Assembly (NCBI GenBank): GCA_963796215.1
Contig: CAWCKU010000020.1
Coordinates: 29,030 to 93,029 of the forward strand
Direction of reading: 5' to 3'
Source of the DNA: an uncultured delta proteobacterium
GTDB lineage: Bacteria > Desulfobacterota > Desulfobaccia > Desulfobaccales > 0-14-0-80-60-11
Length of the DNA: 64,000 bases
Positions 1 to 64,000 of the stretch are shown here, one piece after another. Below the pieces are notes generated by a model. It saw only the letters and a list, made by a program, of their open reading frames with translations. It ran no database searches and had not been told where the DNA came from. A program made the position numbers and the translations under genes. Within the stretch, counting starts at the first letter, position 1, and each line of letters begins with the position of its first letter.

Positions 1-622
1 CCGCCGGGCTGTACCGCTTTCACCATAACCTGGAGGCCGCGGCCTCGCATTTCCCCCAGCATTTGCACCACCCATACCTACGCCGAGCGGGTGGCCACCA
101 TCGAGGCGGCCCAGGCGGCGGGCCTCAGCGTCTGCGCCGGGGGCATCCTGGGGCTGGGGGAGACGCGTGGCCCAGCGCTGGGAACTGGCCCAGGCCCTTA
201 AGGACCTGGCGGTGGACGCCATTCCCCTGAACTTTTTGCACCCCCTGCCGGGCACGGCCCTGGCGGACCGGCCATTGCTGGCGCCCTTGGAGGCCCTGAA
301 GGCCGTGGCCGCCTTTCGCCTGATGCATCCGGAGCGCTCCATCATCATCTGCGGCGGCCGCCAGGTGACCCTGCGGTCCCTGAGCCCCCTGGTTTTTGCC
401 GCCGGGGCCGACGCCCTGATGACCGGCGACTACCTCACCACCCGGGGCCGCCTGCCGGAGGAGGACCGGCAGATGCTGGCGGATTTGGGGTTGGAGTTGG
501 CGGAGGGTAAGGAAATTGGGGGAGGGGGCCAAGGGCCGATGGCCCCTGCCCCCTCCCCCAAACCCCCACCCCCAATCCCCATATGTATAATTGGGAGGCC
601 AGCGGTGCCATACCCCAGGTGA
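1..622 (+). CDS. bioB: Biotin synthase, C-terminal part (runs off window start; frameshifted)
   Basis: HNLE..., [21 protein letters not shown] and LMTGDYLTT motifs; first gene of a bio cluster; exact stop uncertain (~510 or 622). Confidence 0.9.
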
Positions 623-645
623 CACGCCTAGCTACCAAGATTTAT

Positions 646-1361
646 ATGGAATTACCGCAACTTCCACCGATCAAAGGCATCTTCGTCACCGGCACCGACA
701 CCGACGTGGGCAAGACGGTGATCGCCGCCGGCCTGACCGCGGCCCTGCGGCGCCGGGGGGTGGCGGCGGTCTATTTTAAGCCCATGCAGAGCGGCTGCCC
801 GGAGGAGGCGGGCAAACTGGTCCCCACGGACGCCAGGTTTGCCCGGGACCTGGCGGGCTTGGACGAGCCCCTGGAGCTGCTCGCCCCGTAGCCCTGCGGC
901 TGCCCCTGGCCCCGGGAGTGGCCGCGGCCCGGGAGGGGGTGACGGTGGATTTGGGCCGCATCGCCGGGGCCTCCGGGAACTGGCGGGGCGCTATGACTTC
1001 TTCGTGGTGGAAGGCGCCGGGGGCCTGTACGTCCCCCTGATCGACACCTCCTTTCTGGTGCTGGACCTGATCCGCTGGCTTAGGCTGCCGCTGCTGGTGG
1101 TGGCCCGGGCCGGCCTGGGCACCATCAATCACACGGCCCTGACGGTCATGGCGGCCCGGCAGGCCGGGATCGAGGTGGCCGGGATTATCCTGAACCGCTG
1201 CTCCGAGACCCCCGGCCTGGCGGAGCAGACCAATCCGGGGGTGATCGAGGCCATCACCGGGCCGGCCCATCCTGGCCCGGGTGCCGGAAATGGTCGACCT
1301 CAATGAGGCGGCGGGCCGGGAAGCTCTAATGGCGGCTCTGGATGGAGTTGCCGTTGCTTAG
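646..1361 (+). CDS. bioD: Dethiobiotin synthetase (split by indels)
   Basis: IFVTGTDTDVGKT P-loop, FKPMQSG, VVEGAGG and LGTINHT spread across ORFs 583-891 and 839-1306. Confidence 0.93.
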
Positions 1362-1510
1362 CGTGAAGTCAAATCCCTAAATCCTCTTTTTCAAAGGGGG
1401 ACTTCAAAACCTCCCCGTTGAAAAGGGGACGGGGATTGTAATTCTCGTGCGGTGAAACATTGGTGAAGCATGAACGTTTACCTGACCGCTGAAAGCTGAC
1501 CGCTGAAGCT

Positions 1511-2692
1511 ATGTTAGAGCAATTGTCCCAAGAATTGGCCGCCCTGGAGTCCCAGGCCCTGCGGCGGCGTCTGCAGGTGGTGGAGGAGGTCCTGCCCGGC
1601 GGCAGGGTGCGCCTGGACGGGCAGGTCCTGCTCAACCTCTCCTCCAACGACTACCTGGGGCTGGCCCAGGACCCCCGGCTCATTGAGGCGGCCCAGGCCG
1701 CCGCGGCCCGCTGGGGCACCGGGGCCGGGGCCTCCCGGCTGGTGGTCGGCCACCTGGCGCTGCACGAGGCGGTGGAGGCGCAGTTGGCAGCCTTCAAAGG
1801 GACCCAGGCGGCGGTCATCTTCAGCACCGGCTACATGGCCAACCTGGGGGTGATCTCCGCCCTGGTGGGGCCCGGGGACGCGGTCTTCGGCGACAAGCTC
1901 AACCACGCCAGCATCTATGACGGCATCAAGCTCTCCGGGGCGCAGCTCTGCAGCGCTTTCCCCACCGGGATTTGAACCGCCTGGAGGAGCTCTTACAGAA
2001 ATCCCCAGGGAGCACAGGCGGCGCCTGATCATCACCGACTCGGTCTTTTCGGTGGACGGCGACCTGGCCCCGCTGGCGGAACTGGTGGCTCTGAAGGAGC
2101 GCTTCGGGGCGGCGCTGATGATCGACGAAGCCCACGCCACCGGGGTCCTGGGAGCCCGGGGGGCCGGGATTGGCCGAGGCCCTGGGGCTGACCGAGCGGG
2201 TGGAGGTGCATATGGGCACTTTCTCCAAGGCCCTGGGGTCCCTGGGGGGCTATGTGGCCGGAGATCGGCGGCTCATCGATTACCTGCACAACCGGGCCCG
2301 GTCTTTCATCTATTCCACCGCCCTGGCGCCGCCGGTCCTGGGCGCCATTGAGGCGGCCCTGGCGATCGTGGCCCGGGAGCCGCGAGCGGCGCGCCTATCT
2401 TCTGGAGGAGTCGGAGAAATTTCGCCGGGGCCTGATGTCTGCCGGCCTGGATACCCTCGGGAGCGAGACCCAGATCGTGCCGGTGCTGGTGGGGGACAAT
2501 GCCCGGACCCTGGAGTTTGCCGCCCTGCTTCGGCAGCAGGGGCTGATGGCGGTGGCCCTGCGGCCCCCCACGGTGCCGCCGGGACGAGCCCGGGTGCGCT
2601 TTTCCCTGTCCGCGGCCCACGCCCGGGAAGATTTGCGCCGGGCCCTGGAGACCATTATCAGTACCGCCCGGGAAATGGGCCTGGGACGATGA
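1511..2692 (+). CDS. bioF: 8-amino-7-oxononanoate synthase (split by indels)
   Basis: [43 protein letters not shown] (PLP lysine) and RPPTVP in successive frames. Confidence 0.93.
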
Positions 2693-3412
2693 AGACCCTG
2701 GTGCTGCTCCACGGCTGGGGCGCCTCCGGGGCGTATCTGGCAGCGCCAGACGGTGGCCTTCGGAGGCGAAGGCCGCGTCCTGACCCCGGAGATTCCCAGG
2801 TGGGAGGCCGGCTGGCTGGCGGAGTATCTGGCCGCGGGTCTCTCCGGGAAAGCGTCCTGGTGGGCTGGTCCCTGGGGGGCATGCTGCTGCTGGAGGCCCT
2901 GGCCCGCCTCGAGGGGCCGACGCCGCTGGCCACGGTGCTGGTGGGGGTGGCCCCGGTCTTTTGCCGGCGGCCGGACCACCCCTGGGGGCAGCCGGTGGCC
3001 GCGGTGCGGGCCATGCGCCGGGCCCTGAGGAGTGACCCGCGCCGGGTCATTAACGATTTTGCCAGGGCCTGCCTGGCTCCGGGTGAGGAATCCTATCGGC
3101 CGGAAGTCGCGGCCGGCTTCGATTTCACGGCCACCGCGGCCCACCTGGCCCAGGGGCTGGATTACCTCAGGGATAAAGACCTGCGGGGCCTGCTGCCCGC
3201 GTATTCCGGGCCGAGTGATCATCATCCAGGGGGAACAGGACAAGATCGTCCCCCCGGCCCAGGGGCGGTTTCTTCAGGAGCATTTGCCGGAATCGAGATT
3301 GCACCTGTTGGCAGGCGCCGGACATCTGCCTTTCTTAACCCAGGCGGCAGCCTTTAATGACATTTTAAGAGATTGCTTAGACATAAGAACTTCAGCATTC
3401 TGGTCATCCTGA
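2689..3412 (+). CDS. bioH: BioH-like alpha/beta hydrolase (pimeloyl-ACP methyl ester esterase), split by indels
   Basis: [14 protein letters not shown] nucleophile elbow, [11 protein letters not shown] and AGHLPF; ATGA overlap with bioF. Confidence 0.8.
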
Positions 3413-3466
3413 GCGCCACGCAGGATCTCGTATTGAGATTCTCGGTCGCTGCTCCCTCAGAATGAC
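3403..3466. repeat. Palindromic REP/MITE-like element (GTCATCCTGAGCG...CTCAGAATGAC)
   Basis: Imperfect hairpin; related core at ~17149-17220. Confidence 0.7.
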
Positions 3467-3490
3467 ATTTCAATAAATTTCTAGACCAAA

Positions 3491-4331
3491 CTGGAAACGA
3501 TCATCTGGATATAAAGCAAGGCATCAGGCGGAATTTTGCCAGGCGGGCGGGGTCTTATGACCGCCAGGCCTGCGTGCAGCGCCTCATGGCCCAGGGATTG
3601 CTGGCCCTGGTGGAGGGCCGGCTGCCCCGGGCGGGGCGCATCCTGGAGATCGGCTGCGGCACCGGCTATTTTACCCAATTGCTCAAGCAGGGCTGCAACG
3701 GGGCCTCCCTGGTGGCCCTGGACCTGGATGCGGCGCTGGTGGCCGCGGCCCGGCGAAAGGCTGGGGGCGGCCGCCGGGGTGGCCTGGCTGGTGGCCGACG
3801 GCGAGACCCTGAGCCGGGGGAGCTTCGACGCCATCGTGGCCAATGCCAGCTTCCAGTGGCTCACCCGGCCGGCCGCGTCCCTGGCGGCTTACTTTGACCT
3901 CCTCAACCCCGGCGGGACCCTGGCCTTCTCCACCCTGGGGCCCGGGACCTTCCGGGAACTGGCGGACTCCCTGGAGCAGGCCGCCGCCGCGGTGCAGGTC
4001 TCCGACCAGCCGGCCATCGCGGCCCAGGGCTTCCTGGATGAGGAGGCCTGGGCCGGAATTATTGGCCGGGGCCGGCTTCCGCATGGTGAAGCTGGCCCGG
4101 GAGTGCGTCACCACCACCTATCCCTCGGTGCCGGCCTTTCTCAAGGCCCTCCAGGCCATGGGGGCCACCAACCCCGAGCCCCGGCCCTTTTCTCCCCGGC
4201 TGCTCAAGGCCCTGATGCAGGCCTACCGGGAAGGCTACGGCGCAGACGGCGCCATCCCGGTAAGCTACGAAATCATCTGGGCCGTGGCGCGGAAAGGCAG
4301 TGGTCAGTGGCCAGTGGTCAGTGGTCAGTAG
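3491..4331 (+). CDS. bioC: BioC-like malonyl-ACP O-methyltransferase (split by indels; start approximate)
   Basis: RRNFARRAGSYD, ILEIGCGTG, ANASFQW, AFSTLGPGTFREL and LKALQAMGA; position in bio operon. Confidence 0.82.
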
Positions 4332-4446
4332 GGGCGACCCGCTGGGTCGCCCTCTTGTTGCAATGGCATCCAAAGTCCCGAAATAAAAGGCAGGCCCAAG
4401 AGCCTGCCCTTCTCGAAACTCAAAACTCGAAACTCGAAACTCAAAC
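4298..4446. repeat. Heptamer tandem repeats (CAGTGGT)n and (AAACTCG)n flanking a GTAG-type REP hairpin at 4328-4353
   Basis: Directly visible; REP GTAGGGGCGACCCGCTGGGTCGCCCT recurs as an exact reverse complement at 17257-17282. Confidence 0.8.
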
Positions 4447-4974
4447 GGGTTGGACCCAGGTGGCCTGGGGGCCTTCTCGTGCCCTTCCTCCTGGCCGAAT
4501 TTCACCGCCGTCCCCGGATTCAGCTCGGCAAAACTGCCTTTTTTCACGGCATTGGCATGGAAATAGACCTCCAGGCCGTCGTCGGTTCCGATGAAGCCGT
4601 ACTCCCGGCCGGGAAGAGGCGGAGAATCCGGCCCTGATGGGTGAATTCCTCGTGGGCCTTGACCTTCTGCTGCGTAATCTGGCAGTGCTCCGCCAAACGG
4701 CGGTCCAGGGCATCGAAGGCTTCCACCAGCAAAGGCAAAACGAATTCTCCCTGGCTGCTTAATGGTGATGACATCCCCGGGCACGTTGACCACCAGGTGG
4801 ACCTCGAAGGTCCCGAGATGGTGGTGGGCGGTGCCGATGATTTCCACCCGGGCGTGCAGGATGGGGCCGCAGTAGTGCTTTTGCAGGCGCCCCAGTTCGG
4901 CTTCGATCTTCTGCCCGCCACTCCGGCAGGATTTCCACCTGTTGGCCTTCAATATGAATATCCAGCGGCAGCAT
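4441..4974 (-). CDS. HPF/RaiA-family ribosome-associated protein with C-terminal cold-shock domain (split by indels)
   Basis: N-terminal LPLDIHIEG...ARVEII...HHHLG...VHLVVNVPG; C-terminal YGFIGTDDGLEVYFHANAV cold-shock motif. Confidence 0.8.
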
Positions 4975-5099
4975 GGTCCCACCTCCTGAAGACGTGCAAT
5001 TTGACCTCTTTCAGTTAAGGTGTGCGGCCGGGCTTGTCAATGGGAGGGGGAAGGTAGGGTGCGCCCTGCGCACCAAAGACCACAGGCTGGAAGCCTGCG

Positions 5100-5981
5100 C
5101 TACTGCGTGCCGATGAAGAAGGGGCGGAAGGCGGCTTCGTCCCGGGCCAGGTTGTTTTGTAAGGTGCTCAAGCATCGCGGCTTTATCTTCCGGCAAGCTG
5201 GCCCGCCACGTTGACGTAATTGGTGTAGTGGTCGCTGGTCATCCGGGTGGGCACGGTGATGGCCTCAATCAGGGCCATGGTCTCCCGGATGACCCCGTGG
5301 GGGCCGAGCAGCTGGAAGCGCCCGGCCTGGATATCCGCCAGCAGCGGGGTGTTGATCTTGGGGACCAGGGTGCGGAGGCGCACCACGTCCGGCGCCATCT
5401 CGTTGATGACCCGGGCGGTCTCCCGGGCGTGGCTGGCCGTCCGCTCCTGGCCGCCGAGCCCCAGGATGACGTAGGCAGTTGAGTTCCAGCCCCGCCTGGC
5501 GCGCCAGCCGGCCGGCCGCCACCTGGGTCCCGGCGGTCGGCGCCTTTCTTGACCTCGGGCCAGGATGTCGTCGTCGCCGCTTTCCAGGCCCAGGTGAATC
5601 CGGTTGAGGCCGGCGGCCGCCAAGATCTCGGAGATTTTCCAGGCCTTTGCGGTAAATGTACTGGGCCGAGCCGTACACCGTGATGCGTTCCAGCCGGGGG
5701 AAAAGGGAGGAGGCGTACCGGCAGATCTCGGCTAAGGCCGCGGTGGGCATGGCGATGGTGTTGCCGGCGGGCAGAAAGATGGTGCGGACCGTATCGCCGT
5801 AGGTCCGGAAGGCCTCCTCCAGGTCCTCCTTGACCTCATGAGTGGGGCGGACCTTGAACTTCACTCCTTGCTTATAGACCATGCAGAAGGTGCAGAGGTT
5901 GTGGGGGCAGCCCACGGTGGCCTGGATCAGGAGGCTGTCGGCCTCGCTGGGCGGCCGGTAGATGGGGCCTTCGTAACGCAT
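5100..5981 (-). CDS. Radical SAM protein (split by indels)
   Basis: MRYEGPIYRPPSEADSLLIQATVGCPHNLCTFC (CxxxCxxC), GLESGDD and SDHYTNY; ends PFFIGTQ*. Confidence 0.85.
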
Positions 5982-6005
5982 GATCAGTTGCCAGTTACCA
6001 GTAAC

Positions 6006-6111
6006 CCCCCTCCCTGCGAGGGGAGGGGGCTGGGGGGAGGGTGGCAACTGGTTTCTGAATACCAAAGATGACGCCACCCCCACCCTAACCCTCCCCCCTC
6101 AAGGGGGAGGG
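6006..6111. repeat. Paired C/G-rich intergenic palindromes (CCCTCCC...GGGAGGG type)
   Basis: Inverted pair; similar elements at ~517-580, ~1371-1438 and ~15260-15290. Confidence 0.6.
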
Positions 6112-6189
6112 AATTTCTTATTCTCCTGCATGGACAGAGGCGGCCTGCATTGAAATCTGTTTTTAGAGCAGCGCCATCACCAACCGCAC

Positions 6190-6606
6190 CTACTTTTCCC
6201 CCTCCAGGCGCTGCTTCATCTCCTTGTTCTGGCGCACCAGCTCCCGCCAGCGCATGGCCTTGTCGATGGCCAGCAGGATCTGTTCCTTGCGGAAGGGCTT
6301 GGTGATGTAGTCGAAGGCCCCTTTGGCCATGGCCTCCTCCGCCGACTCCAGGGAGCCGTAGGCGGTGATGACCATGACCAGGGCGTCGGCGTCCCGCTGC
6401 TTGGCCAGGGCCAGGAGTTCCAGGCCGTCCATGCCCGGCATCTTGAGGTCGGTGAGGATCAGGTCGAAGGTCTCCTTTTCCAGGAGTTCGGCCGCTTCCA
6501 GGGGGTTGTTGGTGGCGGTCACCTGGTGGTCGGAATAGCCCTCGATGATCATCTTCAGCAGGGCCAGCATGTCCAGTTCGTCATCGACGGCCAGAATACG
6601 TCCCAT
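6190..6606 (-). CDS. Single-domain response regulator (receiver)
   Basis: ILAVDDE, DLILTDLKMPGMDG, ITAYGS and DYITKPF. Confidence 0.92.
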   Translation of the reverse strand: MGRILAVDDELDMLALLKMIIEGYSDHQVTATNNPLEAAELLEKETFDLILTDLKMPGMDGLELLALAKQRDADALVMVITAYGSLESAEEAMAKGAFDYITKPFRKEQILLAIDKAMRWRELVRQNKEMKQRLEGEK

Positions 6607-6723
6607 TATTTGATTCTCCCTGGTGCGTGGAACGCACCTTACGTGGCTGCTATAGCCGCCCATAAGGCGTACGGCCGCACGCCGAATGTGCGGCGGGCCA
6701 CAGGCGACGCCTACTATCCGAAA

Positions 6724-9257
6724 TTACCCCCGCTCCAGGTTATAGCCGCCGGTGATGAACTCCTGGTAGCAGCGGTCGGCTTCGTCGTCGGAGAGCATCA
6801 CCATGTCCAGCTGTTTGCTGACCATCATCAGGCGGCCCAGGATCTCCAGCTTCTGCTCCAGGACGGCGGGCTCCGCCTGGTCGGCCCGGGCGGTGATGGA
6901 ATCCTCCTTGATCTCGACCCGGAAATCGAGGTGCTGCAGGACCAGGGACAGGAAGCGCACCCGCCGCATACGCCGGGTCAATTCGGCCCCGCCGCCGTAA
7001 AAGGTGAAGCTGACGTAGCTGTCCGCGGCGGTCCCCAAAAAGGACTCGATGGTGGCGAAGTGAAAGCCCAGGCGGTTGGACAGGTTCAGGTAATCATCGG
7101 TAATGATGGCAAAATTCTTTTCGTGGAGCTTTTCCTGGATATTGGTGTCGGTGGCGGCGCTCATCACCACGGAGAGGAAGCCGGCCAGGTCCACGGGCTT
7201 GGGGCCCTTCCAGCCCACCGCGGTGACTCCCTTCCAGTAGGCCAGCATGGGCCGGGAGCGCAGGTGCTCGGGCGTGCACCTGCACCAGGTCGGCGGCCTC
7301 GGGGGCCAGGCCGCCCCCCAGGTCGATGAGGTGCAGGTCCAGGGGCAGCGGGCTCACCAGCCGCCGGGTGCCGTCGGCCGACTGCCGGCCGGCGGACATC
7401 TGGAAGAGCTCCTCCATGGCCTTTTCGTGGGCGAAGCGGGTGATGTCGTGATAGGTGCGGCAGGCCTCGGGGCGGAAGTTCTCCGCCCGGGGGTCCAGGA
7501 GGTTCAGAGGGGTGATGTGCTTCAAGGCCCGCTCCAGCACCTTGAAGGCCCGGCTCTGGCGCACCACCTCGTCGCCGCCCCGGGGCGCCTGGAGCAGCTC
7601 AGCCACCTCGGCCGGCGTAAACGTTGCCGTAAAAGGCGTCCACCGTCACCAGGTCGCCTTCCAGGAGCAGGCCGGCGGCGCCTTTGGCGCCGAAGACGGC
7701 GGGCAGCCGGGCCTCTCTGAGGACCGTGGCCAGGTGGCTGGTGGCGCTGCCGGCCTCCGAAACCACGGCGGCGGCCCGGCCCACCGCCAGGGCATACTCC
7801 GGCGAGGCCTGGCTGGTCACCAGCACCACTCCCGAGAGGAATCTCCTTGAGGGCTTCGTCCTTGAGGTGATAGACCCGCCCCGCCGCCGCCCCCCGGGAG
7901 GCGACGATGCCGTTTTCCAGGAGCACCTCGGCCCCTTTGATTTTGGGAGGCAGATAATCGCTGCGCAGCTGGCGGCTGACCCGCAGCGGCCGGGCCTGGA
8001 GCAGGTAGAACGAGCCGTCCGGTCCCAGGGCCCACTCGATGTCCTGGGGTCCGCCGAAATGTTCTCTAACGGTGCGGCCCAGGGCGGTCAGGGCCAGGAC
8101 CTGTGTCCTCCGACAGGCACGGCCCCAGGCGCGCCGCCGGGATCTCCAGGTCCAGGATGCCGCCCTCGGGGCGCCGCGACGTGCATCCGGGTCTTTTCAC
8201 CCACGTGACTGGCCACAATCCGGCCTTCTTCCACCCGGAAGATGTCCGGCTCCACCACGCCGCCCACGGCCAGGGAGCCCAGGCCGCAGACGGCGTTGAT
8301 GATGGTGGCGCCGCCGCCCCGGGGATCGTCGGTGTAGAGGACGCCGGCGGTTTGGGCCGCCACCATCTCCATGACCACCACCCCCATGGCCAGCTCCTGG
8401 TAGGAAAAGCCGCTGGTGTGGCAGTAGTAAAGAGACCGGGGAGTGAACTGGGAGGCGATGACCTCCTTGTAGCGCTCCGCCACCCGCTCCCGGGGCACGT
8501 TGAGGATGGTCTCGAACTGGCCGGCGAAGCTGAACTGGCTGTCTTCCTGGAGGGCGGAGGAGCGCACCGCCACCCGATCCGAGGGCAGCCGCGCCAGTTG
8601 GGCGGCGATTTCCCGGGCCAGGTCCCCGGGCAGTTCCTGGGCCATGATGCGCTCCCGGATGGCCTCGCCGGCCTCCCGCAGGGACTCCAGGTCCCGGATA
8701 TGGGAGTGGGAGATGGCCCGGCGGATGAAGGCCTCCAGGCCGGCGGCTTCGAAGAAGAGCTTTTGGGCGTAGGCGCTCATCCCGAAGCCGGCGGGCACCT
8801 GGAGCCCCAGACGGGTGAGTTCGCCCAGCTTTTCGGCCTTGCCCCCGTAGAATATCCCTTCCCGCACTTCCTTCAGGGGCAGGACCAGGGGCACCGGGGT
8901 CAGTTTGATGCCCACGGCCAAATCCTCGGCCACTAACTGCGCCACCCGGCGCCGCGCCTCTTCCAGGCCGGGGTAGCGGCCGCCGGACATGGCCGTCAGG
9001 GCCGCCACCAGGGTCTCCACTTCCCGGCCCAGGCGCTCGCAGGCCTGGCGGACATAGTGCATGTCGAAGAGGAAGCCTTCGCTCACCTTGTCCTGGAGGT
9101 CCGCCACGATGGTGAGGATGGCGCTGTTGGCCGCCAGCAGCCGCTTATACTGGAGGTAGCGCTCCAGCAGCGCCGGGGGCGGCCCCAGGGAGACTGACTG
9201 GGGAGAGCGGTTCTTCCGGTTGAACCATTTTTTCAATTTGCGCAGGGCCGCGGCCAC
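6724..9257 (-). CDS. PEP-synthase/PPDK-like protein (nucleotide-binding plus phospho-histidine domains), split by indels
   Basis: YGGKAEKLGEL, VAVRSSALQED...SFAGQFET, GSATSHLATVLRE and YHDITRFAHE. Confidence 0.82.
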
Positions 9258-9509
9258 TGCGTTTTTCCTTAAATCAGGCTGATTCCAACTGAATTATAAT
9301 GCAAAGCGTCCGCTGCCTCAATGTAAAAGGCACGAGACGATTCGACCCCCGGCAGAATAACAAGGCCCCAGAGATTTAAAAGGAAAATTTACTTTTCACC
9401 AATTATTATTATATTAATATCTCTGTTATTCAGGATCTTTCAGGAAGAGGGTCCTCACCGCGGGATGAAGTTCGAGGGTGGTTAAATCTTGAGGCCAGGA
9501 GGCATCCTC

Positions 9510-10026
9510 ATGAATATTGAGCCTACTGAACAACCGAGTTGGGGCCCCGCGGGGAAGCCCCGCGTTGAAAATCCGGTTAAGGTCACCCTAAATATCCCAG
9601 TTTATTATTATGAGGAAGACGGCACCTTGAGCCCGAATAACAGCGTTTTCTGCGGCCAGGCCTTTGCAGAGACCGTTCTGGCCAAGTGTTCCCGGATTCT
9701 GCAGGATGACAATTTTGCCCTGGTCCATTTGGGGTTTTATAACCCACGCCCAGGCCCGCCGCAAAGACGGTACCTTGATTCAGCCCGTCAGATGGAGCAA
9801 CCACGCCTATGGCGAGGCTGTGGACTTTAAGGGCGTGGTCACTGAAAACGGTGCAGGTGAGTTTCTGGGGATCGCCGAGATGAAAGAGCAATGCCCCGAT
9901 AAGTTAGACTTCTTGATCGACGCTTGTAACCAGGCCATCATCGCCATTCAACGGAAACCCGAAATCGTCGACGAAGGGGATTGGTGCCATATCGGCTTGT
10001 GGCCCAAGAAGAGGCGGCCTGATTAA
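9510..10026 (+). CDS. Extensin-like / M15-type Zn peptidase-fold protein (one frameshift near 9750)
   Basis: GFYNPR...SNHAYGEAVD...WCHIG matches the SxHxxxxAxD...H zinc motif. Confidence 0.6.
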
Positions 10027-10749
10027 TTGAAAAAACCGAGTTTGCCACCACCGGCAGGTGAAAAACCGAGCCCACGAAAGGGGGCGTCCGAATCGCCTGG
10101 TTGGTCTTATCGCTTGTCTCCCCGGCTGCTGCTCCGGACCCGGCCCCGGCCGCGGGCTGAGGTTGGGGAGCAAATCATCCTGGTGGAAAGCGGCGAAGCC
10201 TTCCCCCCCGGCCATCCCAGCACCCGCCTGTGCCTGGACTTGCTCCTGGAGGTCCTGGAGGAAGGATCGCCAGCCAGCCTCCTGGATGTGGGCTGCGGCG
10301 CCGGCGTCCTGAGCCTGGCGGCCGCCGCCCTGGGGGTGGACCGGGTGCTGGGAGTGGATCTTGCTTCCCGGGCCGTCCGGGCCACCCGGGAAAACGCCCG
10401 CCGCAATGGTCTGGCCGGGGCTATCCGCGTGGTGCAGGGCTCCAGCGACTGTCTCAAGGCGCCCTTCGACCTGGTGGCGGCCAACCTCCCCTGGGAAGTG
10501 CAGCTGGACCAGGTGCCGGAGTTGCACCGCCTGGCCGCCGGGGGCCGCCTCATCCTGGCAGGATTCCGGGACAACCAGGAAGGTCCGTTACTGGAGCGCT
10601 ACCAGAGGCTGGGCTGGTCCGTCAAACGGCGCCTGGTCAAGTACTTTCAGCATCCCGAGCTCCCGCCGCACCTGAGCTTCAACTGGGTCGCCTGGTTACT
10701 GACTGAGGGACTCAATCTAAACGGCACAGCCATTAACCTGAAAATCTAA
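10027..10749 (+). CDS. PrmA-like (ribosomal protein L11 methyltransferase family) SAM methyltransferase
   Basis: AFPPGHPSTRLCL, LDVGCGAGVL and FDLVAANL. Confidence 0.8.
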   Translation: MKKPSLPPPAGEKPSPRKGASESPGWSYRLSPRLLLRTRPRPRAEVGEQIILVESGEAFPPGHPSTRLCLDLLLEVLEEGSPASLLDVGCGAGVLSLAAAALGVDRVLGVDLASRAVRATRENARRNGLAGAIRVVQGSSDCLKAPFDLVAANLPWEVQLDQVPELHRLAAGGRLILAGFRDNQEGPLLERYQRLGWSVKRRLVKYFQHPELPPHLSFNWVAWLLTEGLNLNGTAINLKI

Positions 10750-10832
10750 TTGACAATTCCAGGGTTTTGCGGTTTCATGGTCTCGTGCCAGCTGTATTCC
10801 GGTACCCGATCTTGCTGCACCGGAGGTGAGCC

Positions 10833-11631
10833 ATGCCTCAATGTCCCCATTGCAAAACCCCGTATGAGCAAAGGCCAACGTTATTGCAGCGTGTGCGGTA
10901 GTTTTTTGCTGCATCCGGATGAAGGGGATACCTTCTGCCCCCAATGCGGGGTGAGGGTCTCGCCCCGGCAGGAATTCTGCCATGAATGCGACGCCCCGCT
11001 GAAGGAAGGGGCTCTCAAGGCGGTCAAGGCGGCTCCCGGCGAGGCGCCCCCGGCCGGTCCGGCCCCCGAGCCGGTCCCGGCGGCGGGGCCCAAGGGGATC
11101 CCTTCCTGGGTCATAGGCTCCGTGGCCGTGGCCGGAATAGTCATCATCATCCTGCTGATCCTGATGTTCAGCCGGACCAGCCCACCGCCGGCGCCCACCG
11201 CCGCGGCGCCCGAGGTCGCAGCCCCAGCGCCGGCTCCGACCCCCGCGGTTCCGCCCCGGCTCCCGCCGCGCCCCCGCCGCTGACCTGAAAGAGGAACTGC
11301 AAGGGGTGTTGTCGACTTTGCGGGAGGCCCAGTTGAAAAAGAATATCACGCGAATTTATGGGGGTTTATTCCAACACCTTGCCCGAATTACGACCAGAAG
11401 CGCAAAGATGCCCTGGAAGCCTGGCAGAATTTCGATTACGCCTCTCTGGTGTTCACGGTGGATAAAGTCCAGGAAATTGACCCCGATAATGCCCTGGCCT
11501 GGGTCACCTGGTATATGGACCTCCGTAACCGTAAGAACCAGGAGTTTACCAGCGCCACCCAGACCTATCAGGTGCGGTTCGTCAAGGAGATGGGCAACTG
11601 GCGCATCCGTGAACTCAAAGAGGTGCAATAA
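10833..11631 (+). CDS. Zinc-ribbon, single-TM, Pro-rich linker protein with C-terminal NTF2/SnoaL-like domain (split by indels)
   Basis: CPHC, CSVC, CPQC and CHEC motifs, TM helix, APAP linker; C-terminal YQVRFVKEMGNWRIRELKEV. Confidence 0.65.
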
Positions 11632-11642
11632 GGAGAAAACCC

Positions 11643-12464
11643 ATGGAGAGCCGTCATCACCTCCGAGGCCTGTTGCTCTTACTGTTGCTAATCGCGCTGG
11701 CGGGCGCCTGTGCGCCGCCCTCCACCACCACCGCCTATCCGGTGACTCCCAGCTATTATTACGTGGTGCCCACTACCACCTATCTGCGCTCCTGCGCCAG
11801 CTATTCCGACGAATGTTACGTGGTGGCCCAGGTCTTCAGCGGCGACCGGGTCACCGTCCTGGACCGGAACGATTACAACTGGGCCCGGGTGCAGCTGGAC
11901 CGCAGCGGCGTCATCGGCTGGATTCCCGGGGAACTGATCACCCCCAGCCCCGTGCCCAGCAACTTCTACGTGGCCTGGAACAACGTCTACCTGCGGGACT
12001 GCGCCGACTACAACTGCCGCTCGGTGGAACTGCTCCACCGGGGCGACCGGGTGGACAAGCTGGACCAGGACTACCGCGGCTGGTGGCGGGTCAGGTCCAT
12101 CAAGACCGGTATTAGCGGCTGGGTCCCGGCCTCGGCGGTGGCCGCCAGCCCCGGACCGCCTTATTTCTACGTGGCGGTGAGCAGCCTGGCCCTGCGGGCC
12201 GGTCCCAGTACCGGCAACCGCATCCTCACCACTTTGAACCTCAACGACCGGGTGGAGATGCTGGGCATGAATGCCGGCGGCTGGGCCCAGGTGCGGGACC
12301 TGCGCACCAGCATCATCGGCTGGGTGGCGTCCCGCTACCTGGAGTCCTTCCCGGTGAGCCACGCCCGGGCGGTGCCCAAGAAGCGGGCCCCGGCCAAGAA
12401 GAAAGGGCGCCCCGGCTGAGGAGGAGGCCCCGGCCCCGGCCCCGGCCAAGCCCAAGGCCATGTA
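11643..12464 (+). CDS. Lipoprotein with three SH3b domains
   Basis: Lipobox LAGAC; three repeats of YLR...GDRV...WARV/WWRV...GWIP/GWVP; indel in C-terminal tail. Confidence 0.82.
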
Positions 12465-12615
12465 AGCTTACCGTATTAGTGAGAACAAGGAGGGACCCCG
12501 GTGTCAGCCTCGGGGTCCCTCTTTGTTTTTCCGGTTGGCTTTGATATAATTGTTTAATATCATTAAATGTTTCGGCCCCTTGGTCGACACTCGGGGCCAG
12601 AAGCAGCGAGAAAAA

Positions 12616-13255
12616 ATGGCTCCACCAGAACTTCCCTGACCGTCCCCTTGCAGGCCCATGTACAAACGTCTCTGGATACATGGGTTCCTGGCCGGGTTTG
12701 GTGGTGGTGCTCGTCATCTTCTCGCTCTGGTATTTCATCTGGGGCTGGCCTCGGCGCCCCGGAAGGACCAGGAGGAACCGAAGCCGACTCTTTCCCAGAC
12801 CCCGGCGACGGCGCCCCGGCCGCCTCCATCCAGGCCACGCCCTCAGCCTACTCCTGCCGCCGACAGCCAAGCCGCCGACAGCTCTCAAGGCCGAGCTCGA
12901 GGCCGTCCTGACCAAGCTGGCCGAGGCCAAGCGAAATAAAGACCTGCCCCAATTGCTGAGACTTTACGATCCGAGCTTTCCCGGATTTGCCACAGAAAGC
13001 CGAAGAAATTTCCCGGACCTGGAAGATTTATGACTATCGCAGCCTCCGGTTCCGGATTGAAGAGATCAGGTCCCAGTCTCCCGGCAATGCCTTCGCCAAG
13101 GTTATCTGGGAGGGGGAGACCAGGAACCGCTCCACCCATGAAATAAAAGAGCTCAATAAAACCTATCTGGTGTGGTTCACCAACGATTCCGGCCAGTGGC
13201 GGATCAAATCGCTGGAGAAAGCCCGGCCAGCCCGGGGAGCAGGAAAAATCCTGAT
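12616..13255 (+). CDS. Paralogue of the 10833 protein's TM and C-terminal domain (split by indels)
   Basis: LKAELEAVLTKLAEA..KDL, WKIYDYRSLRF and YLVWFTNDSGQWRIKSLEK resemble 11283-11631. Confidence 0.6.
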
Positions 13256-14068
13256 GAGGTCCTGGCGTAATTTCCGCGCTATCCTATTTTTCACTCTCGC
13301 TGCTGGCTGTGGCCGGCGCCTGTGCCGCCCCTCCGCCTCACTCCCCGGAAGGTGATTATTATCTAACTGGCGGATATGACTTATCTGCGGGATGCGGCGG
13401 CCTACGACAGCAATGTGGTGGGGCAGCTGTATAAAGGGGACCAGGTGGAAAAGGTGGAGGTGGGCGTCTCCGGTTGGTGGCGGGTCCGTTCCGGGCGCAC
13501 CGGTCAGAATGGCTGGATCCCCAGCGAGTTGCTCAGCCCCAACCCGGTCTCGGTGGTCTATTTTTATGTGACTCAGACTGTCAGTTTGCGGGAATGCCCC
13601 AAGGAGTTCTGCCCGTCTTTGCAAATGCTCTCCCGTGGCGATAAGGTGCAGAAGGTCGAACAGAATGACCAGGGCTGGTGGCGGGTGTTGGTGGCCCAGA
13701 GCCGCAATCTCGGCTGGCTGCCGGCCACGGTGCTGGCCGAACATCTGGAAGACCCCCAGGCCAAGGCGCCGGAACCTCAATACTATTTTGTGACGGTGCG
13801 ACGCCTGACGTTGCGCCGGGAGCCACTGGCTGAGGCCGAAGCCATCAAGCTGCTGCAATTTAATGACCAGGTGGAGAAATTGGACCAGAGCCCGTCAGGC
13901 TGGCTTAAGGTCCGCCAGCCGGCAAGCGGGGCGGTGGGCTGGGTTCCGGAGCGCTATCTGGGGACCACGCCGTTGAAGTCCCCGCCGCGGGAGAAGCCGA
14001 GAAAGAAGAAGTCCCAACCCCCAAAGCCCGGCCAGGGTAAAACCCCGCTTGAACCCGAGATCATGTAG
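13254..14068 (+). CDS. Second triple-SH3b lipoprotein (paralogue of 11643)
   Basis: TYLRD...GDQVEKV...WWRV...GWIP repeated three times. Confidence 0.8.
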
Positions 14069-14125
14069 GTGCGCCCTGGGCACCAACCATCAAGCCCAGG
14101 CTGGCAAGTCCGGGCCACCAATTAC

Positions 14126-15109
14126 TCAGCCAAGCGGTCCCAAAATATCCAGAATCAACGACTCGCTGGCGGAGTACGGGTCGTTACGCCGCGCCAGGAT
14201 ATCCTGGATGATCTGTTCCAGACGGCCGTCCGCCGTCAATTGCCGTACCAAGTGGCGGAAGGTTCCTTCCTTCAAGAGTTCCAGAAATTCCTGGCGCACC
14301 TTGGCAACCCGAGCCGCCCGGAAGGCCCGCTCGTCCCCTTGCAAAAACTCCTGGTGCTGCCGCACCGCCGCCATCAGCTCGTTGATGCCCTCGCTATCCT
14401 TGGCCGTGGTCATCAGGACCGGCGGCCGCCAGGGTCGGTCGTCGGTATACGTCCGCAACTCCAGCATCTGCAGCAGTTCCTGGTAGGTGCGGTTGGCCCC
14501 GTCCCGGTCCGCCTTGTTTACCACCAGGATATCGGCCACCTCCAGGATGCCGGCCTTGATGGCCTGAATATCGTCACCCATGCCCGGCACCGTGATGACG
14601 ATGGTGGTATAGGCGGTGGCGGCGATTTCCACTTCGTCCTGGCCCACCCCCACGGTCTCCACCAGGACGTAGTCCTTGCCCATGGCGTCCAAGACCGTGA
14701 TTACCGCCCGGGCGCTGGCGGTGAGGCCGCCGAAATGGCCCCGGGTGGCGAGCGACCGGATAAACACCCCTTCGTCGGTGGCATGGCGCTGCATGCGGAT
14801 GCGGTCTCCCAGGATGGCGCCCCCGGAAAAGGGGCTGGTGGGGTCCACCGCCACCACCCCCACGGTTTTGCCTTCCTGGCGCAGGTATTGGATCAGGCGG
14901 TCGGTGAGAGTGCTCTTGCCGGCGCCGGGAGAACCGGTGAGCCCGATGATATGGGCCCGGCCACCATGGCGGTAAAGATGCTTCAAAGTCTCCCGGGCCG
15001 CCGGCAGCCCGTCGTCCAACTCCCGCATCAGGCGGGCCGCGGCCCGCACCTCTCCCTGAAGTATGCGTTCCACTATCTCCGGGGCCTGGTCCATGAATTC
15101 TCCCATCAA
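14126..15109 (-). CDS. meaB: MeaB/ArgK GTPase (methylmalonyl-CoA mutase chaperone)
   Basis: GLTGSPGAGKST, AVDPTSPFSGGAILGDRIRM, ETVGVGQDE and VNKAD. Confidence 0.93.
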   Translation of the reverse strand: MMGEFMDQAPEIVERILQGEVRAAARLMRELDDGLPAARETLKHLYRHGGRAHIIGLTGSPGAGKSTLTDRLIQYLRQEGKTVGVVAVDPTSPFSGGAILGDRIRMQRHATDEGVFIRSLATRGHFGGLTASARAVITVLDAMGKDYVLVETVGVGQDEVEIAATAYTTIVITVPGMGDDIQAIKAGILEVADILVVNKADRDGANRTYQELLQMLELRTYTDDRPWRPPVLMTTAKDSEGINELMAAVRQHQEFLQGDERAFRAARVAKVRQEFLELLKEGTFRHLVRQLTADGRLEQIIQDILARRNDPYSASESLILDILGPLG

Positions 15110-15453
15110 CTTCGGGCCGGCAGGGTACAGACTAGTTCGAACCCGAGGTGCTTGTGTCTATCCTGATTTACTGGATCCGGCGCGGCGCTCAGGCTGATAA
15201 AAAATCGACTTTGGCGTAGCTTGGCCCAGCTATTCATGGGACCGGCAAAGAGACTACTTAACCCTCTTCCCCATTGAGGGAGAGGGGAAAAAGCAGGACC
15301 TCCATTTCTGGATTCATTCATAACTGAACGTTTCGGCCCATCCCACCCATATTTATATGGCACCGAGGCCCTGATGGCAAAGAAAAACCAATAAAGTAAT
15401 TTGCCCGGAACTCATCACCTGAGTTAAAATGGGGGGCAGGAACGATCACCTTT

Positions 15454-16482
15454 ATGCGCAATCCGGTGCCGCGACTCTACCAGCTCTTTTCCCACGAAGA
15501 CCGCCTCCTGATCCTCATCGACCCGGACCCGGACTCCATTGCCAGCGCCCTGGCCCTGAAGCGCCTCCTGTGGCACCACCTCTCGGCCTGCGTCATCTCC
15601 CCCATCCGCCCCATCACCCGCCCCCAGAACCAGAGGCTGGTGGAACTTTTAGGCATCACGTTAAACCCCATCGAGAAGATTCACCCCGAGGATTTCCCGT
15701 GCAAGGCCCTGGTGGACAGCCAGCCGGGGCACCACGAAATCTTCGCCAGCTTTCTTTTCGACGCAGTCATCGACCACCACCCGCGCCTCCCCGAGACCCG
15801 GGGACGATTTGTGGATATCCGGGCGGAATACGGGGCCACCTCCACCATCATGACCGAGTATTTGCGGGAGGCCCGCATCCGACCCTCCTTGAAACTGGCC
15901 ACCGCCCTGTACTACGGCATCAAGACCGATACCGCCAATTTCGAGCGCCCCGTGGTGGAGGCCGATATGCGCGCCTTCCACTATCTCTTCGAGTTCACCC
16001 GCCGGCCCCTGGTACGCCGGCTGGAGTTTGCCGAATTCAATCTCCCCATGCTGCGCTATTTCCAGGTGGCCCTGAACCGCTATTGCATCCGGCACAACCG
16101 CATCTATGCCTTCCTGGGGGAGGTTGCCGCCCCGGACATCCTGGTCATTCTGGCGGACTTCTTCGTGCGGGCCGGGGAGATCTCCTGGACCATTGTGGGC
16201 GGTATCTATGAAGACCGGCTGGTGGTGATCTTCCGCAATGACGGCCTGCGCAAAAACGCCGGACGCCTGGCCTCAAAGGCCTTCGGCCGGCTGGGCTCCG
16301 CCGGCGGCCACGTGGCCAGCGCCCGGGCCGAGGTGCCCCTGGAACATACCGGCATGGGTCCCAATGCCCCCTGGGAGGAGTGGCAGGACTACCTGATCCG
16401 CCGGGTGGAACATCACGGCCGGCTGCAGGCCCCCATCTGCGACCAGGAGCTAACGGCCCCAAAGAAGAAAGATCAAGGGTAG
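15454..16482 (+). CDS. DHH/DHHA1 phosphoesterase
   Basis: DPDPDSIAS, IDHHP, YGIKTDT and AGGH. Confidence 0.9.
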   Translation: MRNPVPRLYQLFSHEDRLLILIDPDPDSIASALALKRLLWHHLSACVISPIRPITRPQNQRLVELLGITLNPIEKIHPEDFPCKALVDSQPGHHEIFASFLFDAVIDHHPRLPETRGRFVDIRAEYGATSTIMTEYLREARIRPSLKLATALYYGIKTDTANFERPVVEADMRAFHYLFEFTRRPLVRRLEFAEFNLPMLRYFQVALNRYCIRHNRIYAFLGEVAAPDILVILADFFVRAGEISWTIVGGIYEDRLVVIFRNDGLRKNAGRLASKAFGRLGSAGGHVASARAEVPLEHTGMGPNAPWEEWQDYLIRRVEHHGRLQAPICDQELTAPKKKDQG

Positions 16483-16575
16483 ATTCTCCAACTCAGTGGG
16501 CCAGGCTTTCTGTGCCGGCACGGGACTGAGCGGCGGGCGGGAACGCCCGGCCTAACGGTTTTTGAAAGGAGCGGT

Positions 16576-17124
16576 ATGAAAAAAGGATTGCTGTTGGTGG
16601 ACCTTCAGAATGATTACTTTCCCGGCGGCAAGATGGAGTTGGTGGGCATGATTGAGGCGGCCGCCCAGGCCCAGGCGTTGCTGGCGGAGTTCCGGCGGCG
16701 CCAATGGCCCACCTATCATATTCAACATGTCTCGCTGCGGAAAGGCGCGCCCTTCTTTCTCCCCGATACTCCGGGAGTGGAAATCCATGGCAGCATCGCC
16801 CAGCTCCCGGGAGAGACCGTCATTGAAAAGCACTTCCCCAACAGCTTTCGAGACACCGGTCTTAAAGAGAGGCTGACTGCGGCCGGGGTGGAGGAGTTGG
16901 TTATTTGCGGAGCCATGAGCCACATGTGCATTGACGCCACCACCCGGGCCGCAGTGGACCACGGTTTTTCCTGTATCGTGATCCATGACGCCTGCGCCAC
17001 CCGAGATCTGACCTTTGGAAATACGGTGATTCCGGCCCGCCAGGTGCACGGCGCCTTCATGGCGGCCCTGGCTTTTTTCTATGCCCGGCTGGTCTCGGTT
17101 GAGGATTTTTTGAAAAGTCTCTAG
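16576..17124 (+). CDS. Isochorismatase-family cysteine hydrolase
   Basis: LLVDLQNDYFPGG, KHFPNSF and GAMSHMCIDATTRAA. Confidence 0.9.
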   Translation: MKKGLLLVDLQNDYFPGGKMELVGMIEAAAQAQALLAEFRRRQWPTYHIQHVSLRKGAPFFLPDTPGVEIHGSIAQLPGETVIEKHFPNSFRDTGLKERLTAAGVEELVICGAMSHMCIDATTRAAVDHGFSCIVIHDACATRDLTFGNTVIPARQVHGAFMAALAFFYARLVSVEDFLKSL

Positions 17125-17254
17125 CAGACTGTTGAATAACGGCTTTTTTGTCATCCTGAACGAAGTGAAGGATCTAGAACTTATTAAAAATACTAGATTC
17201 TTCGCTTCGCTCAGAATGACAAATTGGATGACCAGATTGTTTTTCAACAGCCTG
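17125..17254. mobile_element. 130-bp MITE with IS-like terminal inverted repeats
   Basis: Ends CAGACTGTTGAATAAC / GTTTTTCAACAGCCTG, flanked by CTAG and ATAG; internal GTCATCCTGAACG...CTCAGAATGAC hairpin. Confidence 0.7.
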
Positions 17255-17318
17255 ATAGGGCGACCCAGCGGGTCGCCCCTACGGGTGGACTGCCAATATA
17301 CTTATGGAGATGCTCCCA

Positions 17319-17849
17319 ATGAAAAAACCTGTCCTGCTCCTGATGTCGCTGCTGCTGGCGATCTGGCTGCCAGGCTGTACTTCCAAGCCCCAGGAGTTCA
17401 AATCCGAGGCCGGCAGGTTCACGGTCATGACCCCGGTAACGTTTGAAGAGTCGACCAACAACCTGAAAACCGAAGCCGGCCAAATCGACCTGCATCTGTT
17501 CGCCGGCCAACTGGACGACATCGCCTATGTGGTGGCTTATTCCGATTATCCCGGTGAAAACGCCCCACCGGATTATGCGGAGAAGATGCTGGATGGCGCC
17601 CGGAACGGCGCGGTGGGCAATACCCACGGCCGACTGGTGTCGGAAACTAAAGTCTCCCTGGCAGACTACCCCGGCCGGGAACTGGTCATCGAGACCAGGG
17701 GCGAAGATGCGCCGCCCTCCATCGTCAAAGGCCGGATGTTCATGGTCAAGAATCGTCTCTATCAGATCACCGTGGTGGCCCCCCGCGGGAAGGCGGGTGA
17801 TAAGATAATTGACGACTTTTTGCAGTCCTTCAAATTGCTGGGCCAGTAG
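17319..17849 (+). CDS. Lipoprotein of unknown function
   Basis: Signal peptide ending WLPGC; RBS GGAG. Confidence 0.75.
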   Translation: MKKPVLLLMSLLLAIWLPGCTSKPQEFKSEAGRFTVMTPVTFEESTNNLKTEAGQIDLHLFAGQLDDIAYVVAYSDYPGENAPPDYAEKMLDGARNGAVGNTHGRLVSETKVSLADYPGRELVIETRGEDAPPSIVKGRMFMVKNRLYQITVVAPRGKAGDKIIDDFLQSFKLLGQ

Positions 17850-17887
17850 CAGTTGGATAACCTCCGGCAAGTTAGTGAGGCAAGATC

Positions 17888-18247
17888 ATGAACGATTTTC
17901 CGGAATTTATGCGGCACCCTTACAATAAAATTTTTTCCAGACCACCAGCCGGTAAGGGTAGGCAAGGATATGTTTTTGACGGGGCCGATGGGGGCCAACT
18001 GACCATTTGGACCTATGAGGCAGATGGCGCCTCGCCGGAACAGGCCCATGATTTTGCCGAATATCTGGTGGTAGTCCAGGGGAACTATACCTTAATAATT
18101 GCCGGCGAAAGGATCGCGCTCGGGGTTGGGCAAGAACACTTCATCCCCAAAGGGACGGTGTATGCGGCTGAATACCTGGCCGGCACCAGAACCATCCAGG
18201 CCTTTGGCGGCAGAAGCGTCAAAAGGGCAATTGAAGAAAGGACCTAA
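17888..18247 (+). CDS. Cupin-domain protein
   Basis: AHDFAEYLVVVQG...FIPKGTVY cupin motifs. Confidence 0.75.
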   Translation: MNDFPEFMRHPYNKIFSRPPAGKGRQGYVFDGADGGQLTIWTYEADGASPEQAHDFAEYLVVVQGNYTLIIAGERIALGVGQEHFIPKGTVYAAEYLAGTRTIQAFGGRSVKRAIEERT

Positions 18248-18257
18248 GGAGGATCTC

Positions 18258-18608
18258 ATGAAGCTCATCAAGTACACTGACATTAAACCGACTAATTTCG
18301 ACAACGGCCCGGCCAAGGGGGTGGCGGCCCGGGTGCTCATCGGCAAGGCCGACGGCGCCGCCAACTTTTGCATGCGGGTCTTTGAGATCGCCCCGGGCGG
18401 CCATACTCCGAAGCATGCCCACGATTGGGAACATGAAATGTTCGTTCATTCGGGGGCGGGCGAGGTTTACGGCAATGGCCAATGGCAGCCGCTGCAGGCC
18501 GGCAAGGCGATGTTCATCCCGGCCAACGAAGAACATCAGATGAAGAATACCGGCAAGGAGCTGCTGGTGGTGGTCTGCCTGGTGCCGGCCAAGGCGCCGG
18601 AGTTATGA
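18258..18608 (+). CDS. Cupin-2 domain protein
   Basis: TPKHAHDWEHE...FIPANEEH; RBS AAGGAGG. Confidence 0.88.
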   Translation: MKLIKYTDIKPTNFDNGPAKGVAARVLIGKADGAANFCMRVFEIAPGGHTPKHAHDWEHEMFVHSGAGEVYGNGQWQPLQAGKAMFIPANEEHQMKNTGKELLVVVCLVPAKAPEL

Positions 18609-18624
18609 GAGACCGGCACGCCTC

Positions 18625-19015
18625 ATGCTCAGGGAATTAGCCGACGTTCGCCAGATTCCGGGAGAGCCGAGACGTCGCTGGTTCGCCGACGATTATTTCG
18701 ATTTGATTGTCTGGTTCGATAAAAGAGGGCAGATCATCGGCTTCCAGCTCTGCTACGACCTGCCCCGGGATGAACACGCCCTAACCTGGCATGAAGAACA
18801 TGGGGTTCAGTCACCAGCGGGTCGATGACGGGGAACGGCAGCGCCCTTACAAGGCAACGCCCATCCTGGTGGCGGATGGGTCTTTTGATGACGCCGCCGT
18901 CTCGGAGCTTTTTGAGGAGCGCAGCAGCGCCATGGATAAGAAGATTGCCAGATTGGTCTTGAGTAAACTCGGGAGTTTTGGCAGGAGGAAGCTTGGAGGA
19001 ACCCAGGGTTTATAA
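18625..19015 (+). CDS. Conserved hypothetical protein (one frameshift)
   Basis: RRRWFADDYFDLIVW...GFQLCYD joined to RVDDGE...TPILVADG in the next frame. Confidence 0.65.
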
Positions 19016-19433
19016 TTTGTACCTGCCGCGAGGCATGAAACTGTTGTTGGTGCTTTTGCCGTTGGCCTTCATCGGTGGCGGCGTCGGCATTATATCATGG
19101 TCTCTGTTTTCACCTCATCCGAAAGCGCCTCCTTTGGCAGTCGGTCTGATCTGGCTCGCCATAGCAGCCATTTATCTCTTTTACTTTCTCAGCATCCCGC
19201 ACCGCCTCACCTTAGCCACTGACGGGACCCTAGAGTTTACCAGCCTCCTGCGGCGCCGGACGCTGCGAGCCGATGAAATCAGGTCCATCAAGCCGGCAGG
19301 CGCTCATTTTGGATTCCTGGTGGTGAGAACCGATAAAGGCAGGATCAGGCTGCTGGCCCAGTTCGACGGCTTCCACGACTTCCTGACCCGGCTCCAGGTG
19401 CTGCACCCGGGGGTGGAACTGCGGGGGTGTTAA
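18978..19433 (+). CDS. Two-TM membrane protein with PH-like C-terminus
   Basis: Two hydrophobic helices followed by a beta-rich soluble domain. Confidence 0.6.
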   Translation: MAGGSLEEPRVYNLYLPRGMKLLLVLLPLAFIGGGVGIISWSLFSPHPKAPPLAVGLIWLAIAAIYLFYFLSIPHRLTLATDGTLEFTSLLRRRTLRADEIRSIKPAGAHFGFLVVRTDKGRIRLLAQFDGFHDFLTRLQVLHPGVELRGC

Positions 19434-19496
19434 AAGAATAACTGGCACAGGTTTCCAACCTGTGCGGGTGTGGTGCGGAGAACGCACCCTACACTG

Positions 19497-19604
19497 CTAC
19501 CAATCGCTCCGGGCATCCCTATAGGCCACGAGGGCCACGTAGACCCCCATGATCAGACTGCCCAGCAGGGCTCCGGCAGAAAACACCATAAAGTAAGATA
19601 GCAT
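19497..19604 (-). CDS. 35-aa single-TM small protein (below ORF-track cutoff)
   Basis: MLSYFMVFSAGALLGSLIMGVYVALVAYRDARSDW*; RBS AAAGGAG; directly downstream of the 19627 gene. Confidence 0.65.
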   Translation of the reverse strand: MLSYFMVFSAGALLGSLIMGVYVALVAYRDARSDW

Positions 19605-19626
19605 CGTTGTAATCTCCTTTTCTTGG

Positions 19627-19992
19627 TTAGCGGCTCAGGCAATTGGCCACCAGGCGGCGCAGTCCGGACCAGCCGCAAGGGATAAAGGTCTCTTCCTCAT
19701 CTTGTACCTGGTAGGCTTCGATGGGCGAGTTGACCTCATGTTCCCCCCGCAGGATGATGGCAGTCACCCCCGGATGTTGCCGGCGCAGCGATTTTAAGAT
19801 GGTTAAAGAGTCAGGTCGAGCCTGGTTGGCCCGGGTGATCAACAGGTGAAAATCGCCGCGGCGCACAGCCTGGGCTACGCCCCTGCGGTTGTGCTCAGTC
19901 AGGGTCTGATAACCCGCCTCGCTGAACACCCGGTCCAGCACCGAAAAAATCTCTGAGCCGTCACTCAATAATAAGATCTTCCTGGATTGCAT
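19627..19992 (-). CDS. Pseudo-receiver (CheY-like) protein lacking the phospho-acceptor Asp
   Basis: KILLLSDG...FHLLITR (Arg at the Asp position); paralogue of 29911-30276. Confidence 0.7.
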   Translation of the reverse strand: MQSRKILLLSDGSEIFSVLDRVFSEAGYQTLTEHNRRGVAQAVRRGDFHLLITRANQARPDSLTILKSLRRQHPGVTAIILRGEHEVNSPIEAYQVQDEEETFIPCGWSGLRRLVANCLSR

Positions 19993-20041
19993 ACATCCTC
20001 TTCCTCCCTAAGTGATTTGCCTAACTGGAGTGTCCAGGAGT

Positions 20042-20097
20042 ATCTTAGGACGGGGAAATTAGATTAGCGTTAGCTTTGGATTATTTTTTGATTGGGC
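20042..20097 (-). promoter_or_regulatory. Four heptamers at 11-bp period plus a -10 hexamer (PhoB/OmpR-type promoter)
   Basis: Minus strand GCCCAAT-4-AAATAAT-4-AGCTAAC-4-ATCTAAT-10bp-TAAGAT. Confidence 0.55.
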
Positions 20098-21706
20098 GGA
20101 GTATAGAAAAGGAATTAGGCGGCAGGGATTCCAGGCGGAGGAAAAAAATTGGTGGCACCGGCGTACCGCCCGGGTTTTAAGTGATGCACCAGACGGCTTA
20201 CCGGCCCCGTTCTTGATCCGCTGGATGAGGTCGCTGACGGAGACGGATTCGGTGACCGGCAGGAGTTTGACCTCGCCGCCGTAAGCTAAAACAGTGTCCC
20301 GGCCGGCCACCTTTGCCTCCGGGTAGTTGCTCCCCTTGGTGAGGAGGTCAGGTTTAAGGCTCGCCAGGATTTCCGGCAGTTTATCGCTTTCAAAGACGGT
20401 GACAAAGTCCACCGCCTCCAGGGCCGCCAGGATGCGCTGGCGCTGGGCCTCGCCGATGACCGGCCGGCCCTCCCCTTTCACCCGGCGCACCGAGGCGTCG
20501 GTATCCAGGGCCACCACCAGGGCGTCCCCCAGGCGGCGGGAATCCTCCAGGAACTTGATGTGGCCGCCGTGGAGCAGGTCGAAGCAGCCGTTGGTGAAGA
20601 CCACCTTCTTCCCCTGGGCCTGAAGGTGGGCCACCTGGAGGCTGAGCTCGGCCAGAGAGACGATCTTGTCCTCCAGGGAGGTGGACCGGCGCCCTAACTC
20701 CCGCTCCAGTTCCGCCCGGAAGACGGGGGCGGTGCCCACCTTGCCCACCACCACCCCAGCGGCGAGGTTGGCCAGGGTGGCGGCCAGCCGGGGGTCGTGC
20801 AGCCGGGCCAGGCTTAGGGCCATGACTGCGGCCACCGTATCGCCGGCCCCGGAGACGTCGAAGACCTCCCGGGCCTGGGTGGGGATGTGAATCTCCGGGC
20901 CTTGCCGCGGGAAAGAGGAGCATGCCGTCGGGACCCAGGGTGACGAGGAGATGATCGAGGGACAGGCTCTCCCGGAGCCGGGCCCCAACCCTGACGAGAT
21001 CTTCCCAGCGGGCCAGAGACTCACCCGCGGCCAGCTCCATTTCATGGCGGTTGGGGGTGATCACCGTGGCCCCGGCGTAGCCGGAGTAATCCGCCCCCTT
21101 GGGGTCCACCACCACCGGCAGCCCCCGGCCCCGTCCCAGGCGGATGACCTTCTGGAGCAGCGGGGTGGTGAGGGCGCCCTTGGCGTAATCGGACAAGACG
21201 ATGGCAGCTAGTTCGGGCAGGCGGTCCTGAAGGAATTGGCCGGCCATGGCCAGGAACTCCGGTCCGGCCGGGTGGCGAGTTTCCCGGTCGATGCGCACCA
21301 CTTGCTGGGAGTTGCCCAGGACTCGGGTCTTGCGGGAGGTGCGCCGCTCTCGGTCGGCAAAGAGGCCGGCGGCGTCCACCCCCAGCCGGGCCATCTCCTG
21401 GCGCAGGAGTTGTCCGGGGTGGTCGTCGCCCACCAGCCCCAGGACCTCCACCCGGGCTCCGAGGGCCACCAGGTTATTGACCACGTTGCCGGCGCCGCCT
21501 AAGGTGCGGGTCTCCCGTTCCACCTCCACCACCACCACCGGCGCTTCCGGGGAGATGCGCTCCACCCGGCCCCAGAGGTATTCGTCCAGCATGAAATCCC
21601 CGGCCACCAGGACCCGCAGGGTGGAAAAACCGCTCAGGTCCAGGTTTTGCAGAGTCTCCTGGAAATTGAGGCCATCCCCAGTGCCGTGGAACTTCTCTTG
21701 GGGCAT
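20059..21706 (-). CDS. hldE: Bifunctional heptose-7-phosphate kinase / heptose-1-phosphate adenylyltransferase (one frameshift; true stop possibly near 20200)
   Basis: RISPEAPV, GGAGNV, SDYAKG, VFDVSGAGDTV and VFTNGCFDLLHGGH. Confidence 0.92.
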
Positions 21707-21775
21707 TGCCAGCTCCTTTATGCTGCCAGGGCGGTTCGAGAACCGCCCCTACGCCTCCCCTCAGCCGATCTGCTG

Positions 21776-23104
21776 CTAATCCAGCTTCTGGCCGATGTAG
21801 AAGTACTGGAACCCCAACTGAGCCAGCTTGTCGGCGTTGTAAAGGTTGCGGCCGTCAAAGATCACCGGGGCCTAGAGCAGCGACTTGATCCGTTCGAAGT
21901 CCGGCTCCCGGAACTTGGCCCATTCGGTGCAGATGAGCAGGGCGTCGGCCCCGTCCAGGGCCTCGTAGCTGGACCCGGCAAAGCTGACGTCCGAGTTATT
22001 TCCGAGGGCCTGCCTGGTGGCCGGCATGGCCTCGGGGTCGTGGACTTGCAAGCGGGCCCCGGCTTCCCGCAGTTTGTCGATGAGGGTGAGGGCCGGAGCA
22101 TCCCGGATGTCATCGGTTAGAGGCTTGAAGGACAATCCCCAGACGGCAAAGACCAGCCCTTTGAGGGCGCCGTGGAAATGTTTGGAGATGCAGTCGAAAA
22201 AGAGCTGGCGCTGATCCTGGTTAACGGACTCGGCGGCCTCCAGGATCCGGGGGGGGTAGCCCCGGGATCTGGCAGTGTGAATCAGGGCCTGCATATCCTT
22301 GGGAAAACAGGAACCGCCGTAGCCCAGCCCCGGGAACAGAAAGAGGGGACCGATGCGACGGTCGGAGCCGATGCCCTGACGCACCATTTTGATGTCCGCC
22401 CCGGTGCGGCTGCAGATGTTGGCGATTTCGTTGATGAAGGAAATCTTGGTGGCCAAAAAGGCGTTGGCGGCATACTTGGTGAGCTCCGCCGAGACCACGT
22501 CCATGATGATAATGGGGGCATTGGTGCGGACGAAGGGAGCATAAAGCTCTTTCATCAGCTCACTCACCCGGACGTCGTCGCAGCCCACCACGACGCGGTC
22601 CGGCTTCATGAAATCGTCCAGGGCGGTGCCTTCCTTGAGAAATTCCGGATTGGAGACCACGTCGAATTCGAAGGCCTCGCCCCGGGCCGCCAGTTCCTCC
22701 TGGATGACCCGGCGCACCTGAACCGCGGTGCCCACCGGCACGGTGGATTTTTCCACGATGACCTTATAGCCGTTCATGTGGCGGCCAATGTCTTTGGCCA
22801 CCTGTAAGACCATGGATAGATCGGCGGAGCCGTCCCTGTCCTGGGGGGTGCCCACCGCGATGAAGCAGATCAGACTCTGCTGCACCGCGGCAGCCAGGTC
22901 AGTGGTGAAGCTCAAACGGTGGTCCTTGGCATTGCGCTTGACATAGTCCTCCAGCCCCGGCTCGTAAATGGGGATGCGTCCCTGCTCCAGGGCCTCCACC
23001 TTGGCGGCATCCGTATCCACGCAAATAACTTCGTTACCCATTTCGGCGAAGCAGGCTCCAGTCACCAGACCCACGTAGCCTATGCCGATTATTGCCAGTT
23101 TCAT
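21776..23104 (-). CDS. ugd: UDP-glucose 6-dehydrogenase (frameshift near C-terminus)
   Basis: GIGYVG, SNPEFLKEG and GYGGSCFPKD; tail IFDGRNLY...YIGQKLD* in the alternate frame. Confidence 0.93.
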
Positions 23105-23250
23105 GTATCTTTTTCCCTCCGCCTTAACCCAAGTTTAATTATCCGGTTATTTTAACCCGATATTTTGATTTATCAACTCTAACGAGAAGAATACTTTTTT
23201 CCGGGGGACTGCGCCCTCAAGTTGGGATTGATTAATTTCGCCGAAACCTC

Positions 23251-25503
23251 TTAGAATAAATCGGGGCTCTCTTTCGTCTTGGCTTCGTCCGGGAAGCGCA
23301 CCGGCGAGCGTTTCATCTTCTCTCCAAAGCCGGGCAGGAACACGGTAAATCCCACCCGCTTGTCATCCGGCCGCTCGGTATAGGAAAGGGCCACGCCCCA
23401 GCACTGCTGCTGCAGGATTATTCCATACTTTTTTTCCAATTGTTTATTCGTCTCAAAAGTATGGCCATAAGTGAGCCAGGTTTTCAAGGATTGCATCAAA
23501 TTCAAATAGGTTTCCACGTTGATTTGTTTGGCGAAATCATTGATGAAAATATAATTCACGCTCAAATAGTTCTGCCGCTTGGCGTCCATGACGGTCACTT
23601 TAAAATCGGCCCGGTCAAAGCCCTCATGATAAGGGGAGACCCCCATGTTCAGACCCAGGGTGACCTGGCGCATCGGGTAAACCTCCATCTCTCCCAAAAA
23701 GTCGGAGAAGGGATGGTGGGGCTGGGAGGTGCCGTCCAGACCCATGGAGGAATGGTTGAAGAAGCTGCTCTGGCTCAAGCGAAGCCAGATCAAGTCCTTC
23801 ACCGAGGCCTGCCCCTGGGCGTTGGCGCCGCGTCGCAGAATGTCGTTGGAAATGCCATAGGTCAGGGCATTGACCCCGCCGATGGGGTCATCCCCGTCCC
23901 GTATCGGCAGGTTGCGGTTGGCGCGGGCCACCCAGCCCTGGTCGAAGGGATCGAAGGAGGGATAGCGCCGGGGATCATACCGGGGGATGTTCCAGTAGGT
24001 TACTTCCGGCCGGATAATGTGCCGGACAAAATTACTGGCGCCCTCCTCCCGGCCGTAATCCCGAGCCCAGGAACTGGACACGCCGACGCGGGAGTCGAAC
24101 AACTGCCGGCCCACAAACCCCTCCGGCGGACCATCCGGAACGTTGTGGTCAATGCGGAACATGGTTTCCCGGAACCCCACCCGAGAGTTGAAGGATAGGG
24201 CCGACAGCGGCTGCCCCTGCAAAGAGAGTTGGGGGTGGAGGTCCAGGCGGTCCCCATTCATGCCGTGGTTCTGCTGAAAATAGTTATATGAACTACCCAG
24301 GCCGAAATAAAGGGGCAGACCACCCAGGGGCAGTTGCAGGGAATTGAGTTCTAACCCGGGCAAGCGGTTGAACAGGTTGGGGTCGGCCGCGTTAAGCCGC
24401 TCGTAATAGCGGCCATAGGAGGTTAAGTTGGCCCAGGAGAAATTGCGGCTCAGGACATAAGTGGAGAGCCGGGTGTTGACGTCCTCCTGCTCCAGGCCCC
24501 GTCCGAATCCCTGCAGGAGCTCCCGGGAATAGCGATTCAGGCCCATGTAACCGAAGTTGAAGTCCTTGAGGTAATTGATATCGCTTACCCGATCCACGGT
24601 GAGGCGCAGGTTCCAATCGTCGGGCAGCGGCTGGTTCACCATGCCCGCGGCCCAGAAGCGGTGGTCGGTGAGCTGGTTGGCTTTGCCGTCATCCAGATAG
24701 AAAAAACGGAAATTGGCGGCTGCGTCGTCGTGGCCCAGGCGGCGGAACTCGGCCCCTTGCATGTACCCCCGGTTCGAGAGCACGGTCTGAAAGAGAGTGG
24801 CGTCGGCATTGTTGCTCATGGCCCAGTAAAAAGGGGTTTCCACCACGGTGCCGCCGGCCTTGTGCTGCCCATAAGACGGCAGCAAAAAACCGCTTTGACG
24901 CTCGCTCATCATGGGGAGCAAGGCCAGGGGCAGACGGAGCAGGGGCACCCCGGCCAGACTGAATTTGGCATCCTTGGCCGTGGCATAGCCTTCCAGCATC
25001 ACCGACAACTGCCGGACCGAGAAGCTCCACACCGGCCGGTCGGCGTCGCAGGTGGTGACTTTGGCCTCTTCGGCATAATAGGTGTTATCCCCAGTGCGGC
25101 GGATGAGGGCGCTGTCTACATGAAAGTTGTTTCTCTTCAGGTAGAGGCGGGCGCCATGGAGTTCGCCGCCGCGGGTGGCCAGGTTGAACTGGCCCTCTTT
25201 GCCGGTGAAGACGTCTTCTCCCAGGACAATGACGACGTTGCCCGAAAGCCCGGCGACCTTGGTGACCTCATCCACCTGCACCCGGTCGGCGGTGATGCGA
25301 CGGTCGGCCTGGTTGATCTCTACCTTTCCTTCGGCCAGATAAACGTGGTTGTTGGCATCATAGGTCAGGGTCTCAGCCCGGATGCGCCAGGGCCCCCCCT
25401 GAAAGCGCTCGGCTTTGAATAGCTCCATCTCTGCGGCTCCGGCCAGCCCGGCGCTGAGCCAGAAGATAAAGACCACGCCGATTAAGAGCCAATGCCTTGC
25501 CAT
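23251..25503 (-). CDS. lptD: LPS-assembly protein LptD
   Basis: Signal peptide, beta-jellyroll N-terminus, TTCD..RPVW, ERQSGFLLP and QQCWG near the C-terminus. Confidence 0.88.
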   Translation of the reverse strand: MARHWLLIGVVFIFWLSAGLAGAAEMELFKAERFQGGPWRIRAETLTYDANNHVYLAEGKVEINQADRRITADRVQVDEVTKVAGLSGNVVIVLGEDVFTGKEGQFNLATRGGELHGARLYLKRNNFHVDSALIRRTGDNTYYAEEAKVTTCDADRPVWSFSVRQLSVMLEGYATAKDAKFSLAGVPLLRLPLALLPMMSERQSGFLLPSYGQHKAGGTVVETPFYWAMSNNADATLFQTVLSNRGYMQGAEFRRLGHDDAAANFRFFYLDDGKANQLTDHRFWAAGMVNQPLPDDWNLRLTVDRVSDINYLKDFNFGYMGLNRYSRELLQGFGRGLEQEDVNTRLSTYVLSRNFSWANLTSYGRYYERLNAADPNLFNRLPGLELNSLQLPLGGLPLYFGLGSSYNYFQQNHGMNGDRLDLHPQLSLQGQPLSALSFNSRVGFRETMFRIDHNVPDGPPEGFVGRQLFDSRVGVSSSWARDYGREEGASNFVRHIIRPEVTYWNIPRYDPRRYPSFDPFDQGWVARANRNLPIRDGDDPIGGVNALTYGISNDILRRGANAQGQASVKDLIWLRLSQSSFFNHSSMGLDGTSQPHHPFSDFLGEMEVYPMRQVTLGLNMGVSPYHEGFDRADFKVTVMDAKRQNYLSVNYIFINDFAKQINVETYLNLMQSLKTWLTYGHTFETNKQLEKKYGIILQQQCWGVALSYTERPDDKRVGFTVFLPGFGEKMKRSPVRFPDEAKTKESPDLF

Positions 25504-25735
25504 CACCTCTCCTTGGGAACCTGGGCCCCAGAATCGGTGCATCATACCATGGGCCCCGGCATCTTTCAAGAAAGAGGACCGGCTTGGACTTAGGGCCGGA
25601 AAGGAGGTTTTCCCCGGATAACTTGCAGTTTTTTATGGTCTTTTAGTCGGCAGGCAGCGAAGGATGCGGCTGGCGAATTTCCATTTTTGACTGAGAATCG
25701 CTCACGAATTCCCGCCGCAGAGGCGCCGGCGGAAG

Positions 25736-25764
25736 TTGGCATATGATTTTTAGATAGTCATGAT
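25736..25764 (+). promoter_or_regulatory. Sigma70-like promoter in front of the tRNA remnant
   Basis: TTGGCA-17bp-CATGAT ending 7 nt before the tRNA-like 5' end. Confidence 0.5.
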
Positions 25765-25770
25765 CCCAGC

Positions 25771-25829
25771 CGCCCCCGTAGCTCAGTAATGGATAGAGCA
25801 ATGGTAATTGACAATCATCCGGGGGCACC
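25771..25829 (+). pseudogene. tRNA-Arg remnant / left attachment site
   Basis: 25771-25804 identical to 51940-51973 (34 bp); 25819-25829 identical to tRNA 3' end 52008-52018; anticodon loop altered and T-arm absent. Confidence 0.85.
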
Positions 25830-26021
25830 TGATACCGGCATGCTGGAAGGGGTGAGCGATAAAGGACATGCTTAAGGGTTTTGAATTGGTTTCTCTGAGC
25901 GATTGTCATCAGCTGAAGCCCGGATCCTATCATTGGCACCTGGTGGCCGTGAAACTTGAGGCGGCGGCGCTGTGTCTGCGGCTAAACTTACTCCCAGGCA
26001 ATCTTCATTAAAGCGTCGAGA

Positions 26022-26077
26022 AATTAACCAACAATTAGTAAAATCCAAACCTAATCTTCACAAACTCACGATAGAGT
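26022..26077 (+). promoter_or_regulatory. Pho-box-like array plus -10
   Basis: AATTAAC-4-AATTAGT-4-TCCAAAC-4-TCTTCAC-10bp-TAGAGT. Confidence 0.55.
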
Positions 26078-26199
26078 GCAGGCATCATTCCCTTTCCCCA
26101 TACAGAAGCGGCTGGGCTGATGGCAATCCCGAAATTCCAGGGCTTGGTATCGCCCAGCCCTTCCCCTTTAAGATAAGGCTCCATGGAGAATGATGATAC

Positions 26200-26451
26200 T
26201 TGGATAAAACCTCAGCCTTAACCAGCCAGATTGAAGAGATGGAGAGCAAATCTATGGACCCCAAGGTCTGCCCCAGATGTGATGGCGCCGAAACACTTGC
26301 CGAACAATGTCCGTTATGCCATGGACAACCCAAGAGGTATCCGGGCGGCTGCCCGCTTTGCGAGGGTGATGGTTGGGTGGAAACCGAGTGTCCGCAATGT
26401 GGGGGAACCGGGCAATTGGATGAACGGGATTTTTTTAACGAGGGCATATAA
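26200..26451 (+). CDS. Stand-alone DnaJ-type cysteine-rich zinc-finger protein
   Basis: CPRCDG, CPLCHG, CPLCEGDG and CPQCGGTG in 83 aa. Confidence 0.7.
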   Translation: MDKTSALTSQIEEMESKSMDPKVCPRCDGAETLAEQCPLCHGQPKRYPGGCPLCEGDGWVETECPQCGGTGQLDERDFFNEGI

Positions 26452-26493
26452 AACGGGCGATGCCGCCCAATCTCGGCATATAATGATGAGGCC

Positions 26494-27001
26494 ATGCCTG
26501 AGATCGCTGGAATCAAGGAAAAAAACGGCGAACACCCGTACGGCGATGCCGGTCAGCTGATCCTGCTGGGTTTGTTTTTGATCGTTTGGCTGGGGGATTC
26601 GTTTTTTCTGCGCCTATCGACGTTCCTGACAGCTTACCTATCGTGGTATATCCGGCTAATCTTTTTGGTTGCTTGCCTGGCCACCGCCGCTTTCTTGTTC
26701 AAATCAGGCCATGTGGTAGTCAGTCATTCGCGACGCCCCAGCGGCCTGATGTCCACCGGGGCCTTCAAGTATGTAAGGCACCCTCTGTATCTCGGGTGCC
26801 TCCTGGTATACCTGGGCTTGGCGTTTAGCCTGTTTTCCCTCTTTTCTCTGGCTTCTCTGGGTTGCTATCTGCACCTTCTATAATTACCTTGCCAGCTATG
26901 AAGAGAAAATACTTGCGGCCAAGTTTGGCGAGAGTTACAGAATTTATCAAGAGCAAACCGGAAAGTGGCTGCCAAGGATGCTTTTCATTCATAAAGATTA
27001 G
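26494..27001 (+). CDS. ICMT/PEMT-family membrane methyltransferase (one frameshift near 26870)
   Basis: LMSTGAFKYVRHPLYLG, then EEKILAAKFGESYRIYQEQTGKWLP in the next frame. Confidence 0.8.
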
Positions 27002-27041
27002 GTCTTTTTTGAATAAAGGATAGGGATCGAGGACCAGGCCC

Positions 27042-27608
27042 ATGTCTGCTGATTCTACCCCAGCCCTGAAGCGCCAAAGCCGTCTGACCGATGATTTCTT
27101 CTATTTCTTCCTGCGCTTGCGCAAAGACCGCATCCGTAAGGTGGTGGCCGACATCAATGTCCGCTACCCTGAGGAAGCGGTAGAGCAGCGGGCCCGCCGC
27201 CTAATCGAGGCCCAGACCCAGCTTTCCCTCTTGGGAGGGGTGATCCTCGATTTACCCGCCATGATCCCCGTAATCGGGCAGGCCATAAAAATTCTGGGGT
27301 TTGTGGGGGGGACTTCCGCTCTGGTGCGCATGCACCTATACCTCATCCTGGAGATCGCCCTGCTGTACGGCAAGGATATCGACGATGAGGAACGGGTTCC
27401 GGAGATGGCAGCAGTGGTGGCCGGCACCGGCGTGGCGGTTGGCGCTCCCTTCGTGGCCGACGCTCTGGGGTTCCATCCTCTGGTGGCTATGGCCACCGGG
27501 GCGGTGGCGGCCTTGACCACGTCCCGCTTGATCGGCGAAAGCGCCATCCGCTACTACAGCCAACCGCAGGAAGTTGCCCCGAACCCAACCGTTGAACCAG
27601 CCACCTGA
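27042..27608 (+). CDS. EcsC/DUF697-like protein
   Basis: Small-residue-rich hydrophobic segments, PAMIPVIG and LILEIALLYG. Confidence 0.55.
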   Translation: MSADSTPALKRQSRLTDDFFYFFLRLRKDRIRKVVADINVRYPEEAVEQRARRLIEAQTQLSLLGGVILDLPAMIPVIGQAIKILGFVGGTSALVRMHLYLILEIALLYGKDIDDEERVPEMAAVVAGTGVAVGAPFVADALGFHPLVAMATGAVAALTTSRLIGESAIRYYSQPQEVAPNPTVEPAT

Positions 27609-27664
27609 AGGCTACTGGCCGTCACCCTCTTAAAACCTTATCCGCTGACTCCAGCGATATCAAA

Positions 27665-27709
27665 TTCTAACCCTATCCTCATAAATCTGTAACAATCCCT
27701 GATTAAATA
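27665..27709 (+). promoter_or_regulatory. Pho box upstream of pstB
   Basis: TTCTAAC-4-TCCTCAT-AAAT-CTGTAAC; the last 18 bp match the CTGTCATAWAWCTGTMAY consensus at 15 of 18 positions. Confidence 0.65.
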
Positions 27710-27834
27710 TTACGGGGGACGTTCCCCTGAATGGACCTTGCCGAAGGCGCGGCAAAGCCATCTTCTGAGAGAATCCCAGGCATTTGGGGTTCCAATCGTG
27801 AATCACTCTTCCTTCCCACGGAGGAACAAGAAAT

Positions 27835-28677
27835 ATGGATTCCATTACGGCAGACTCAACCCTTTTTCCCCTGGCCGGCGCCGCTGATGAAGAAGCTACG
27901 GGAGCCTATTCTGGTTCGAAAAGGTCCATTAAGATTATCGCCCGCCGGGTGAACTTCTTTTATGGAGGCCAGCAGGCCTTAGCCGATAATAACATGGAGG
28001 TTGCCCGTAACCGGGTGACGGCCATCATTGGGCCTTCCGGCTGCGGTAAATCCACGCATATCCGCATCTACAACCGCATCTACGAGCTTTATGGAGAGCA
28101 GCAAGCCACCGGCCAGATATTGCTGGACGGTAAAGATATCCTGGACCCCTCCTATGACCTCATGGAACTGCGCCGCAAGGTGGGGATGATCTTCCAGAAG
28201 CCCACCCCCTTTCCCATGAGCATCCTTGACAACGTGGCCTATGGGCTCAAGATGCACTATCGCCTGAGGCGGGGCGAAATCATGGACCGGGTGGAAGAGG
28301 CGTTAACCCAGGCGGCCATCTGGGATGAAGTGAAGGACATTTTGCACCACTCGGGGACGGCCCTGTCCGGCGGCCAGCAGCAGCGGCTGTGTATCGCCCG
28401 GGTCTTGGCCATGGAACCGGAGGTGTTATTGATGGACGAGCCCACCTCGGCCATTGATCCCATTGCCACGGCCAAGATCGAGGAATTAATCCATACTCTG
28501 AAGTTGACCTATACCATCGTCATCGTGACTCATAATATGCAGCAGGCGGCGCGGATTTCCGATTATACCGCCTTCTTCTGGCAGGGGAAGATCTTTGAGT
28601 CCGGCCCGACCCAGAAAATCTTCACCAACCCCTCGCATAAAAAAACCCAAGACTATATTACCGGCCGTTTTGGTTGA
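27835..28677 (+). CDS. pstB: Phosphate ABC transporter ATP-binding protein (no pstS/pstC/pstA in window)
   Basis: [46 protein letters not shown] and DYITGRFG. Confidence 0.93.
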
Positions 28678-28727
28678 ATCCCTTAAAACTGCGATTGGGG
28701 GTCGCTGACCCTCAGCAGGAGCGGAAC

Positions 28728-28808
28728 ATGGAAGAAATCCTGGTGTGCGTGGCCCTGACCGTTGTCATCTACGCCTTCATGATCGTGGCCTATAAGAAAG
28801 GCTGGTGA
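28728..28808 (+). CDS. 26-aa single-TM small protein (below ORF-track cutoff)
   Basis: MEEILVCVALTVVIYAFMIVAYKKGW*; RBS AGGAG. Confidence 0.55.
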   Translation: MEEILVCVALTVVIYAFMIVAYKKGW

Positions 28809-28923
28809 CGGTCAGATCACCAAATGAATTTTTAATCTTCCTGCAGTCAAAAGGAAACAATGGCTTGAGACAATGCCTGTTAGAGGCTTGAGGTTAAGAC
28901 CTGGATGCCAAAAGGGAGATACC

Positions 28924-29151
28924 GTGAACCGGATAGACTATGTGACTGAGGCGGCAGAGGCCTTGGCTGCGCCTGGCGAGATTTGGCTCTTCCGCCACAA
29001 AATCTTATTCGATCCCACTAGCCGGGAATGGCGTCTTGCCGGCCCTGGTTCCCCGGAGCTGAGGTTTGTGGGCGAAACCCGACATTGGATTCTCAGAATT
29101 TGCGGCTGGCTCCAGTTCAAGTATCCGGAAGGGCCGGTCTACTCCACCTGA
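28924..29151 (+). CDS. Hypothetical protein
   Basis: GTG start after GGGAG; first of four short co-oriented ORFs. Confidence 0.45.
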   Translation: MNRIDYVTEAAEALAAPGEIWLFRHKILFDPTSREWRLAGPGSPELRFVGETRHWILRICGWLQFKYPEGPVYST

Positions 29152-29187
29152 CGGGCCGTTAACTCTTGCAAAGGAAGGCTGAAGTGC

Positions 29188-29373
29188 ATGAATACTGCCA
29201 AAAATGAGTTCACCTCCCGGGAAAGGCAGGCCATCGAGAAGGTTCGTGATGGGCTATACGCGCTATATCGGCAAGCCATCGGCAAGGAGCCAAACCCGGA
29301 AATATTGTGGGCTGAGGCGGAAGATATTGTGGCCAGGTATGGGCCGGAGGCCGATCTGAAGGAATTGTTTTGA
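29188..29373 (+). CDS. Hypothetical protein
   Basis: 61-aa ORF with AAGGAAGG upstream. Confidence 0.5.
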   Translation: MNTAKNEFTSRERQAIEKVRDGLYALYRQAIGKEPNPEILWAEAEDIVARYGPEADLKELF

Positions 29374-29400
29374 AGCAAACTCATAAGGAAGCCTGGTTTT

Positions 29401-29592
29401 ATGCCGGTTTATGAATATCAATGTGTGGATTGCGGGGAGTCGGACCGGAGGGTCGGCGGTGTCGATGACCAGACGGCCATTTGCGCTCACTGCGGCAGCC
29501 TGATGCTGCGCCTGGATGAGGACGTTTTTCAGCCTTATTTCGATAACAACGGTAAATTAGCAGATATCAGCCTCGTAGCTGAAGATGGATAA
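29401..29592 (+). CDS. FmdB-family zinc-ribbon protein
   Basis: MPVYEYQCVDCG...CAHCGS. Confidence 0.75.
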   Translation: MPVYEYQCVDCGESDRRVGGVDDQTAICAHCGSLMLRLDEDVFQPYFDNNGKLADISLVAEDG

Positions 29593-29812
29593 TTCCTTGA
29601 AGAAAAGAGAACTTGTTGCCATGTTTATGGAGAGCCCCTTTTACTTCGAGCTGCGGCTCAGAGAGCGTCTGGTGCTCCTGCAACAACACCACCGGCGATT
29701 CTCGATAAGTACTAAAGTAGCTCAATCTGACCAGGCCGATAAAGTTGTTCTTGGCCCGGCCGCAGGCCTTCTTCCTCCTTGGTTCCCAGCCGTCGGCAAT
29801 GCGCCGGTTTAA
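29585..29812 (+). CDS. Hypothetical protein
   Basis: Overlaps the previous stop; FMESPFYFELRLRERL. Confidence 0.5.
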   Translation: MDNSLKKRELVAMFMESPFYFELRLRERLVLLQQHHRRFSISTKVAQSDQADKVVLGPAAGLLPPWFPAVGNAPV

Positions 29813-29910
29813 GTAATTCCCTTCGAATCACCTGGCATTTTTAAGATTTTTAAAAGAAATGCGCCTTAGGCCGGAGGCTGAGGGTGCGGCGGCTTCTTTA
29901 GAGCAAGCTC

Positions 29911-30276
29911 TCAGCCACTCAGGCAATTGGCCACCAAATGACGCAGTCCGGCCCAACCAAAGGGCTTGAAGTGATAACCCTCGTTTTTGACCAGGTAGGC
30001 CCCGGTGGGGGAGCTAATTTCAGGCCCGACCCGTAAAATAATGACGGCAATCTCACGATTCAGATCCCTGACTGCCTTGAGAAAGGGGCGGGTGTCCGTC
30101 CAATCGTTGCTTAAACAGGTGATCACCAGGGGGAAATTACCGGTGAGCAGGGCCTGGAAAGCCTCCTGCGTCTGGTCGGTGGTGGTGACTTGATAGCCCG
30201 TTTCCGTCAAGAACCGGCTAAGGGCTGGGAAGATTTGCGAACCATCACTAATCAACAAAATGTTGCCGCGGTGCAT
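29911..30276 (-). CDS. Pseudo-receiver protein, paralogue of 19627-19992
   Basis: NILLISDGSQIF...FPLVITC...GWAGLRHLVANCLS; RBS AGGAGG. Confidence 0.72.
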   Translation of the reverse strand: MHRGNILLISDGSQIFPALSRFLTETGYQVTTTDQTQEAFQALLTGNFPLVITCLSNDWTDTRPFLKAVRDLNREIAVIILRVGPEISSPTGAYLVKNEGYHFKPFGWAGLRHLVANCLSG

Positions 30277-30301
30277 GGCATTTCCTCCTGAATCGTTAAA
30301 T

Positions 30302-32712
30302 TCATTGAGCTTGATTAAAGGAAACAGCTTTCCCCTCATACATCTTCCAGGCGGCCTGGAAGGCGGTTTCAAAGGAACGCTGCTTGACGTGATGCCGGGC
30401 CGCCTGGCCCATCTTCCTTAATCTTTCCGGATCGGCCAGCAACCGGCTGATGGCGTTGTAGAGGCCCGCTTCATCGTCGCCGGGAACTATGATCCCGGTT
30501 TCACCGTCGCGGACATTCTCTTGCGGCCCCCCGGAATCGGTGACAATGACCGGGAGACCCGAAGCCTGGGCTTCTAAAACGACATTGCCGAAGGTATCCG
30601 TGGTGCTGGGAAAGACAAACAGATCGCATGAGGCGTAGACCTCGGCGAGCTCTTCTCCAGCCAGGTAGCCGGTGAAGACGCAGGAAGTGGCCGCCAGTTC
30701 CCGCCGCATCTCTTCCAAGTAGGGGCCGTCTCCCACGACTATCAATTTTAGGTCCGGATGGCTGGGTGCCAGGGTCTTGAAGACCGTGGCCAGGAGCTGC
30801 AAATTTTTCTCCTTGGAGACCCGGCCCACATAAAGAAGTTTTGGACCCTCCTTGACCTGATACCGCTTCTCCAGGACGCCGTTGCGCTTGGCCGGATGGA
30901 ACCGCGCCACATCCACTCCCCGGGGATAAAGGCGGATTTTCCGGGGTCGATCCCTCTCTGGTGCAATTCTTCAGCGGTGCTGCCGGAGGGTGCAAAGACC
31001 AGATCCATCTGATTGTAAAACCAGATGAGGTACTTCCACATCAGCTCTTCGATGCCGGCATCACCCGTTAAATATTGGGCATATTGAGGCAAAGCGGTGT
31101 GATAAGTGCTCCAGATCGGCAGGCCCAAAATCCGGGCGACCCCTAAAGCCGCCAGCCCCATGGGGCCCGGGGTGGCGGTCTTGATGTGGGTAAAATTCTG
31201 CTCATAACAATAATTGAGGATCTCCAAAAAAGGCGGATGGAATAGTTTCTGTTCGGGGTATTCCGGTAAATGAAAGACCCCGATGGGAGCGAAGTTGCGA
31301 ATCCCTTGCTGCTGCGGCCGGGCCTCGGTATCGCAGGTGATGATGGTATACTGCTTATCGGTTTTGATGGCGGCCTCGACCTGGCGCCTGAGGGTGAGTC
31401 CCACGCCGTTGACCTCATAGAAGGTGTCGGTAAAATGAGCCAGGTTGATCTGATCTATCTCATCGGCGCCTACCGATTCCTGCTTGAAGGAATGACGAAT
31501 TATTTGCTGCCCCAAGTTTCTGTCCTTGGAGAAAGAAGAGAACGAGGCAAAATAGGGAGTCAACCCTAAATAGATTATTCCGGATGAGGTGATGGAATTA
31601 ACTAAATCGATGAAATTGACTTCAGTCAGGGCTTTGCGAAAATGTCCGTGAAATTGTTTAATGATATTAATAGAGATATCATTAAGTATTCCGAACCACT
31701 GCGCCCCTGGCTTATTAGGCGATCCATTTTGTGGTATTTTAGTGGTCTCATTTAATATTAAAGATAAAAGCGTGTCATCTTGATTATTCTTCTGAGAATT
31801 CCTGAAATATAGTTTAATCTTATTACGATAATATTGATATCTGGTTAATTGGTTTTTGGGCTCTAAGTTGTTCTGCAGGAATCTCTCGAAAAAGCTGATA
31901 AAAAGACTGGAGTCGGCGTACCTGCCCAGGTCGTATTTATTTTTATAGAACTGATAGGCGATACTATACAGATTGTGGGCCAGGGTTAAGGGGGTGGAGG
32001 CCTGTCCTGTGGGCCTGGCCTTGCCGGAATCGAGGCCATGAAAAAAATGTCTTAGGTCCAGGGCTCCTGCCACCTGGGTAAACATGCGGGCGATATTCAG
32101 AGAACTATGGTCATCGGAACCGCCGGTAAAATTCTTCTGCCAGGGGTTATGAAAACCTGGCACGATCCCATGTTTATCCGCCAGGGCGCTGAAATCTGCC
32201 GGACTGAGTTGAGATAACCCCAGCTTTAACAATTCGTTCAAATGGGTGTCCCGGGCTCCATTCAGTTCAAAATTCTTGAAGAGCAGCAGGAATTTTTCGA
32301 AATGAACCGGGGCCAAGCGATCGTTGACCGCCCAAAAGGGATGGGCCAAACTATGGGGAATGCCTCTCTCCTGCAGAAAGTTGACTAAATCAAAGATATT
32401 TTCCCGGATTTTCTGGATGTCTCGATGCTGTTCTTCATTGATATCATAGACCAACACGTGCGCTTTGCAGCGGTCCTCCGGGAAATAGGTGGTCACTTCC
32501 TCGCTGATAAAGGTGTCCGGGAGGCCGGCGATTTCCAAACAGCCATCGATGACATTGTGGTCCGTAATGGTTACCAGGGACATACCTTTCTTCTTGGCCA
32601 GGCGGTAAAGAGTTTGGGGTTCGGTATAACATTCTTGACAGCCCAACTTTTGCAGGACCCATTGGGAGGGTCGGGTGGAGAATTTGGAATGAACGTGCAG
32701 GTCGATCTTCAT
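30302..32712 (-). CDS. PHP metallophosphoesterase fused to a GT4 glycosyltransferase (one frameshift near 30925)
   Basis: N-terminal IDLHVHS, ITDHN, LAHP and GGSDDH; C-terminal FTDTFYEVNGV, ATPGPMG, YHTALPQY, YVGRVSKEKN and DTFGNVVLEAQASG. Confidence 0.85.
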
Positions 32713-32735
32713 AATCCCTCCTTTCTTTAGTAAAA

Positions 32736-33422
32736 TTAGGTGATTAAGACGGTTTCCCCAGCCCGGACCTTGTCTCCCGGCTGGACCATGATAAACATCT
32801 CGGGCCGGAATGGCACCACCAGGTCAACTTGCGAGCCGATGCGGATCATGCCAAAGACCTCGCCCTTGGTGACCCGCTCTCCCGGGTTAAAATAACTATC
32901 AATCCCCTTGACGCTCTTCCCGGCGATTTGGACCACGTAATAAGAGATCGTCTCTCCTCTAAATTGGCCCGCCATCTTTGTCACGGTCCGCTCATTGGTG
33001 ACAATGTGCCGGGAATTCTCATAAAAAGGCAGGCGCTTCAGCACGGTGCGCCAATGCATCGGGGCCATGCAATAGTTCTTCGCTTGGGCGGGATGATGCC
33101 GGATAAAATCGATCTTGCCGGCCAGCGGGGCACGGTTGTAGTGGACGCTGAAGGGGCTCATGAAGATGCCGATCAGGATCTTGGGAACAGCCAAATCTTC
33201 CCGGACAATGTCGGTGAGAGTCGCCCGCAACCCCTGCTTGATCGTGATCACCTCTTGCCGGGGCTCCACCTTACTGACGTACACCACGGTGCCATCGGCG
33301 GGGCTGACGAGGCTCTCTCCCGGGGGCGGGACCCGGAGGGGATTGCGGAAGAACCAGATGTACCGCCAGTAAAGATATCCTGCCAGTAGGGTCAACAGTA
33401 GGAATATGGCCAAATAGGTCAA
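32736..33422 (-). CDS. psd: Phosphatidylserine decarboxylase-family proenzyme
   Basis: FFRNPLR, SPADG, IFMSPFSVHYNRAP, GSQV autocleavage site and GDKVRAGET. Confidence 0.85.
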   Translation of the reverse strand: MTYLAIFLLLTLLAGYLYWRYIWFFRNPLRVPPPGESLVSPADGTVVYVSKVEPRQEVITIKQGLRATLTDIVREDLAVPKILIGIFMSPFSVHYNRAPLAGKIDFIRHHPAQAKNYCMAPMHWRTVLKRLPFYENSRHIVTNERTVTKMAGQFRGETISYYVVQIAGKSVKGIDSYFNPGERVTKGEVFGMIRIGSQVDLVVPFRPEMFIMVQPGDKVRAGETVLIT

Positions 33423-34120
33423 TGGAGTTTTTTCCAGGCAGAGGGGTCCAAGACCCGCACCAGGGCGACACCCGAAGAAAACGGGAAATCGATCACCTCA
33501 AAATTTTCCTCTTGCCCTTTGATGAACTTCAGCCATTTCTTCACCCCCGCATGCTTGATCAATTCCCGCAGGTAAATGTTGGTATCGTGCAGGAAGATAT
33601 AAGTATTCTTATGTGATTGCTTTAGGACTTCCAAAAAATCGTATTTGACATCTTTATAGGCATGGCTGCCGTCGATGAAAGCCAGATCGATGCCAGGCAG
33701 GTTGAGATTCTGATAGGCTGGGAAAAACTCATCGTTGCGCACTTTGTAATGGGTGACGAGGTTTTCCACCCCAAAGTGTTCAAAATGGGCCTTAACGGAA
33801 GACTCATCCGTCCAGATGCCCCGCCCGCCTACGGTTATGAGGGGCCCATTCTTTAATAAAGAATAAGCGGGATCGACAAAACTCAACTTGCCACGGGTGT
33901 TATCCTTTAACCCCAAGGCCAAGCAGACCACACTGAAACCATATCCTGAGCCGATTACCAAGACATGCTTAGGTCTTAAAGCCCTTACCAACCCGTAATA
34001 AATAAATCCGAAACCTAAATTCAACTCCTTAACCTTTTCATTGTGACCGAATGGTTTGGCAACTTGCAGGATATCTTTGAGAAGATCATGACTTAAGCTA
34101 AAATCTCCCATTAGCCGCAA
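33419..34120 (-). CDS. Class I SAM-dependent methyltransferase (Methyltransf_24-like)
   Basis: LVIGSGYGFS, DLAFIDGSHAY and IFLHD; ATGA overlap with psd. Confidence 0.8.
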   Translation of the reverse strand: MRLMGDFSLSHDLLKDILQVAKPFGHNEKVKELNLGFGFIYYGLVRALRPKHVLVIGSGYGFSVVCLALGLKDNTRGKLSFVDPAYSLLKNGPLITVGGRGIWTDESSVKAHFEHFGVENLVTHYKVRNDEFFPAYQNLNLPGIDLAFIDGSHAYKDVKYDFLEVLKQSHKNTYIFLHDTNIYLRELIKHAGVKKWLKFIKGQEENFEVIDFPFSSGVALVRVLDPSAWKKLH

Positions 34121-34402
34121 CCCCCTTAAATTGGTTTTTGAATGACATAATTAACTAATGCTGGTTATAATTCTCTGCAACTTGAGCAATTACTACCGCT
34201 TTTATATTAAAAACGCATTTCATTTATGTTAAATATTGATTATTGCTTACTTCTAGTAAAAAAAACCGACCTGAGGTTATTGCCTGGCCGGAAAGACTGC
34301 GTATAATTAAGCCTCGGTGAGGGGGGGATAAAGACGGAGGGGAACTGTTTGAATCAAAAGCAAGGAGCGATTTGGGGGGTCGGCGAGCAACCGCGAAGGG
34401 AG

Positions 34403-34753
34403 TTAACCTGAATTCACCTCCACACCATTCGGCAGGCCATTTAGGATAACCTCGCGGACTATGGCGCCGACTTCCTTCCGCAAGGCCCCCAAGCAGGTTT
34501 GCCCTTGCGGGGTGAGCTCGTAATATTTGCGGGCCCGCCCTTTAAAAATCCTGATCCGGGAATGCAGGAGATTGGCCTTTTCGAAGGTGTGCAGCAGGGG
34601 GTAGAGGCTTCCCGGGCTGATCTCATAGCCCTGGTTATGCAAGTATTTGCTCAACTTGCCCCCATAGATCGGCCCCAGACCGGCCTGATGCAGGACAACG
34701 AGTTTGACCATGCCCTGCCAAAATGTATGGGAGATCTGCTTTCCTAAATCCAT
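34403..34753 (-). CDS. PadR-family transcriptional regulator
   Basis: PIYGG...ISPGSLYPLLH...RKYYELTPQG. Confidence 0.88.
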   Translation of the reverse strand: MDLGKQISHTFWQGMVKLVVLHQAGLGPIYGGKLSKYLHNQGYEISPGSLYPLLHTFEKANLLHSRIRIFKGRARKYYELTPQGQTCLGALRKEVGAIVREVILNGLPNGVEVNSG

Positions 34754-34816
34754 ATATCGGATACTGATATATATCTGTTAGGAAATGATTAAGGTCTCAT
34801 TGATTTTTGGTTAAAT
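34754..34816 (-). promoter_or_regulatory. Probable PadR operator (imperfect palindrome ATATCGGATACTGATAT) plus a four-unit 11-bp array
   Basis: Minus strand ATTTAAC-4-AATCAAT-4-CCTTAAT-4-TCCTAAC at 34816-34777. Confidence 0.55.
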
Positions 34817-34859
34817 TATCATTACTTTTTGCCGATCCAAGCCAATATCTTAAAGGAGG

Positions 34860-35159
34860 ATGGCCATGGCCATTTTGGATAACGGTTTTAAGGGCGCGGT
34901 GCCCAGCATTCTGGTGGTGTTAGGGGTGGCCCTGGCGGCCCCCATCGTTCTCCCCGCCGTGGCGGCGGTGTCCCGGCCGTTGGCCAAGACCTTAATCAAG
35001 GGTTATCTGGTCTTGTCCGACATGGCCAAGGAGTTTGCCGCAGAAACCGGCGAGCAGATCAGCGACCTGGTGGCCGAAGTCAAGGCCGAACGCGATGCCG
35101 CCGTGGCAGCTGAGGTGGCGGCTGAGCCGGAAACCAAGCCGGCCAAAGTAAAAAGTTAA
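34860..35159 (+). CDS. DUF5132-like small membrane protein
   Basis: Hydrophobic N-terminus, then RPLAKTLIKG...AETGEQISDLVAEVKAE. Confidence 0.75.
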   Translation: MAMAILDNGFKGAVPSILVVLGVALAAPIVLPAVAAVSRPLAKTLIKGYLVLSDMAKEFAAETGEQISDLVAEVKAERDAAVAAEVAAEPETKPAKVKS

Positions 35160-35180
35160 CGAAAGCTCTGGGAGCCGCGG

Positions 35181-35753
35181 ATGGAAATCGAGGGCCTCAA
35201 AGTCGTCCATGCCCTGCCCGGCCGGGTGCGTCTCAGGGTCGCCAGGGTGAAGGGCAACCCGGCCCTGGCCCGCCAGGCCCAGGAGAGGCTTGCCCAGGTG
35301 CCGGGAATCCGACAGGTTGAGGCCAAACCTGGCACCGGCAGCCTCCTGATCCATTACGACACGGAGCGTTTACTCTCCCTGGCCTCCCTGGAAATCCTGT
35401 CGGCGACCTTGGGGGAACTCTTTCCCGAGATTGAGGTCGCCACTCTGATGGCCGGGCTGTTGTCGCTGACGGAAACCCCCGGCGCTAGGACCGGGTCGGC
35501 CATGGCCGTGGGCATCACCGATTCTTTCGGGGCCATCAATACAAAATTTGGGGAAATTACCGGAGGTCTCGACCTCAAACTACTGGCGCCCCTGGCCTTG
35601 ATCTTCTTCGGCTTACGCGGGCTGTGGATCTCTGAGAAGGTCCTCTCCCCTTCCTGGTCTAACCTGCTCTGGTTTGGCTTTGCCAGCTTTGTCATGCTGA
35701 ATCGCGGCCTGGTGGAAGGAAACAGCGGGGTTCCTGCGGAAAGAAAAGTCTGA
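35181..35753 (+). CDS. HMA2/CoBaHMA-domain protein with C-terminal membrane hairpin
   Basis: VVHALPGRVRLRV...TGSLLIHYD; C-terminal DLKLLAPLAL...PSWSNLLW. Confidence 0.8.
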   Translation: MEIEGLKVVHALPGRVRLRVARVKGNPALARQAQERLAQVPGIRQVEAKPGTGSLLIHYDTERLLSLASLEILSATLGELFPEIEVATLMAGLLSLTETPGARTGSAMAVGITDSFGAINTKFGEITGGLDLKLLAPLALIFFGLRGLWISEKVLSPSWSNLLWFGFASFVMLNRGLVEGNSGVPAERKV

Positions 35754-35863
35754 TTGGCTCAAATTATGGGCGGTTTACCGCAGCATTGCAGGCGGGACCC
35801 TTTTCTTGTTCTTAAAAGGATATTCGAGGTATTCCGCGCCACAGTCCCGGAATTTCACCTCCA

Positions 35864-36052
35864 TCAACCCTGAGGCGCCGAGGGGTTGGCAGAGTAAAGA
35901 TGGCGCAGGGACTGGCCCCTTTTTTCGACTACGCTCCTGATAACCGAATCCTTAACAAGGCTGAAGACCTGGAAAAAAACCAGGGAGCGAAGCCAATAGC
36001 GGACCAGAAAACCCAGGATCGCCCCAATCATCAAGCAGATAACATACCACAT
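35864..36052 (-). CDS. Small membrane protein
   Basis: MWYVICLMIGAILGF; RBS GGGAGG. Confidence 0.5.
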   Translation of the reverse strand: MWYVICLMIGAILGFLVRYWLRSLVFFQVFSLVKDSVIRSVVEKRGQSLRHLYSANPSAPQG

Positions 36053-36076
36053 TGAGCCCTCCCTTGCGGGACCTCC

Positions 36077-36466
36077 TTAAATCAAGGCGCCGACCAGCCG
36101 GCTCAGAGCGACTTCCATCAGGGTGGCCGCCACGGTGGCAGTCACTTTTTCCACCACTCCGTGCGGGGCTGCGGCTGGATTATTTTCGCCGCTACCCCTT
36201 TGACTGGGTTGAGACAGATACCCCACCTCTTTTAAGGAAGAGATGATGTCCTCCTGCTCAATGAGGCGGGAATTGTATAGGATCAGAACGTTCCCGGTGG
36301 TGGGATTGGCGGAAACATACTCGATCCCGGCAGCCTGCCGCAGGTGGCGCTCCACTTCCTGGGCCTTCCTGGCCGACCCCTTAACCTTGGGGACCTTGAT
36401 CCGGAGCCTACCTTCCAGGGCGTGAACATATAAAGAATCCACATTCATGATAGTCAATGCCTCCAA
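36077..36466 (-). CDS. HMA2/CoBaHMA-domain protein
   Basis: YVHALEGRLRIKV...ANPTTGNVLILYN. Confidence 0.8.
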   Translation of the reverse strand: MEALTIMNVDSLYVHALEGRLRIKVPKVKGSARKAQEVERHLRQAAGIEYVSANPTTGNVLILYNSRLIEQEDIISSLKEVGYLSQPSQRGSGENNPAAAPHGVVEKVTATVAATLMEVALSRLVGALI

Positions 36467-36488
36467 TTCAGTCAGTCTGTTGTGGATT

Positions 36489-36544
36489 ATTTTTACCGCT
36501 GAAAGTTATGATTTAATATTATTAATGTTAGAATTTGGTTAATT
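36489..36544 (-). promoter_or_regulatory. Pho-box-like array
   Basis: Minus strand AATTAAC-4-TTCTAAC-4-ATAATAT-4-TCATAAC followed by TAAAAAT. Confidence 0.55.
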
Positions 36545-36751
36545 TTGCCTAATGCCTTAGAGTATCAGGAAAATATCATTTATCCGCCGGGCTTCATTCT
36601 CGGGAAAAACCCTTTCCAAAATATCCGCTATATGGCAAACTATCAACAAATGACTCAATCGCTGCCAGCGTCTGCGCCTCATCATGCCAATCTGCCCTTG
36701 AAAGATGCTGTTTACCTTCATCAACTCCAATTCAATAAAGGAAGGGGGCAC

Positions 36752-38053
36752 ATGAAAAAAATTTATATTTTGGATACCAACGTTTTATTGCACGATCCGG
36801 AATCCTTATTTTCTTTCGAAGACAACTCCATAGTTTTGCCGCTTTCAGTGATTGAGGAATTAGACCGCACCAAGAGGAGGGGGGATGAGGTGGGCAGAAA
36901 TGCCCGGGACGCATCCAGAAAGTTGGATGAATTGAGGCTGACGGGTCGTCTGGCGGAAGGGGTCGAACTCCCCAGCGGCGGCTCCGTCCGTATTGAATTA
37001 AACGGCATCAAAAATTACGACCTGTTGCACGGGGTCGATTTGAACACCGTTGATAATAGAATCCTGGCCCTGGCCTATCATCTCATGAACAGTGAAAATA
37101 GCCCGGTGGTGCTGGTTACCAAGGATTTAAACCTGCGCATCAAGGCAGATGTTCTGGGGCTCTCGACCGAGGATTTCTACAGCGATAAGGTCGATTATTG
37201 TAAGTTATATACCGGCGTCCACGAATTATATCTTTCTCAGCCGGAGATAGACCGGTTCTATCAAGATGGCTGCCTTGATTTTGGTCAGGATAATCTTCAT
37301 CCCCACCAGTTCTGCATCCTTAAGTCCCATGAAAACCCCTCCATCTCGGCCTTGGCAAGGTTTAGTGATAATAAACTCAACAGACTCTCATATGACGGCA
37401 AGATGGTTTACGGCATCAAAGGACTGAATAAGGAGCAGAAATTTGCCCTGGAACTGTTGCTGGATGATCGCATCAAGATCGTCACTTTAGTCGGTAAGGC
37501 CGGGACCGGCAAGACCATCCTGGCGTTGGCTGCCGGTCTGGAAAGAGTTTTTGAGGATAGCGGGAAATACAACCGGTTGCTGATAACCAGGCCGATTGTT
37601 CCGTTAGGCAACGACCTGGGTTACCTTCCCGGAGATAAAGAAGATAAAATCAGGCCCTGGATGCAGCCGATTTATGACAATCTGGAGTTTCTTTGTAATG
37701 AGCATATCCGGCCCAATGGCTCCACGGAATACTTGCTCACCAGCGGCAAGATCGAACTGGAGGCTTTGACTTATATCCGGGGCCGCAGCATCCCTCGCCA
37801 GTTCATTATCTGCGACGAAAGCCAGAATCTCAGCCCCCATGTGATCAAGACCATCCTGACCCGGGTTGGCCGGGGCAGCAAGATCGTCTTCACCGGGGAC
37901 CCGGAACAGATCGACCACCCCTATTTGGACGCCTCTTCCAATGGCTTGAGTTATTTGGTGGAAAGAATCAAAGAAGAAGGAATTTCCGGGCACATCACCC
38001 TGATCAAGGGGGAAAGGTCCGGCGTCGCTGAATTGGGGGCCAGATTGTTATAA
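36752..38053 (+). CDS. PhoH2 (PIN domain plus PhoH ATPase)
   Basis: ILDTNVLLHDP, DNRIL, VTKDLNLRIKA, GKAGTGKT, LGYLPG, YIRGRS, DESQN and GDPEQID. Confidence 0.92.
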   Translation: MKKIYILDTNVLLHDPESLFSFEDNSIVLPLSVIEELDRTKRRGDEVGRNARDASRKLDELRLTGRLAEGVELPSGGSVRIELNGIKNYDLLHGVDLNTVDNRILALAYHLMNSENSPVVLVTKDLNLRIKADVLGLSTEDFYSDKVDYCKLYTGVHELYLSQPEIDRFYQDGCLDFGQDNLHPHQFCILKSHENPSISALARFSDNKLNRLSYDGKMVYGIKGLNKEQKFALELLLDDRIKIVTLVGKAGTGKTILALAAGLERVFEDSGKYNRLLITRPIVPLGNDLGYLPGDKEDKIRPWMQPIYDNLEFLCNEHIRPNGSTEYLLTSGKIELEALTYIRGRSIPRQFIICDESQNLSPHVIKTILTRVGRGSKIVFTGDPEQIDHPYLDASSNGLSYLVERIKEEGISGHITLIKGERSGVAELGARLL

Positions 38054-38182
38054 GTAGTTCGTAGTTCCTTTAGCTACCTCTGTAGGTGATTTTTCCCACC
38101 GGGGTCTTACCGCGATTTCCTCCCCGCAGTCCCTCTATCGTTTGGCGATATATGTCGCCGTATCATTATTGTATGCAGTGAA

Positions 38183-38227
38183 TTTAGACATATCTTTAAC
38201 ACGTTCCTAACATTTTGCGTTTATGCT
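38183..38227 (+). promoter_or_regulatory. Pho-box-like array plus -10
   Basis: TTTAGAC-4-CTTTAAC-4-TCCTAAC-10bp-TATGCT. Confidence 0.62.
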
Positions 38228-38258
38228 GGTTTGGCTAAATTAGAAGAGGAGAACGAAC

Positions 38259-38546
38259 TTGGAGGACATCGAAATCATCGCCTCGCGGCCGGGCCAGCTC
38301 AGTCTGGCCATAGCCAGAGTGAAAGATAATGACGCCCTGGCGCGGGAGGTGGAGTATCGTTTTGGGGCCATCAGTGGGATTCACCAGGTGGAGGCGGACG
38401 CGGTCCAGGGACTGGTGTTGATCGACTATGATAAACAGCGCTTGTCCTCCCTGAGCTTTCTGCTCCAACTGAAGGAGGCCTTTTCCGCCCTATTTCCTGA
38501 AGTCAGCGCCACCCAACTGGCTGCCTCGATAAGTCGCAGTCTTTGA
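38259..38546 (+). CDS. Degenerate HMA2/CoBaHMA-domain protein
   Basis: ARVKDNDALARE...GIHQVEADAVQGLVLIDYD...LFPEV closely parallels the 35181 N-terminus. Confidence 0.7.
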   Translation: MEDIEIIASRPGQLSLAIARVKDNDALAREVEYRFGAISGIHQVEADAVQGLVLIDYDKQRLSSLSFLLQLKEAFSALFPEVSATQLAASISRSL

Positions 38547-38630
38547 AAGTCTTTCTTAACCCCGCCTTGGAGGCCCGTTCGATCGCTGGAAGTATATCTT
38601 TAAATTACTATCTTATAGGTAACCAAATTT

Positions 38631-39320
38631 ATGGAGGTCCTTATGTCCCCCCCGGAAACTAAAGAGAGCAAGGGTATTGGGGAAATGCTGGGCGAAGCCG
38701 GTACCACCGTGAAGGATGGCATCGTCGGCAGCCTCAAGGGTTTGAGCGAGATCGAAGCCCAGATCGTCAGTCTGGCCCGCAACACCGTGACCGACGTCCT
38801 GAAGGGCACCGGCAGTGTGGCCAACGAAACCATCAATGTCAGCAAGGACGTCTTCAAAGGGGCCCTAAAGGCCACTGAAGAAGTCGGCACCAGCCTGCTG
38901 GTGACCACCAAGGACGTGGCTAAGGGCATTCTCCTGGGCGTTGCCGACGTGGGCGGCGATGTAGAGAAGGCCGCCGGCCAACTGGCCAAAGGCGCGGTCA
39001 AAGGCGCCGCGGAAGTCGGTGGAGATGTGGCCCAGGTGGCCAAAAGCGCGGTTACCGGCGTAATCGAAGCTACCCGTGAGATCGGCGGCAATGTGGGCGA
39101 GGCCACGAAATCGGCGGTGGGCGGCGCCATCGAAGCCGCCGGAACCCTGGGGCAGTCGGCGGTCAAGGCCGTCAGCGACATCCTGGTGGGCGCGGTTTCG
39201 GGCCTCAAGGAAGTGGCTTGCGCGGCGTGGCCGAAGTCAAAGGCAGAACCCGAGGCCCCTCCGGAGACCAAGCCGGCCCCCGAAGCCGAGAAAAAGCCGG
39301 TTAAGGGCAAAGGCGAGTAG
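38631..39320 (+). CDS. Gly/Ala/Val-rich protein of about eight tandem 22-aa repeats
   Basis: VAKGILLGVADVGGDVEKAAGQ / LAKGAVKGAAEVGGDVAQVAKS / AVTGVIEATREIGGNVGEATKS and similar units. Confidence 0.8.
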   Translation: MEVLMSPPETKESKGIGEMLGEAGTTVKDGIVGSLKGLSEIEAQIVSLARNTVTDVLKGTGSVANETINVSKDVFKGALKATEEVGTSLLVTTKDVAKGILLGVADVGGDVEKAAGQLAKGAVKGAAEVGGDVAQVAKSAVTGVIEATREIGGNVGEATKSAVGGAIEAAGTLGQSAVKAVSDILVGAVSGLKEVACAAWPKSKAEPEAPPETKPAPEAEKKPVKGKGE

Positions 39321-39523
39321 CGCCACGGCCGCCGGCGGCTCAGTTGGGTAGGGCGAGCGTCCCTGTTCACCGCGGCTGTCTCCATATTGCAATTTCAGAC
39401 TAAATCGGCGGCCCTGGGCCGCCCTGTTGGTAATTTTGGTGCGTAGGGCGCACCCTACGTTTCGTCTTTGTCAGTCCTTACTAGCTACTGACTACTGACT
39501 ACTTGACTACTGGCAACTTTCAG

Positions 39524-42500
39524 ATGGTCGAAGCGATACATACCGCCGTGGCGGGAAGGGCGAGGTTTAAGGTCGAGGGCCTGTACCGCTCAAAGTCCCT
39601 GGAGAAGCAGCTTGAGTGGCGTCTGGCGCGGCTGCAGGATATTTCCCTGGCCTCGGCCAATGCCCTCACCGGCAATGTCCTGGTCTGCTACAATTCAGGC
39701 AACACCCCGCAAACCATCGCCGCCTTAATCGAAGGGATCGTCTCCGAGTGCCAGAGCCAACCCCAACCTGCCCCTTCAGTTCCTGTCCGAGTAAGATCCA
39801 AGGCCGGCGCCGAGCCGGAAGATCAGGCCGGCGTCTTAGACCGGTTCAGGGGCCTCTTTACCTATCCGGCGGAGCAGCCGGCGGAGCCCTGGCATCGGCT
39901 GGAAGCCGAGGCGGCGTTAGCCAAGTGGCAGACTTCCCGGGAAACGGGTTTATCCCTCCAGGCTGTCCAGAGAAATCGCCAGAAATACGGCTCTAATATT
40001 CTGCCGGAAGCCGAGCCCCGATCCGGTTGGGAAATTTTTTTGAGTCAATTCAACTCCCTCCCGGTGGCCCTCCTGGGCGCGGCCGCGGGTCTTTCCATCG
40101 TCACCGGGGGGATGGTCGACGCCGTGCTGATCATGGGCGTGGTGGTCGCCAATGCCTTCATCGGCTATAAAACCGAAAGCGAATCCGAAAAGACCATTCG
40201 CTCCCTGCAAACCCTGGTGCGGCCCGCAGCCCTGGTCATCCGGGAAGGCCGGTTTGGCGAAATCCCTTCCGAAGAAGTGACCCCGGGAGACCTCCTGGTA
40301 CTCCGTCCCGGCAGCTATGTGGCTGCTGATGCGCGCTTGCTAGAGGCCAGCCACCTGTCCGTGGATGAGTCGGCTCTGACCGGGGAAAGCCTGCCGGTAA
40401 CTAAAAACCCCCAGGTCTTGGAACAAGAAAACATCCCCCTGGGAGATCGGCTCAACCTGGTCTTTATGGGCACTCTGGTTACCGGCGGCGAAGGTCTGGC
40501 GGTGGTGGTGGCCACCGGAAGTTATACCGAAATCGGCCTGATCCAGTCTCTGATCGGCGAAGCTTCCAGCCCGGAGACCCCCCTGGAAAGACAGCTTGGC
40601 CAGTTGGGCGACCAACTGGTCCTGCTCTGCCTTGGCATCTCCGGAGTGGTGTTTGTCATGGGGTTCGCCTGGGGCTATGGTTGGTTGGAGATGCTGCGCA
40701 CCTCTATCTGCCTGGCTGCGGCCGCGGTGCCGGAAGGCCTGCCCGCCGCGGCCACCACCACCCTGGCCCTGGGCATCCGGGACATGCGCAAGCACCATGT
40801 CTTGATCCGCCATCTGAATGCGGTGGAGACCTTAGGGGCGGTGCAGACCGTTTGCCTGGATAAGACCGGGACCATCACCCGCAATCAGATGTCCGTGCTC
40901 CAGATCTTTACCGGCATGAAGACCATCCGCGTGGCGGAGAATGGGCAATTCAGTGGGCCGGAAGGGCTGATTGAACCTTTTACCTGTGAAGAACTGGAAC
41001 AACTCCTCCAGATTTCCGTGCTGTGCAACGAAATTGAAATTTATCAGGAAGGCGGGGATTATGTCCTGCGGGGGACCCCCACGGAAGGCGCCCTGGTGCA
41101 CCTGGCGATCCTGGTGGGCCTCGACGTCACTGACCTGAGGGCGCGCTATCCCTTGCTGAGGGTGAATCACCGCTCGGAAAACCGCCTGTTTATGGGCACG
41201 CTGCATGATGATCCACCCGCCGGGAAACTTTCTGCCCTCAAAGGCAGCCCGCTGGAAGTTCTGGCCATGTGCTCCTGGCATCTCCAGGATGGCCGGAAAT
41301 TGCCGCTAACCGAGGAAGACCTGCAGCGCATCGAGGCTGAGAACGAGGAGATGGCGGGGCGGGCCCTGCGGGTCCTGGGGCTGGCCTATGCCCTGGGTCC
41401 TGATGAGTCCGTCTTTGAGGAGCTTGACGGCCTGGTCTGGCTGGGCATGGTGGGCATGGCCGATCCCATCCGGGAGGGGGTGGGCGAAGCGATCCGGGCC
41501 TTCCACCGGGCGGGGATCGAGACGGTGATGATCACCGGCGACCAGAGTCCCACCGCCCAGGCCATCGGCCAGGAACTGGACCTGAGCCAGGGGGACCCCT
41601 TGGAAATCCTGGACGCCACCCATCTGGCGGAGATCGAGCCGGATGTCTTGCGGGCCCTGGTCAAGAGGGCCCAGGTCTTTGCCCGCGTCAGCCCATCCCA
41701 TAAGCTGCAGATCGTCCAGGCCTTGCAGGGGGCCGGCAAGGTGGTGGCCATGACCGGCGACGGCATCAACGACGGCCCGGCCCTCAAGGCAGCGGACGTG
41801 GGCATTGCCATGGGCCGGACCGGCACCGATATCGCCCGGGAAGTGGCGGACGTGGTCCTGGAGAAAGACAACCTCGATACCCTGATCATCGCCATCCGGG
41901 ATGGCCGCACCATTTATCTTAATATCAGAAAGTCGGTGCATTTTTTCCTGGCCACCAATCTGAGTGAAATCATGTTGACCTTTACGGCCATTGCCGTGGG
42001 ACTGGGGTCGCCGCTGACCGCGGCCCAGCTCCTATGGATTAACCTGATCTCCGACATCTTCCCCGGATTGGCCCTGGCCATGGAGGCGCCGGAGCCCGAT
42101 ATCCTGGAGCGCCCGCCCCGCGATCCCCAAAGACCGATTTTCACCGGCTGCGGACTTCAAGAGGATGGCCTTTGAGTCCGGGGCGATCACCGCCGGGGCT
42201 CTTGGGGCTTATGGCTATGGCATGATGCGCTACGGGGGAGCCGCGGCCAGTACCATGGCCTTTCATAGCCTCACTACCGGGCAGCTTCTCCACGCCATCA
42301 GTTGCCGCTCGGAAACCCACACCATTTTTAGTCCCGGAGAAATTGCCTCCCAACCGGTACCTGACTATGGCCCTGGGGGGCTCATTGGTCATGCAATTCT
42401 TGACCATGGTGGTTCCCGGACTGAGAAGTCTGTTGGGTCTGGCTCCGGTGGGCCTCCTGGATGGCCTGGTAATTTCCGGCACCGCCTTGCTCCCCTTGGT

Positions 42501-42591
42501 GGTGAATGAAGCTACCAAAAAACCACCGGTTAATGGGGTAAATGAGGTCCAGGAATCCAGCCTCGGAGTGAGCCAAAAAAGGACTCATTGA
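39524..42591 (+). CDS. P2A-type (Ca2+/Mn2+-like) P-type ATPase with N-terminal HMA2/CoBaHMA domain (frameshifts near 42145 and 42340)
   Basis: IHTAVAGRARFKV N-domain; TGES, VPEGL, DKTGT, GDGIND, M5 TNLSE and M6 WINLISD. Confidence 0.9.
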
Positions 42592-43790
42592 TGAAAAATG
42601 ACTTTATCTTCATGTCGGAGTCGGTAACCGAGGGGCATCCGGATAAGATGTGCGATCAGATCAGCGATGCCATCGTGGATCATTTCCTGGAACAAGACCC
42701 CCAGGCCCGAGTGCGCGCCGAATGTGCGGTGGCCACATCCATCTTGTTCATTGCCGCCCGGTTTGTCTCCGAAATTAAAGTCGATATCCCCAATGTGGCC
42801 CGCAAGGTCATCGGCCGGCTCGGTTACCTGCAACCGGACTTCGACGCCCGCACCTGCAGTATCTTAACCAGCCTGCAGGAGTATCCGTCGGATACGGACC
42901 TCTTTTTCAACGAGAACCAACTCTCCGAAGCAGAGATAGATAAGCTGCATGTGAGGCAACATGCCACTGCTTTCGGTTTTGCCTGCCGCCAGACCGCGGT
43001 CCTGATGCCCCTGCCCATCTGGTTGGCACATAAACTGGTCCGGCAGATGGACAGTGCCCGAGGTCAGAAACTGATCCCCTACCTGTCTCCGGACGGCAAG
43101 GCCCTGGTGGGCGTGGAATATAGGGATCGCCGGCCTTACCGCATTTATAGCCTTACAGTCGTCGCCAGCGGCTCCAGGGCGGCCGGCCATGAGGTCACCG
43201 ACCAGCGCTTGCATAACGACATTCGCGAAGCCGTGATCAAACCAGCCTTTGCCGATGAGGACATCAAACCGGACGACCGCACCCTGATCTTTATCAATCC
43301 ACTGGAACATCTCATGGTGGGCGGCCCGGGGGTGCATTCCGGGCTCACCGGCCGTAAGACCGACGTGGACACCTACGGGGAATATGCCCGCCATAGCGGC
43401 AACGCCTTGAGCGGCAAGGACCACTTGCGGATTGATCGAGTGGGGGCTTATGCGGCGCGCTATGCCGCTAAAAATGTGGTGGCAGCCGGCCTGGCGGAGG
43501 AATGCGAGGTCCATTTGGCCTATTCCATCGGCTTTTCCCGGCCAGTCAGTATTCAGGTGGAAACCTTCGGCACCGGCAAGTTCTCCGATGACGAGCTTTC
43601 CACCTTGCTGGAGCGTCACTTCGATTTTCGCCTGGCCGCCATTCTGCGGGATTTTAACCTGAGGCACCTTCCCGCTCTCAATAAAGGCCGCTTTTACCGC
43701 AAGCTGGCGGTCTATGGCCAGGTGGGGCGTCTCGACCTTAACTTGCCCTGGGAAGTTACCGACAAGGCCGAGATTCTCAAGGAACGTTAG
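42588..43790 (+). CDS. Divergent methionine adenosyltransferase (MetK) paralogue
   Basis: SESVTEGHPDK, GLTGRK and SGKD present; GAGDQG signature replaced by HVRQHA. Confidence 0.88.
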   Translation: MMKNDFIFMSESVTEGHPDKMCDQISDAIVDHFLEQDPQARVRAECAVATSILFIAARFVSEIKVDIPNVARKVIGRLGYLQPDFDARTCSILTSLQEYPSDTDLFFNENQLSEAEIDKLHVRQHATAFGFACRQTAVLMPLPIWLAHKLVRQMDSARGQKLIPYLSPDGKALVGVEYRDRRPYRIYSLTVVASGSRAAGHEVTDQRLHNDIREAVIKPAFADEDIKPDDRTLIFINPLEHLMVGGPGVHSGLTGRKTDVDTYGEYARHSGNALSGKDHLRIDRVGAYAARYAAKNVVAAGLAEECEVHLAYSIGFSRPVSIQVETFGTGKFSDDELSTLLERHFDFRLAAILRDFNLRHLPALNKGRFYRKLAVYGQVGRLDLNLPWEVTDKAEILKER

Positions 43791-44456
43791 ATGCACATCT
43801 CCCATTTATTGATCATTTTATTGCTGGCTATATCCTGCAACCTGGACAACGTTGGGGTGGGTATCGCTTACGGGGCTCGAGGGATCGGCATCCCCCTGGG
43901 GTCAAATCTCTTGATCGCCCTGGTCACGGCCGCAGGCACCGGGCTCTGTATCATTTTCGGGCAGCGAATCTTCCAAGTCTTGCCTGCCGAGGTTGGCGTT
44001 CTTTTGGGAGCCGTGTTGTTGGTCGGCATGGGGGTCTGGGTCATCCGCCAGGATATCGGCGAACGGAGCCGCCAGGACCAAGAGACCCCAGCCACAGGCC
44101 CCGCTGATGAGTTGGCCCAAAAGTCGTGGCTACGGCGGCTCATCCTGATCCTGCAACATCCGGTCCTCGCTGACCGAGACTCCTCGGGTCACATTGATTT
44201 AAAGGAAAGTCTCCTGCTGAGTATGGCCCTCATGCTAAACAATGTCCCCAACGGCGTTGGAGCCGGGCTGCTGGGGCTGTCGACCTGGCTCACCACCTTG
44301 TTGGTAGGGCTCCTGAGCGTGCTCACCTTCTGGGTGGGAATCGGCCTGGGCCGGAGTCTCGGGGTGCGCTGGCTGGGCCGGTACGCCGGCACGGTTTCCG
44401 GCCTGTTGCTCGTGGTTATCGGTTTGGTCGAAATGGTCCTGGCAATACAGTTTTAG
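43791..44456 (+). CDS. MntP/YtaF-family membrane protein (putative Mn2+ exporter)
   Basis: [31 protein letters not shown] and ALMLNN. Confidence 0.8.
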
Positions 44457-44476
44457 CCCAGCGAAGAGAGAGACAC

Positions 44477-44902
44477 ATGGAAAAAGCCAGAGTTCTATTC
44501 CTTTGCACCCATAATACTGCCCGGAGCCAAATGGCCGAGGCCTTCCTGAGATCGTTCGCCGGCGACCGCTTTGAGGTCTTCAGCGCCGGCACCGAACCGA
44601 GGGAGATTGATCCCTATGTCAAACGGGTGATGTCCGAAGTCGGCCTTGATCTTAGTAATCAGCGGTCCAAGAGCGTGGTGGAATTCCTGGGCAAAATGAC
44701 CGTTGCCTATCTAATCATCGTTTGCGAAAAGGTGGAGGAAAACTGCCCGATAACCTTCCCCGGCTTTAGGTATCGGCTGTACTGGCCCATTGAAGACCCG
44801 GTGGCTTTTGCCGGCTCGGATGAACAAAAGCTGGAAAAGTTCAGAGCAGTGCGGGATTGGATAGCGGACCGGCTAAAATTGTGGTTGCGTGAATTGGACT
44901 GA
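44477..44902 (+). CDS. arsC: Thioredoxin-type arsenate reductase / LMW phosphatase
   Basis: [22 protein letters not shown] and WPIEDP. Confidence 0.85.
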
Positions 44903-44963
44903 GATAAATTTCTCCAGGGATCGAGTTTAGGAGTACAGTTTTAATATTAGAAAATGAGGCTAT

Positions 44964-45650
44964 ATGGCTCACGAAAACATTTTAGTGGTGGAAGATGACG
45001 AGGACATCCTGGAACTACTCAGGTACAACCTGGCCAAGGAGGGCTACCGGGTAACCGCGATTACCTCGGGGGAAGACGGATTGCCACTCGCCCGCTCGAC
45101 CACCCCGGACCTGATCTTGCTGGATTTGATGCTCCCCGGGATAGACGGGCTGGAAGTCTGCCGGCGGCTCAAAATGGACCCCAAAACCCGGCAGGTGCCG
45201 ATCATCATGCTCACCGCCAAAGGGGAAGAAACGGACATTGTCACCGGTCTGGAGTTGGGGGCGGAGGACTACATCACCAAACCCTTCAGCCCCCGGGTAT
45301 TGCTGGCCCGTATTCGCACGGCGCTCCGACGCCACGGCGCGGCTACGCCAGGAGAGGATGCCCTGCTAAAAATCCATGACCTGACCATCAACCCCGGCCG
45401 CCACGAGATTCTGGTTCAGGGGAAATCTGTGGACTTGACGGCGGTGGAGTTCCGCCTCCTGCACCTGTTGGCGCGGAGGCCGGGCTGGGTGCTGACCCGG
45501 GCTCAGATTGTCGAAGGCGTGCATGGCGAAGACTATCCCGTCACCGACCGGGCTGTAGACGTAAAAATTGTCTCCCTCCGCAAGAAGCTGGGTCTCGCGG
45601 CCGAGTACATCGAAACGGTTCGAGGGGTGGGTTATCGCTTCAAAGACTGA
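44964..45650 (+). CDS. PhoB-like OmpR-family response regulator (no cognate kinase in window)
   Basis: LVVEDD, LLDLMLPG, LTAKGEE, DYITKPF, DRAVDV and IETVRGVGYRF. Confidence 0.88.
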   Translation: MAHENILVVEDDEDILELLRYNLAKEGYRVTAITSGEDGLPLARSTTPDLILLDLMLPGIDGLEVCRRLKMDPKTRQVPIIMLTAKGEETDIVTGLELGAEDYITKPFSPRVLLARIRTALRRHGAATPGEDALLKIHDLTINPGRHEILVQGKSVDLTAVEFRLLHLLARRPGWVLTRAQIVEGVHGEDYPVTDRAVDVKIVSLRKKLGLAAEYIETVRGVGYRFKD

Positions 45651-46275
45651 CTGATTGAGACTTTTTGGCTGGGATTTTCGGCCATCTCTGCCGCAGCCAG
45701 ATTCCCCGGATAAGGAAATAAGCCAAGATAGAGGTGGCGATTAACCCGGCCGCCATTTGGCCATGGCCGCCAATCCGCTCCACAAGGAGGCCCGCTTCCC
45801 GGCCCCAAAGATATCCCAAGAAAATATAGCCCAATGACCAGGCCAGGGCCCCCGCATAAGCAGACCGGATAAAGTCTGCCAGCGGGAATCTGGTGATCCC
45901 GGCGGCTATGGCTACCCAGTGCCGGACCCCCGGAATGAAGTATCCCAGGAATAACAGCCAACCGCCGCAACGGCGGAGCCGCTCTTCCAGCCTCTTAAAC
46001 TTGTCGGGCTTGATAGAGCAATAAACCCCGGCCTCCCTGATCAACTTGGCGCCTGCCGCTCTTCCCAGCCAATAATCCAGCGTTATTCCCAGGATGGCGC
46101 CCGCCACGACCACCGCTAACGCCGGTATTAGCCGCAAGTCTCCCCGCAGCACCAGATAGCCGATAAAAGTCAATAATAGTTCATCGGGGACGGGAATGCC
46201 GAAGGTCCCCGGCGCCAGCAAGAGAAAAATCGCCAGATATCCGTGCTGGGAAACAAAATAAGTTATGAATTCCAT
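45640..46275 (-). CDS. DedA-family membrane protein
   Basis: GIPVPDELLL, YWLGR and FIPGVRH. Confidence 0.88.
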   Translation of the reverse strand: MEFITYFVSQHGYLAIFLLLAPGTFGIPVPDELLLTFIGYLVLRGDLRLIPALAVVVAGAILGITLDYWLGRAAGAKLIREAGVYCSIKPDKFKRLEERLRRCGGWLLFLGYFIPGVRHWVAIAAGITRFPLADFIRSAYAGALAWSLGYIFLGYLWGREAGLLVERIGGHGQMAAGLIATSILAYFLIRGIWLRQRWPKIPAKKSQSVSL

Positions 46276-46341
46276 AATTGTATTTAGATTAATCTACGCT
46301 TCCTTCCAATGAAAATTCAGCACCACAATTATGATAGGCTC

Positions 46342-46407
46342 ATCATGAAAATTAGTTGTTAAACAATAACTAAGATTTGTTAGATTTTATTTAATATTTT
46401 GTTATTT
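46342..46407 (-). promoter_or_regulatory. Pho-box-like array plus -10 upstream of dedA
   Basis: Minus strand AAATAAC / TATTAAA / ATCTAAC / TCTTAGT / GTTTAAC at 10-11 bp period, then 10 bp and CATGAT. Confidence 0.55.
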
Positions 46408-46739
46408 TATTCTTGGGTAGTTTTTTCTCCAGGCAACTAGTCCTTATATTCTCGCGCAGCCATGTTTGCCCTCCGCCGGGTTCCTCCCGGAGCCCCCTCA
46501 AGACCTTGGTCCCAAGCCGAGCGAGGTTGGACTAACCTTCACAAAACCAAATCAAAACTCAAATATCACCGAACGATAATCATTCACTAGTGGATCGCGC
46601 CTATCGTGGCCTCGGGTAAAGAGACAAATCATGCACCTCCGCCAGGAGAGGAGGTGAAGGCTCTGGGGGACGCATTTTTAGGGATTTTTGCGGGATTTCC
46701 GCCATCATACTTTTACCGAACAACGGAGGCTAGAGCATC

Positions 46740-48647
46740 ATGTTTAAAAAATGGCTCAGTGCGGCGGCGGTGGCGGCCTTGTTGGCCCTGCCCGTCGTTG
46801 GTGTTAACCTGGCGCAGGCCGAGGATCATCTCAATCCGGCGGGTTGCGCCCTGTCCGGCCCCAAAGGTGAGTATCAGGCCGGCGATTTTCACAACCATAC
46901 CCCGTTTAGCGATGGCACTGCCAGCGTGCCGCTCCTGGTGGGGCATGCGATGCAACACCTGGACTGGTTCGCCCAGTCGGGCCATGGCGGCGCCTACAGC
47001 CGGGACGGTCGTTACAGCGACCCGGAAGGTGATGGCAGTGTCACCGGCGAAGGCAAGTTCCTGGATGAAACGGTGGGTGTAGCCAACTTCAAAGGCATCG
47101 ACGCCGGCAAGTCGTCTGGACACCAAAATATGTGGAAATGGCAGACACTCCAGGAGCTTCTCTATCCCGAGACCTTTATAAACGCCAAGGTCCTGCAGAA
47201 ACCCATCTGGTCGGCGGTCGAATGGGAAGTGCCCGGCCATGAACACTGCAGCGCGGGCGTCATCGACGGTCAGTTCCCCCGTCACGGCAATATGGGGAAC
47301 GCCAATGCCTTAGCCCAGTTTGAATACCTGTTTGACTATGTGGACAATGACACCAGCGAGGGCGGTGGCCAGGGCTGGACCGGGAAAATTGCCAATCCGC
47401 CGGCGACCGGCACCAACGTCGGCGTTGCCGGCCACGCCAAGGCGTTGGCCGCAGCCCAATGGCTGGAGACACATCATAAATACTCATCCTATTTGGTTTT
47501 TGCCCATATCGAACGCAAGGGCGTCTGGGACCCGAATAAGGGCGGCAACAACACCGGTTACAACGTCGAGCATTTCCGCGATTTTAATAACGCCGCGCCC
47601 CATGTCTGCTTCGGTTGGGAAGGCCAGCCCGGCCATCAGGCCACAGCTGGTGAGCGGGGGGGCTTCAGCACCTCCGCCTTCGGTGGCACTTTTGGCGGCA
47701 CCGGCTATTACTCCGCCACTATCGGCGGCATGTGGGACGCCCTTTTGGGTGAAGGCCGCAACTGGTGGCTGTTTGCCAGCTCCGACTTCCATTCTCGCAG
47801 TGTGCGCGAGTATGATGATTCGGCCGCCAACCCGGCCCGCGATCCCAATCAACCCACTCCTGACAAGCCGATACAGAATCCTGCCACCCTCAACAGTGGC
47901 TGGCGCGGCGCTACGGCCAGCCAGGCGGACTTCTGGCCCGGTGAATACCAGAAGGATTTCGTTTTTGTTAATCACAAAATTAAGCCCTCCGCCCAGGATG
48001 TCCTCGATGGGATGCGCAGCGGCAACAGCTATATCGTCGAGGGTGACCTCATCCGGGGGCTCCAGTTCACCGCCAAGGCTGAGGGACCGGAAGCCACCAT
48101 GGGCGAACAATTGACGGTGGCTCCCGGGAAGAAGGTGACCGTCAAGGTCATGGTGAAGGTGCCTGATGTCAACAACCTCTGCCCCTACGCCGACGAGAAC
48201 CCCTCCCTGGCGCAGCTCGGTATTCACCAGTCCCTGAACCGGCCGGAACTCCATCATGTGGATGTCATTTACGGGGAGGTGTACGGCAAAAGGACCCCGG
48301 GAACGGCTGCGTACACTGATCCCACCAACCCCACGGCCAAAATCCAGCAGACCGTTCTCGTCTCTACCATGAAAGACGAGGGCAAGGGCTGGAAGTCTTT
48401 CTTCTTCGTCATTAACCCGTCGAAGAGCGGGTATTTCCGTCTCCGGGGCACCAACCTGCCCCCAAACACTCCTAATGAAACCGACAAGGATGGCAACCCG
48501 GTGGCTGACAGCCTGGCGAAAAACCTTTCGTTTAACGGCGCCCCTTTGGATGCCGATGTTGCCGCCTGGGCCGACCTGTGGTTCTACTCTAACCCCATTT
48601 TCATCAAGGTGGCAGACCACCGCTTGGCCTGCAATGAGCGGCATTAA
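46740..48647 (+). CDS. Secreted PHP-like metallophosphoesterase
   Basis: Signal peptide (AQA), AGDFHNHT..SDG, VEWEVPGHEH, FAHIER, SSDFH and WFYSNPIF. Confidence 0.78.
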   Translation: MFKKWLSAAAVAALLALPVVGVNLAQAEDHLNPAGCALSGPKGEYQAGDFHNHTPFSDGTASVPLLVGHAMQHLDWFAQSGHGGAYSRDGRYSDPEGDGSVTGEGKFLDETVGVANFKGIDAGKSSGHQNMWKWQTLQELLYPETFINAKVLQKPIWSAVEWEVPGHEHCSAGVIDGQFPRHGNMGNANALAQFEYLFDYVDNDTSEGGGQGWTGKIANPPATGTNVGVAGHAKALAAAQWLETHHKYSSYLVFAHIERKGVWDPNKGGNNTGYNVEHFRDFNNAAPHVCFGWEGQPGHQATAGERGGFSTSAFGGTFGGTGYYSATIGGMWDALLGEGRNWWLFASSDFHSRSVREYDDSAANPARDPNQPTPDKPIQNPATLNSGWRGATASQADFWPGEYQKDFVFVNHKIKPSAQDVLDGMRSGNSYIVEGDLIRGLQFTAKAEGPEATMGEQLTVAPGKKVTVKVMVKVPDVNNLCPYADENPSLAQLGIHQSLNRPELHHVDVIYGEVYGKRTPGTAAYTDPTNPTAKIQQTVLVSTMKDEGKGWKSFFFVINPSKSGYFRLRGTNLPPNTPNETDKDGNPVADSLAKNLSFNGAPLDADVAAWADLWFYSNPIFIKVADHRLACNERH

Positions 48648-48803
48648 GCAGCATTCTTACGCGGTAGCTTCTGCAAACCGCTAAGCCGCGGGAGTTGAAG
48701 GGGACGGCCTGCCGTCCCCTTCTCTTTCAACTATAATCCAGGGGCGGGGAGAGTCGCCACCTTCCGCCAATCCCCCTTGAGGCGTTGGGAAAGTCACGGG
48801 AGC

Positions 48804-51410
48804 ATGAGTAAAACAAAATTCCACCTAACCGCGCTTTACGTCCTCCTTTTTTTCTCGGGTTTTGCCGGCCTGGGCTATGAGATCGTCTGGACCCGGCTTT
48901 TTGCGGTGGGTCTTGGTCATGAGATACCCGCGGTGCTGGCCGTGGTGGCGGCCTTCTTCAGCGGCCTGGCCCTGGGGGCCTGGTGTCTGGACCGTCGGGT
49001 GAGCACCAGTCGGGTGCCGGGCCGCTGGTATGCCTCCCTGGAATTGCTCATTGGGGCCTGGGCCGTAGTGCTGGTTTTTCTTATTCCCTACGGGAACTTC
49101 TCGGCCACCCGCTTAATGGGAGTCTCTCCTTCAGCTCTCCGCCACTGGACCGTGGCCTTTCTGGTACCCTTCTTGTTGTTGCTGCCGGCCGCCGTAGCCA
49201 TGGGGGCGACGTTGCCCGCGGCTGAGCGCCTGTTTTCCCGGCTTCGTCAGGACGGCTGGTCCGTGGGGGGGCTATACGCCGCCAACACCCTGGGAGCCGT
49301 AGCCGGGACCATGCTCACCACCTTTGTCATTGCCCCGGCCCTGGGGTTTAAGGCCACCCTTTACAGTCTGGCGGCCTTGAACCTTCTCTGTGGAGTAGGA
49401 GTCCTGGCCGGGCCAGCCCGGCAGGAGAGGGAGCGTCTCCCCGTCAATATCGTCATTTCCGGGACGCCTGTACGGGCGCGCCTCTTGCCGATACTCTTTT
49501 TTACCGGCCTCCTGGGCATCGGCTACGAAGTCCTGGTGGTGCGGGTCCTCAGCCAGGTGTTGGAAAACACCATCTACAGCTTTGCCGGGGCGCTGTCGGT
49601 GTATCTGTTCGGTACGGCCTGCGGCGCAGCGCTTTATCAAAAGTTTGCCCCCCGGAAACGGTACCGGCAGGTTCTGGCTTCATTGCTAATGGCCCTTGCC
49701 ACCGCCTGTTTCCTGGGGATCATCTTATTGCGGGGCGCCCCTTTCATCTACCAGGGCTTGCGGGAGGGTCTAGGGGGCGGTATGGTGGGATCAGTGCTGG
49801 GGGAATTGGCCCTGGCGCTGGTGGTCTTCTTTCTCCCCACCGTTTTCATGGGCGCCACCTTCAGCCACCTGGCCCAGGGCGCCCGGGGGCCGGAGGAAGG
49901 CCTGGGTCGTGCCCTTGGCGTGAACACCCTGGGGTCTGCCCTGGCCCCGGCTTTTTTCGGGGTGCTGTGCCTGCCCGCTTTCGGAGCTAAGACCACCCTG
50001 ACGTTTCTGGCTTCGGGGTATCTGTTGCTGGCCTTGCTCTGGCGGCCGGCCAGGTGGTGGCCCGCCGTGCTTCCTCTGGGTCTGGCTCTCTTCCTGCTTT
50101 TCACCCCTGATCATTTGCGGCTGGTGGACCTGCCGGCAGGTGGTAAAATATTGGCTCACGCCGAGGGGGTCATGGCTACGGTTTCCGTGGTCCAGGATGC
50201 CGGCCATGACCGGTATCTCAAGGTGAACAACCACTTTGTCATGGGTGGCACCGGCTCTTTCTTCTCAGATGCCCGTCAAGCCCTCATTCCCTTGCTTCTG
50301 CACCCCCGGCCCCAAAAAGCTCTATTCCTGGGTCTCGGCACCGGGGCCACCTTCGGCGCCGCTGCCCTCTATCCCGGCCTGCAGGCCGACGGCGTGGAAC
50401 TGGTTCCGGAGATCGTCTCCCTGCTGCCCCTTTTCCGGCGGTCCACCGAAGCTCTCCCGGACCAGAAGCGCTTCAAGGTCTTCGTGGCAGATGCCCGCCG
50501 CTTCGTCAATTGTACGGACACCACCTATGACGTGATCGTGGGCGACCTGTTTCACCCAGCCCGGGATGGCGCCGGCTCCCTTTACACGGTGGAGCACTTT
50601 CAGGCTATCCGGGCCCGGCTTAACCCAGGTGGTCTGTTCTGTCAATGGCTACCGTTGTATCAGCTGGACCTGCCGGAGTTGCAGACGATTATCCGCACCT
50701 TCCTGCACGTCTTCCCGGAGGGCTCGGCCGTGCTGGCCCACTTCAGTTTGCAGACTCCCATAGTGGGGCTGGTGGCGGGGCTTACCCCCCTGAGGTATCC
50801 CTCCGATTGGCTGGAACGGCGCGTCCAGGACGGCGCCCTGCACGCCAGTCTCGAATACCTGCGACTCCAGGATTCCCTAGCCCTCTTTGGCAACTTTCTG
50901 GCGGCCAGCGATGACTTGCGGAATTTTGCGGGGGCAGGACCTTTAAATACCGACGACCGGCCGGTGGTCATCTTCGAGGCCCCTCATTTCGCCTACGCTC
51001 GCCAGGAACCGCCCTCCGTAAGGCTACTCTCCCTCATGGAGCAGCTGCAGCCCCGGCCCCGGGACATTCTCCAGCCGGCTCAAAAAGCTCCTGAGGTAAG
51101 CCAGCCCGAGCGCCTGGCGGCCTACTGGGAAGCGCGTCGCTGCTTTCTCCGGGCCGGGGTAGGGGTTGAGAACACGCAAGATCCATGGAAGTTGCTGCAA
51201 GCGGTGCGGGAACCTCTCCTGGCCATCGTGCGCCGGTGCCAGGATTTTACCCCGGCGTATGATCCACTGTTGTTCCTGGCTCGTAGTATTTCCCGGCAGA
51301 ATCCCCTGGCTGCCCGGGAGCTGCTCCTGGACCTGGAGCGGGCCAACCCGCAGCGGCAAGATGCGAGAAAACTGCGGGAATCTCTTGGAGAAATATTGGG
51401 CAGGAAGTGA
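48804..51410 (+). CDS. Fused multi-TM / spermidine-synthase-like protein
   Basis: SGFAGLGYEIVW, LYAANTLGA, ALFLGLGTG, VELVPE, ADARRF and YDVIVGDLFHP. Confidence 0.85.
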   Translation: MSKTKFHLTALYVLLFFSGFAGLGYEIVWTRLFAVGLGHEIPAVLAVVAAFFSGLALGAWCLDRRVSTSRVPGRWYASLELLIGAWAVVLVFLIPYGNFSATRLMGVSPSALRHWTVAFLVPFLLLLPAAVAMGATLPAAERLFSRLRQDGWSVGGLYAANTLGAVAGTMLTTFVIAPALGFKATLYSLAALNLLCGVGVLAGPARQERERLPVNIVISGTPVRARLLPILFFTGLLGIGYEVLVVRVLSQVLENTIYSFAGALSVYLFGTACGAALYQKFAPRKRYRQVLASLLMALATACFLGIILLRGAPFIYQGLREGLGGGMVGSVLGELALALVVFFLPTVFMGATFSHLAQGARGPEEGLGRALGVNTLGSALAPAFFGVLCLPAFGAKTTLTFLASGYLLLALLWRPARWWPAVLPLGLALFLLFTPDHLRLVDLPAGGKILAHAEGVMATVSVVQDAGHDRYLKVNNHFVMGGTGSFFSDARQALIPLLLHPRPQKALFLGLGTGATFGAAALYPGLQADGVELVPEIVSLLPLFRRSTEALPDQKRFKVFVADARRFVNCTDTTYDVIVGDLFHPARDGAGSLYTVEHFQAIRARLNPGGLFCQWLPLYQLDLPELQTIIRTFLHVFPEGSAVLAHFSLQTPIVGLVAGLTPLRYPSDWLERRVQDGALHASLEYLRLQDSLALFGNFLAASDDLRNFAGAGPLNTDDRPVVIFEAPHFAYARQEPPSVRLLSLMEQLQPRPRDILQPAQKAPEVSQPERLAAYWEARRCFLRAGVGVENTQDPWKLLQAVREPLLAIVRRCQDFTPAYDPLLFLARSISRQNPLAARELLLDLERANPQRQDARKLRESLGEILGRK

Positions 51411-51705
51411 AGAAACCACACATGACAGGTCAGCCGGTTAATCACGATATTTAGAACAATTTTGAATCTCACGATAAACGAAGATAGCAGATTCATTTGC
51501 CACTATACGCCCTTCCGCTAATCTTTCCATATGGTTCGTATATCGGAAGCCCTCACAACCCGGCCACATTTTGTCTTAAAAAATTTTGGGCTGGTCCCAT
51601 CACCCGGGGGGAGCTTCTAATTTTCCTGGACCGAATTTTGATAAAAAATTCCGCCCTATTCATAACGCCCAGGGGGGGAGGAGTCCCGAACCGCTTGCAA
51701 AATGT

Positions 51706-51885
51706 GCCGGGATAGAGGATTTTACCTTCCACGATCTGCGGCATACGGCTATAAATAACTGGCGATTGCAGGGCCATGACTACTTTCGTATAATGTCTGC
51801 AACCGGCCATAAAACCATGAGCGTCTTTAAGCAGTATAATACGGTTAGCCGGGAAGAATTAAAGGCTTTGGTGGGGGAAATTTAA
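51706..51885 (+). pseudogene. C-terminal fragment of a tyrosine recombinase/integrase
   Basis: FHDLRHT...TGHKT...KQYN (HxxR, H, Y catalytic residues); no N-terminal part upstream. Confidence 0.82.
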
Positions 51886-51940
51886 GGAGATACATTCACC
51901 TATATATTCACTAAGACGATTATAAGCTTTGCAAACCCAC

Positions 51941-52019
51941 GCCCCCGTAGCTCAGTAATGGATAGAGCAATGGATTCCTAATCCATGTGTCGGCAGTTCG
52001 AATCTGCCCGGGGGCACCA
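51941..52019 (+). tRNA. tRNA-Arg(CCT) with encoded CCA
   Basis: Cloverleaf: GCCCCCG/CGGGGGC acceptor, GCTC/GAGC D stem, ATGGA-TTCCTAA-TCCAT and GGCAG-TTCGAAT-CTGCC. Confidence 0.96.
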
Positions 52020-52170
52020 GTTTAAGCAAGACCTTATCAATCAGGGCCTAACCTCTTTTTTCTTGAGTGTGCACCTAGTGTGCATGCGCTCCGATTGAAG
52101 CCCGAAAAAATGAGCCGGGGAAGTTCCGTTCACCCGGCTTTGATGTGGGGTTTTCTCCGAAATAAGTCGC

Positions 52171-52440
52171 TTACGGCCAAGACCGCCTTTGCTGCTGGCC
52201 ATAGGGATTAGATTGCCTAGGATTCATGGGCTGGCTATAAGGGTTCACGGTTCCCATTTGCCCGGTATATGGGTTCATGTTCCCCTGAGTGCTGTAATTA
52301 TTGAATTGGTGGTGGTCCGGGGCTGTGCGGTGATAGGGCTGAACATAGGTTCCATCGTGGCGGGTGTAGCCGTGCACCGTTTGGTCCCGGCCGTAAAGCT
52401 GGGCCATAACTGGTAAGGCCCCTGCCAGAATTAACCCACT
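52171..52440 (-). CDS. Small exported protein, apparently 5'-truncated
   Basis: VHGYTRHDGTYVQPYHRTAP...NYSTQGNMNPYTG; partial signal peptide GLILAGALPVMA upstream. Confidence 0.55.
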   Translation of the reverse strand, partial: SGLILAGALPVMAQLYGRDQTVHGYTRHDGTYVQPYHRTAPDHHQFNNYSTQGNMNPYTGQMGTVNPYSQPMNPRQSNPYGQQQRRSWP

Positions 52441-52955
52441 TTTACTGGCTGGTTGACCGGCACCGCCATCCGCCGATCTCCGCCGCCGTCAGTGGTGAAA
52501 AACCGTCACTTCATGCCCCCAGCCCGACCAGTCCCCGGCAGAGATAGCCGACGCGGCATACTACCCCGCCTAGCCCGGATTATTCACGACACTTTTTAAA
52601 TCATGGCTATCTAGTCGATATTACAACCGAATAATAATTGTTTCAAAAAGCAGAGTGTTTTATGGAGAACAGCCGCCCTCGGCTGTTCTTTTGCAGGCGA
52701 GGGCGCCTGCTCTCCATTTTTCTTATTTTGAGTGATGATTATCTGAATTTTTCGGGCTAATCAAGATAGCTTGCCACAAACGAAACTTCTCAAGAATTCC
52801 AAAGTCTTGCGGATATGATTTTGATACCTGGCGTGTCATCTGTGGGGACCATTCAAGGATTAGGCTGGGAAAAGGTATAATCCATGGGGGCAGGGCAAAA
52901 GTGATTTCAGATTCAGACTTAGGCTTCAATCTCCATCGAAATAGAGGGTTGGGCA

Positions 52956-53219
52956 ATGCATACGGATGAATATGAGATATCTATTGGTAGGGAAATCGCC
53001 TTTTGCCGGAAAATGGTGAGGCAGTTGAAAGATTCGCTCGAAAGGCGGGAGAAGCAGTGCGGAATGACGACGGAAGCGTTTCTACAAACCCTAGAGGACG
53101 GATGCCTGTCCGAACAGCATCCCATACAGTGCTGGAGTCAAGAATATCAAGAGTTGCGGTACTGGCAAAAGATGTTGAGCGAATACGAAGAAGCCCTGGA
53201 GAGCCTCAAATGGCTCTGA
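52956..53219 (+). CDS. Conserved hypothetical helical protein
   Basis: 87-aa ORF with GAGGG RBS, followed by a hairpin. Confidence 0.6.
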   Translation: MHTDEYEISIGREIAFCRKMVRQLKDSLERREKQCGMTTEAFLQTLEDGCLSEQHPIQCWSQEYQELRYWQKMLSEYEEALESLKWL

Positions 53220-53299
53220 GGTAGCCAGGAACCCTACAGAAAGGGCACAGGGGCACGAAGGCCCCTGTGGTTATCGCTAGTAAAATTGTCTTCGTACGG

Positions 53300-53970
53300 T
53301 TCCGAGACCAGGTAACGCTAGACAAATAGAACAATCATAAATCTTACAGTTACCTACCGCTATTTAGTGGCAGGAGGTGAACTGGACTTAGGCGCCCAAG
53401 AGGGCATCAAGACGGCGTCAATAACCTGGATGACGCCGTTACTGGCTACAACGTCAGGTTTGATGATGTTGGCCGTATTAACCGTATATTTGCCGCCCAC
53501 TTCCTTGAGGTTCAGGAGTTCGGGCGACGCCGTGGGACATAAGGTCTTGCACACCTTAAGAGCAACAAGGTCTTTGGCCATATACTTGCCGGGGGTGATA
53601 TGGTAGTACACCAGGTCCTGGACGCGGGCGTTGTCGGCCATAATTTTATCCATGGTTCCGGCGGGCAGCTTGGCAAAGGCCTCGTCCGTGGGCGCAAACA
53701 GGGTGAAATCGCCCGGCATCTGCTGCAAGGTCTGGACATTGGCTTTATCCACGGCAGCTAAGAAGGTCTTAAAATTGCCAGCGGCCTTTAAGGTATCGTA
53801 CATAGTCATGGGGGCCTGGCTTAGAGCCGTCCCTACTGAGAGCAGCACCAACAGGATCGTAATTAGGGCAATTTTTATTCTCATTGCATCTTTCTCCTTA
53901 GGTTTTTTGTCGAGCTTCGTCTAGCGTTACCTGATTGTCGAGCTTTGTCTAGCGTTACCTGGTCTCGGAA
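53300..53970. mobile_element. 671-bp segment bounded by perfect 27-bp inverted repeats
   Basis: TTCCGAGACCAGGTAACGCTAGACAAA at 53300-53326 and its exact reverse complement at 53944-53970. Confidence 0.75.
53360..53884 (-). CDS. Secreted fasciclin (FAS1) domain protein
   Basis: FKTFLAAV, FTLFAPTDEAFAKLP, YHI and ASNGVIQVIDAVL. Confidence 0.92.
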   Translation of the reverse strand: MRIKIALITILLVLLSVGTALSQAPMTMYDTLKAAGNFKTFLAAVDKANVQTLQQMPGDFTLFAPTDEAFAKLPAGTMDKIMADNARVQDLVYYHITPGKYMAKDLVALKVCKTLCPTASPELLNLKEVGGKYTVNTANIIKPDVVASNGVIQVIDAVLMPSWAPKSSSPPATK

Positions 53971-54044
53971 AACGCCAGCCTGCTTCCTCGCCAGCCACCT
54001 TCATCCCTGGCCGGTGCACCTCCTGGTCGATTCCCTCACTCCTC

Positions 54045-54203
54045 CTAAAGACGCCCAAGGAGGAACAGGATGAGAACGATTATCAGGATCGTCCCCAGGA
54101 TACCACTCGGACCATAGCCCCAATTTTGGCTATGAGGCCACCTGGGGAAGGCCCCCACAAGCAAAATAATGATGATAACGAGCACAATCAATCCCATTTT
54201 CAT
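54045..54203 (-). CDS. DUF3309-like small membrane protein (52 aa)
   Basis: LVGAFPRWPHSQNWGYGPSG; RBS AAGGAG. Confidence 0.8.
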   Translation of the reverse strand: MKMGLIVLVIIIILLVGAFPRWPHSQNWGYGPSGILGTILIIVLILFLLGRL

Positions 54204-54328
54204 CTCCTTTTGCCGCAAACCTGGTCAAGGATGACGACACACTGCCTTGACCGTCGTCACTTTCCCGGTCCCGGCTAGTTATTGCCCGGGCTTCGGAGCT
54301 TCTTTCCCGGGTTTGAGGAACTCTTTGG

Positions 54329-54466
54329 TTAATGGTGAAGCAACCCTATGATACCTATGACAATTAAGTAAATCGCCACAATGAAGTTCAGGAGCCTGGG
54401 TATCATGAGAATCAAGATTCCCGCAATCAGTGAAACCACCGGCGTCAGATAGACAGTCGGGAACAT
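54329..54466 (-). CDS. DUF3096-like small membrane protein (45 aa)
   Basis: PVVSLIAGILILMIPRLLNFIVAIYLIVIG. Confidence 0.8.
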   Translation of the reverse strand: MFPTVYLTPVVSLIAGILILMIPRLLNFIVAIYLIVIGIIGLLHH

Positions 54467-54534
54467 TGCCAATCTCCTTAATTAAATTTAAAATTGATTA
54501 TTGATTCATAATTATTGCTAAGGATGAATCAAGC

Positions 54535-54690
54535 CTAAAGACGCCCAAGAAGATACAGGATGAGGACCACTATCAGGATCGTCCCCAGAACACCACTCGG
54601 GCCATAGCCCCAACTTTGGCTATGAGGCCAGGTAGGCAGGGCGCCGACGAGAAAGAGGATGAGTAGGACAATTAAAATAGTGCCGACCAT
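54535..54690 (-). CDS. DUF3309-like small membrane protein (51 aa)
   Basis: VGALPTWPHSQSWGYGPSG. Confidence 0.8.
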   Translation of the reverse strand: MVGTILIVLLILFLVGALPTWPHSQSWGYGPSGVLGTILIVVLILYLLGRL

Positions 54691-54800
54691 GGCAGTTCTC
54701 CTTTGTGGTTAGCCAAAATTATGCGGCCGTCTTAGCTGGCAGCTGTCCCAACCTGTGCTTAGAACCTCTGTTACCAAGTTTAACCAGGCTCAGGATACCC

Positions 54801-55007
54801 TTACCGTGGGTAGCGGTATGGATAATATGGATAACCATATTGTGGCGTTCCATATGGATTGGTGTAATATGGGGTAGTGTAACGATACCCATATGGTTGG
54901 CTGCTGTAGGAAGATCCATAATCGCTAGATCCATATCCATATGGATCAGCGCAGCCACAAAAGAGAACTAGCATTAGACCTATAATGCACCAATAATATT
55001 TTGACAT
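54801..55007 (-). CDS. Tyr/Pro/Gly-rich small lipoprotein
   Basis: Lipobox FCGC followed by PYGY-like repeats. Confidence 0.6.
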   Translation of the reverse strand: MSKYYWCIIGLMLVLFCGCADPYGYGSSDYGSSYSSQPYGYRYTTPYYTNPYGTPQYGYPYYPYRYPR

Positions 55008-55074
55008 AATGGGCCTCTCTTTAAGTGCAGCCTGACCTTGCGCCCACAGGCGAACCCCTGGACGCCGGCCGCCC

Positions 55075-55545
55075 TTATTTTTGCTTCATCTTCATATGCT
55101 CTTGCATCATCTCTTCCCGCCATTTGTGCAGGGTCAGCAGATACTGGCCCTGCTGTACGGTAGTCATCAGGGCCAGTTCCTCATCAATCTGGGATTTGAA
55201 GGATTGAGCCATCTTGTCCTGGTCGGCGCGGATCGCGCTCACCAGGCCTTTGATCTTGGCCTCATCGGGGGTGGCGGCCATAGCATTCTGCAGCTCGGCT
55301 TGGGATTTCTTCAACCTATCGAGGAGTTCCTGGCGATCCTTGACGTATTTTTCTTCCACGGCGTTAAATGCTTTGGCCTTTTCCGGGCTGAGCTTCAATT
55401 CTTTAACCGCAGTGGCCCGGCGCATTTTATGCATTTCACCCCAGGAATCTTCTTTGGCCTGCACCAGGGCGGGGACCAGAAACAAACCGGTCAGCATCAG
55501 GGAAATTACCACGCTGAGAAAATGGGCTTTAACTTTCATGGGCAC
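55075..55545 (-). CDS. Periplasmic Spy/CpxP/ZraP-like helical protein
   Basis: Signal peptide, ELKLSPEK, PDEAKIK and LMTTVQQ. Confidence 0.72.
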   Translation of the reverse strand: MPMKVKAHFLSVVISLMLTGLFLVPALVQAKEDSWGEMHKMRRATAVKELKLSPEKAKAFNAVEEKYVKDRQELLDRLKKSQAELQNAMAATPDEAKIKGLVSAIRADQDKMAQSFKSQIDEELALMTTVQQGQYLLTLHKWREEMMQEHMKMKQK

Positions 55546-55652
55546 GTCTCCTTTTATAAGGGATGCGACAAACAGGGGATGCCCCGACTCCCTAACCAGT
55601 ACACGGTTTTTGCGGCAACCAGGGCTTTTTAGGCCAATGGCCCGGTTATTCC

Positions 55653-55961
55653 TTAGTTGCCATGACGTTCGTCTCTGCGCTCTCGGCGCTCATCTCTGCG
55701 ATTATCTCTGCGATCGCGGTTTTCCTCTCGGCGCTCGTAGCGGTAGTCTCGACCCACCGGTGGCGCGACATAATAGAGAAGTTGGGAAAGTGGGTCCGCA
55801 TATGGCGCGGCATGATACTCATTGTAACAATAAGGGTCGCTGGGGTCGCAAGACACGTAGGGCTGTCCGAAAGCTGGACAGGTTCCAAAACCGTAGTATC
55901 CTACCCCGCACCAACACGTCAGCATGAGGGTTAGCCCTAGAGTTAACCAAAGTTTCTTCAT
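55653..55961 (-). CDS. Exported protein with Arg/Glu/Asp-rich tail
   Basis: MKKLWLTLGL signal; RREENRDRRDNRRDERRERRDERH. Confidence 0.55.
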   Translation of the reverse strand: MKKLWLTLGLTLMLTCWCGVGYYGFGTCPAFGQPYVSCDPSDPYCYNEYHAAPYADPLSQLLYYVAPPVGRDYRYERREENRDRRDNRRDERRERRDERHGN

Positions 55962-56060
55962 AGAGATTCTCCTGGACAATTTCCAGACCTTGCCATTATT
56001 GCCCTGGGGGCCCTGGGTCCGGGAAGGCAATCCCAACGGCAGGGCCCAAAAGTTGGTAGA

Positions 56061-56531
56061 CTATTTATTCGTCCCGGCGGCTTTCTGGCCACGTTTGTTC
56101 ATCATCTTCTGGCGCCATTGTCCCAGTATTATAAGATACTTGGCTTGCTCAACCGGGGTCATCAGCGCCAGTTCCTCGTCCCGCTGCTTTTTAAAAGAAG
56201 TGAACATTTTATCCTGGCCGGCGGTCAGCGCGCTGACCGCTGCTTTGAGCTTCGCCTCGTCCGGGTTGGCTGCCGCCAGCGCCGCCTGCAAATCATCATT
56301 AGCTTTCTTCACCCCGGCGATGATGTCTTTGCGCTCGGCCGCATACTTAACTCCCACCGCCAGCATGGCCTTTTCTTTTTCAGGAGCAAGCTTCAGCTCT
56401 TTAACCAGTTGGTCTTTTTGGGCCTTGCGCGCCCCTTCCTCTCCCTTGACCTGGCCCAGGGCGGGTATCACCAGCATCGCACTGATGATGGCGCAGAGTG
56501 CCCCTAACTTAAAATTGAATTTACCTTTCAT
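56061..56531 (-). CDS. Second Spy/CpxP/ZraP-like protein (paralogue of 55075)
   Basis: KELKLAPEK, NPDEAKLK and DEELALMTPVEQ. Confidence 0.72.
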   Translation of the reverse strand: MKGKFNFKLGALCAIISAMLVIPALGQVKGEEGARKAQKDQLVKELKLAPEKEKAMLAVGVKYAAERKDIIAGVKKANDDLQAALAAANPDEAKLKAAVSALTAGQDKMFTSFKKQRDEELALMTPVEQAKYLIILGQWRQKMMNKRGQKAAGTNK

Positions 56532-56581
56532 GTGATCCTCTCCTTTGCTATGAGTTTTATCCCGCGTTATGTGGCAGCCAA

Positions 56582-56782
56582 TCATAACATCATCAAAGCA
56601 TTTCTTTCTTCGGGGGTGAGTTCGCTCGCCAAAGAGTCCAGGTGCATTTTCTCGAAATCGAATCCGGCGCTCTTGATGAGCTCTTTTCTCTTGGCAGCAG
56701 ACTCGGCGGCCAGGATTTGCTTCTTGAATTCCAAATCCTTCCTCATCTTTTCCACAAAAGCTCTGGCTGATTCAATGGACAC
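56582..56782 (-). CDS. Nif11-like leader-domain protein
   Basis: MSIESARAFVEKMRKD.EF...AGFDF...ELTPEE. Confidence 0.72.
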   Translation of the reverse strand: MSIESARAFVEKMRKDLEFKKQILAAESAAKRKELIKSAGFDFEKMHLDSLASELTPEERNALMML

Positions 56783-56902
56783 GATGCCCTCCGGTGGGAA
56801 TTTTGTAATAAAGGGACTTTCTGTCCTTCAAAGGTCAAGGGGTAATCAAACCTGCTGCTTCTGAGGCCCGCGGCCTGGTTGAACCTGCAACCTGGGGTAA
56901 CC

Positions 56903-57322
56903 TTACTCGGTTATCCGGGTTCGCTTCACATCGAGCTTGGGCCCGCGGGCTGAAAAGTAGATCCGATAGTGATGGACCTCTCCATCCCGGATGGTCATAT
57001 GGGGAAACCGCACATCCGAGGTGCCGCCGCTGTCGCTATAAGCCTTGAGGATCAAGAGGTAAACTCCGGTTTTCAGGCCATTTACCCGCAGGTGATAAAG
57101 GCCGCTCTGCGGATTGGGCAACTGGATGTCCGGGGCATAAGGACCCGTCCGGTCCCCGGCAGGATCGGTGACCACCAGCTCTCCCGGGGGGGAGCCTCCA
57201 GTCTCGGATTCGATGCTGATGTTCAAATTCTGGGCGCCGGCGGCGCCTGGGAAAATGGCCAGGGCCGCGGCGATGAACAGCCCGATCGCCAGCCCTGCGG
57301 ATATTTTGGTTACTCGGTTCAT
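56903..57322 (-). CDS. Exported beta-rich hypothetical protein
   Basis: Signal peptide AGA; SPPGELVVTDPAGDRTG. Confidence 0.6.
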   Translation of the reverse strand: MNRVTKISAGLAIGLFIAAALAIFPGAAGAQNLNISIESETGGSPPGELVVTDPAGDRTGPYAPDIQLPNPQSGLYHLRVNGLKTGVYLLILKAYSDSGGTSDVRFPHMTIRDGEVHHYRIYFSARGPKLDVKRTRITE

Positions 57323-57436
57323 GGCATTTGCCTCCGGTAGTATGGTTAAGTCGGTCTTGTTGCTCTGCCGCCAATTCCTTCCCTGGCCCCAAGGCCTGAA
57401 TGCCAAGAAAGGCTGCTTTTTTAGGCGGCGAAAGGA

Positions 57437-57598
57437 TTAGCGGCGCCAAAACCCCGTGGGCCGCGCCCCCATCAGACCCAGTATGCCTATGACAATCAGG
57501 TAAACCGCCACAATAATGCTCAACAGGCCGGGTTGAATCAATATCACTATCCCGGCGATTAAAGCAACGACTGGCGCGAGGTATGGCTGGTATGGCAT
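57437..57598 (-). CDS. DUF3096-like small membrane protein
   Basis: PVVALIAGIVILIQPGLLSIIVAVYLIVIG; RBS AAGGAGG. Confidence 0.78.
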   Translation of the reverse strand: MPYQPYLAPVVALIAGIVILIQPGLLSIIVAVYLIVIGILGLMGARPTGFWRR

Positions 57599-57671
57599 GT
57601 GCTCCTCCTTTAATTCGAGATTACTTCGTCCGTCCAACATTGCTGCTTGCAACCAATCCGAACCAAGACAG

Positions 57672-57863
57672 TTACTTCCCCACTCGGATATTGGAGATTT
57701 CACCCATGAGCCCAAAAACGGTCAGGAGCCAAATGACCACGGCAATGACTACGACAGCATTCAAGATCGACTTAATGGAGCCCGCCATCGGGATGTATGA
57801 GTTGACGAGCCAGAGAAGAACCCCAACCACGACCAAGACCACCACCACATGGATTAAAGGCAT
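57672..57863 (-). CDS. Thivi_2564-like two-TM small protein
   Basis: VVGVLLWLVNSYIPMAGSIKSILNAVVV. Confidence 0.75.
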   Translation of the reverse strand: MPLIHVVVVLVVVGVLLWLVNSYIPMAGSIKSILNAVVVIAVVIWLLTVFGLMGEISNIRVGK

Positions 57864-58300
57864 GATCTACTCCTCCTTGGTTTGGAGATTGGACCTGCGA
57901 TGAGGCGGCAACCCATCTCCATCTTTTCAAAACTGCTTGGAACCTAATTTTTCGGGTTTAACCCCAAAAGCTGACCATCTTCCCGCCGGTAAGGCCATGA
58001 ACTTAAGCCTCATAAAGCGTATGCCCGTAGCGGGGGGCGGCCAGTCACCGAAATTTCGATCAAATTAATCATGGTTATCGGCCTAGTCAACAGCCCCTTT
58101 CCCTGATTCCTGCCCTCCCATGGTCCAAACCCTTGCCATGAATGTTCAGCTTAAAATAATCACCAATAGGAGTATGTCAAGGTTAGATCGGTTAATTTGT
58201 TAGTATCTGATAAAATATATTTGTTTTTAATATTTTATATATTTTAGTATTGACTTAGATAAATATGATTCATATATATGTGATTGTATGGAGGTGTAAA

Positions 58301-58615
58301 ATGGAAGATGAAGTCCTGACCACAGAGGAGGCGGCGGAGTTTTTGAAGCTGACGCCCTTCACGGTGCGGGATTATGCCAGGCGGAGAATTCTGCCGGCCC
58401 GCAAGGTGGGCAAGGGGTGGCGGTTCTTTAGGCCTGACCTGGTGGCCTGGTTAAGGGACTATGAGGCTCCATCCACCTTGAAGGGGGAAGGCTATGAGGA
58501 ATTGCCCCTGGACAATTCATGGAGAAAATTCCTATTAAGGTTGGTGGGCCGGATAATTTTGGGCGCGGCCTTAACTATCTCCCTGACTTTATCAGCCAAT
58601 CCGGCCCAAGCCTAA
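58301..58615 (+). CDS. Excisionase-type HTH (HTH_17) protein with an unrelated-looking tail
   Basis: LTTEEAAEFLKLTPFTV...LPARKVGKGWRF. Confidence 0.75.
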   Translation: MEDEVLTTEEAAEFLKLTPFTVRDYARRRILPARKVGKGWRFFRPDLVAWLRDYEAPSTLKGEGYEELPLDNSWRKFLLRLVGRIILGAALTISLTLSANPAQA

Positions 58616-59043
58616 GTCGGCAGTCGGGCGAGCCCATCGGGCGCTGAAACCCTGCTACAGGACCGGCTGGCGAAGAGCTAGGCCAAAAGCTCCGGCGTCT
58701 CAGAAACTCTGACCACGAAGGTCATTTCCCAGCGGGACGGCCGCTTCTTGATGGCGCCCTTAACTCCCCTAAGACCGTTCGATCACCTGCCGCGCTTCAC
58801 CTCGCCATTAAATATCGTCTCGCCACCCGCAGCACAGCTAGCTATCCGGTGAAAAGACCGGTTGTCGGCACGAGGCCTTCCGGATGATAACTACTGGATT
58901 ATCTGGGCAGAATAGCTCTTCCAGACCTGCGGCTAAGCCACTCCAGCCTGACAACCTCAATCAGGAGTTTGACATCGCCGACTGACGAACTAACTTGATA
59001 TCAAAATAAAAGTGTCCAACCTGATAGATCTTGGAGGAATTTC

Positions 59044-59346
59044 ATGGACCTGACTCGCTGCCCAAAGCTGGTGATTTTAACGGTAATCGTGCTTTTCTCC
59101 TTAGGCCTGGCTGCCTGCGGCGCCTCGCGGCTTACTCAGGAAAATTTCGACAAAATTCACACCGGCATGACCCAGGCGGAAGTGGCGGCGATCCTGGGGG
59201 AGCCCACGGAATCCTCCAGTGTGGATGTGGCGGTATTTTCCGGCACCGCGTCCACCTGGAAAAAAGCTGGCACCACCATTACCATCCAATTTGCCAACGG
59301 CAAGGTAGTGGCCAAACAATTCTCTAAGGAGAAAAACGTTAAGTAA
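59044..59346 (+). CDS. BamE/SmpA-like (BLIP-fold) lipoprotein
   Basis: LAAC lipobox; FDKIHTGMTQAEVAAILGEP. Confidence 0.72.
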   Translation: MDLTRCPKLVILTVIVLFSLGLAACGASRLTQENFDKIHTGMTQAEVAAILGEPTESSSVDVAVFSGTASTWKKAGTTITIQFANGKVVAKQFSKEKNVK

Positions 59347-59514
59347 TCATATTTAAAGGATTTACCACCCGGGCACGGAGGTCACCTCAAGGTTATTTAA
59401 GATTGAGTCGAACCTTGCAACCTGAATTAAGGTACTGCAGCAGGGGCTGAAAAACCACGCCGCTGAATTTCGCCGTAATGCTGTTACGTTGAGGGAGAAA
59501 TGAGGAGGTACTCT

Positions 59515-59988
59515 ATGCGCAAGCGCATTATCAGTCATGGCGCTCGTGAGGTCTCAACCGCCGAACCCGGCTGGCTAGACCTGGAACGCCTGGCACAAAT
59601 CGAAATCACGTCCGAAGATGTCGATTACCCGATTGAATCGGCCCTGATTCCGGGTACAGGCTCGGGTTGGCGCGCCGCGCAGCCTGGGGAGCAAACGATC
59701 CGCCTCCTGTTTGATGAGCCTCTGAGACTCACCCGGATCCATCTAGTGTTCCATGAAGGTGAGTGGGAGCGGACGCAAGAGTTCGTTTTACGGTGGTCCG
59801 CAGACGGCGGTCAGTCGTACCGGGAGATTGTGCGCCAGCAGTATAACTTCAGTCCGCCGGACGCCGCGCGCCAGGTCGAAGACTACGACGTCGATCTCGA
59901 CGGGGTCACGGCACTCGAATTGAAGATTGTTCCGGACATAAGCGCTGGCAGCGCCCGGGCCTCGCTGGCCCAACTGAGTGTGGCGTAA
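59515..59988 (+). CDS. Galactose-binding-like fold protein
   Basis: ITSEDVDYPIESAL, GWRAAQPGEQTIRLLFD and EIVRQQYNFSP. Confidence 0.65.
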   Translation: MRKRIISHGAREVSTAEPGWLDLERLAQIEITSEDVDYPIESALIPGTGSGWRAAQPGEQTIRLLFDEPLRLTRIHLVFHEGEWERTQEFVLRWSADGGQSYREIVRQQYNFSPPDAARQVEDYDVDLDGVTALELKIVPDISAGSARASLAQLSVA

Positions 59989-60274
59989 TTATCGGACCGA
60001 CTTCGGCCATTAGGGCAAGAGGGGCCAGTTAATGCCGGGACGACGGCCGCAGCCTTTTCCACCAGACCCGGCAGGAGGTCAGGACGGCCTAGCGCGGGCC
60101 GCCTGCCGCTGGCATCCGGACCGGGCCCCGGCCGGCGCAGAGGAAACCTGCCGGGCTCTGCTGCAGCAGATTAACGCGGCCTGCCAGTTGATAGTCCAAT
60201 TTATCGAAGACTGTCGCTGCGACCGGGGTGGGGGGGCCGCCGCCCCCGAAAAATCAAGATCGCGAGGATATTTA

Positions 60275-61090
60275 ATGCGTGCCGGGAAGGTTTGGCTCAT
60301 CATGGTATTGTTGCTACTGTGCCTGGCGCCGGCCACGCTCGCCGCTGCCCCGCCCAGGCTCACTGCCGCGCCGGAAATCCGGGAAAACCTGGAATATCAG
60401 GTAAGCCTGGGCCTGTGGTCGGATGTGGCCCGGGTTCACCTGGTTTTCAAGGAGTTGCAGCCGGGACATTACCTGGCGGAGTTTTCCGGGGCGGCCCAGG
60501 GGATGTGGAAGTTGTTGAGCCGGTGGCTGCCCGAACGTTACCAGACTGAGATGGTCTACCGGGATGGGCGGCTGCAACCCTTGGTGTATCGTGAAGAATT
60601 CCAGGATAAAGGGCAACAAGTCCTGAAGGAGTACCGTTTCGACTATGACCATAGCCGGCTGACCCTTTGGCGCCAGCTTGACCGCGGCGAGAAAATCAAA
60701 GAATGGGAAGTTCCCTTGACCGGCCCGGTCTACGACCTCTTGAGCCTGTTTTATAACGTCCGGTTAGACGCCCTGGGACCGTCGCCCGGCGGCGCCAGCC
60801 TGCGGGTTATGGTCCTGCCGGACCCCAAACCCAAGGAGTTGGTCTTTCACATCGGCGCCGTCACCGACGAGGGGCTCAAGGTCATGGTCAACTCCCGCTC
60901 GCCCGGCGCGGTTGACGAGGATCAGTATTTTATGTTTCTCAATCCGGAACGGGTCCCCACCCTGGCCTGGACCCGGGTAACCCTCTTTGGCAAGCTCGCG
61001 GGGCGCTTGGTGAACCCCGGCGAGGTCATGAAGGAGGGGCTGGTGACCCTGCCCCCCTCCGCTTCTCCCGTCCCCAAAGCCCCACGTTGA
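60275..61090 (+). CDS. DUF3108-like exported protein
   Basis: Signal peptide, ENLEYQVSLG and YDLLSLFYNVR. Confidence 0.62.
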   Translation: MRAGKVWLIMVLLLLCLAPATLAAAPPRLTAAPEIRENLEYQVSLGLWSDVARVHLVFKELQPGHYLAEFSGAAQGMWKLLSRWLPERYQTEMVYRDGRLQPLVYREEFQDKGQQVLKEYRFDYDHSRLTLWRQLDRGEKIKEWEVPLTGPVYDLLSLFYNVRLDALGPSPGGASLRVMVLPDPKPKELVFHIGAVTDEGLKVMVNSRSPGAVDEDQYFMFLNPERVPTLAWTRVTLFGKLAGRLVNPGEVMKEGLVTLPPSASPVPKAPR

Positions 61091-61103
61091 GGACGGCGCG
61101 GTT

Positions 61104-61122
61104 TGGCCCGGGCCAGCTTAGG
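61104..61122 (+). repeat. 19-bp direct repeat, left copy
   Basis: TGGCCCGGGCCAGCTTAGG; identical at 63323-63341. Confidence 0.8.
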
Positions 61123-61212
61123 GCACGCCTCCACCCCCGTGCCTGCCACTGCTTTTCTCCTTGACATTCAGAAGCAAAGTCTTAATAAAAATAGGGAGGA
61201 GGTCTAAAGTAT

Positions 61213-61439
61213 ATGAAGAAATTGATGGCGTTATTGGTAGCGTTAACGTTTCTTGCAACTTTTGCGTTGGGCTGCAATCAATCACCGCCGCCGGCGCCGA
61301 AACCAGCAGCGCAGAAGGCAGCGCCTGCAGCACCTGCGCCAGCAGCGCCTGGAGCGCCTGGAGCACCCGGAGCACCGGAGCGCCCGGAGCACCTGGAGCA
61401 CCTGGAGCACCTGGAGCGCCAGCACCAGAACACAAATAA
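61213..61439 (+). CDS. Small lipoprotein with (Gly-Ala-Pro)n tail (1-nt loss in one repeat unit)
   Basis: ALGC lipobox; 9-bp GCRCCYGGA repeats, one unit only 8 bp; ends PAPEHK*; hairpin follows. Confidence 0.7.
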
Positions 61440-61606
61440 ACACCGGATATCGGGGTATATCCTCGCCAAGAGGATATACCCCGAGTCTATGAAGCAAGTC
61501 CCTGCTCGGGATTTTGGGATTTCTGCGAATCACTCGAGCAGTTGGATAAGGGAAGATCAGGATGCCCGGGGAGAAGTAGGTCTAAATGACGCAGTAAAGC
61601 GTGCTG

Positions 61607-62065
61607 TCAGAACGGCTCAACCTGGATACGTTTTCCCTCAAGACGCACTTCGGACGTCCCCACCTCGTTGTCCTGCAAGTCACGTACGCTGACTTTGGCC
61701 ACGCCCGTGAACTCGTTGTCTCCAGGGCCAGGGATAATGTGTATCCGGGTCTTGGTGCTGCCGATCCACTTTCTGTTTTCATCGAATCGAAAGGCGATAT
61801 AGGTGGCATCAAACTCCCTAGCGCCGACCCGCTTCCAGGCACCATGCCCGCCACTGAGTACCGGATGCGTATCCCCGCTTCGAAAGAAAGTGCCATCCGA
61901 CGAAAAGGTAAGAAGATTCTTTCCCACCCCAGCCGGGCGACTGACTGTCACGATCCACGCCCCGACCAATCCTCGGCTAGTATCGCCAGTCGACCCAGGA
62001 GAGGCGCAACCGGCAACGAGCACCATAGTTAGTAGACCCAACAGTACAGATCTAAACTTGAACAT
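61607..62065 (-). CDS. Lipoprotein, probable beta-barrel
   Basis: VAGC lipobox; LVGAW...LLTFSSDGT...GHGAWKR. Confidence 0.68.
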   Translation of the reverse strand: MFKFRSVLLGLLTMVLVAGCASPGSTGDTSRGLVGAWIVTVSRPAGVGKNLLTFSSDGTFFRSGDTHPVLSGGHGAWKRVGAREFDATYIAFRFDENRKWIGSTKTRIHIIPGPGDNEFTGVAKVSVRDLQDNEVGTSEVRLEGKRIQVEPF

Positions 62066-62153
62066 GGTCCCTCCTTTAACGGGGCTGCAAACACTTCTCT
62101 CGACCTTCGCCCCCAAGGGCTCGTCAGCGGCGGTTCACCTGAAAAGTCGGCGC

Positions 62154-63224
62154 TCAGAAGTACGACTGGAGCTCGCCTCTCCGCCGCACGTCGAGGGTGG
62201 CGCAGTGGAAGGAGCCGCCGAAGGGGGCATAGTTGGCAAACGAACAGGGGATCGGCTCGAAGCCCCAGTCCTTGAGCTTCTTGATGAGAGACTCCTGCAA
62301 GCGCTCCACGATGACTCGCTTCTCGTCGAGCATCAACACATTGATGCTGAGCCAGCGGCTGCACATCGAGGGGATGCGCCACGGGATGGGGTTCGGTTCG
62401 GGGGCGATGAGGATGTCCCACGAGGCGAACATCGGCGGCAGCCGGCTCGGATCAATGTAGTCCGGATTGACCAGCAGCTTCCCCGGTGCGAGCGGCATCA
62501 GGCTCGAGTCGATGTGCATGGGCTGGCGACAGCGGGTCTCAAGCAGGGTGAGGCGGAATCGGTCGCCGAGGTGAGTCCGGAGCCAGTCAATGCCGGACTC
62601 GTTGGTCACGTTGCTGCGGATACCGAACAGGTCCCGGCCGCAGCGGACAAAGTCGGCGGCGTCGAAGACGGGCTCATACTCGTTCACCACAAAGGGGATC
62701 GGCTCGCCCGCCTGGGGGAGGCGATAGTCGTGGTTGTAGAGCGCATCGACCAGCTCCGGCCGCGGCGGGGTGGTCCACTTCGCCCCTCTCGCCGTGTAGT
62801 CTTTGAGCAGCGGGCGGTAGGCGTCCACCTCGAAGTAACGAGACCGCCAGGCCATCGGGGTCTCGATGATCTCCTCGCCAACCACGAGCAGCCCGTCTCT
62901 CGGGCAGGCCGAGCAGAAGCCCTTCGACTGCCAGTGCGGCGTCTTGTAGGTGACGGAGAAGTCCTTCACCACCGGCCGGCGCACGGTGACGCCTTCCGCC
63001 TCGAGGATGTGAATGAACTCGTCCAGCTCGCGCTGGGCCGGGCGCACGACAAACTGGGGATAGGGCAGCCCGGCGATCACCTTATAGATCTTCATCAGCC
63101 TTTGGGGGATGTTGAAGGTGACCGTGAGGTGCCGGGTCGGGATCCTGGCGCCCTCGAGGCGCCCGACCACGACCTCCTCGAGCGGGTCCCATTCGTTGTA
63201 GGAACAAACCGGTGAGCCAGCCAC
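62154..63224 (-). CDS. Amidinotransferase (glycine/inosamine-phosphate amidinotransferase family)
   Basis: SYNEWDPLEEVVVG, CPRD, FDAAD, MHIDS and GGSFHCATLD; GTG start at 63224 after GGAG. Confidence 0.9.
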   Translation of the reverse strand: MAGSPVCSYNEWDPLEEVVVGRLEGARIPTRHLTVTFNIPQRLMKIYKVIAGLPYPQFVVRPAQRELDEFIHILEAEGVTVRRPVVKDFSVTYKTPHWQSKGFCSACPRDGLLVVGEEIIETPMAWRSRYFEVDAYRPLLKDYTARGAKWTTPPRPELVDALYNHDYRLPQAGEPIPFVVNEYEPVFDAADFVRCGRDLFGIRSNVTNESGIDWLRTHLGDRFRLTLLETRCRQPMHIDSSLMPLAPGKLLVNPDYIDPSRLPPMFASWDILIAPEPNPIPWRIPSMCSRWLSINVLMLDEKRVIVERLQESLIKKLKDWGFEPIPCSFANYAPFGGSFHCATLDVRRRGELQSYF

Positions 63225-63322
63225 TATTCGTTCTCCCACCGGCCAATCGTTAAGCTTGGCGGCCCGGATCGCCCTAAACCGGGATTCCCGAGATAGACCA
63301 TATTCTCTTACCTCTCTCACCG

Positions 63323-63341
63323 TGGCCCGGGCCAGCTTAGG
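63323..63341 (+). repeat. 19-bp direct repeat, right copy
   Basis: Identical to 61104-61122. Confidence 0.8.
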
Positions 63342-63521
63342 CGCGCCACGAACGTGCGTCTCTGTGACCAGACGATATGAGCCGCAATTAGGCGGCAGAC
63401 CTTAACTCCAGGTGGCTTTACTCTGCTATTATCCTGGTTCGCCGCACCTCGAACTTAGGAGCTAGCTGAATAGGTTACCAGATAGTGATGGACTCGTCCA
63501 TCCTTGGATGATGAATCAAGT

Positions 63522-63677
63522 CTAAAGTCGTCCAAGGAGAAAGAGTATGAGAACCACTATCAGGATTGTTCCCAGAATACCACTCGGGGCATAACCCCAA
63601 CTTTGGCTATGAGGCCAGGTGGGAAGGGCGCCGACCAGAAAGAGAATGAGAATGACAATTAAAATAGTGCCTAACAT
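63522..63677 (-). CDS. Third DUF3309-like small membrane protein (51 aa)
   Basis: VGALPTWPHSQSWGYAPSG. Confidence 0.8.
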   Translation of the reverse strand: MLGTILIVILILFLVGALPTWPHSQSWGYAPSGILGTILIVVLILFLLGRL

Positions 63678-63741
63678 TGTATTTCTCCTTTGTGGTTAGG
63701 TTAATTTTTGCGGCAGCCTTAGCTTACAGCTGCCCGCTGCT

Positions 63742-63972
63742 TCAGTGCTTCCACGCCTTGGGCCGACTTTTCTCAGCTTCAGACGTCATCTCTCTTGCTT
63801 GGGTTACGATTGACCGTACCTTTTGCGGGTTCATCCCCGGTATTTGCTTTAACCCGTGCTCTTCCGCAGCAGCAACTTTGGCAATCGTGTTATAGCTAGC
63901 TTCGATTAATCGCTGCGCCAGGACTTCCCCAATCCCTTTAAGTTTTTGCAGTTCTTTTAATTCTTTGTTCAT
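63742..63972 (-). CDS. Helix-hairpin-helix domain small protein
   Basis: LQKLKGIGEVLAQRL...LKQIPGM; RBS GGGAGG. Confidence 0.75.
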   Translation of the reverse strand: MNKELKELQKLKGIGEVLAQRLIEASYNTIAKVAAAEEHGLKQIPGMNPQKVRSIVTQAREMTSEAEKSRPKAWKH

Positions 63973-64000
63973 AGCATCCTCCCTAATATTTATCCAGCCG

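Follow-up and report, generated by a model that had tools for sequence, protein, structure and literature searches.

Repeat arrays in the window

Several seemingly unrelated genes in the window (the whole stretch of 64,000 nucleotides that was analysed) are preceded by arrays of heptamers, which raises the question of whether one regulator reads them all, and for which signal. The initial annotation had placed eight arrays, each on the strand of its downstream gene, and all eight were found there on inspection. The proposed 11-bp period was also borne out: among the trinucleotide repeats, pooled over the annotation's own picks, 24 were observed where 10.4 were expected, a number reached in 0 of 500 shuffles. 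With a leave-one-out matrix, the held-out arrays scored 9.5-14.4 bits. Array scores were reached by 0-1.4% of intergenic windows matched for AT content, so that each array lay above 98.6% or more of its controls, and the opposite strands scored at most 3.0 bits. Period 11 was the top period for seven of the eight, the 26022 array being tied with period 10. The p values against shuffles ranged from <0.001 to 0.052, the weakest being those of the 36544 and 26022 arrays (0.039 and 0.052).

On the forward strand, a four-unit array at 26022..26077 (9.5 bits, present in 4/4 relatives, rank 4 with a promoter model trained on pstS) lies 5' of a small Cys-rich ORF (26200-26451). Three units at 27665..27709 (12.6 bits) precede a lone pstB, and three at 38183..38227 (14.4 bits, rank 1 genome-wide with the same model) overlap a sigma70 promoter. 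The latter array is recognisable only in G000, G002 and G003 (0/16 relatives at 10 bits) and is thus lineage-restricted. A Pho-box-like array of four units at 46530..46569 (10.7 bits) precedes a PHP gene, with an array in two of six distant homologues. On the reverse strand, four units each were found 5' of a methyltransferase operon (34206..34245, 10.7 bits, 13/19 relatives), an HMA_2 gene (36505..36544, 9.6 bits, 21/23 relatives) and padR (described below), and the dedA array (46363..46407, 12.2 bits, 11/14 relatives) has three in-register units (46407-46379). The PIN-PhoH gene has no array on its own strand, nor do its counterparts in 11 relatives (0/11).

The PhoB box of E. coli is positioned 10 bp before the -10 element. 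The claim of a -10-like hexamer at this distance stood for the arrays at 26022 (TAGAGT), 38183 (TATGCT), 34816 (CAGTAT) and dedA, but not for the other four, where the hexamer is weak at 27665 (TAAATA), unclear at 34245 and poor at 36544 (AAAAAT) and 46530 (TCATTC). At dedA the hexamer in register is TATTGT at 46368-46363, instead of the CATGAT named before. In G003 the 27665 array is retained with TAATCT at 10 bp, and counterparts of the 36544 array in other genera have TAnnnT there. Among the relatives, 45 of 98 arrays have a YAnnnT hexamer exactly 10 bp past the last unit; the next peak is 14, at 21 bp.

A tRNA-integrated island

All eight sites fall inside a 26.2-kb insertion in tRNA-Arg, and the sister genome G011 has the empty site. 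The left attachment repeat (25771..25804, +) shares all its 34 bp with the 5' portion of tRNA-Arg(CCT), at the point where G011 has an intact tRNA, and the right one lies within the intact tRNA-Arg(CCT) at 51940..52019 (+). Flanking repeats of part of the tRNA, together with the unoccupied site in G011, identify a tRNA-integrated island. The tRNA was the only match of an Rfam search. Among the sequencing runs listed for this DNA no RNA run appeared, and every share was at most 0.07. No intact integrase was found on the island, only a 99-codon remnant of a tyrosine integrase C-terminus (51586..51885, +; PF00589, E 6e-6, below cut-off). LptD is 98% identical in the island-free sister, and the insertion may be recent, in which case intact arrays need no current function.

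Outside the island no motif excess was seen: 13 of 1958 upstream regions matched, versus 16, 16 and 12 with period 10, period 12 and the opposite strand. Neither the other pstS of this genome nor its two phoU genes are preceded by the motif. The site before kdpA reached 10.5 bits, so look-alike boxes are possible for another OmpR-type regulator. Scans against the genome's intergenic background returned mostly AT-rich DNA, and a 66% AT background was adopted afterwards; short 7-bp-period repeats (GACTACT-type, e.g., at 39464) gave false matches.

The same motif precedes pstS in relatives

The matrix trained on the window detected arrays 5' of pstS in 11 of 15 relatives' phoB-phoR-pst loci, compared with 1, 0 and 0 for the opposite strand, period 10 and period 12. 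In a fresh set of 20 loci, 9 of 18 phoR 3' flanks reached at least 10 bits (controls 0, 0, 0), and 7 of 9 did so where pstS comes next. A de novo search on the 15 pstS promoters alone, confined to intergenic DNA, returned period 11 and CTAACAA with a score of 19.3, versus at most 13.6 at periods 9, 10, 12 and 13. In two families the motif thus accompanies pstS where it adjoins phoB-phoR, and arrays are kept in genera whose flanking DNA no longer aligns, although these relatives are kin and the counts overstate their independence. In the reverse direction, a matrix from pstS promoters alone placed 5 of the 8 island sites above 7 bits (with 119 genome matches at 10 bits), and the full promoter model recovered 4 of the 8. 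Elsewhere in the phylum, 25 loci of other families were scanned: an array of at least 12 bits occurred at period 11 in 13 of them, versus 5, 2, 3 and 2 at other periods, and 6 loci adjoin pst, phoU or phoBR genes. Since the YTAAC repeat also precedes pstS in the relatives' phoB-phoR-pst loci, the repeat with this core, an 11-bp period and a -10 element 10 bp downstream is very likely the Pho box of Desulfobaccales. No consensus for this order was found in the literature searched, and a testable one is now given.

The island PhoB and its seemingly missing partner

The regulator proposed to read the arrays (44964..45650, +) is the last gene of the pump operon and has no adjoining kinase. Its protein has a receiver and a winged-helix domain with phospho-acceptor D54, and its best family is TIGR02154 at 245.5 bits, below the cut-off of 296.2, which phoR-linked homologues, at 253-255 bits, do not reach either. 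The nearest homologues (71-75%) are encoded in phoB-phoR-pstSCAB loci and have the receiver helix and D54 in common with it. Island PhoBs nest among the phoR-linked PhoBs of the order, where 13/13 form one clade (100/99), all with Lys201 in the recognition helix versus Gln or His in phoR-linked PhoBs. A horizontal transfer linking G034 with this genus was considered but not demonstrated: a topology that groups the genus's island PhoBs to the exclusion of G034 was not rejected (p-AU 0.40).

In G008 (one contig, 97% complete) and G012 (97% complete), the sole OmpR-type DNA-binding domain is that of the island PhoB. Both genomes retain phoR, with mere traces of phoB before it, and their pstS boxes score 16.9 and 14.1 bits. 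The phoR-linked phoB is lost in six congeners that still have the island copy; here the regulator of a mobile element has clearly come to serve as the host's only phosphate regulator. As phoR is retained in 12 of 14 congeners, including ones with the neighbouring phoB deleted, its retention argues that the island PhoB uses phoR.

Two other OmpR-type regulators, BaeR-like and KdpE-like, are encoded in the genome under study. A domain search found no histidine kinase among the island ORFs, and searches of this genome (85% complete) and of G011 yielded neither PhoR (best kinase ~30% identical) nor a PhoB-controlled type of PstS. Of the earlier proposal of one self-contained phosphate-starvation regulon, possibly driven by the 44964 protein, the shared regulon and its reader gain support from the pstS boxes beside phoB-phoR and from G008 and G012, where no OmpR-type protein outside this clade could read the motif. 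The term self-contained does not hold: the island carries no kinase, relatives keep phoR elsewhere, and none is in this assembly.

A probable PadR tier and the pump-operon promoter

A further tier of the regulon is predicted from PadR. The PadR-family regulator (Rv3488-like; 34403..34753, -; domain and family searches) has a promoter at 34761..34816 (-; 13.4 bits, 19/20 relatives, aligned) in which four Pho-box units (34816-34777) are followed by a palindrome (34765-34776) occupying the spacer before the -10 element CAGTAT (34766-34761). The same palindrome, CGATATAT[AG]TCG, overlooked in the initial annotation, recurs at 38146-38157 as CGATATATGTCG (no strand assigned), 11 bp before the -35 of a sigma70-type promoter, TTGTAT-16 bp-TATCTT (38169..38196, +). 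The spacing of this promoter is conserved in relatives when viewed from the palindrome; a simple promoter scan missed it because it is below the match threshold. Of the 24 loci that contain padR, 18 carry the palindrome ahead of the pump operon; of the 35 without it, 3 do, and these three all end before padR could be seen. Its co-occurrence with padR and its place at padR's own promoter suggest that CGATATATATCG is likely the PadR operator; the role and sign of PadR are predicted from co-occurrence and position.

Genes carried by the island

The pstB (27835..28677, +; TIGR00972 above cut-off) lacks pstSCA and is 74% identical to pstB of a relative's phoR-pst operon. The 27042 protein gave a weak EcsC/DUF697 lead. 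By family searches, the operon at 30302..34120 (-), whose order is conserved in relatives, encodes a methyltransferase, a phosphatidylserine-decarboxylase-like protein and a PHP-GT4 fusion (split over two frames in this assembly), and is predicted to remodel membrane lipids. Domain searches identified a DUF5132 protein and an HMA_2 (CoBaHMA) membrane protein at 34860..35753 (+), a further HMA_2 (CoBaHMA) protein at 36077..36448 (-), and an HMA_2 protein with a Gly/Ala-rich helical-repeat protein at 38259..39320 (+), the latter matching hypothetical clusters only in a protein atlas search. Domain and family searches assigned a PIN-PhoH (PhoH2-like) protein (36752..38053, +), a YtaF/MntP-like membrane protein with an ArsC/LMW-phosphatase (43791..44902, +), a DedA/VTT protein (45640..46275, -), and a PHP-type metallohydrolase with a fused MFS/spermidine-synthase-like protein (46740..51410, +). 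The PHP gene was not found in 14 congeners.

The pump (39524..42591, +; family searches) is a P2A-type (Ca2+/Mn2+-type) ATPase with an N-terminal HMA_2 domain and, in this assembly, an out-of-frame C-terminal part; its best families are P2A Ca2+ pumps and its closest solved relative is Listeria LMCA1. The next gene (42591..43790, +) encodes a MetK look-alike. MetK binds methionine through Glu55, Gln98, Asp238 and Lys269 in E. coli numbering (PMC3853416). In the look-alikes, residue alignment showed Glu55 replaced by Arg (53/55), Gln98 lost, Asp238 replaced by His (55/55) and Lys269 by Arg (54/55), and the protein is misannotated as a SAM synthetase. A plasmid search with it returned 190 records; among the 25 listed, all were below 47% identity and the annotated ones were named metK. 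No characterisation of the CoBaHMA/DUF5132 proteins, the Ca2+-type ATPase or the MetK look-alike was found in the literature searched.

Proposed circuit and alternatives

The pairing of PhoB with PhoR is well established, as is the way in which such boxes work. We consider it probable, on sequence evidence, that the eight arrays are PhoB binding sites read by the island's PhoB after phosphorylation by a chromosomal PhoR under phosphate starvation. Phosphorylated PhoB would bind the arrays in place of a -35 element and activate pstB, padR and dedA as well as the lipid-remodelling operon, an HMA_2 gene and the PHP gene. PadR would then act on the palindrome, limiting its own promoter and setting the pump operon (HMA_2, repeat protein, Ca2+-type ATPase, MetK look-alike, ytaF, arsC and phoB). 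With phoB in that operon, the PadR step would close a feedback loop. Since the sensor is seemingly missing in this genome, the circuit would be expected here to stay inactive or to depend on cross-talk, provided that the unassembled part does not contain phoR. The proposed circuit places an uncharacterised phylum-wide module (CoBaHMA proteins, DUF5132, Ca2+-type pump and MetK look-alike) under predicted control by phosphate and so indicates the conditions in which its phenotype should be sought. A bolder reading, which we hold only tentatively and think rather unlikely, is that the island has taken over the phosphate response of its host. The island's PhoB would displace the chromosomal phoB and make the island indispensable, and the PhoB-to-PadR cascade would run a machine not described so far, with CoBaHMA/DUF5132 scaffolds holding a Ca2+ pump together with a MetK-fold (poly)phosphatase, which builds or mobilises an intracellular calcium-phosphate store in starvation.

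Eight intact arrays in a genome where no PhoR was found, the lack of motif excess outside the island, and the single Lys201 clade would also fit a truly self-sufficient island, whose PhoB variant works without PhoR through small phosphodonors, cross-talk or constitutive binding. This is improbable in our judgement, as 12 of 14 congeners retain phoR, including those with the adjoining phoB deleted, the receiver residues equal those of phoR-linked PhoBs, and the insertion may be recent. We give still less weight to another OmpR-family regulator, or another signal such as metal or envelope stress, with the Pho character being a family-level resemblance. The BaeR-like and KdpE-like regulators, the kdpA site, the many metal or membrane genes among the targets and the different consensus reported for the Desulfovibrio PhoB box (PMC3333781) point that way, but G008 and G012 have no other OmpR-type DNA-binding domain, and the motif marks pstS beside phoB-phoR.

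Chance repeats in AT-rich intergenic DNA, picked by eye, are a very improbable explanation of the arrays. AT-rich stretches elsewhere do outscore them under the intergenic background, and two sites are marginal against shuffles. The held-out, strand and period controls, the conservation in genera without alignable flanking DNA and the fresh pstS promoters refute a chance origin for the set, the arrays at 46530 and 26022 being weak individual sites.

Comparison with known systems

The E. coli Pho box, as described in PMC4415409, consists of 11-nt units with CTGTCAT; its 7 conserved and 4 variable positions, an OmpR/PhoB-family regulator and pst targets are shared with the present arrays, whereas here the core is YTAAC in 3-4 units and the regulator gene ends a pump operon on a mobile island, away from phoR. 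The account of the cyanobacterial SphR box (PMC1906773), at least three 8-bp repeats CTTAACCT with a 3-bp linker, gives nearly the same core, period 11 and three or more units, but in another phylum; here the targets include the uncharacterised pump module and a PadR tier. Within the same phylum, PhoB DVU1083 of Desulfovibrio vulgaris is reported to control one pstSCA operon, a second pst operon having no box, as is also the case here; the consensus in that report is (c/t)GT(n)AC, in contrast to YTAAC (PMC3333781).

Tycheposons, in their preprint description (bioRxiv 10.1101/2020.12.28.424599), likewise integrate at tRNA genes, leave a partial-tRNA flank and carry nutrient-related cargo, whereas on this island only an integrase remnant is left, and its regulator has taken the place of the chromosomal copy in congeners. 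A cation pump or exchanger with small HMA-like/CoBaHMA membrane proteins is also described for ferrosome fez clusters (bioRxiv 10.1101/2020.01.10.902569), the calcyanin ccyA neighbourhood, where DUF5132 and CoBaHMA genes flank ccyA (bioRxiv 10.1101/2024.07.07.602159), and PacL/CtpC platforms (PMC9374683). The island lacks the P1B-6 ATPase FezB of a ferrosome cluster. Compared with these systems as described, its pump is P2A rather than P1B, the MetK look-alike is always next to it, and the boxes are of Pho type.

Eight arrays in a tRNA-inserted island

The region 25771-51973, which encloses all eight arrays, is a 26.2-kb insertion, since it is flanked by a 34-bp direct repeat identical to the 5' part of tRNA-Arg(CCT), the site is empty in the sister genome G011, and the tRNA adjoins lptD in 7 of the 8 relatives checked. 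The sequence of G011 (93% complete, LptD 98% identical) agrees with the window at 96.9% as far as 25804, where it runs straight into an intact tRNA-Arg; searches of G011 for the island PhoB (44964..45650) and the ATPase gave no match for either. An integrase remnant was found at the right end of the island. The same cluster, located in tRNA-Arg in this genome, has tRNA-Pro(TGG) as its neighbour in eight congeners (L035, L037, L039, L040, L041, L043, L046 and L047) and is near tRNA-Lys or tRNA-Met in other loci (L010, L051 and L068). Outside the island, at 53300-54662, a perfect inverted repeat of 27 bp encloses a fasciclin gene, and small membrane ORFs are covered by a direct repeat of 129 bp.

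The eight arrays reported in the initial annotation are present in the window and were confirmed by leave-one-out scoring, in which a three-unit matrix built from seven sites was scored on the held-out eighth. Each held-out array was found in register at 9.5-14.4 bits, with at most 3.0 bits on the opposite strand. Seven of the eight arrays had 11 as their best period. Scores as high occurred in 0-1.4% of AT-matched intergenic windows; against shuffles, arrays 26022 (p 0.039) and 36544 (p 0.052) were marginal. The -10 hexamers originally assigned stood at four sites, whereas in-register hexamers were poor at the other four, and at dedA the in-register hexamer is TATTGT instead of CATGAT. Predicted leaders of ~115 nt follow the first two arrays (26084-26200, which holds a GC-rich inverted repeat, and 27715-27835), and neither matched Rfam.

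The motif in related genomes

Relative loci were fetched around the best PhoB, PhoR, ATPase and DUF5132 matches, and 300 bp upstream of each gene was scored with the window matrix at a threshold of 10 bits. Arrays of at least 10 bits were found upstream of pstS (11/15 relatives), padR (19/20), the HMA_2 gene of the 36505..36544 array (21/23), the methyltransferase gene (13/19), dedA (11/14), the small Cys-rich gene (4/4), the receiver gene (9/11) and DUF5132 (5/21), counts that, like those given below, come from kin and are not independent trials. The upstream regions of phoR (0/16), the second-type pstS (0/5), the ATPase gene (0/26), metK (0/25) and the HMA_2 gene at 38259 (0/16) did not reach 10 bits. 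Period-10 controls gave 0-2 per gene class, with the exception of dedA (7/14). Twenty loci fetched later provided 18 scorable phoR 3' flanks, one being too short and one lacking a full phoR; 9 of the 18 reached at least 10 bits, with 0 in the controls, and among the nine flanks in which pstS follows phoR the number was 7. Beyond the order, a 12-bit array at period 11 was present in 13 of 25 DUF5132/ATPase loci, compared with 2-5 at other periods.

A de novo search of 15 pstS promoters returned period 11 and CTAACAA; this matrix by itself was unspecific genome-wide and scored 5 of the 8 window sites. Counts from 19 pstS promoters, with anchors chosen by the window matrix, gave a promoter model whose genome-wide ranking has 38183 first, 26022 fourth, dedA tenth and pstB eleventh; the other four arrays were missed. 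Four of the model's 14 sites of at least 12 bits fall in the island, versus 0.1 expected. In 45 of 98 arrays, a YAnnnT hexamer follows at a distance of exactly 10 bp.

In the available excerpts of the sources, the island box shares the 11-nt unit of the general Pho box design (PMC4415409) and nearly matches the cyanobacterial box CTTAACCT (PMC1906773), but it differs from the Desulfovibrio PhoB consensus as given in the main text of PMC3333781. No work on a Desulfobaccales Pho regulon was found in the literature searched, which covered few subscription journals.

The single receiver-like gene at 29911-30276 lacks here the array found in 9 of 11 relatives; a similar gene outside the island (19627-19992) has an array at 20086 scoring 16 bits against the intergenic background. 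In a sister-family cluster without padR (L058, L059, L061, L062 and L063), the array points directly at DUF5132 in 5/5, and one of these arrays is followed after 10 bp by a perfect TATAAT.

Regulator and sensor

Comparative evidence makes it quite likely that the arrays form a Pho regulon under the control of the PhoB encoded on the island, as the initial annotation had proposed for the 44964 protein; its description of this regulon as self-contained is not supported, as the island ORFs include no kinase. The closest family of the 44964 protein is TIGR02154 PhoB, with a score below the cut-off, and its phoR-linked homologues also fall below it; homologues at 71-75% reside in phoB-phoR-pstSCAB loci. 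Thirteen island PhoBs (from this genome, 11 congeners and G034) form one clade with support of 100/99, separate in the tree from the phoR-linked copies of G002, G003, G010 and G034. A single clade for all PhoB copies of the genus was rejected (p-AU 0.002), which means that the island PhoB did not arise by recent duplication of the phoB of its host. In 6 of 6 inspected congeners with a separate phoR locus, the phoB that precedes phoR is damaged or absent, and the pstS box is retained at 14-17 bits in all five of those with pstS in view. The sole OmpR-type DNA-binding domain in G008 (a single contig) and in G012 is the island PhoB; this result ties the motif to the protein more strongly than any other.

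The phoB remains differ in extent among the six congeners (L029, L030, L031, L032, L033 and L034), what is left being either the frameshifted DNA-binding part alone, a piece of the receiver alone, the first few codons, or no trace.

The motif occurs only at chance level outside the island, and the island carries no kinase, so in this genome only the island has the boxes, but it does not carry the sensor. The regions upstream of the host's other pstS and two phoU genes scored only 3.5-5.8 bits. PhoR is present in 12 of 14 congeners. The best kinase of this 84.6%-complete genome has ~30% identity to PhoR, with none above, and a PstS of the PhoB-controlled type was not found in it; likewise, neither PhoR nor such a PstS was found in G011. 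The tRNA-Leu(GAG) site after secG holds kdp genes here (G000:C19:137500-146000) and phoB-phoR-pstSCAB in G002 and G003. With a score of 10.5 bits, a repeat upstream of kdpA is a possible KdpE site.

Promoters of the pump operon

The palindrome CGATATAT[AG]TCG lies 11-12 bp before the conserved TTG..-16/18 bp-TATA.T promoter of the pump operon (38259 onward), and a second copy is in the padR promoter spacer; within one mismatch, it occurs at 2 places in this genome. Of the 24 loci with padR, 18 have it before the ATPase gene, versus 3 of the 35 without padR, seven repeat fetches being left out of the count, and those three loci end short of padR. Judging from this co-occurrence and position, the palindrome is likely the PadR operator. 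Since array 38183 overlaps the TTG..TATA.T promoter and is recognisable only in this genome, G002 and G003, the pump operon, which ends in phoB, likely has two promoters in this genome. The operon may also be attenuated, by a stem-loop at 39441-39460. G010 (L019, 8800-8950) is without the pump module and has the palindrome-linked promoter directly 5' of arsC-phoB, suggesting transcription of phoB from that promoter.

Cargo genes

The island cargo includes pstB, dedA, a PHP hydrolase gene, and methyltransferase, decarboxylase-like and PHP-GT4 genes; the last three plausibly serve phosphorus-saving lipids. In the available part of PMC5193443, Desulfovibrio under phosphate limitation makes glycolipids via a GT. 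A further module encodes DUF5132, HMA_2 proteins, a repeat protein, a P2A ATPase and a MetK look-alike. A search of 401 genomes in the phylum found DUF5132 in 39, and 6 of 25 distant loci adjoin pst, phoU or phoBR. HMA_2 is the domain known as CoBaHMA. In Microcystis, calcyanin is flanked by genes for DUF5132 and CoBaHMA proteins, according to excerpts of bioRxiv 10.1101/2024.07.07.602159, the only work on DUF5132 in the literature searched.

A normal MetK is encoded elsewhere in the host. In the look-alike (42591-43790), His14, Asp16, Glu42, Arg244, Lys245 and Lys265 are invariant across 55 sequences, and we take these retained residues to have phosphate-site roles. Among the same sequences, Glu55 is changed to Arg in 53 of 55, Asp238 to His in 55 of 55 and Lys269 to Arg in 54 of 55, and Gln98 is lost, residues assigned to methionine binding in MetK (PMC3853416 and PMC1282579). 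No work on this paralogue was found in the literature searched, in which few subscription journals were covered.

The ATPase (39524-42591) retains PEGL in 48 of 50 sequences and has N..E in M5, N..S/T-D in M6 and Gln in M8, residues that resemble, as read from sequence, those of one-site Ca2+/Mn2+ pumps. Its C-terminus is out of frame through three single-base insertions compared with relatives, likely an assembly error because host genes show frameshifts too.

Follow-up and report, generated by a model that had tools for sequence, protein, structure and literature searches.

A conserved gene cluster that couples a CoBaHMA-headed P2A ATPase to a MetK look-alike, with a possible role in calcium/manganese-phosphate storage

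Ferrosome (fez) clusters encode a toolkit of GxxxG and R-rich proteins; their pump, FezB, belongs to the P1B-6 ATPases and carries D[Y/F]SCA in M4 and HNxxT in M6 (10.1101/2020.01.10.902569). In mycobacteria, such a toolkit assembles efflux platforms at the plasma membrane. In Mycobacterium tuberculosis, PacL1, a protein with a single membrane helix and E/A repeats, binds the N-terminal region of the P-type ATPase CtpC and serves zinc efflux at membrane foci (PMC9374683). In Microcystis, DUF5132 and CoBaHMA genes flank ccyA (10.1101/2024.07.07.602159); in Microcystis aeruginosa PCC 7806, two of each lie by a calcium transporter, in a neighborhood linked to intracellular calcium mineral (10.1101/2024.07.07.602159; PMC8890360).

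We analyzed a 64,000-nucleotide stretch of DNA from an uncultured delta proteobacterium (the window), in which profile searches and ORFs located all of the genes named in a first-pass annotation of 34403..45650 (Table 1). The core set joins a P2A ATPase that bears a CoBaHMA head and a MetK look-alike to DUF5132, HMA_2 (CoBaHMA) proteins and a 22-residue amphipathic repeat protein; PF19991 (HMA_2) is equated with CoBaHMA. The four HMA_2 matches and the one DUF5132 match all fell in the cluster, with no others across the 3.7-Mb assembly. With padR and the 36466 gene encoded on the minus strand, the cluster is not a single operon. The overlap or abutment of stop and start codons proposed for the ATPase, MetK paralogue and YtaF genes was borne out (TGATG for ATPase/MetK, TAGATG for MetK/YtaF).

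Table 1. Coordinates of cluster features and neighboring elements in the window
Feature	Position	Strand	Remarks
Linked operon: class I methyltransferase, PS-decarboxylase-like protein, PHP-GT4 glycosyltransferase	30302..34120	-	Profile matches
PadR-family regulator, divergent from DUF5132	34403..34753	-	13/17 relatives; 1/80 distant loci
Four TTAAC-type repeats, 11-bp spacing, between padR and DUF5132	34772..34815	-	Pho-box-like
DUF5132 protein, core	34860..35159	+	PF17195, E 3e-8
CoBaHMA (HMA_2) protein, hydrophobic C-terminal segment, core	35181..35753	+	PF19991, E 3e-21
Hydrophobic GxxxG micropeptide, ~21 codons	35990..36052	-	Start of ORF 35864-36052
Small soluble CoBaHMA protein, core	36077..36466	-	PF19991, E 9e-12
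Pho-box-like repeats upstream of soluble CoBaHMA gene	36500..36543	-	Highest score, genome-wide scan
PhoH2 (PIN + PhoH)	36545..38053	+	Inside cluster in 10/17 relatives
Pho-box-like pair before 38259-repeat protein-ATPase-MetK run	38196..38212	+	One mismatch
Degenerate CoBaHMA protein	38259..38546	+	PF19991, E 4e-7
22-residue repeat protein, frequent core member	38631..39320	+	No Pfam family
CoBaHMA-headed P2A ATPase	39524..42591	+	Profile and structure searches; LMCA1/SPCA1/SERCA nearest
MetK look-alike, core	42591..43790	+	MAT fold; start overlaps pump stop
YtaF/MntP-family membrane protein	43791..44456	+	11/17 relatives; 0/80 distant genome loci
ArsC/LMW-phosphatase-family protein	44477..44902	+	Profile matches; local extra
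OmpR/PhoB-family regulator	44964..45650	+	Assembly's best PhoB match

The cluster is a real and conserved genetic unit that is kept together in several bacterial phyla. As the first-pass annotation anticipated, a neighborhood survey found the genes together elsewhere: of the 55 genome loci with room for it, 49 had the MetK look-alike following the headed pump. Behind pumps with no detected head it was present in 2 of 10 loci, both broken. Among metagenome loci, a pump lay upstream of the look-alike in 59/62 and upstream of canonical MetK in 0/6. Among 30 relatives covered by both searches, which are kin and not independent, at least three HMA_2 matches accompanied the paralogue wherever it was present (20/20), and none or one was found where it was absent (10/10). 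Isolates carrying the cluster include Chlorogloeopsis fritschii PCC 6912, Nitrosospira sp. Nsp14 and Rivularia sp. UHCC 0363. PhoH2 (whose real start is likely near 36755), MntP/YtaF, ArsC and PhoB had also been counted as members; rarity among 80 distant loci (YtaF in none, ArsC in 2 to 3, PhoH2 in 4 to 5) ruled them out of the core and makes them local extras. The PadR regulator is a family-level extra. In a plasmid collection, one headed pump (Microvirga) appeared among the 25 of 197 matches listed, the 25 of 147 matches listed for the MetK look-alike included none with more than 47% identity, and no repeat protein was found; the Fischerella ccyA plasmid was absent from the matches listed. 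Literature searches on CoBaHMA, ferrosome/FezB, DUF5132 and Ca-phosphate/polyphosphate P-type ATPases found no description of the cluster, nor did the matches listed for HMA_2/PF19991, although 10.1002/prot.26668 may include CoBaHMA-headed P2 ATPases.

The cluster is not a fez cluster, because it has no P1B-6 signature. In both, the ATPase and its helpers have an R-rich (RxR) N-terminal motif (here PF19991 on the pump and three helpers), small membrane proteins occur (Gly-rich in the DUF5132 family but not in the window copy), R-rich HMA-like proteins come in soluble and membrane forms, and the hosts are mostly anaerobes. In contrast with fez, the pump is P2A (PEGL) and lacks D[YF]SCA and HNxxT, the context is Pho-box-like and not iron related, and the MetK look-alike and 22-residue repeat protein, which the part of the fez source consulted does not describe, are present. 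A second R-rich P1B ATPase shares the helpers in 5/80 loci; in three of the 80, it has a FezB-like D[YF]xxx in M4 and adjoins the headed pump. No iron-homeostasis genes (Feo, Fur, ferritin-like) were found among scanned neighbor representatives (sets of 19 and 26); phosphate and Mg/Ca genes recurred instead.

The headed pump was proposed to be a P2A ATPase with PEGL in M4, TNLSE in M5, WINLISD in M6 and Gln in M8, and its sequence agrees: these motifs are present and site II, in SERCA numbering, is complete. Among 68 full-length family members, M4 Glu was kept in 67, M5 Asn in 68 and Glu in 67, M6 Asn in 68 and Asp in 67, and M8 Gln in 61; a His three residues after the M8 Gln position was present in 67. 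DKTGT, TGES and GDGxND, together with site II (M4 Glu, M6 Asn and Asp), were found in 67 to 68 of the 68. The best NCBIfam models were TIGR01522/TIGR01116, and the truncated window ORF scored under the PMR1-type and SERCA-type equivalog cut-offs. The nearest solved structures were LMCA1 (PDB 9EUQ/6ZHF), SPCA1 and SERCA (E 6e-148 to 1e-118), all of which share M4 Glu and M6 Asn/Asp with the window pump. Unlike these three, the window pump has an added CoBaHMA head and keeps both Asn and Glu in M5, and where LMCA1 has Arg in M8 it has Gln, with the family His three residues on. Two frameshifts interrupt the final 450 bases of the window pump gene, an extra base near 42150 and another near 42332 (relative to 8/8 relatives compared), so that M7-M10 are encoded in two other frames of the assembly. 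Since the gene is intact in 12 of 17 relatives, the frameshifts are likely assembly errors. Among sequencing runs, the highest DNA share was 0.10 and no RNA run was listed; four runs yielded contigs of relatives only. The first-pass annotation passed over the frameshifts. It also overlooked what is most distinctive about the cluster, namely that the MetK paralogue has a rebuilt active site and is tightly coupled to the pump.

The pump head matches PF19991 and has one Cys and no CxxC. Its predicted fold is beta0-beta-alpha-beta-beta-alpha (pLDDT 91; segments E3-7, E13-18, H25-36, E41-47, E52-57 and H63-79), so that the expected CoBaHMA fold (an HMA fold with an added strand beta0, a His ahead of beta1, basic residues and no CxxC) is upheld for the head at the level of a structure prediction. 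The best structural matches, all with E above 0.001, included HMA domains of ATP7B, CopZ and ZiaA alongside Rpb11-type folds of RNA polymerase. H, G, R and R were invariant in 50 heads, which were chosen by that motif. Of four HMA-like copies described as Cys-free and motif-bearing (the 38259 one as degenerate), all four match PF19991 and the three free proteins lack Cys, and the pump head does not. The copy at 35181..35753 has a FezC-like layout, and its family occurs in 42/126 loci; that of the soluble copy, whose likely start is the ATG at 36448, occurs in 45/126. The 38259 copy, which is kept in relatives, lacks the His and both Arg (RxR) in the alignment.

DUF5132 is predicted from its family alignment and hydropathy to have one membrane helix, a Pro kink and an E/A-rich helix, a PacL/FezA-like layout; it resembles PacL1 as a one-helix, E/A-tailed protein beside a P-type ATPase (PMC9374683). 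It occurs in 37/80 pump loci and 29 of 41 long MetK-like loci. PacL platforms are marked by DUF1490 or DUF6110 and a metal-binding motif at the C-terminus; for the window protein neither domain was matched, only DUF5132, and it has no His-rich tail. Its membrane helix lacks a FezA-like GxxxG, with a family consensus that is Gly-rich at the same place; the likeness to Fez proteins is drawn from descriptions. One GxxxG is present in the micropeptide at 35990-36052, which was missed in the first pass and which matched in 10/17 same-genus regions and in no distant loci.

The 22-residue repeat protein had been likened to calcyanin. The repeat stood (identity autocorrelation peaks at 22 and 44) and the likeness did not: the protein consists of amphipathic 11/3 helices with a hydropathy period of 3.66 and has no calcyanin-type glycine zipper. 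Its family is composed of 15% A, 14% V and 14% G. Calcyanin identity was rejected; among 4366 ORFs (80 loci plus the window) one short glycine-zipper protein was found, in a locus without the cluster (L057). None of 39 homologues was informatively named for the repeat, and Atlas neighbors were unnamed. On the basis of its periodicity, the protein is a candidate membrane or granule coat. Such a coat would not be obligatory, because the repeat protein is present in just 17/41 long MetK-like loci (25/80 loci overall) and DUF5132 in 29/41. Compared with the Microcystis ccyA region, this cluster has no (GlyZip)3 calcyanin, has a P2A ATPase and not CAX, and its product would be phosphate, not carbonate.

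MetK catalyzes SAM synthesis, and the look-alike passes the TIGR01034 cut-off with a TM-score of about 0.88 to the MAT fold. Like E. coli MetK (PDB 1FUG/7LL3; TIGR01034), it keeps the triphosphate and metal residues: across 52 copies, K17, D16, E42, R244, K245 and K265 were kept in 52, H14 in 49 and D271 in 51. In MetK, these residues serve as ligands of triphosphate, Mg and K. In contrast with E. coli MetK, its methionine pocket is replaced, F230 is variable, and it sits behind a pump and coexists with a canonical metK. E55, Q98, D238 and K269 bind methionine, and D238 is retained even by archaeal MAT (PMC3853416). All four were kept in 6/6 canonical controls and all four are replaced in the window copy; among the look-alikes, E55 had become R/H/K, D238 H and K269 R, each in 52/52, and Q98 was lost (replacements R/H, L/M/Y, H and R at E55, Q98, D238 and K269). 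Because D238H, K269R and a basic E55 occur in 52/52 despite retention of R244, K245 and K265, the look-alike is probably not a SAM synthetase. A housekeeping MetK with 38% identity to it is encoded on another contig (C21). A quick MetK tree with a single outgroup had a weak backbone. Natural pump-MetK fusions were sought and rejected: L014 and L068 proved to be long open frames in another frame, and L040 a truncated join. No paper was found joining a metK paralog with a P-type ATPase, and none on MAT tripolyphosphatase mutants.

These residues bear on a different view, in which the paralogue is the center of a small biosynthetic or signaling pathway with no store: it would adenosylate a non-methionine anionic nucleophile or still make SAM for methyltransferases encoded nearby, and the pump would supply or remove its metal. 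The catalytic triphosphate/metal residues and D163 are all kept, carboxylate ligands are swappable in archaeal MATs (PMC3853416), and the stretch has genes for SAM-dependent methyltransferases at 33419 and 26494. However, adenine-stacking F230 is kept in just 21/52 copies, no tailoring or export genes recur among the neighbors, and all 26 relatives with the paralogue have a canonical metK match. We regard this view as quite improbable.

The TTAAC repeats at the cluster promoters, which are spaced 11 bases apart and conserved, match the cyanobacterial Pho box CTTAACCT (PMC1906773). Five of the top seven genome-wide sites in a matrix scan lay in a 20-kb island around the cluster, a ranking that is partly circular in that the matrix had been built from these same promoters in relatives. 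The 38196..38212 pair was not among the 27 top sites. Strict boxes were found in 11/113 cluster promoters versus 2/185 controls in genome loci, and in 10/66 versus 6/76 in metagenome loci, a weak enrichment. In one locus (L011) the same box precedes both pstS and the repeat gene; the window genome's housekeeping pstS has no such box within the 330 bases inspected. Neighboring pst, phoU, phoH2 or ppk1 genes occur in 15 of 69 loci of at least 10 kb. The 44964..45650 regulator scored 245 bits, below the PhoB cut-off of 296, and has no adjoining kinase. The phosphate regulation first proposed gained the 11-bp repeats, the genome's best PhoB match and the pst/phoU/ppk neighbors, and against it stand a regulator below cut-off and the boxless pstS. 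These sequence features suggest that the cluster likely answers to phosphate starvation. A Fur-box reading of the padR-DUF5132 spacer, made by eye, was dropped in favor of the 11-bp direct repeats. A sigma-70/terminator scan gave 14 promoter-like sites versus 7.5 expected.

Boxes also front the methyltransferase-PSD-GT4 operon (box at ~34244, rank 2) and dedA, and the gene for a CehA/McbA-like metallohydrolase is preceded by a weak one. The operon, a candidate for lipid remodeling within the same regulon, adjoins the cluster in 14/17 relatives. Together with the hypothesis that CoBaHMA binds anionic lipids, a domain role that is itself called hypothetical (10.64898/2025.12.07.689555), these boxes fit a phosphate-starvation envelope program in which the pump would feed Ca2+/Mn2+ to exported phosphatases and lipid-remodeling enzymes while its heads read anionic lipids. 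This is improbable: the operon is near the cluster in 1 to 2 of 80 distant loci, and the repeat protein and MetK look-alike are left without a role.

Overall, linkage, predicted head fold, P2A pump and sequence support for phosphate control survive from the first-pass reading, and the calcyanin parallel and the membership of the extras do not. What is observed is gene content, linkage, and ion-site and pocket residues. From these and from analogy, we tentatively favor, as plausible, a Pho-controlled pump/scaffold assembly that would fill a ferrosome-like membrane body with Ca/Mn-phosphate. PhoB-type induction in phosphate starvation is suggested by the 11-bp repeats, and the store would fill on phosphate return, as ferrosomes fill after iron starvation. 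By analogy with PacL1-CtpC and FezA-FezB, DUF5132 would use its acidic E/A helix to bind the basic CoBaHMA heads and cluster the pump, and the amphipathic repeat protein would coat or bend the membrane. Judging from its residues, the pump may move cytoplasmic Ca2+/Mn2+ into the lumen, probably one per ATP. In the weakest step, the now cationic pocket of the look-alike would bind and hydrolyze triphosphate or short polyphosphate and in this way provide phosphate or signal its status to the pump. In favor of a compartment are the fez-type toolkit of GxxxG and R-rich proteins, the DUF5132 and CoBaHMA genes around ccyA in Microcystis, the second P1B ATPases that share the helpers, and the short ParA genes beside some loci. 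Several observations count against a store: no ferritin-like, Feo or calcyanin genes were found among the neighbor families scanned, and the cluster is present (L033) in Chlorogloeopsis fritschii PCC 6912, which forms no Ca-carbonate inclusions (PMC8890360). The frameshifted window pump and the absence of GxxxG from its DUF5132 count likewise, and phosphate storage during starvation is counter-intuitive unless the re-feeding argument holds.

A close rival stands, because PacL1-CtpC uses like parts for plasma-membrane efflux. DUF5132 and CoBaHMA proteins would stabilize the pump and gather it into foci of the cytoplasmic membrane, and these foci would export Ca2+/Mn2+ with no organelle. Levels of free divalent ions would thereby stay low during phosphate scarcity or a sudden phosphate surplus, and the look-alike would be a regulatory subunit that senses nucleotides or triphosphate. 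LMCA1, the nearest solved relative of the pump, is an exporter, and neighbors around cluster loci include MntP/YtaF, cation-efflux, CAX, CorA and MgtE. DUF5132 shares the layout of PacL1 (PMC9374683). However, the genome already has an ordinary P2A pump that lacks both head and helpers (contig C18), and the amphipathic repeat protein and occasional ParA-anchor pairs (a short ParA adjoins 7/126 loci, 6 of them with a tail-anchored partner) suit a body better than a patch. We consider efflux foci possible but doubtful. Unlikely as a whole is the most elaborate form of the favored membrane body, a second ferrosome-type organelle class: a PhoB-controlled, membrane-bounded Ca/Mn-(poly)phosphate store with a P2A pump, an apolipoprotein-like coat, ParA/tail-anchored adaptor positioning in some lineages and, feeding it, a MetK-fold enzyme turned from SAM synthesis to poly-/triphosphate hydrolysis.

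Whether or not there is an organelle, the look-alikes form a widespread MetK sister family that scores over the metK cut-off with a rebuilt pocket; they are likely mis-annotated and point to the MAT fold having been put to a new use. The cluster bears on how bacteria build membrane-bounded calcium/phosphate inclusions and on the role of the CoBaHMA-plus-small-membrane-protein toolkit beyond iron storage. It yields a short gene list and named isolates for studying such inclusions and, if the reading as a second ferrosome-type organelle is true, would reveal which genes underlie Ca-polyphosphate or Ca-phosphate inclusions in bacteria of at least five phyla.

All genes named in the first-pass annotation, from DUF5132 to the PhoB-like regulator, were found where it had placed them. 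The four HMA_2 copies and single DUF5132 of the cluster are the only ones in the whole assembly (3.7 Mb, 84.6% complete), and the nearest named homologues of the window belong to Thermodesulfobacteriota and Nitrospirota. A genome survey with the CoBaHMA-headed P2A ATPase (the pump) as the query gave 597 confirmed loci, the best 80 of which were kept; these represent Thermodesulfobacteriota, Nitrospirota, Cyanobacteriota, Pseudomonadota, Acidobacteriota, and others. Among these best 80 of 597, tblastn detected the MetK paralogue in 57 loci, DUF5132 in 37, and the 22-residue repeat protein in 25. In the same set, pumps that carry the N-terminal HMA_2 domain (the head) and have at least 400 bases downstream are accompanied by the paralogue in 49 of 55 cases; for pumps without a detected head and with room on both sides, the count is 2 of 10, both broken loci. 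Of the 591 metagenome loci from the converse survey, which used a paralogue alignment as the query, the best 80 were retained (73 MetK-like, 6 canonical, and 1 unclassified). Eleven of the 73 lacked upstream room; in the 62 that were scored, the pump lay immediately upstream in 57 and one gene further in 2, and was missing in 3. None of the 6 canonical metK loci had a pump upstream. The MetK look-alikes without an upstream pump are L154, L142, and L169.

The paralogue was present in 26 of 40 kin genomes, each with a second match at ~40% identity. In the 30 kin genomes common to both searches, which are not independent, all 20 with the paralogue had at least three HMA_2 matches and the 10 without it had 0 or 1. 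The cluster unit is gained or lost as a whole among these nonindependent genomes. The expectation that the genes stay together held for the paralogue and the headed pump but not for PhoH2, PhoB, and YtaF, which are local extras because they are rare in distant loci; of 17 related regions, 10 have PhoH2 and PhoB inside the cluster and 11 have YtaF there. In 15 of 126 loci (e.g., L012:15575-15871), a ~100-aa double zinc-ribbon protein (IS1/InsA-like) is encoded close to the cluster, often adjoining the soluble CoBaHMA gene; it is possibly an unrecognized member. Genes of PHA granule regions (PF09650), Usp genes, and EcsC genes recur near copies that are mostly gammaproteobacterial, where named (L045, L048, L064, L071, L080, L148, L174, and L178).

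The pump reading frame of the window stops early. Compared with 8 of 8 relatives, one extra base lies near 42150 and one near 42332, and the last helices are encoded in two other frames. Of 17 related regions, 12 have the gene as a single uninterrupted frame, and five have it split at other places. Since relatives are mostly intact and the neighboring GT4 gene and a second P2A pump (contig C18) are likewise split in this assembly, an assembly error is likely. The initial assignment to class P2A was borne out: with an intact pump protein of a relative as the query, the nearest solved structures were LMCA1, SPCA1, and SERCA, and residues of the ion site are conserved. In 68 full-length family members (filtered by length, DKTGT, and head motif), the M4 Glu is kept in 67, the M5 Asn in 68 and Glu in 67, and the M6 Asn in 68, Ser/Thr in 67, and Asp in 67; in M8, 61 members carry Gln and 6 carry Glu, and 67 have a His three residues further on. 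Mapped onto the SERCA sites, the pump has a complete site II and a partial site I, which makes a single Ca2+ or Mn2+ per cycle the likely cargo. The head is predicted to fold as CoBaHMA, as first proposed; its model (pLDDT 91) has the additional first strand described as the CoBaHMA hallmark (PMC8890360), and HMA domains are among its structural matches, none reaching an E value of 0.001.

The MetK look-alike passes TIGR01034 and has a predicted MAT fold (pLDDT 91; TM-score of ~0.88 to E. coli MetK). Residues were counted in 52 full-length copies, including that of the window, with E. coli numbering via alignment. D16, K17, E42, R244, K245, and K265 are invariant (52/52), and H14 (49/52), D271 (51/52), and K165 (42/52) are largely kept; these residues include the triphosphate and metal ligands of MetK. 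The methionine ligands of MetK are described as E55, Q98, D238, and K269 (PMC3853416, PMC1282579). In all 52 copies, E55 is replaced by R, H, or K, D238 by H, and K269 by R, and identity as a true metK was rejected on these positions; Q98 is mostly L or M, and F230 is kept in 21 of 52. Both acids contacting the amino group are now basic, which would suit an anion, e.g., a further phosphate. Archaeal MATs are reported to have swapped carboxylate ligands while keeping the D238 equivalent (PMC3853416), which the look-alike does not, so SAM synthesis seems unlikely and a SAM synthetase role highly improbable. A reading of the whole cluster as a MetK-centered pathway is hardly more probable. Judging from the residues, we tentatively regard the look-alike as a triphosphate or polyphosphate hydrolase; it might less probably be a sensor subunit of the pump, and a transferase acting on another nucleophile is slightly more doubtful.

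DUF5132 consists of a single membrane helix, a Pro kink, and an E/A-rich helix, the same layout as PacL1 of the mycobacterial efflux platform (membrane helix, E/A-rich part). The PacL1 E/A repeats are reported to bind the CtpC N-terminal region (PMC9374683), and we infer, by analogy only, that DUF5132 may bind that of the pump. The repeat protein matches no Pfam family. Its supposed likeness to glycine zippers and calcyanin was not upheld: in the family (30 ORFs), hydropathy has a period of 3.66 and sequence identity is highest at spacings of 22 (0.22) and 44 (0.18), against a baseline of ~0.09, and the protein is instead a predicted amphipathic 11/3 helix. Such helices occur in apolipoproteins and perilipins. 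Calcyanin itself was not found in the scanned loci or the window. An additional domain was seen in some homologues (P0004, P0005, P0011, P0022, P0035, and P0032), MucR (PF05443) in 5 of 39 and PF00990 in one.

Relatives keep TTAAC-type repeats with 11-base spacing ahead of padR/DUF5132 and of the minus-strand HMA gene. In the window, the cluster's repeat sites include 34772-34815, 36500-36543, and 38196. The cyanobacterial Pho box is given as CTTAACCT (PMC1906773) and is matched by these repeats; Chlorogloeopsis fritschii has a perfect box pair between its two DUF5132 genes. A fixed-pattern scan found 7 window sites at ≤2 mismatches, three within cluster spacers, and 35 genome sites at ≤1 mismatch. 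With a relative-derived matrix, 5 of the top 7 genome-wide sites fell in the cluster island, a partly circular ranking, although site 26023 lies on or outside the border of the stretches used for training. Strict box pairs occurred in 11/113 cluster promoters versus 2/185 controls in distant genome loci and in 10/66 versus 6/76 in metagenome loci, where the six control sites are 4 distinct ones, two in loci that also have a PhoB-like gene. The cluster regulator is the best PhoB match of the assembly, though below the cutoff, and no box was seen in the 330 bases examined at the housekeeping pstS of this genome. As raw counts without a matched background rate, pst/phoU/phoH2/ppk1 neighbors were present in 18 of 126 pump-plus-MetK-like loci (15 of the 69 loci of at least 10 kb) and MgtE, CorA, or CAX neighbors in 13 of 126. 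Phosphate control of the cluster appears likely from these patterns; that the cluster serves metal supply to a starvation program is improbable. The flanking methyltransferase, PS-decarboxylase-like, PHP-GT4, PEMT/ICMT-like, and DedA genes are a candidate phosphate-starvation lipid-remodeling set, linked to the cluster in 14 of 17 relatives, and the 635-aa protein is a candidate exported phosphoesterase. A degenerate 11-bp repeat lies upstream of the latter.

Genes around the cluster in the window
Feature	Position	Strand	Remarks
DnaJ-type Cys protein, small	26200-26451	+	downstream of strong box at 26023
PEMT/ICMT-like gene	26494-26883	+	
EcsC-like gene	27042-27608	+	relatives recur near cluster in other phyla
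Orphan pstB	27835-28677	+	without pstSCA
Methyltransferase, PS-decarboxylase-like, PHP-GT4 genes	30302-34120	-	same repeats upstream
DedA gene	45640-46275	-	same repeats upstream
635-aa protein	46740-48647	+	signal-like N terminus; weak CehA/McbA metallohydrolase match; no Pfam family
388-aa ORF	62154-63320	-	start presumably amidinotransferase-like

Ferrosome (fez) clusters are described as a P1B-6 pump accompanied by GxxxG and R-rich proteins, with ferrosomes forming once starved cells regain iron (10.1101/2020.01.10.902569), and Microcystis ccyA, the calcyanin gene, as flanked by DUF5132 and CoBaHMA genes (10.1101/2024.07.07.602159). Membership in fez, calcyanin, or PacL was rejected on the defining features of each. 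The fez and PacL assemblies are closest in working; the cluster differs from them by its pump class and added enzyme. No description of it was found in the literature searched, and the headed P2A architecture may already be in print. In 5 of the best 80 of 597 loci (L059, L061, L069, L006, and L010), the P2A pump shares the DUF5132/HMA_2 helpers with a second ATPase, of class P1B, whose head region is R-rich. These ATPases are of the FezB-like DFGTG/DYGTA or CPC type; three of the five have D[YF]xxx in M4 without HNxxT, and their loci account for half of the 6 loci in which a headed pump lacks a MetK-like gene.

Seven of 126 loci (L010, L019, L064, L071, L080, L136, and L152) have a short ParA (NF041546-like) next to the cluster; in 6 of the 7 it is followed by a small tail-anchored protein, which begins with a basic, disordered segment and ends in a membrane helix. 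ParA-plus-adaptor pairs are reported to position organelles (10.1101/2025.09.22.677801). By analogy, ParA and its partner are a possible positioning system for membrane cargo, but ParA pairs also partition DNA, and the window has no such pair. Two points count against a compartment: the PacL-CtpC system performs efflux with like parts, and no more than 17 of the 41 long loci were found to have the repeat protein. An efflux platform is the somewhat less probable alternative to a store. C. fritschii PCC 9212 is reported to contain many Ca-rich polyphosphate inclusions and PCC 6912 to form no carbonate inclusions (PMC8890360). PCC 6912 carries the cluster, and phosphate fits better than carbonate, which proves nothing. 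By analogy with known systems, our tentative preference is that the cluster would build a store, in the form of a compartment.

Follow-up and report, generated by a model that had tools for sequence, protein, structure and literature searches.

In canonical MetK (EC 2.5.1.6; PDB 1RG9, 8BB1), the methionine adenosyltransferase (MAT), the amino group of methionine is held by D238 and E55, its carboxyl by Q98 and K269, and its side chain by I102; the ribose hydroxyls are held by D163 and D238, F230 stacks on the adenine, R229 contacts the adenine via its backbone carbonyl, and H14 is the proposed acid for C5'-O5' cleavage (excerpts of PMC3853416 and PMC1282579). Archaeal MAT and eukaryotic MATX are divergent but active SAM synthetases, and the MAT pocket is in this sense rebuildable. 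For SAM synthesis, archaeal MATs hold the methionine carboxyl by other residues, and even they retain the equivalent of D238 (excerpts of PMC3853416 and PMC8727953). In MAT mutants, the tripolyphosphatase activity is separable from SAM synthesis, and the second half-reaction can outlive the first (PMC8703375, in excerpt).

The surroundings of the gene studied here also have described relatives. SPCA1 and LMCA1 of Listeria are P2A-type Ca2+(Mn2+)-ATPases. In Microcystis, ccyA, which encodes calcyanin and has been linked to intracellular amorphous CaCO3, lies in a neighbourhood where, as in our locus, DUF5132 and CoBaHMA/HMA_2 genes are found beside a calcium transporter; the excerpted text on this neighbourhood contains no MetK or P-type term (bioRxiv 10.1101/2024.07.07.602159). 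The mycobacterial PacL/CtpC metal-efflux platforms are similar in that small membrane-anchored Glu/Ala-rich proteins are encoded with a P-type ATPase, and differ in having a P1B zinc pump and, as described, no MetK-like partner (PMC9374683).

We analysed a stretch of 64,000 nucleotides from the genome of an uncultured delta proteobacterium, here called the window, which carries a gene for a MetK-like protein, MetKx, behind a P2A-type ATPase gene (Table 1). MetKx resembles canonical MetK in its fold, in its sequence (about 41% identity), in its modelled dimer interface, in its triphosphate/Mg/K ligands and in H14 and D163. Unlike canonical MetK, it has E55, Q98, I102, D118, G120, D238 and K269 replaced and an unconstrained gating loop, falls in a separate clade, occurs as an extra copy beside canonical metK, and is tied to a P-type ATPase. 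This partner pump has the PEGL, DKTGT, TGES and M6 motifs in common with SPCA1 and LMCA1, and differs from them in its extra N-terminal HMA_2 domain and its MetK-like partner; the ion that it carries is a prediction. Our tentative reading is that MetKx may be a Mg/K-dependent tri- or polyphosphate hydrolase serving the pump.

Table 1. Features of the window around the MetKx gene
Feature	Coordinates	Strand	Remarks
DUF5132 small membrane-anchored protein	34860..35159	+	Pfam
HMA_2 protein with hydrophobic C-terminal part	35181..35753	+	Pfam
Small HMA_2 protein	36077..36466	-	Pfam
PIN-PhoH protein, local neighbour	36752..38053	+	Domain matches
TTAAC-N6-CTAAC 11-bp repeat, Pho-box-like, weak	38196..38212	+	Shared with only 1/8 close relatives
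Small HMA_2 protein, first gene of likely operon	38259..38546	+	Pfam
Gly/Ala/Val-rich repeat protein	38631..39320	+	No Pfam/NCBIfam match; 14/42 loci
P2A-type (SPCA1/LMCA1-like) cation ATPase, N-terminal HMA_2 (CoBaHMA-type) domain	39524..42591	+	Two +1 frameshifts near 42149, 42335
MetKx (MetK-like protein), 399 aa	42591..43790	+	R57, H249 and R280 in the remodelled methionine pocket; triphosphate/metal ligands retained
MntP/YtaF-family membrane protein, directly 3' of MetKx, local neighbour	43791..44456	+	Domain matches
OmpR-family response regulator, best match PhoB	44964..45650	+	245.5 bits, below cut-off 296.2

The MetKx protein and its active site

The initial annotation had read a full-length ORF from 42588 to 43790. 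The gene is indeed full-length, at 399 codons for amino acids, and only its start moves, 42588 being a TTG one codon before the ATG at 42591, where the relatives also start. MetKx has all three MAT Pfam domains (N, M and C; PF00438, PF02772 and PF02773), scores 355.8 bits against the metK equivalog TIGR01034, whose cut-off is 309.4, and has only solved MATs among its PDB sequence matches (45 sequences); neither a CYTH nor a PPX domain was found among its Pfam matches. In a plasmid search with MetKx, the best 25 matches were canonical-type proteins, 42-47% identical, with one further record at 60-80%.

Structure prediction, which had been proposed as a check, returned the MAT fold: the AlphaFold model (pLDDT 81.6, lower at residues 245-275 in the monomer) matches E. 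coli MAT at a TM-score of 0.87. The homodimer model reached 0.93 and the best control 0.01, a value that conveys likeness only since like dimers have already been solved; of 30 solved pairs, 20 come up to the mark for this comparison, as does 1 of 23 single chains. At least 98% of the contacts are common to the homodimer runs, and pLDDT is at least 91. R57, R122 and residues 247-258 lie at the interface of this model, which may reflect memory of solved MATs.

When MetKx was formally aligned with the MetK of E. coli (NC_000913.3), every call in the list of retained and replaced residues that had been drawn up by eye was reproduced. The residues kept in MetKx are H16, D18, E44, D168, K170, R255, K256, K276 and D282, equivalent to H14, D16, E42, D163, K165, R244, K245, K265 and D271 of E. 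coli, among which H14, D16, E42, K165, R244, K245, K265 and D271 are the ligands of triphosphate, Mg and K. The replaced residues are E55 (R57 in MetKx), Q98 (Y98), D238 (H249), K269 (R280), G117/D118/Q119/G120 (R122/Q123/H124/A125, so that the GAGDQG motif becomes HVRQHA) and R229/F230 (H240/L241), and additionally I102 (T102) and S99.

It had been claimed that the methionine and adenine pocket was lost, the retained residues binding metal and triphosphate and the replaced ones methionine and adenosine. This holds for the methionine site, which is fully replaced, but only partly for the adenosine site, which is probably still intact in part, as D163, a retained residue, is a ribose-hydroxyl ligand (PMC3853416, in excerpt), and position 230 is still Phe in 45 of the 83 family sequences compared below. 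The change at R229 says little, because this residue binds adenine by its backbone carbonyl.

The MetKx family and the second metK

Judging from sequence, MetKx is a member of a distinct MetK-fold family, separate from canonical MetK and present in Desulfobacterota, Cyanobacteria, Nitrospirota and Proteobacteria. We compared 83 family sequences (83 loci, 82 genomes) with 61 canonical MetKs. E42, R244, K245, K265 and D271 are conserved in 83/83 and H14 and D16 in all 81 sequences without a gap, while D163 is kept in 82/83 and K165 in 74/83; the nine members with K165 replaced are L224 and eight other loci, one of which also has Cys in place of K17. At the replaced positions, D238 is His in 83/83, K269 is Arg in 82/83, E55 is Arg in 78/83, and G120 is never kept, being V, A or S in all 83; D118 has become N in 57 sequences and Q in 10 and remains D in 11. 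Q98, S99, D101 and I102 are invariant in the 61 canonical sequences and unconstrained in the family. The family-wide changes are H249, R280 and R57, plus the loss of G120, Q98 and I102, whereas Y98, H240 and Q123 are local states of the window's MetKx. The family also has a C-terminal conserved patch with an insertion (F346, R347, F355, L360, P361, F368) that is absent from canonical MetK.

Since D163 is kept in 82/83 and F230 in 45/83, continued nucleotide binding fits better than a pure polyphosphatase. In a transferase or nucleotidase of this kind, ATP or another NTP would still be bound, and either an anionic nucleophile at R57/H249/R280 or water would attack C5', with release of PPi and Pi. 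A transferase with an anionic acceptor would explain the kept D163 and H14; the hydrophobic character of position 230 is also kept, and the former amino-acid site is faced by three basic residues that never vary. We nevertheless rate this activity as unlikely: there is no constraint on the gating-loop residues S99, D101 and I102 or on Q98, position 230 is not always Phe, 9/83 members lack K165, and no substrate-supplying or product-using enzyme was found to be conserved near MetKx in the mapped loci and scanned neighbours.

In a quick IQ-TREE run, giving an unrooted tree with no clade test and with 23 ungrouped rows left uncounted, 61 family rows stood apart from the 24 canonical ones (branch 0.67, SH-aLRT 100). 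The phylogeny proposed by the initial annotation accordingly recovers a distinct group that shares the substitutions and, at 79 of 80 loci, the ATPase neighbour. The substitution pattern is common to the best 119 relatives of MetKx (66-96% identity), so that the substitutions are conserved among close homologues, where drift had been suggested to leave them unconserved. The dN/dS of MetKx against nine relatives is 0.19-0.23, compared with 0.16 for one canonical pair and 0.07-0.09 for two cyanobacterial pairs. A decaying duplicate, or drift, might be suspected from the adjoining ATPase gene, which is frameshifted twice in the window's assembly, but these frameshifts are absent in relatives, and with the pattern shared by the 119 relatives and dN/dS at about 0.2 we give this explanation virtually no credence; at the family level it is refuted. 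The earlier impression that the gene is not decaying is thus borne out by substitutions fixed across the clade and by purifying selection.

With a profile of 37 sequences and a calibrated cut-off, members were found in 18/301 cyanobacterial genomes, 26/301 genomes of the window's phylum, in which Desulfobaccales are the closest named relatives, 12/400 genomes of the class with a betaproteobacterial member and 26/151 genomes of the phylum with a Nitrospirae member; each of these samples included a carrier known beforehand or was built around one. The representatives at 50% identity contain members that diverge further; long-branch members (P0123, P0127, P0129, P0132, P0135-P0137, P0139, P0147, P0224 and P0240; about 42-49% identity) have shortened gating loops. 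Outside the family, the MetK-like proteins P0155, P0179, P0202, P0205, P0208 and P0261 have altered methionine or metal residues and are possibly further repurposed paralogues. Many canonical MetKs of about 790-880 aa (P0323-P0404 range) contain intein/LAGLIDADG domains (PF14890, PF14528).

All named members, those of cultured strains included, are annotated as methionine adenosyltransferase or hypothetical. Among cultured strains, Nostoc PCC 7524 has a member (P0291). One M. capsulatus protein (P0304) belongs to the family, and an excerpt of the genome paper of that species gives two divergent metK genes as 'redundant'. Our literature search, whose coverage excluded most subscription papers and supplements, found no description of the family. 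MetKx is a real, widespread and apparently undescribed repurposed MAT paralogue, whose function we infer.

The window's genome has a canonical metK elsewhere, beside ahcY-like and panC/panD-like genes (named from their translations). A second metK, with at least 53% identity to this canonical copy, is present in 76 of the 79 other carrier genomes; one of the remainder has an unlisted second match, and two are draft genomes that show MetKx only. These two drafts would suit a MetKx that is still a SAM synthetase, be it a stress isozyme or a booster for the SAM-using enzymes of the island, as would the score above the metK equivalog cut-off, the full MAT fold and the pocket variation tolerated by archaeal MATs: altered pockets can still work, since archaeal MATs, in the excerpts cited above, use different carboxyl ligands. 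Against this, the two acids that would bind the amino group of methionine have become basic residues (Arg and His), and no conserved acid lies near the E55 and D238 positions in the 83 family sequences to replace them. The D238 equivalent is kept even in those archaeal MATs, whereas it is His in 83/83 of the MetKx family, and SAM synthesis is for these reasons very unlikely. In addition, the window's methyltransferase gene recurs in 3/42 loci only, and its SAM-type enzymes are not conserved neighbours of MetKx, as the ATPase is. We therefore share the earlier view that MetKx is probably not a SAM synthetase, given the fixed clade-wide substitutions and the canonical metK elsewhere, and that a booster is unlikely. 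A MetKx that makes SAM appears highly improbable, and the capacity for SAM synthesis has very probably been lost.

The partner ATPase and its module

The ATPase ORF as assembled ends at 42175, and its C-terminus continues across the two frameshifts. The two extra bases are likely assembly errors, as the contigs of close relatives have one base fewer at about 42148-50 and at about 42332-39, a nearby glycosyltransferase gene is also split, and such breaks occur in three other long-contig assemblies; in relatives, the ATPase gene is intact (1013-1014 aa). Once both frameshifts are read through, the final TGA of the ATPase overlaps the ATG of MetKx. The translational coupling that had been noted for the two genes has this overlap in its favour and holds provided that both extra bases arose in assembly.

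The split gene, a PHP-like/GT4 glycosyltransferase (30302-32712, minus strand), has an intact 812-aa relative in L016. A lipid-remodelling set may be made up of this gene, the phosphatidylserine decarboxylase-like gene and the methyltransferase gene.

The pump keeps the DKTGT, TGES, M4 PEGL, M5 N/E and M6 N-x-x-[ST]-D motifs, and its truncated ORF falls below the PMR1 and SERCA equivalog cut-offs. Its closest solved relatives, by profile (E 1e-217 and 1e-211) and by fold, are SPCA1 and LMCA1, and the pump is on that account predicted to transport Ca2+ or Mn2+.

The C-terminus of the ATPase lies upstream of MetKx, on the same strand and within 1.3 kb, at 79 of 80 loci; the 80th starts at a contig edge. 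Counting from the pump, which a search with two candidates scored per genome found in 21/301 and 27/301 genomes, MetKx lies behind it in 44 of the 48 pump genomes (one frameshifted), while three have no MetKx within 1.5 kb and one ends at a contig edge. The distances of MetKx and ATPase correlate at 0.81 (59 pairs; the best of 999 permutations gave 0.32), and 29/56 splits are shared, which shows co-inheritance only. Apparent fusions of the two proteins were discarded: the frame of 1367 codons in G821 is GC-rich and off-frame, and three of 106 longer proteins (P0319, P0320 and P0362) are single-copy chimeras in which a deletion joins part of the ATPase to part of MetKx.

The linkage raises the possibility of a ligand-sensing regulatory subunit. 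The retained site of the dimer would take up ATP, PPPi or polyP, with slow or no turnover, and the dimer would dock on the pump or on the HMA_2/DUF5132 scaffold, and switch the pump. The dependence is one-way, MetKx never being seen without the pump and the pump lacking MetKx in 3/48 genomes; the stop/start overlap, the co-inheritance, the family-specific C-terminal patch and insertion, and the dispensable K165 (replaced in 9/83) point in the same direction. Such a sensor accounts for the strict linkage and the C-terminal patch better than the hydrolase does. The near-invariant metal and phosphate ligands and the new invariant pocket residues are, however, what catalysis would demand, no genuine MetKx-pump fusion was found, and we consider a sensor somewhat unlikely.

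Maps of 42 loci and of 20 longer ones give as the core of the module DUF5132, one or more HMA_2 proteins, the HMA_2-headed ATPase and MetKx, in many cases joined by a Gly-rich repeat protein. The Gly/Ala/Val-rich repeat protein is frequent in the module outside Cyanobacteria and conserved across three phyla; an Atlas search with it returned unnamed clusters only and no family. The window further holds a metallohydrolase gene. Neither a polyphosphate kinase nor an exopolyphosphatase was found among 109 scanned neighbours (107 of 211 representatives, a repeat, and a further protein that was added).

Upstream of the operon, at 38143-38158, there is a near-palindrome whose core, CGATATAT, is conserved in 9/9 aligned relatives; it may be bound by the PadR/Rv3488-like regulator encoded at 34403-34753. 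In the cyanobacterial loci L143-L147, L150 and L153, recurring small genes (clusters 13, 17, 18 and 24) lie beside the module in place of Pho genes and by eye look like general-stress genes. Two ccyA-bearing Methylococcus species also carry MetKx, a number too small to mean anything.

Pho-type genes occur within the fetched stretch at 14/61 family loci and 0/38 canonical loci, as do divalent-cation transporters (14/61 and 0/38); both counts are overstated, the queries coming from the family's own loci and the controls being largely one family. Pho-box-like repeats, a pattern chosen after viewing the window, lie upstream at 14/58 loci against 2.6 expected, distributed as 8/21 in the window's own phylum, 5/11 in Proteobacteria, 1/17 in Cyanobacteria and 0/9 in Nitrospirota; on the reverse strand, they occur at 11/58 loci. 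The Pho link of the module is probably real in some lineages, patchy, and not general.

Three TTAAY-N6-CTAACA repeats lie less than 3.5 kb apart inside the window, at 34776-34792 (-), 36526-36542 (-) and 38196-38212 (+). An E. coli-type Pho box was rejected for the window (8 matches, 6.7 expected), as was a loose TAA-repeat, with 44 sites in the 3.7 Mb genome and without clear Pho bias; among the sites listed, this repeat stood upstream of 0/4 PBP_like_2 genes.

A possible role for MetKx

Under the tentatively preferred hydrolase reading, MetKx would act as a predicted homodimer that makes no SAM and would serve the pump as an accessory, cleaving the terminal phosphate from tripolyphosphate or from polyphosphate chains of short length. 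Hydrolysis would take place at the old triphosphate site and depend on Mg and K. A longer phosphate chain could pass through an anion channel lined by the gating loop, which is unconstrained, and by the newly acquired Arg57/His249/Arg280; a basic triad and a free gate are in keeping with the entry of an anionic chain into the retained Mg/K site. The pump would remove or re-store the divalent cations freed by phosphate-polymer mobilisation, and the two would act in this way in many lineages under phosphate starvation. Against the hydrolase stand the lack of a polyphosphate kinase or exopolyphosphatase among the 109 scanned neighbours, the patchiness of the phosphate link and the three genomes that keep the pump without an adjacent MetKx, and no result explains why a phosphatase is tied to a pump.

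On balance, we think it rather probable that in MetKx a protein of the MAT fold has for the first time a task beyond SAM synthesis, namely as a subunit that processes or senses polyphosphate or triphosphate within an undescribed bacterial machine for calcium-phosphate handling, composed of an HMA_2-headed P2A pump with DUF5132 and HMA_2 scaffolds, present in at least four phyla and mislabelled as metK. MATs have been treated as a family with one reaction, and a repurposed MAT working with a calcium-type pump would, if true, add a new enzyme or regulator to those built on this ancient fold. It would also correct a systematic misannotation of metK and connect phosphate polymers with the handling of divalent cations, a link that, as cultured carriers exist, could be tested directly.
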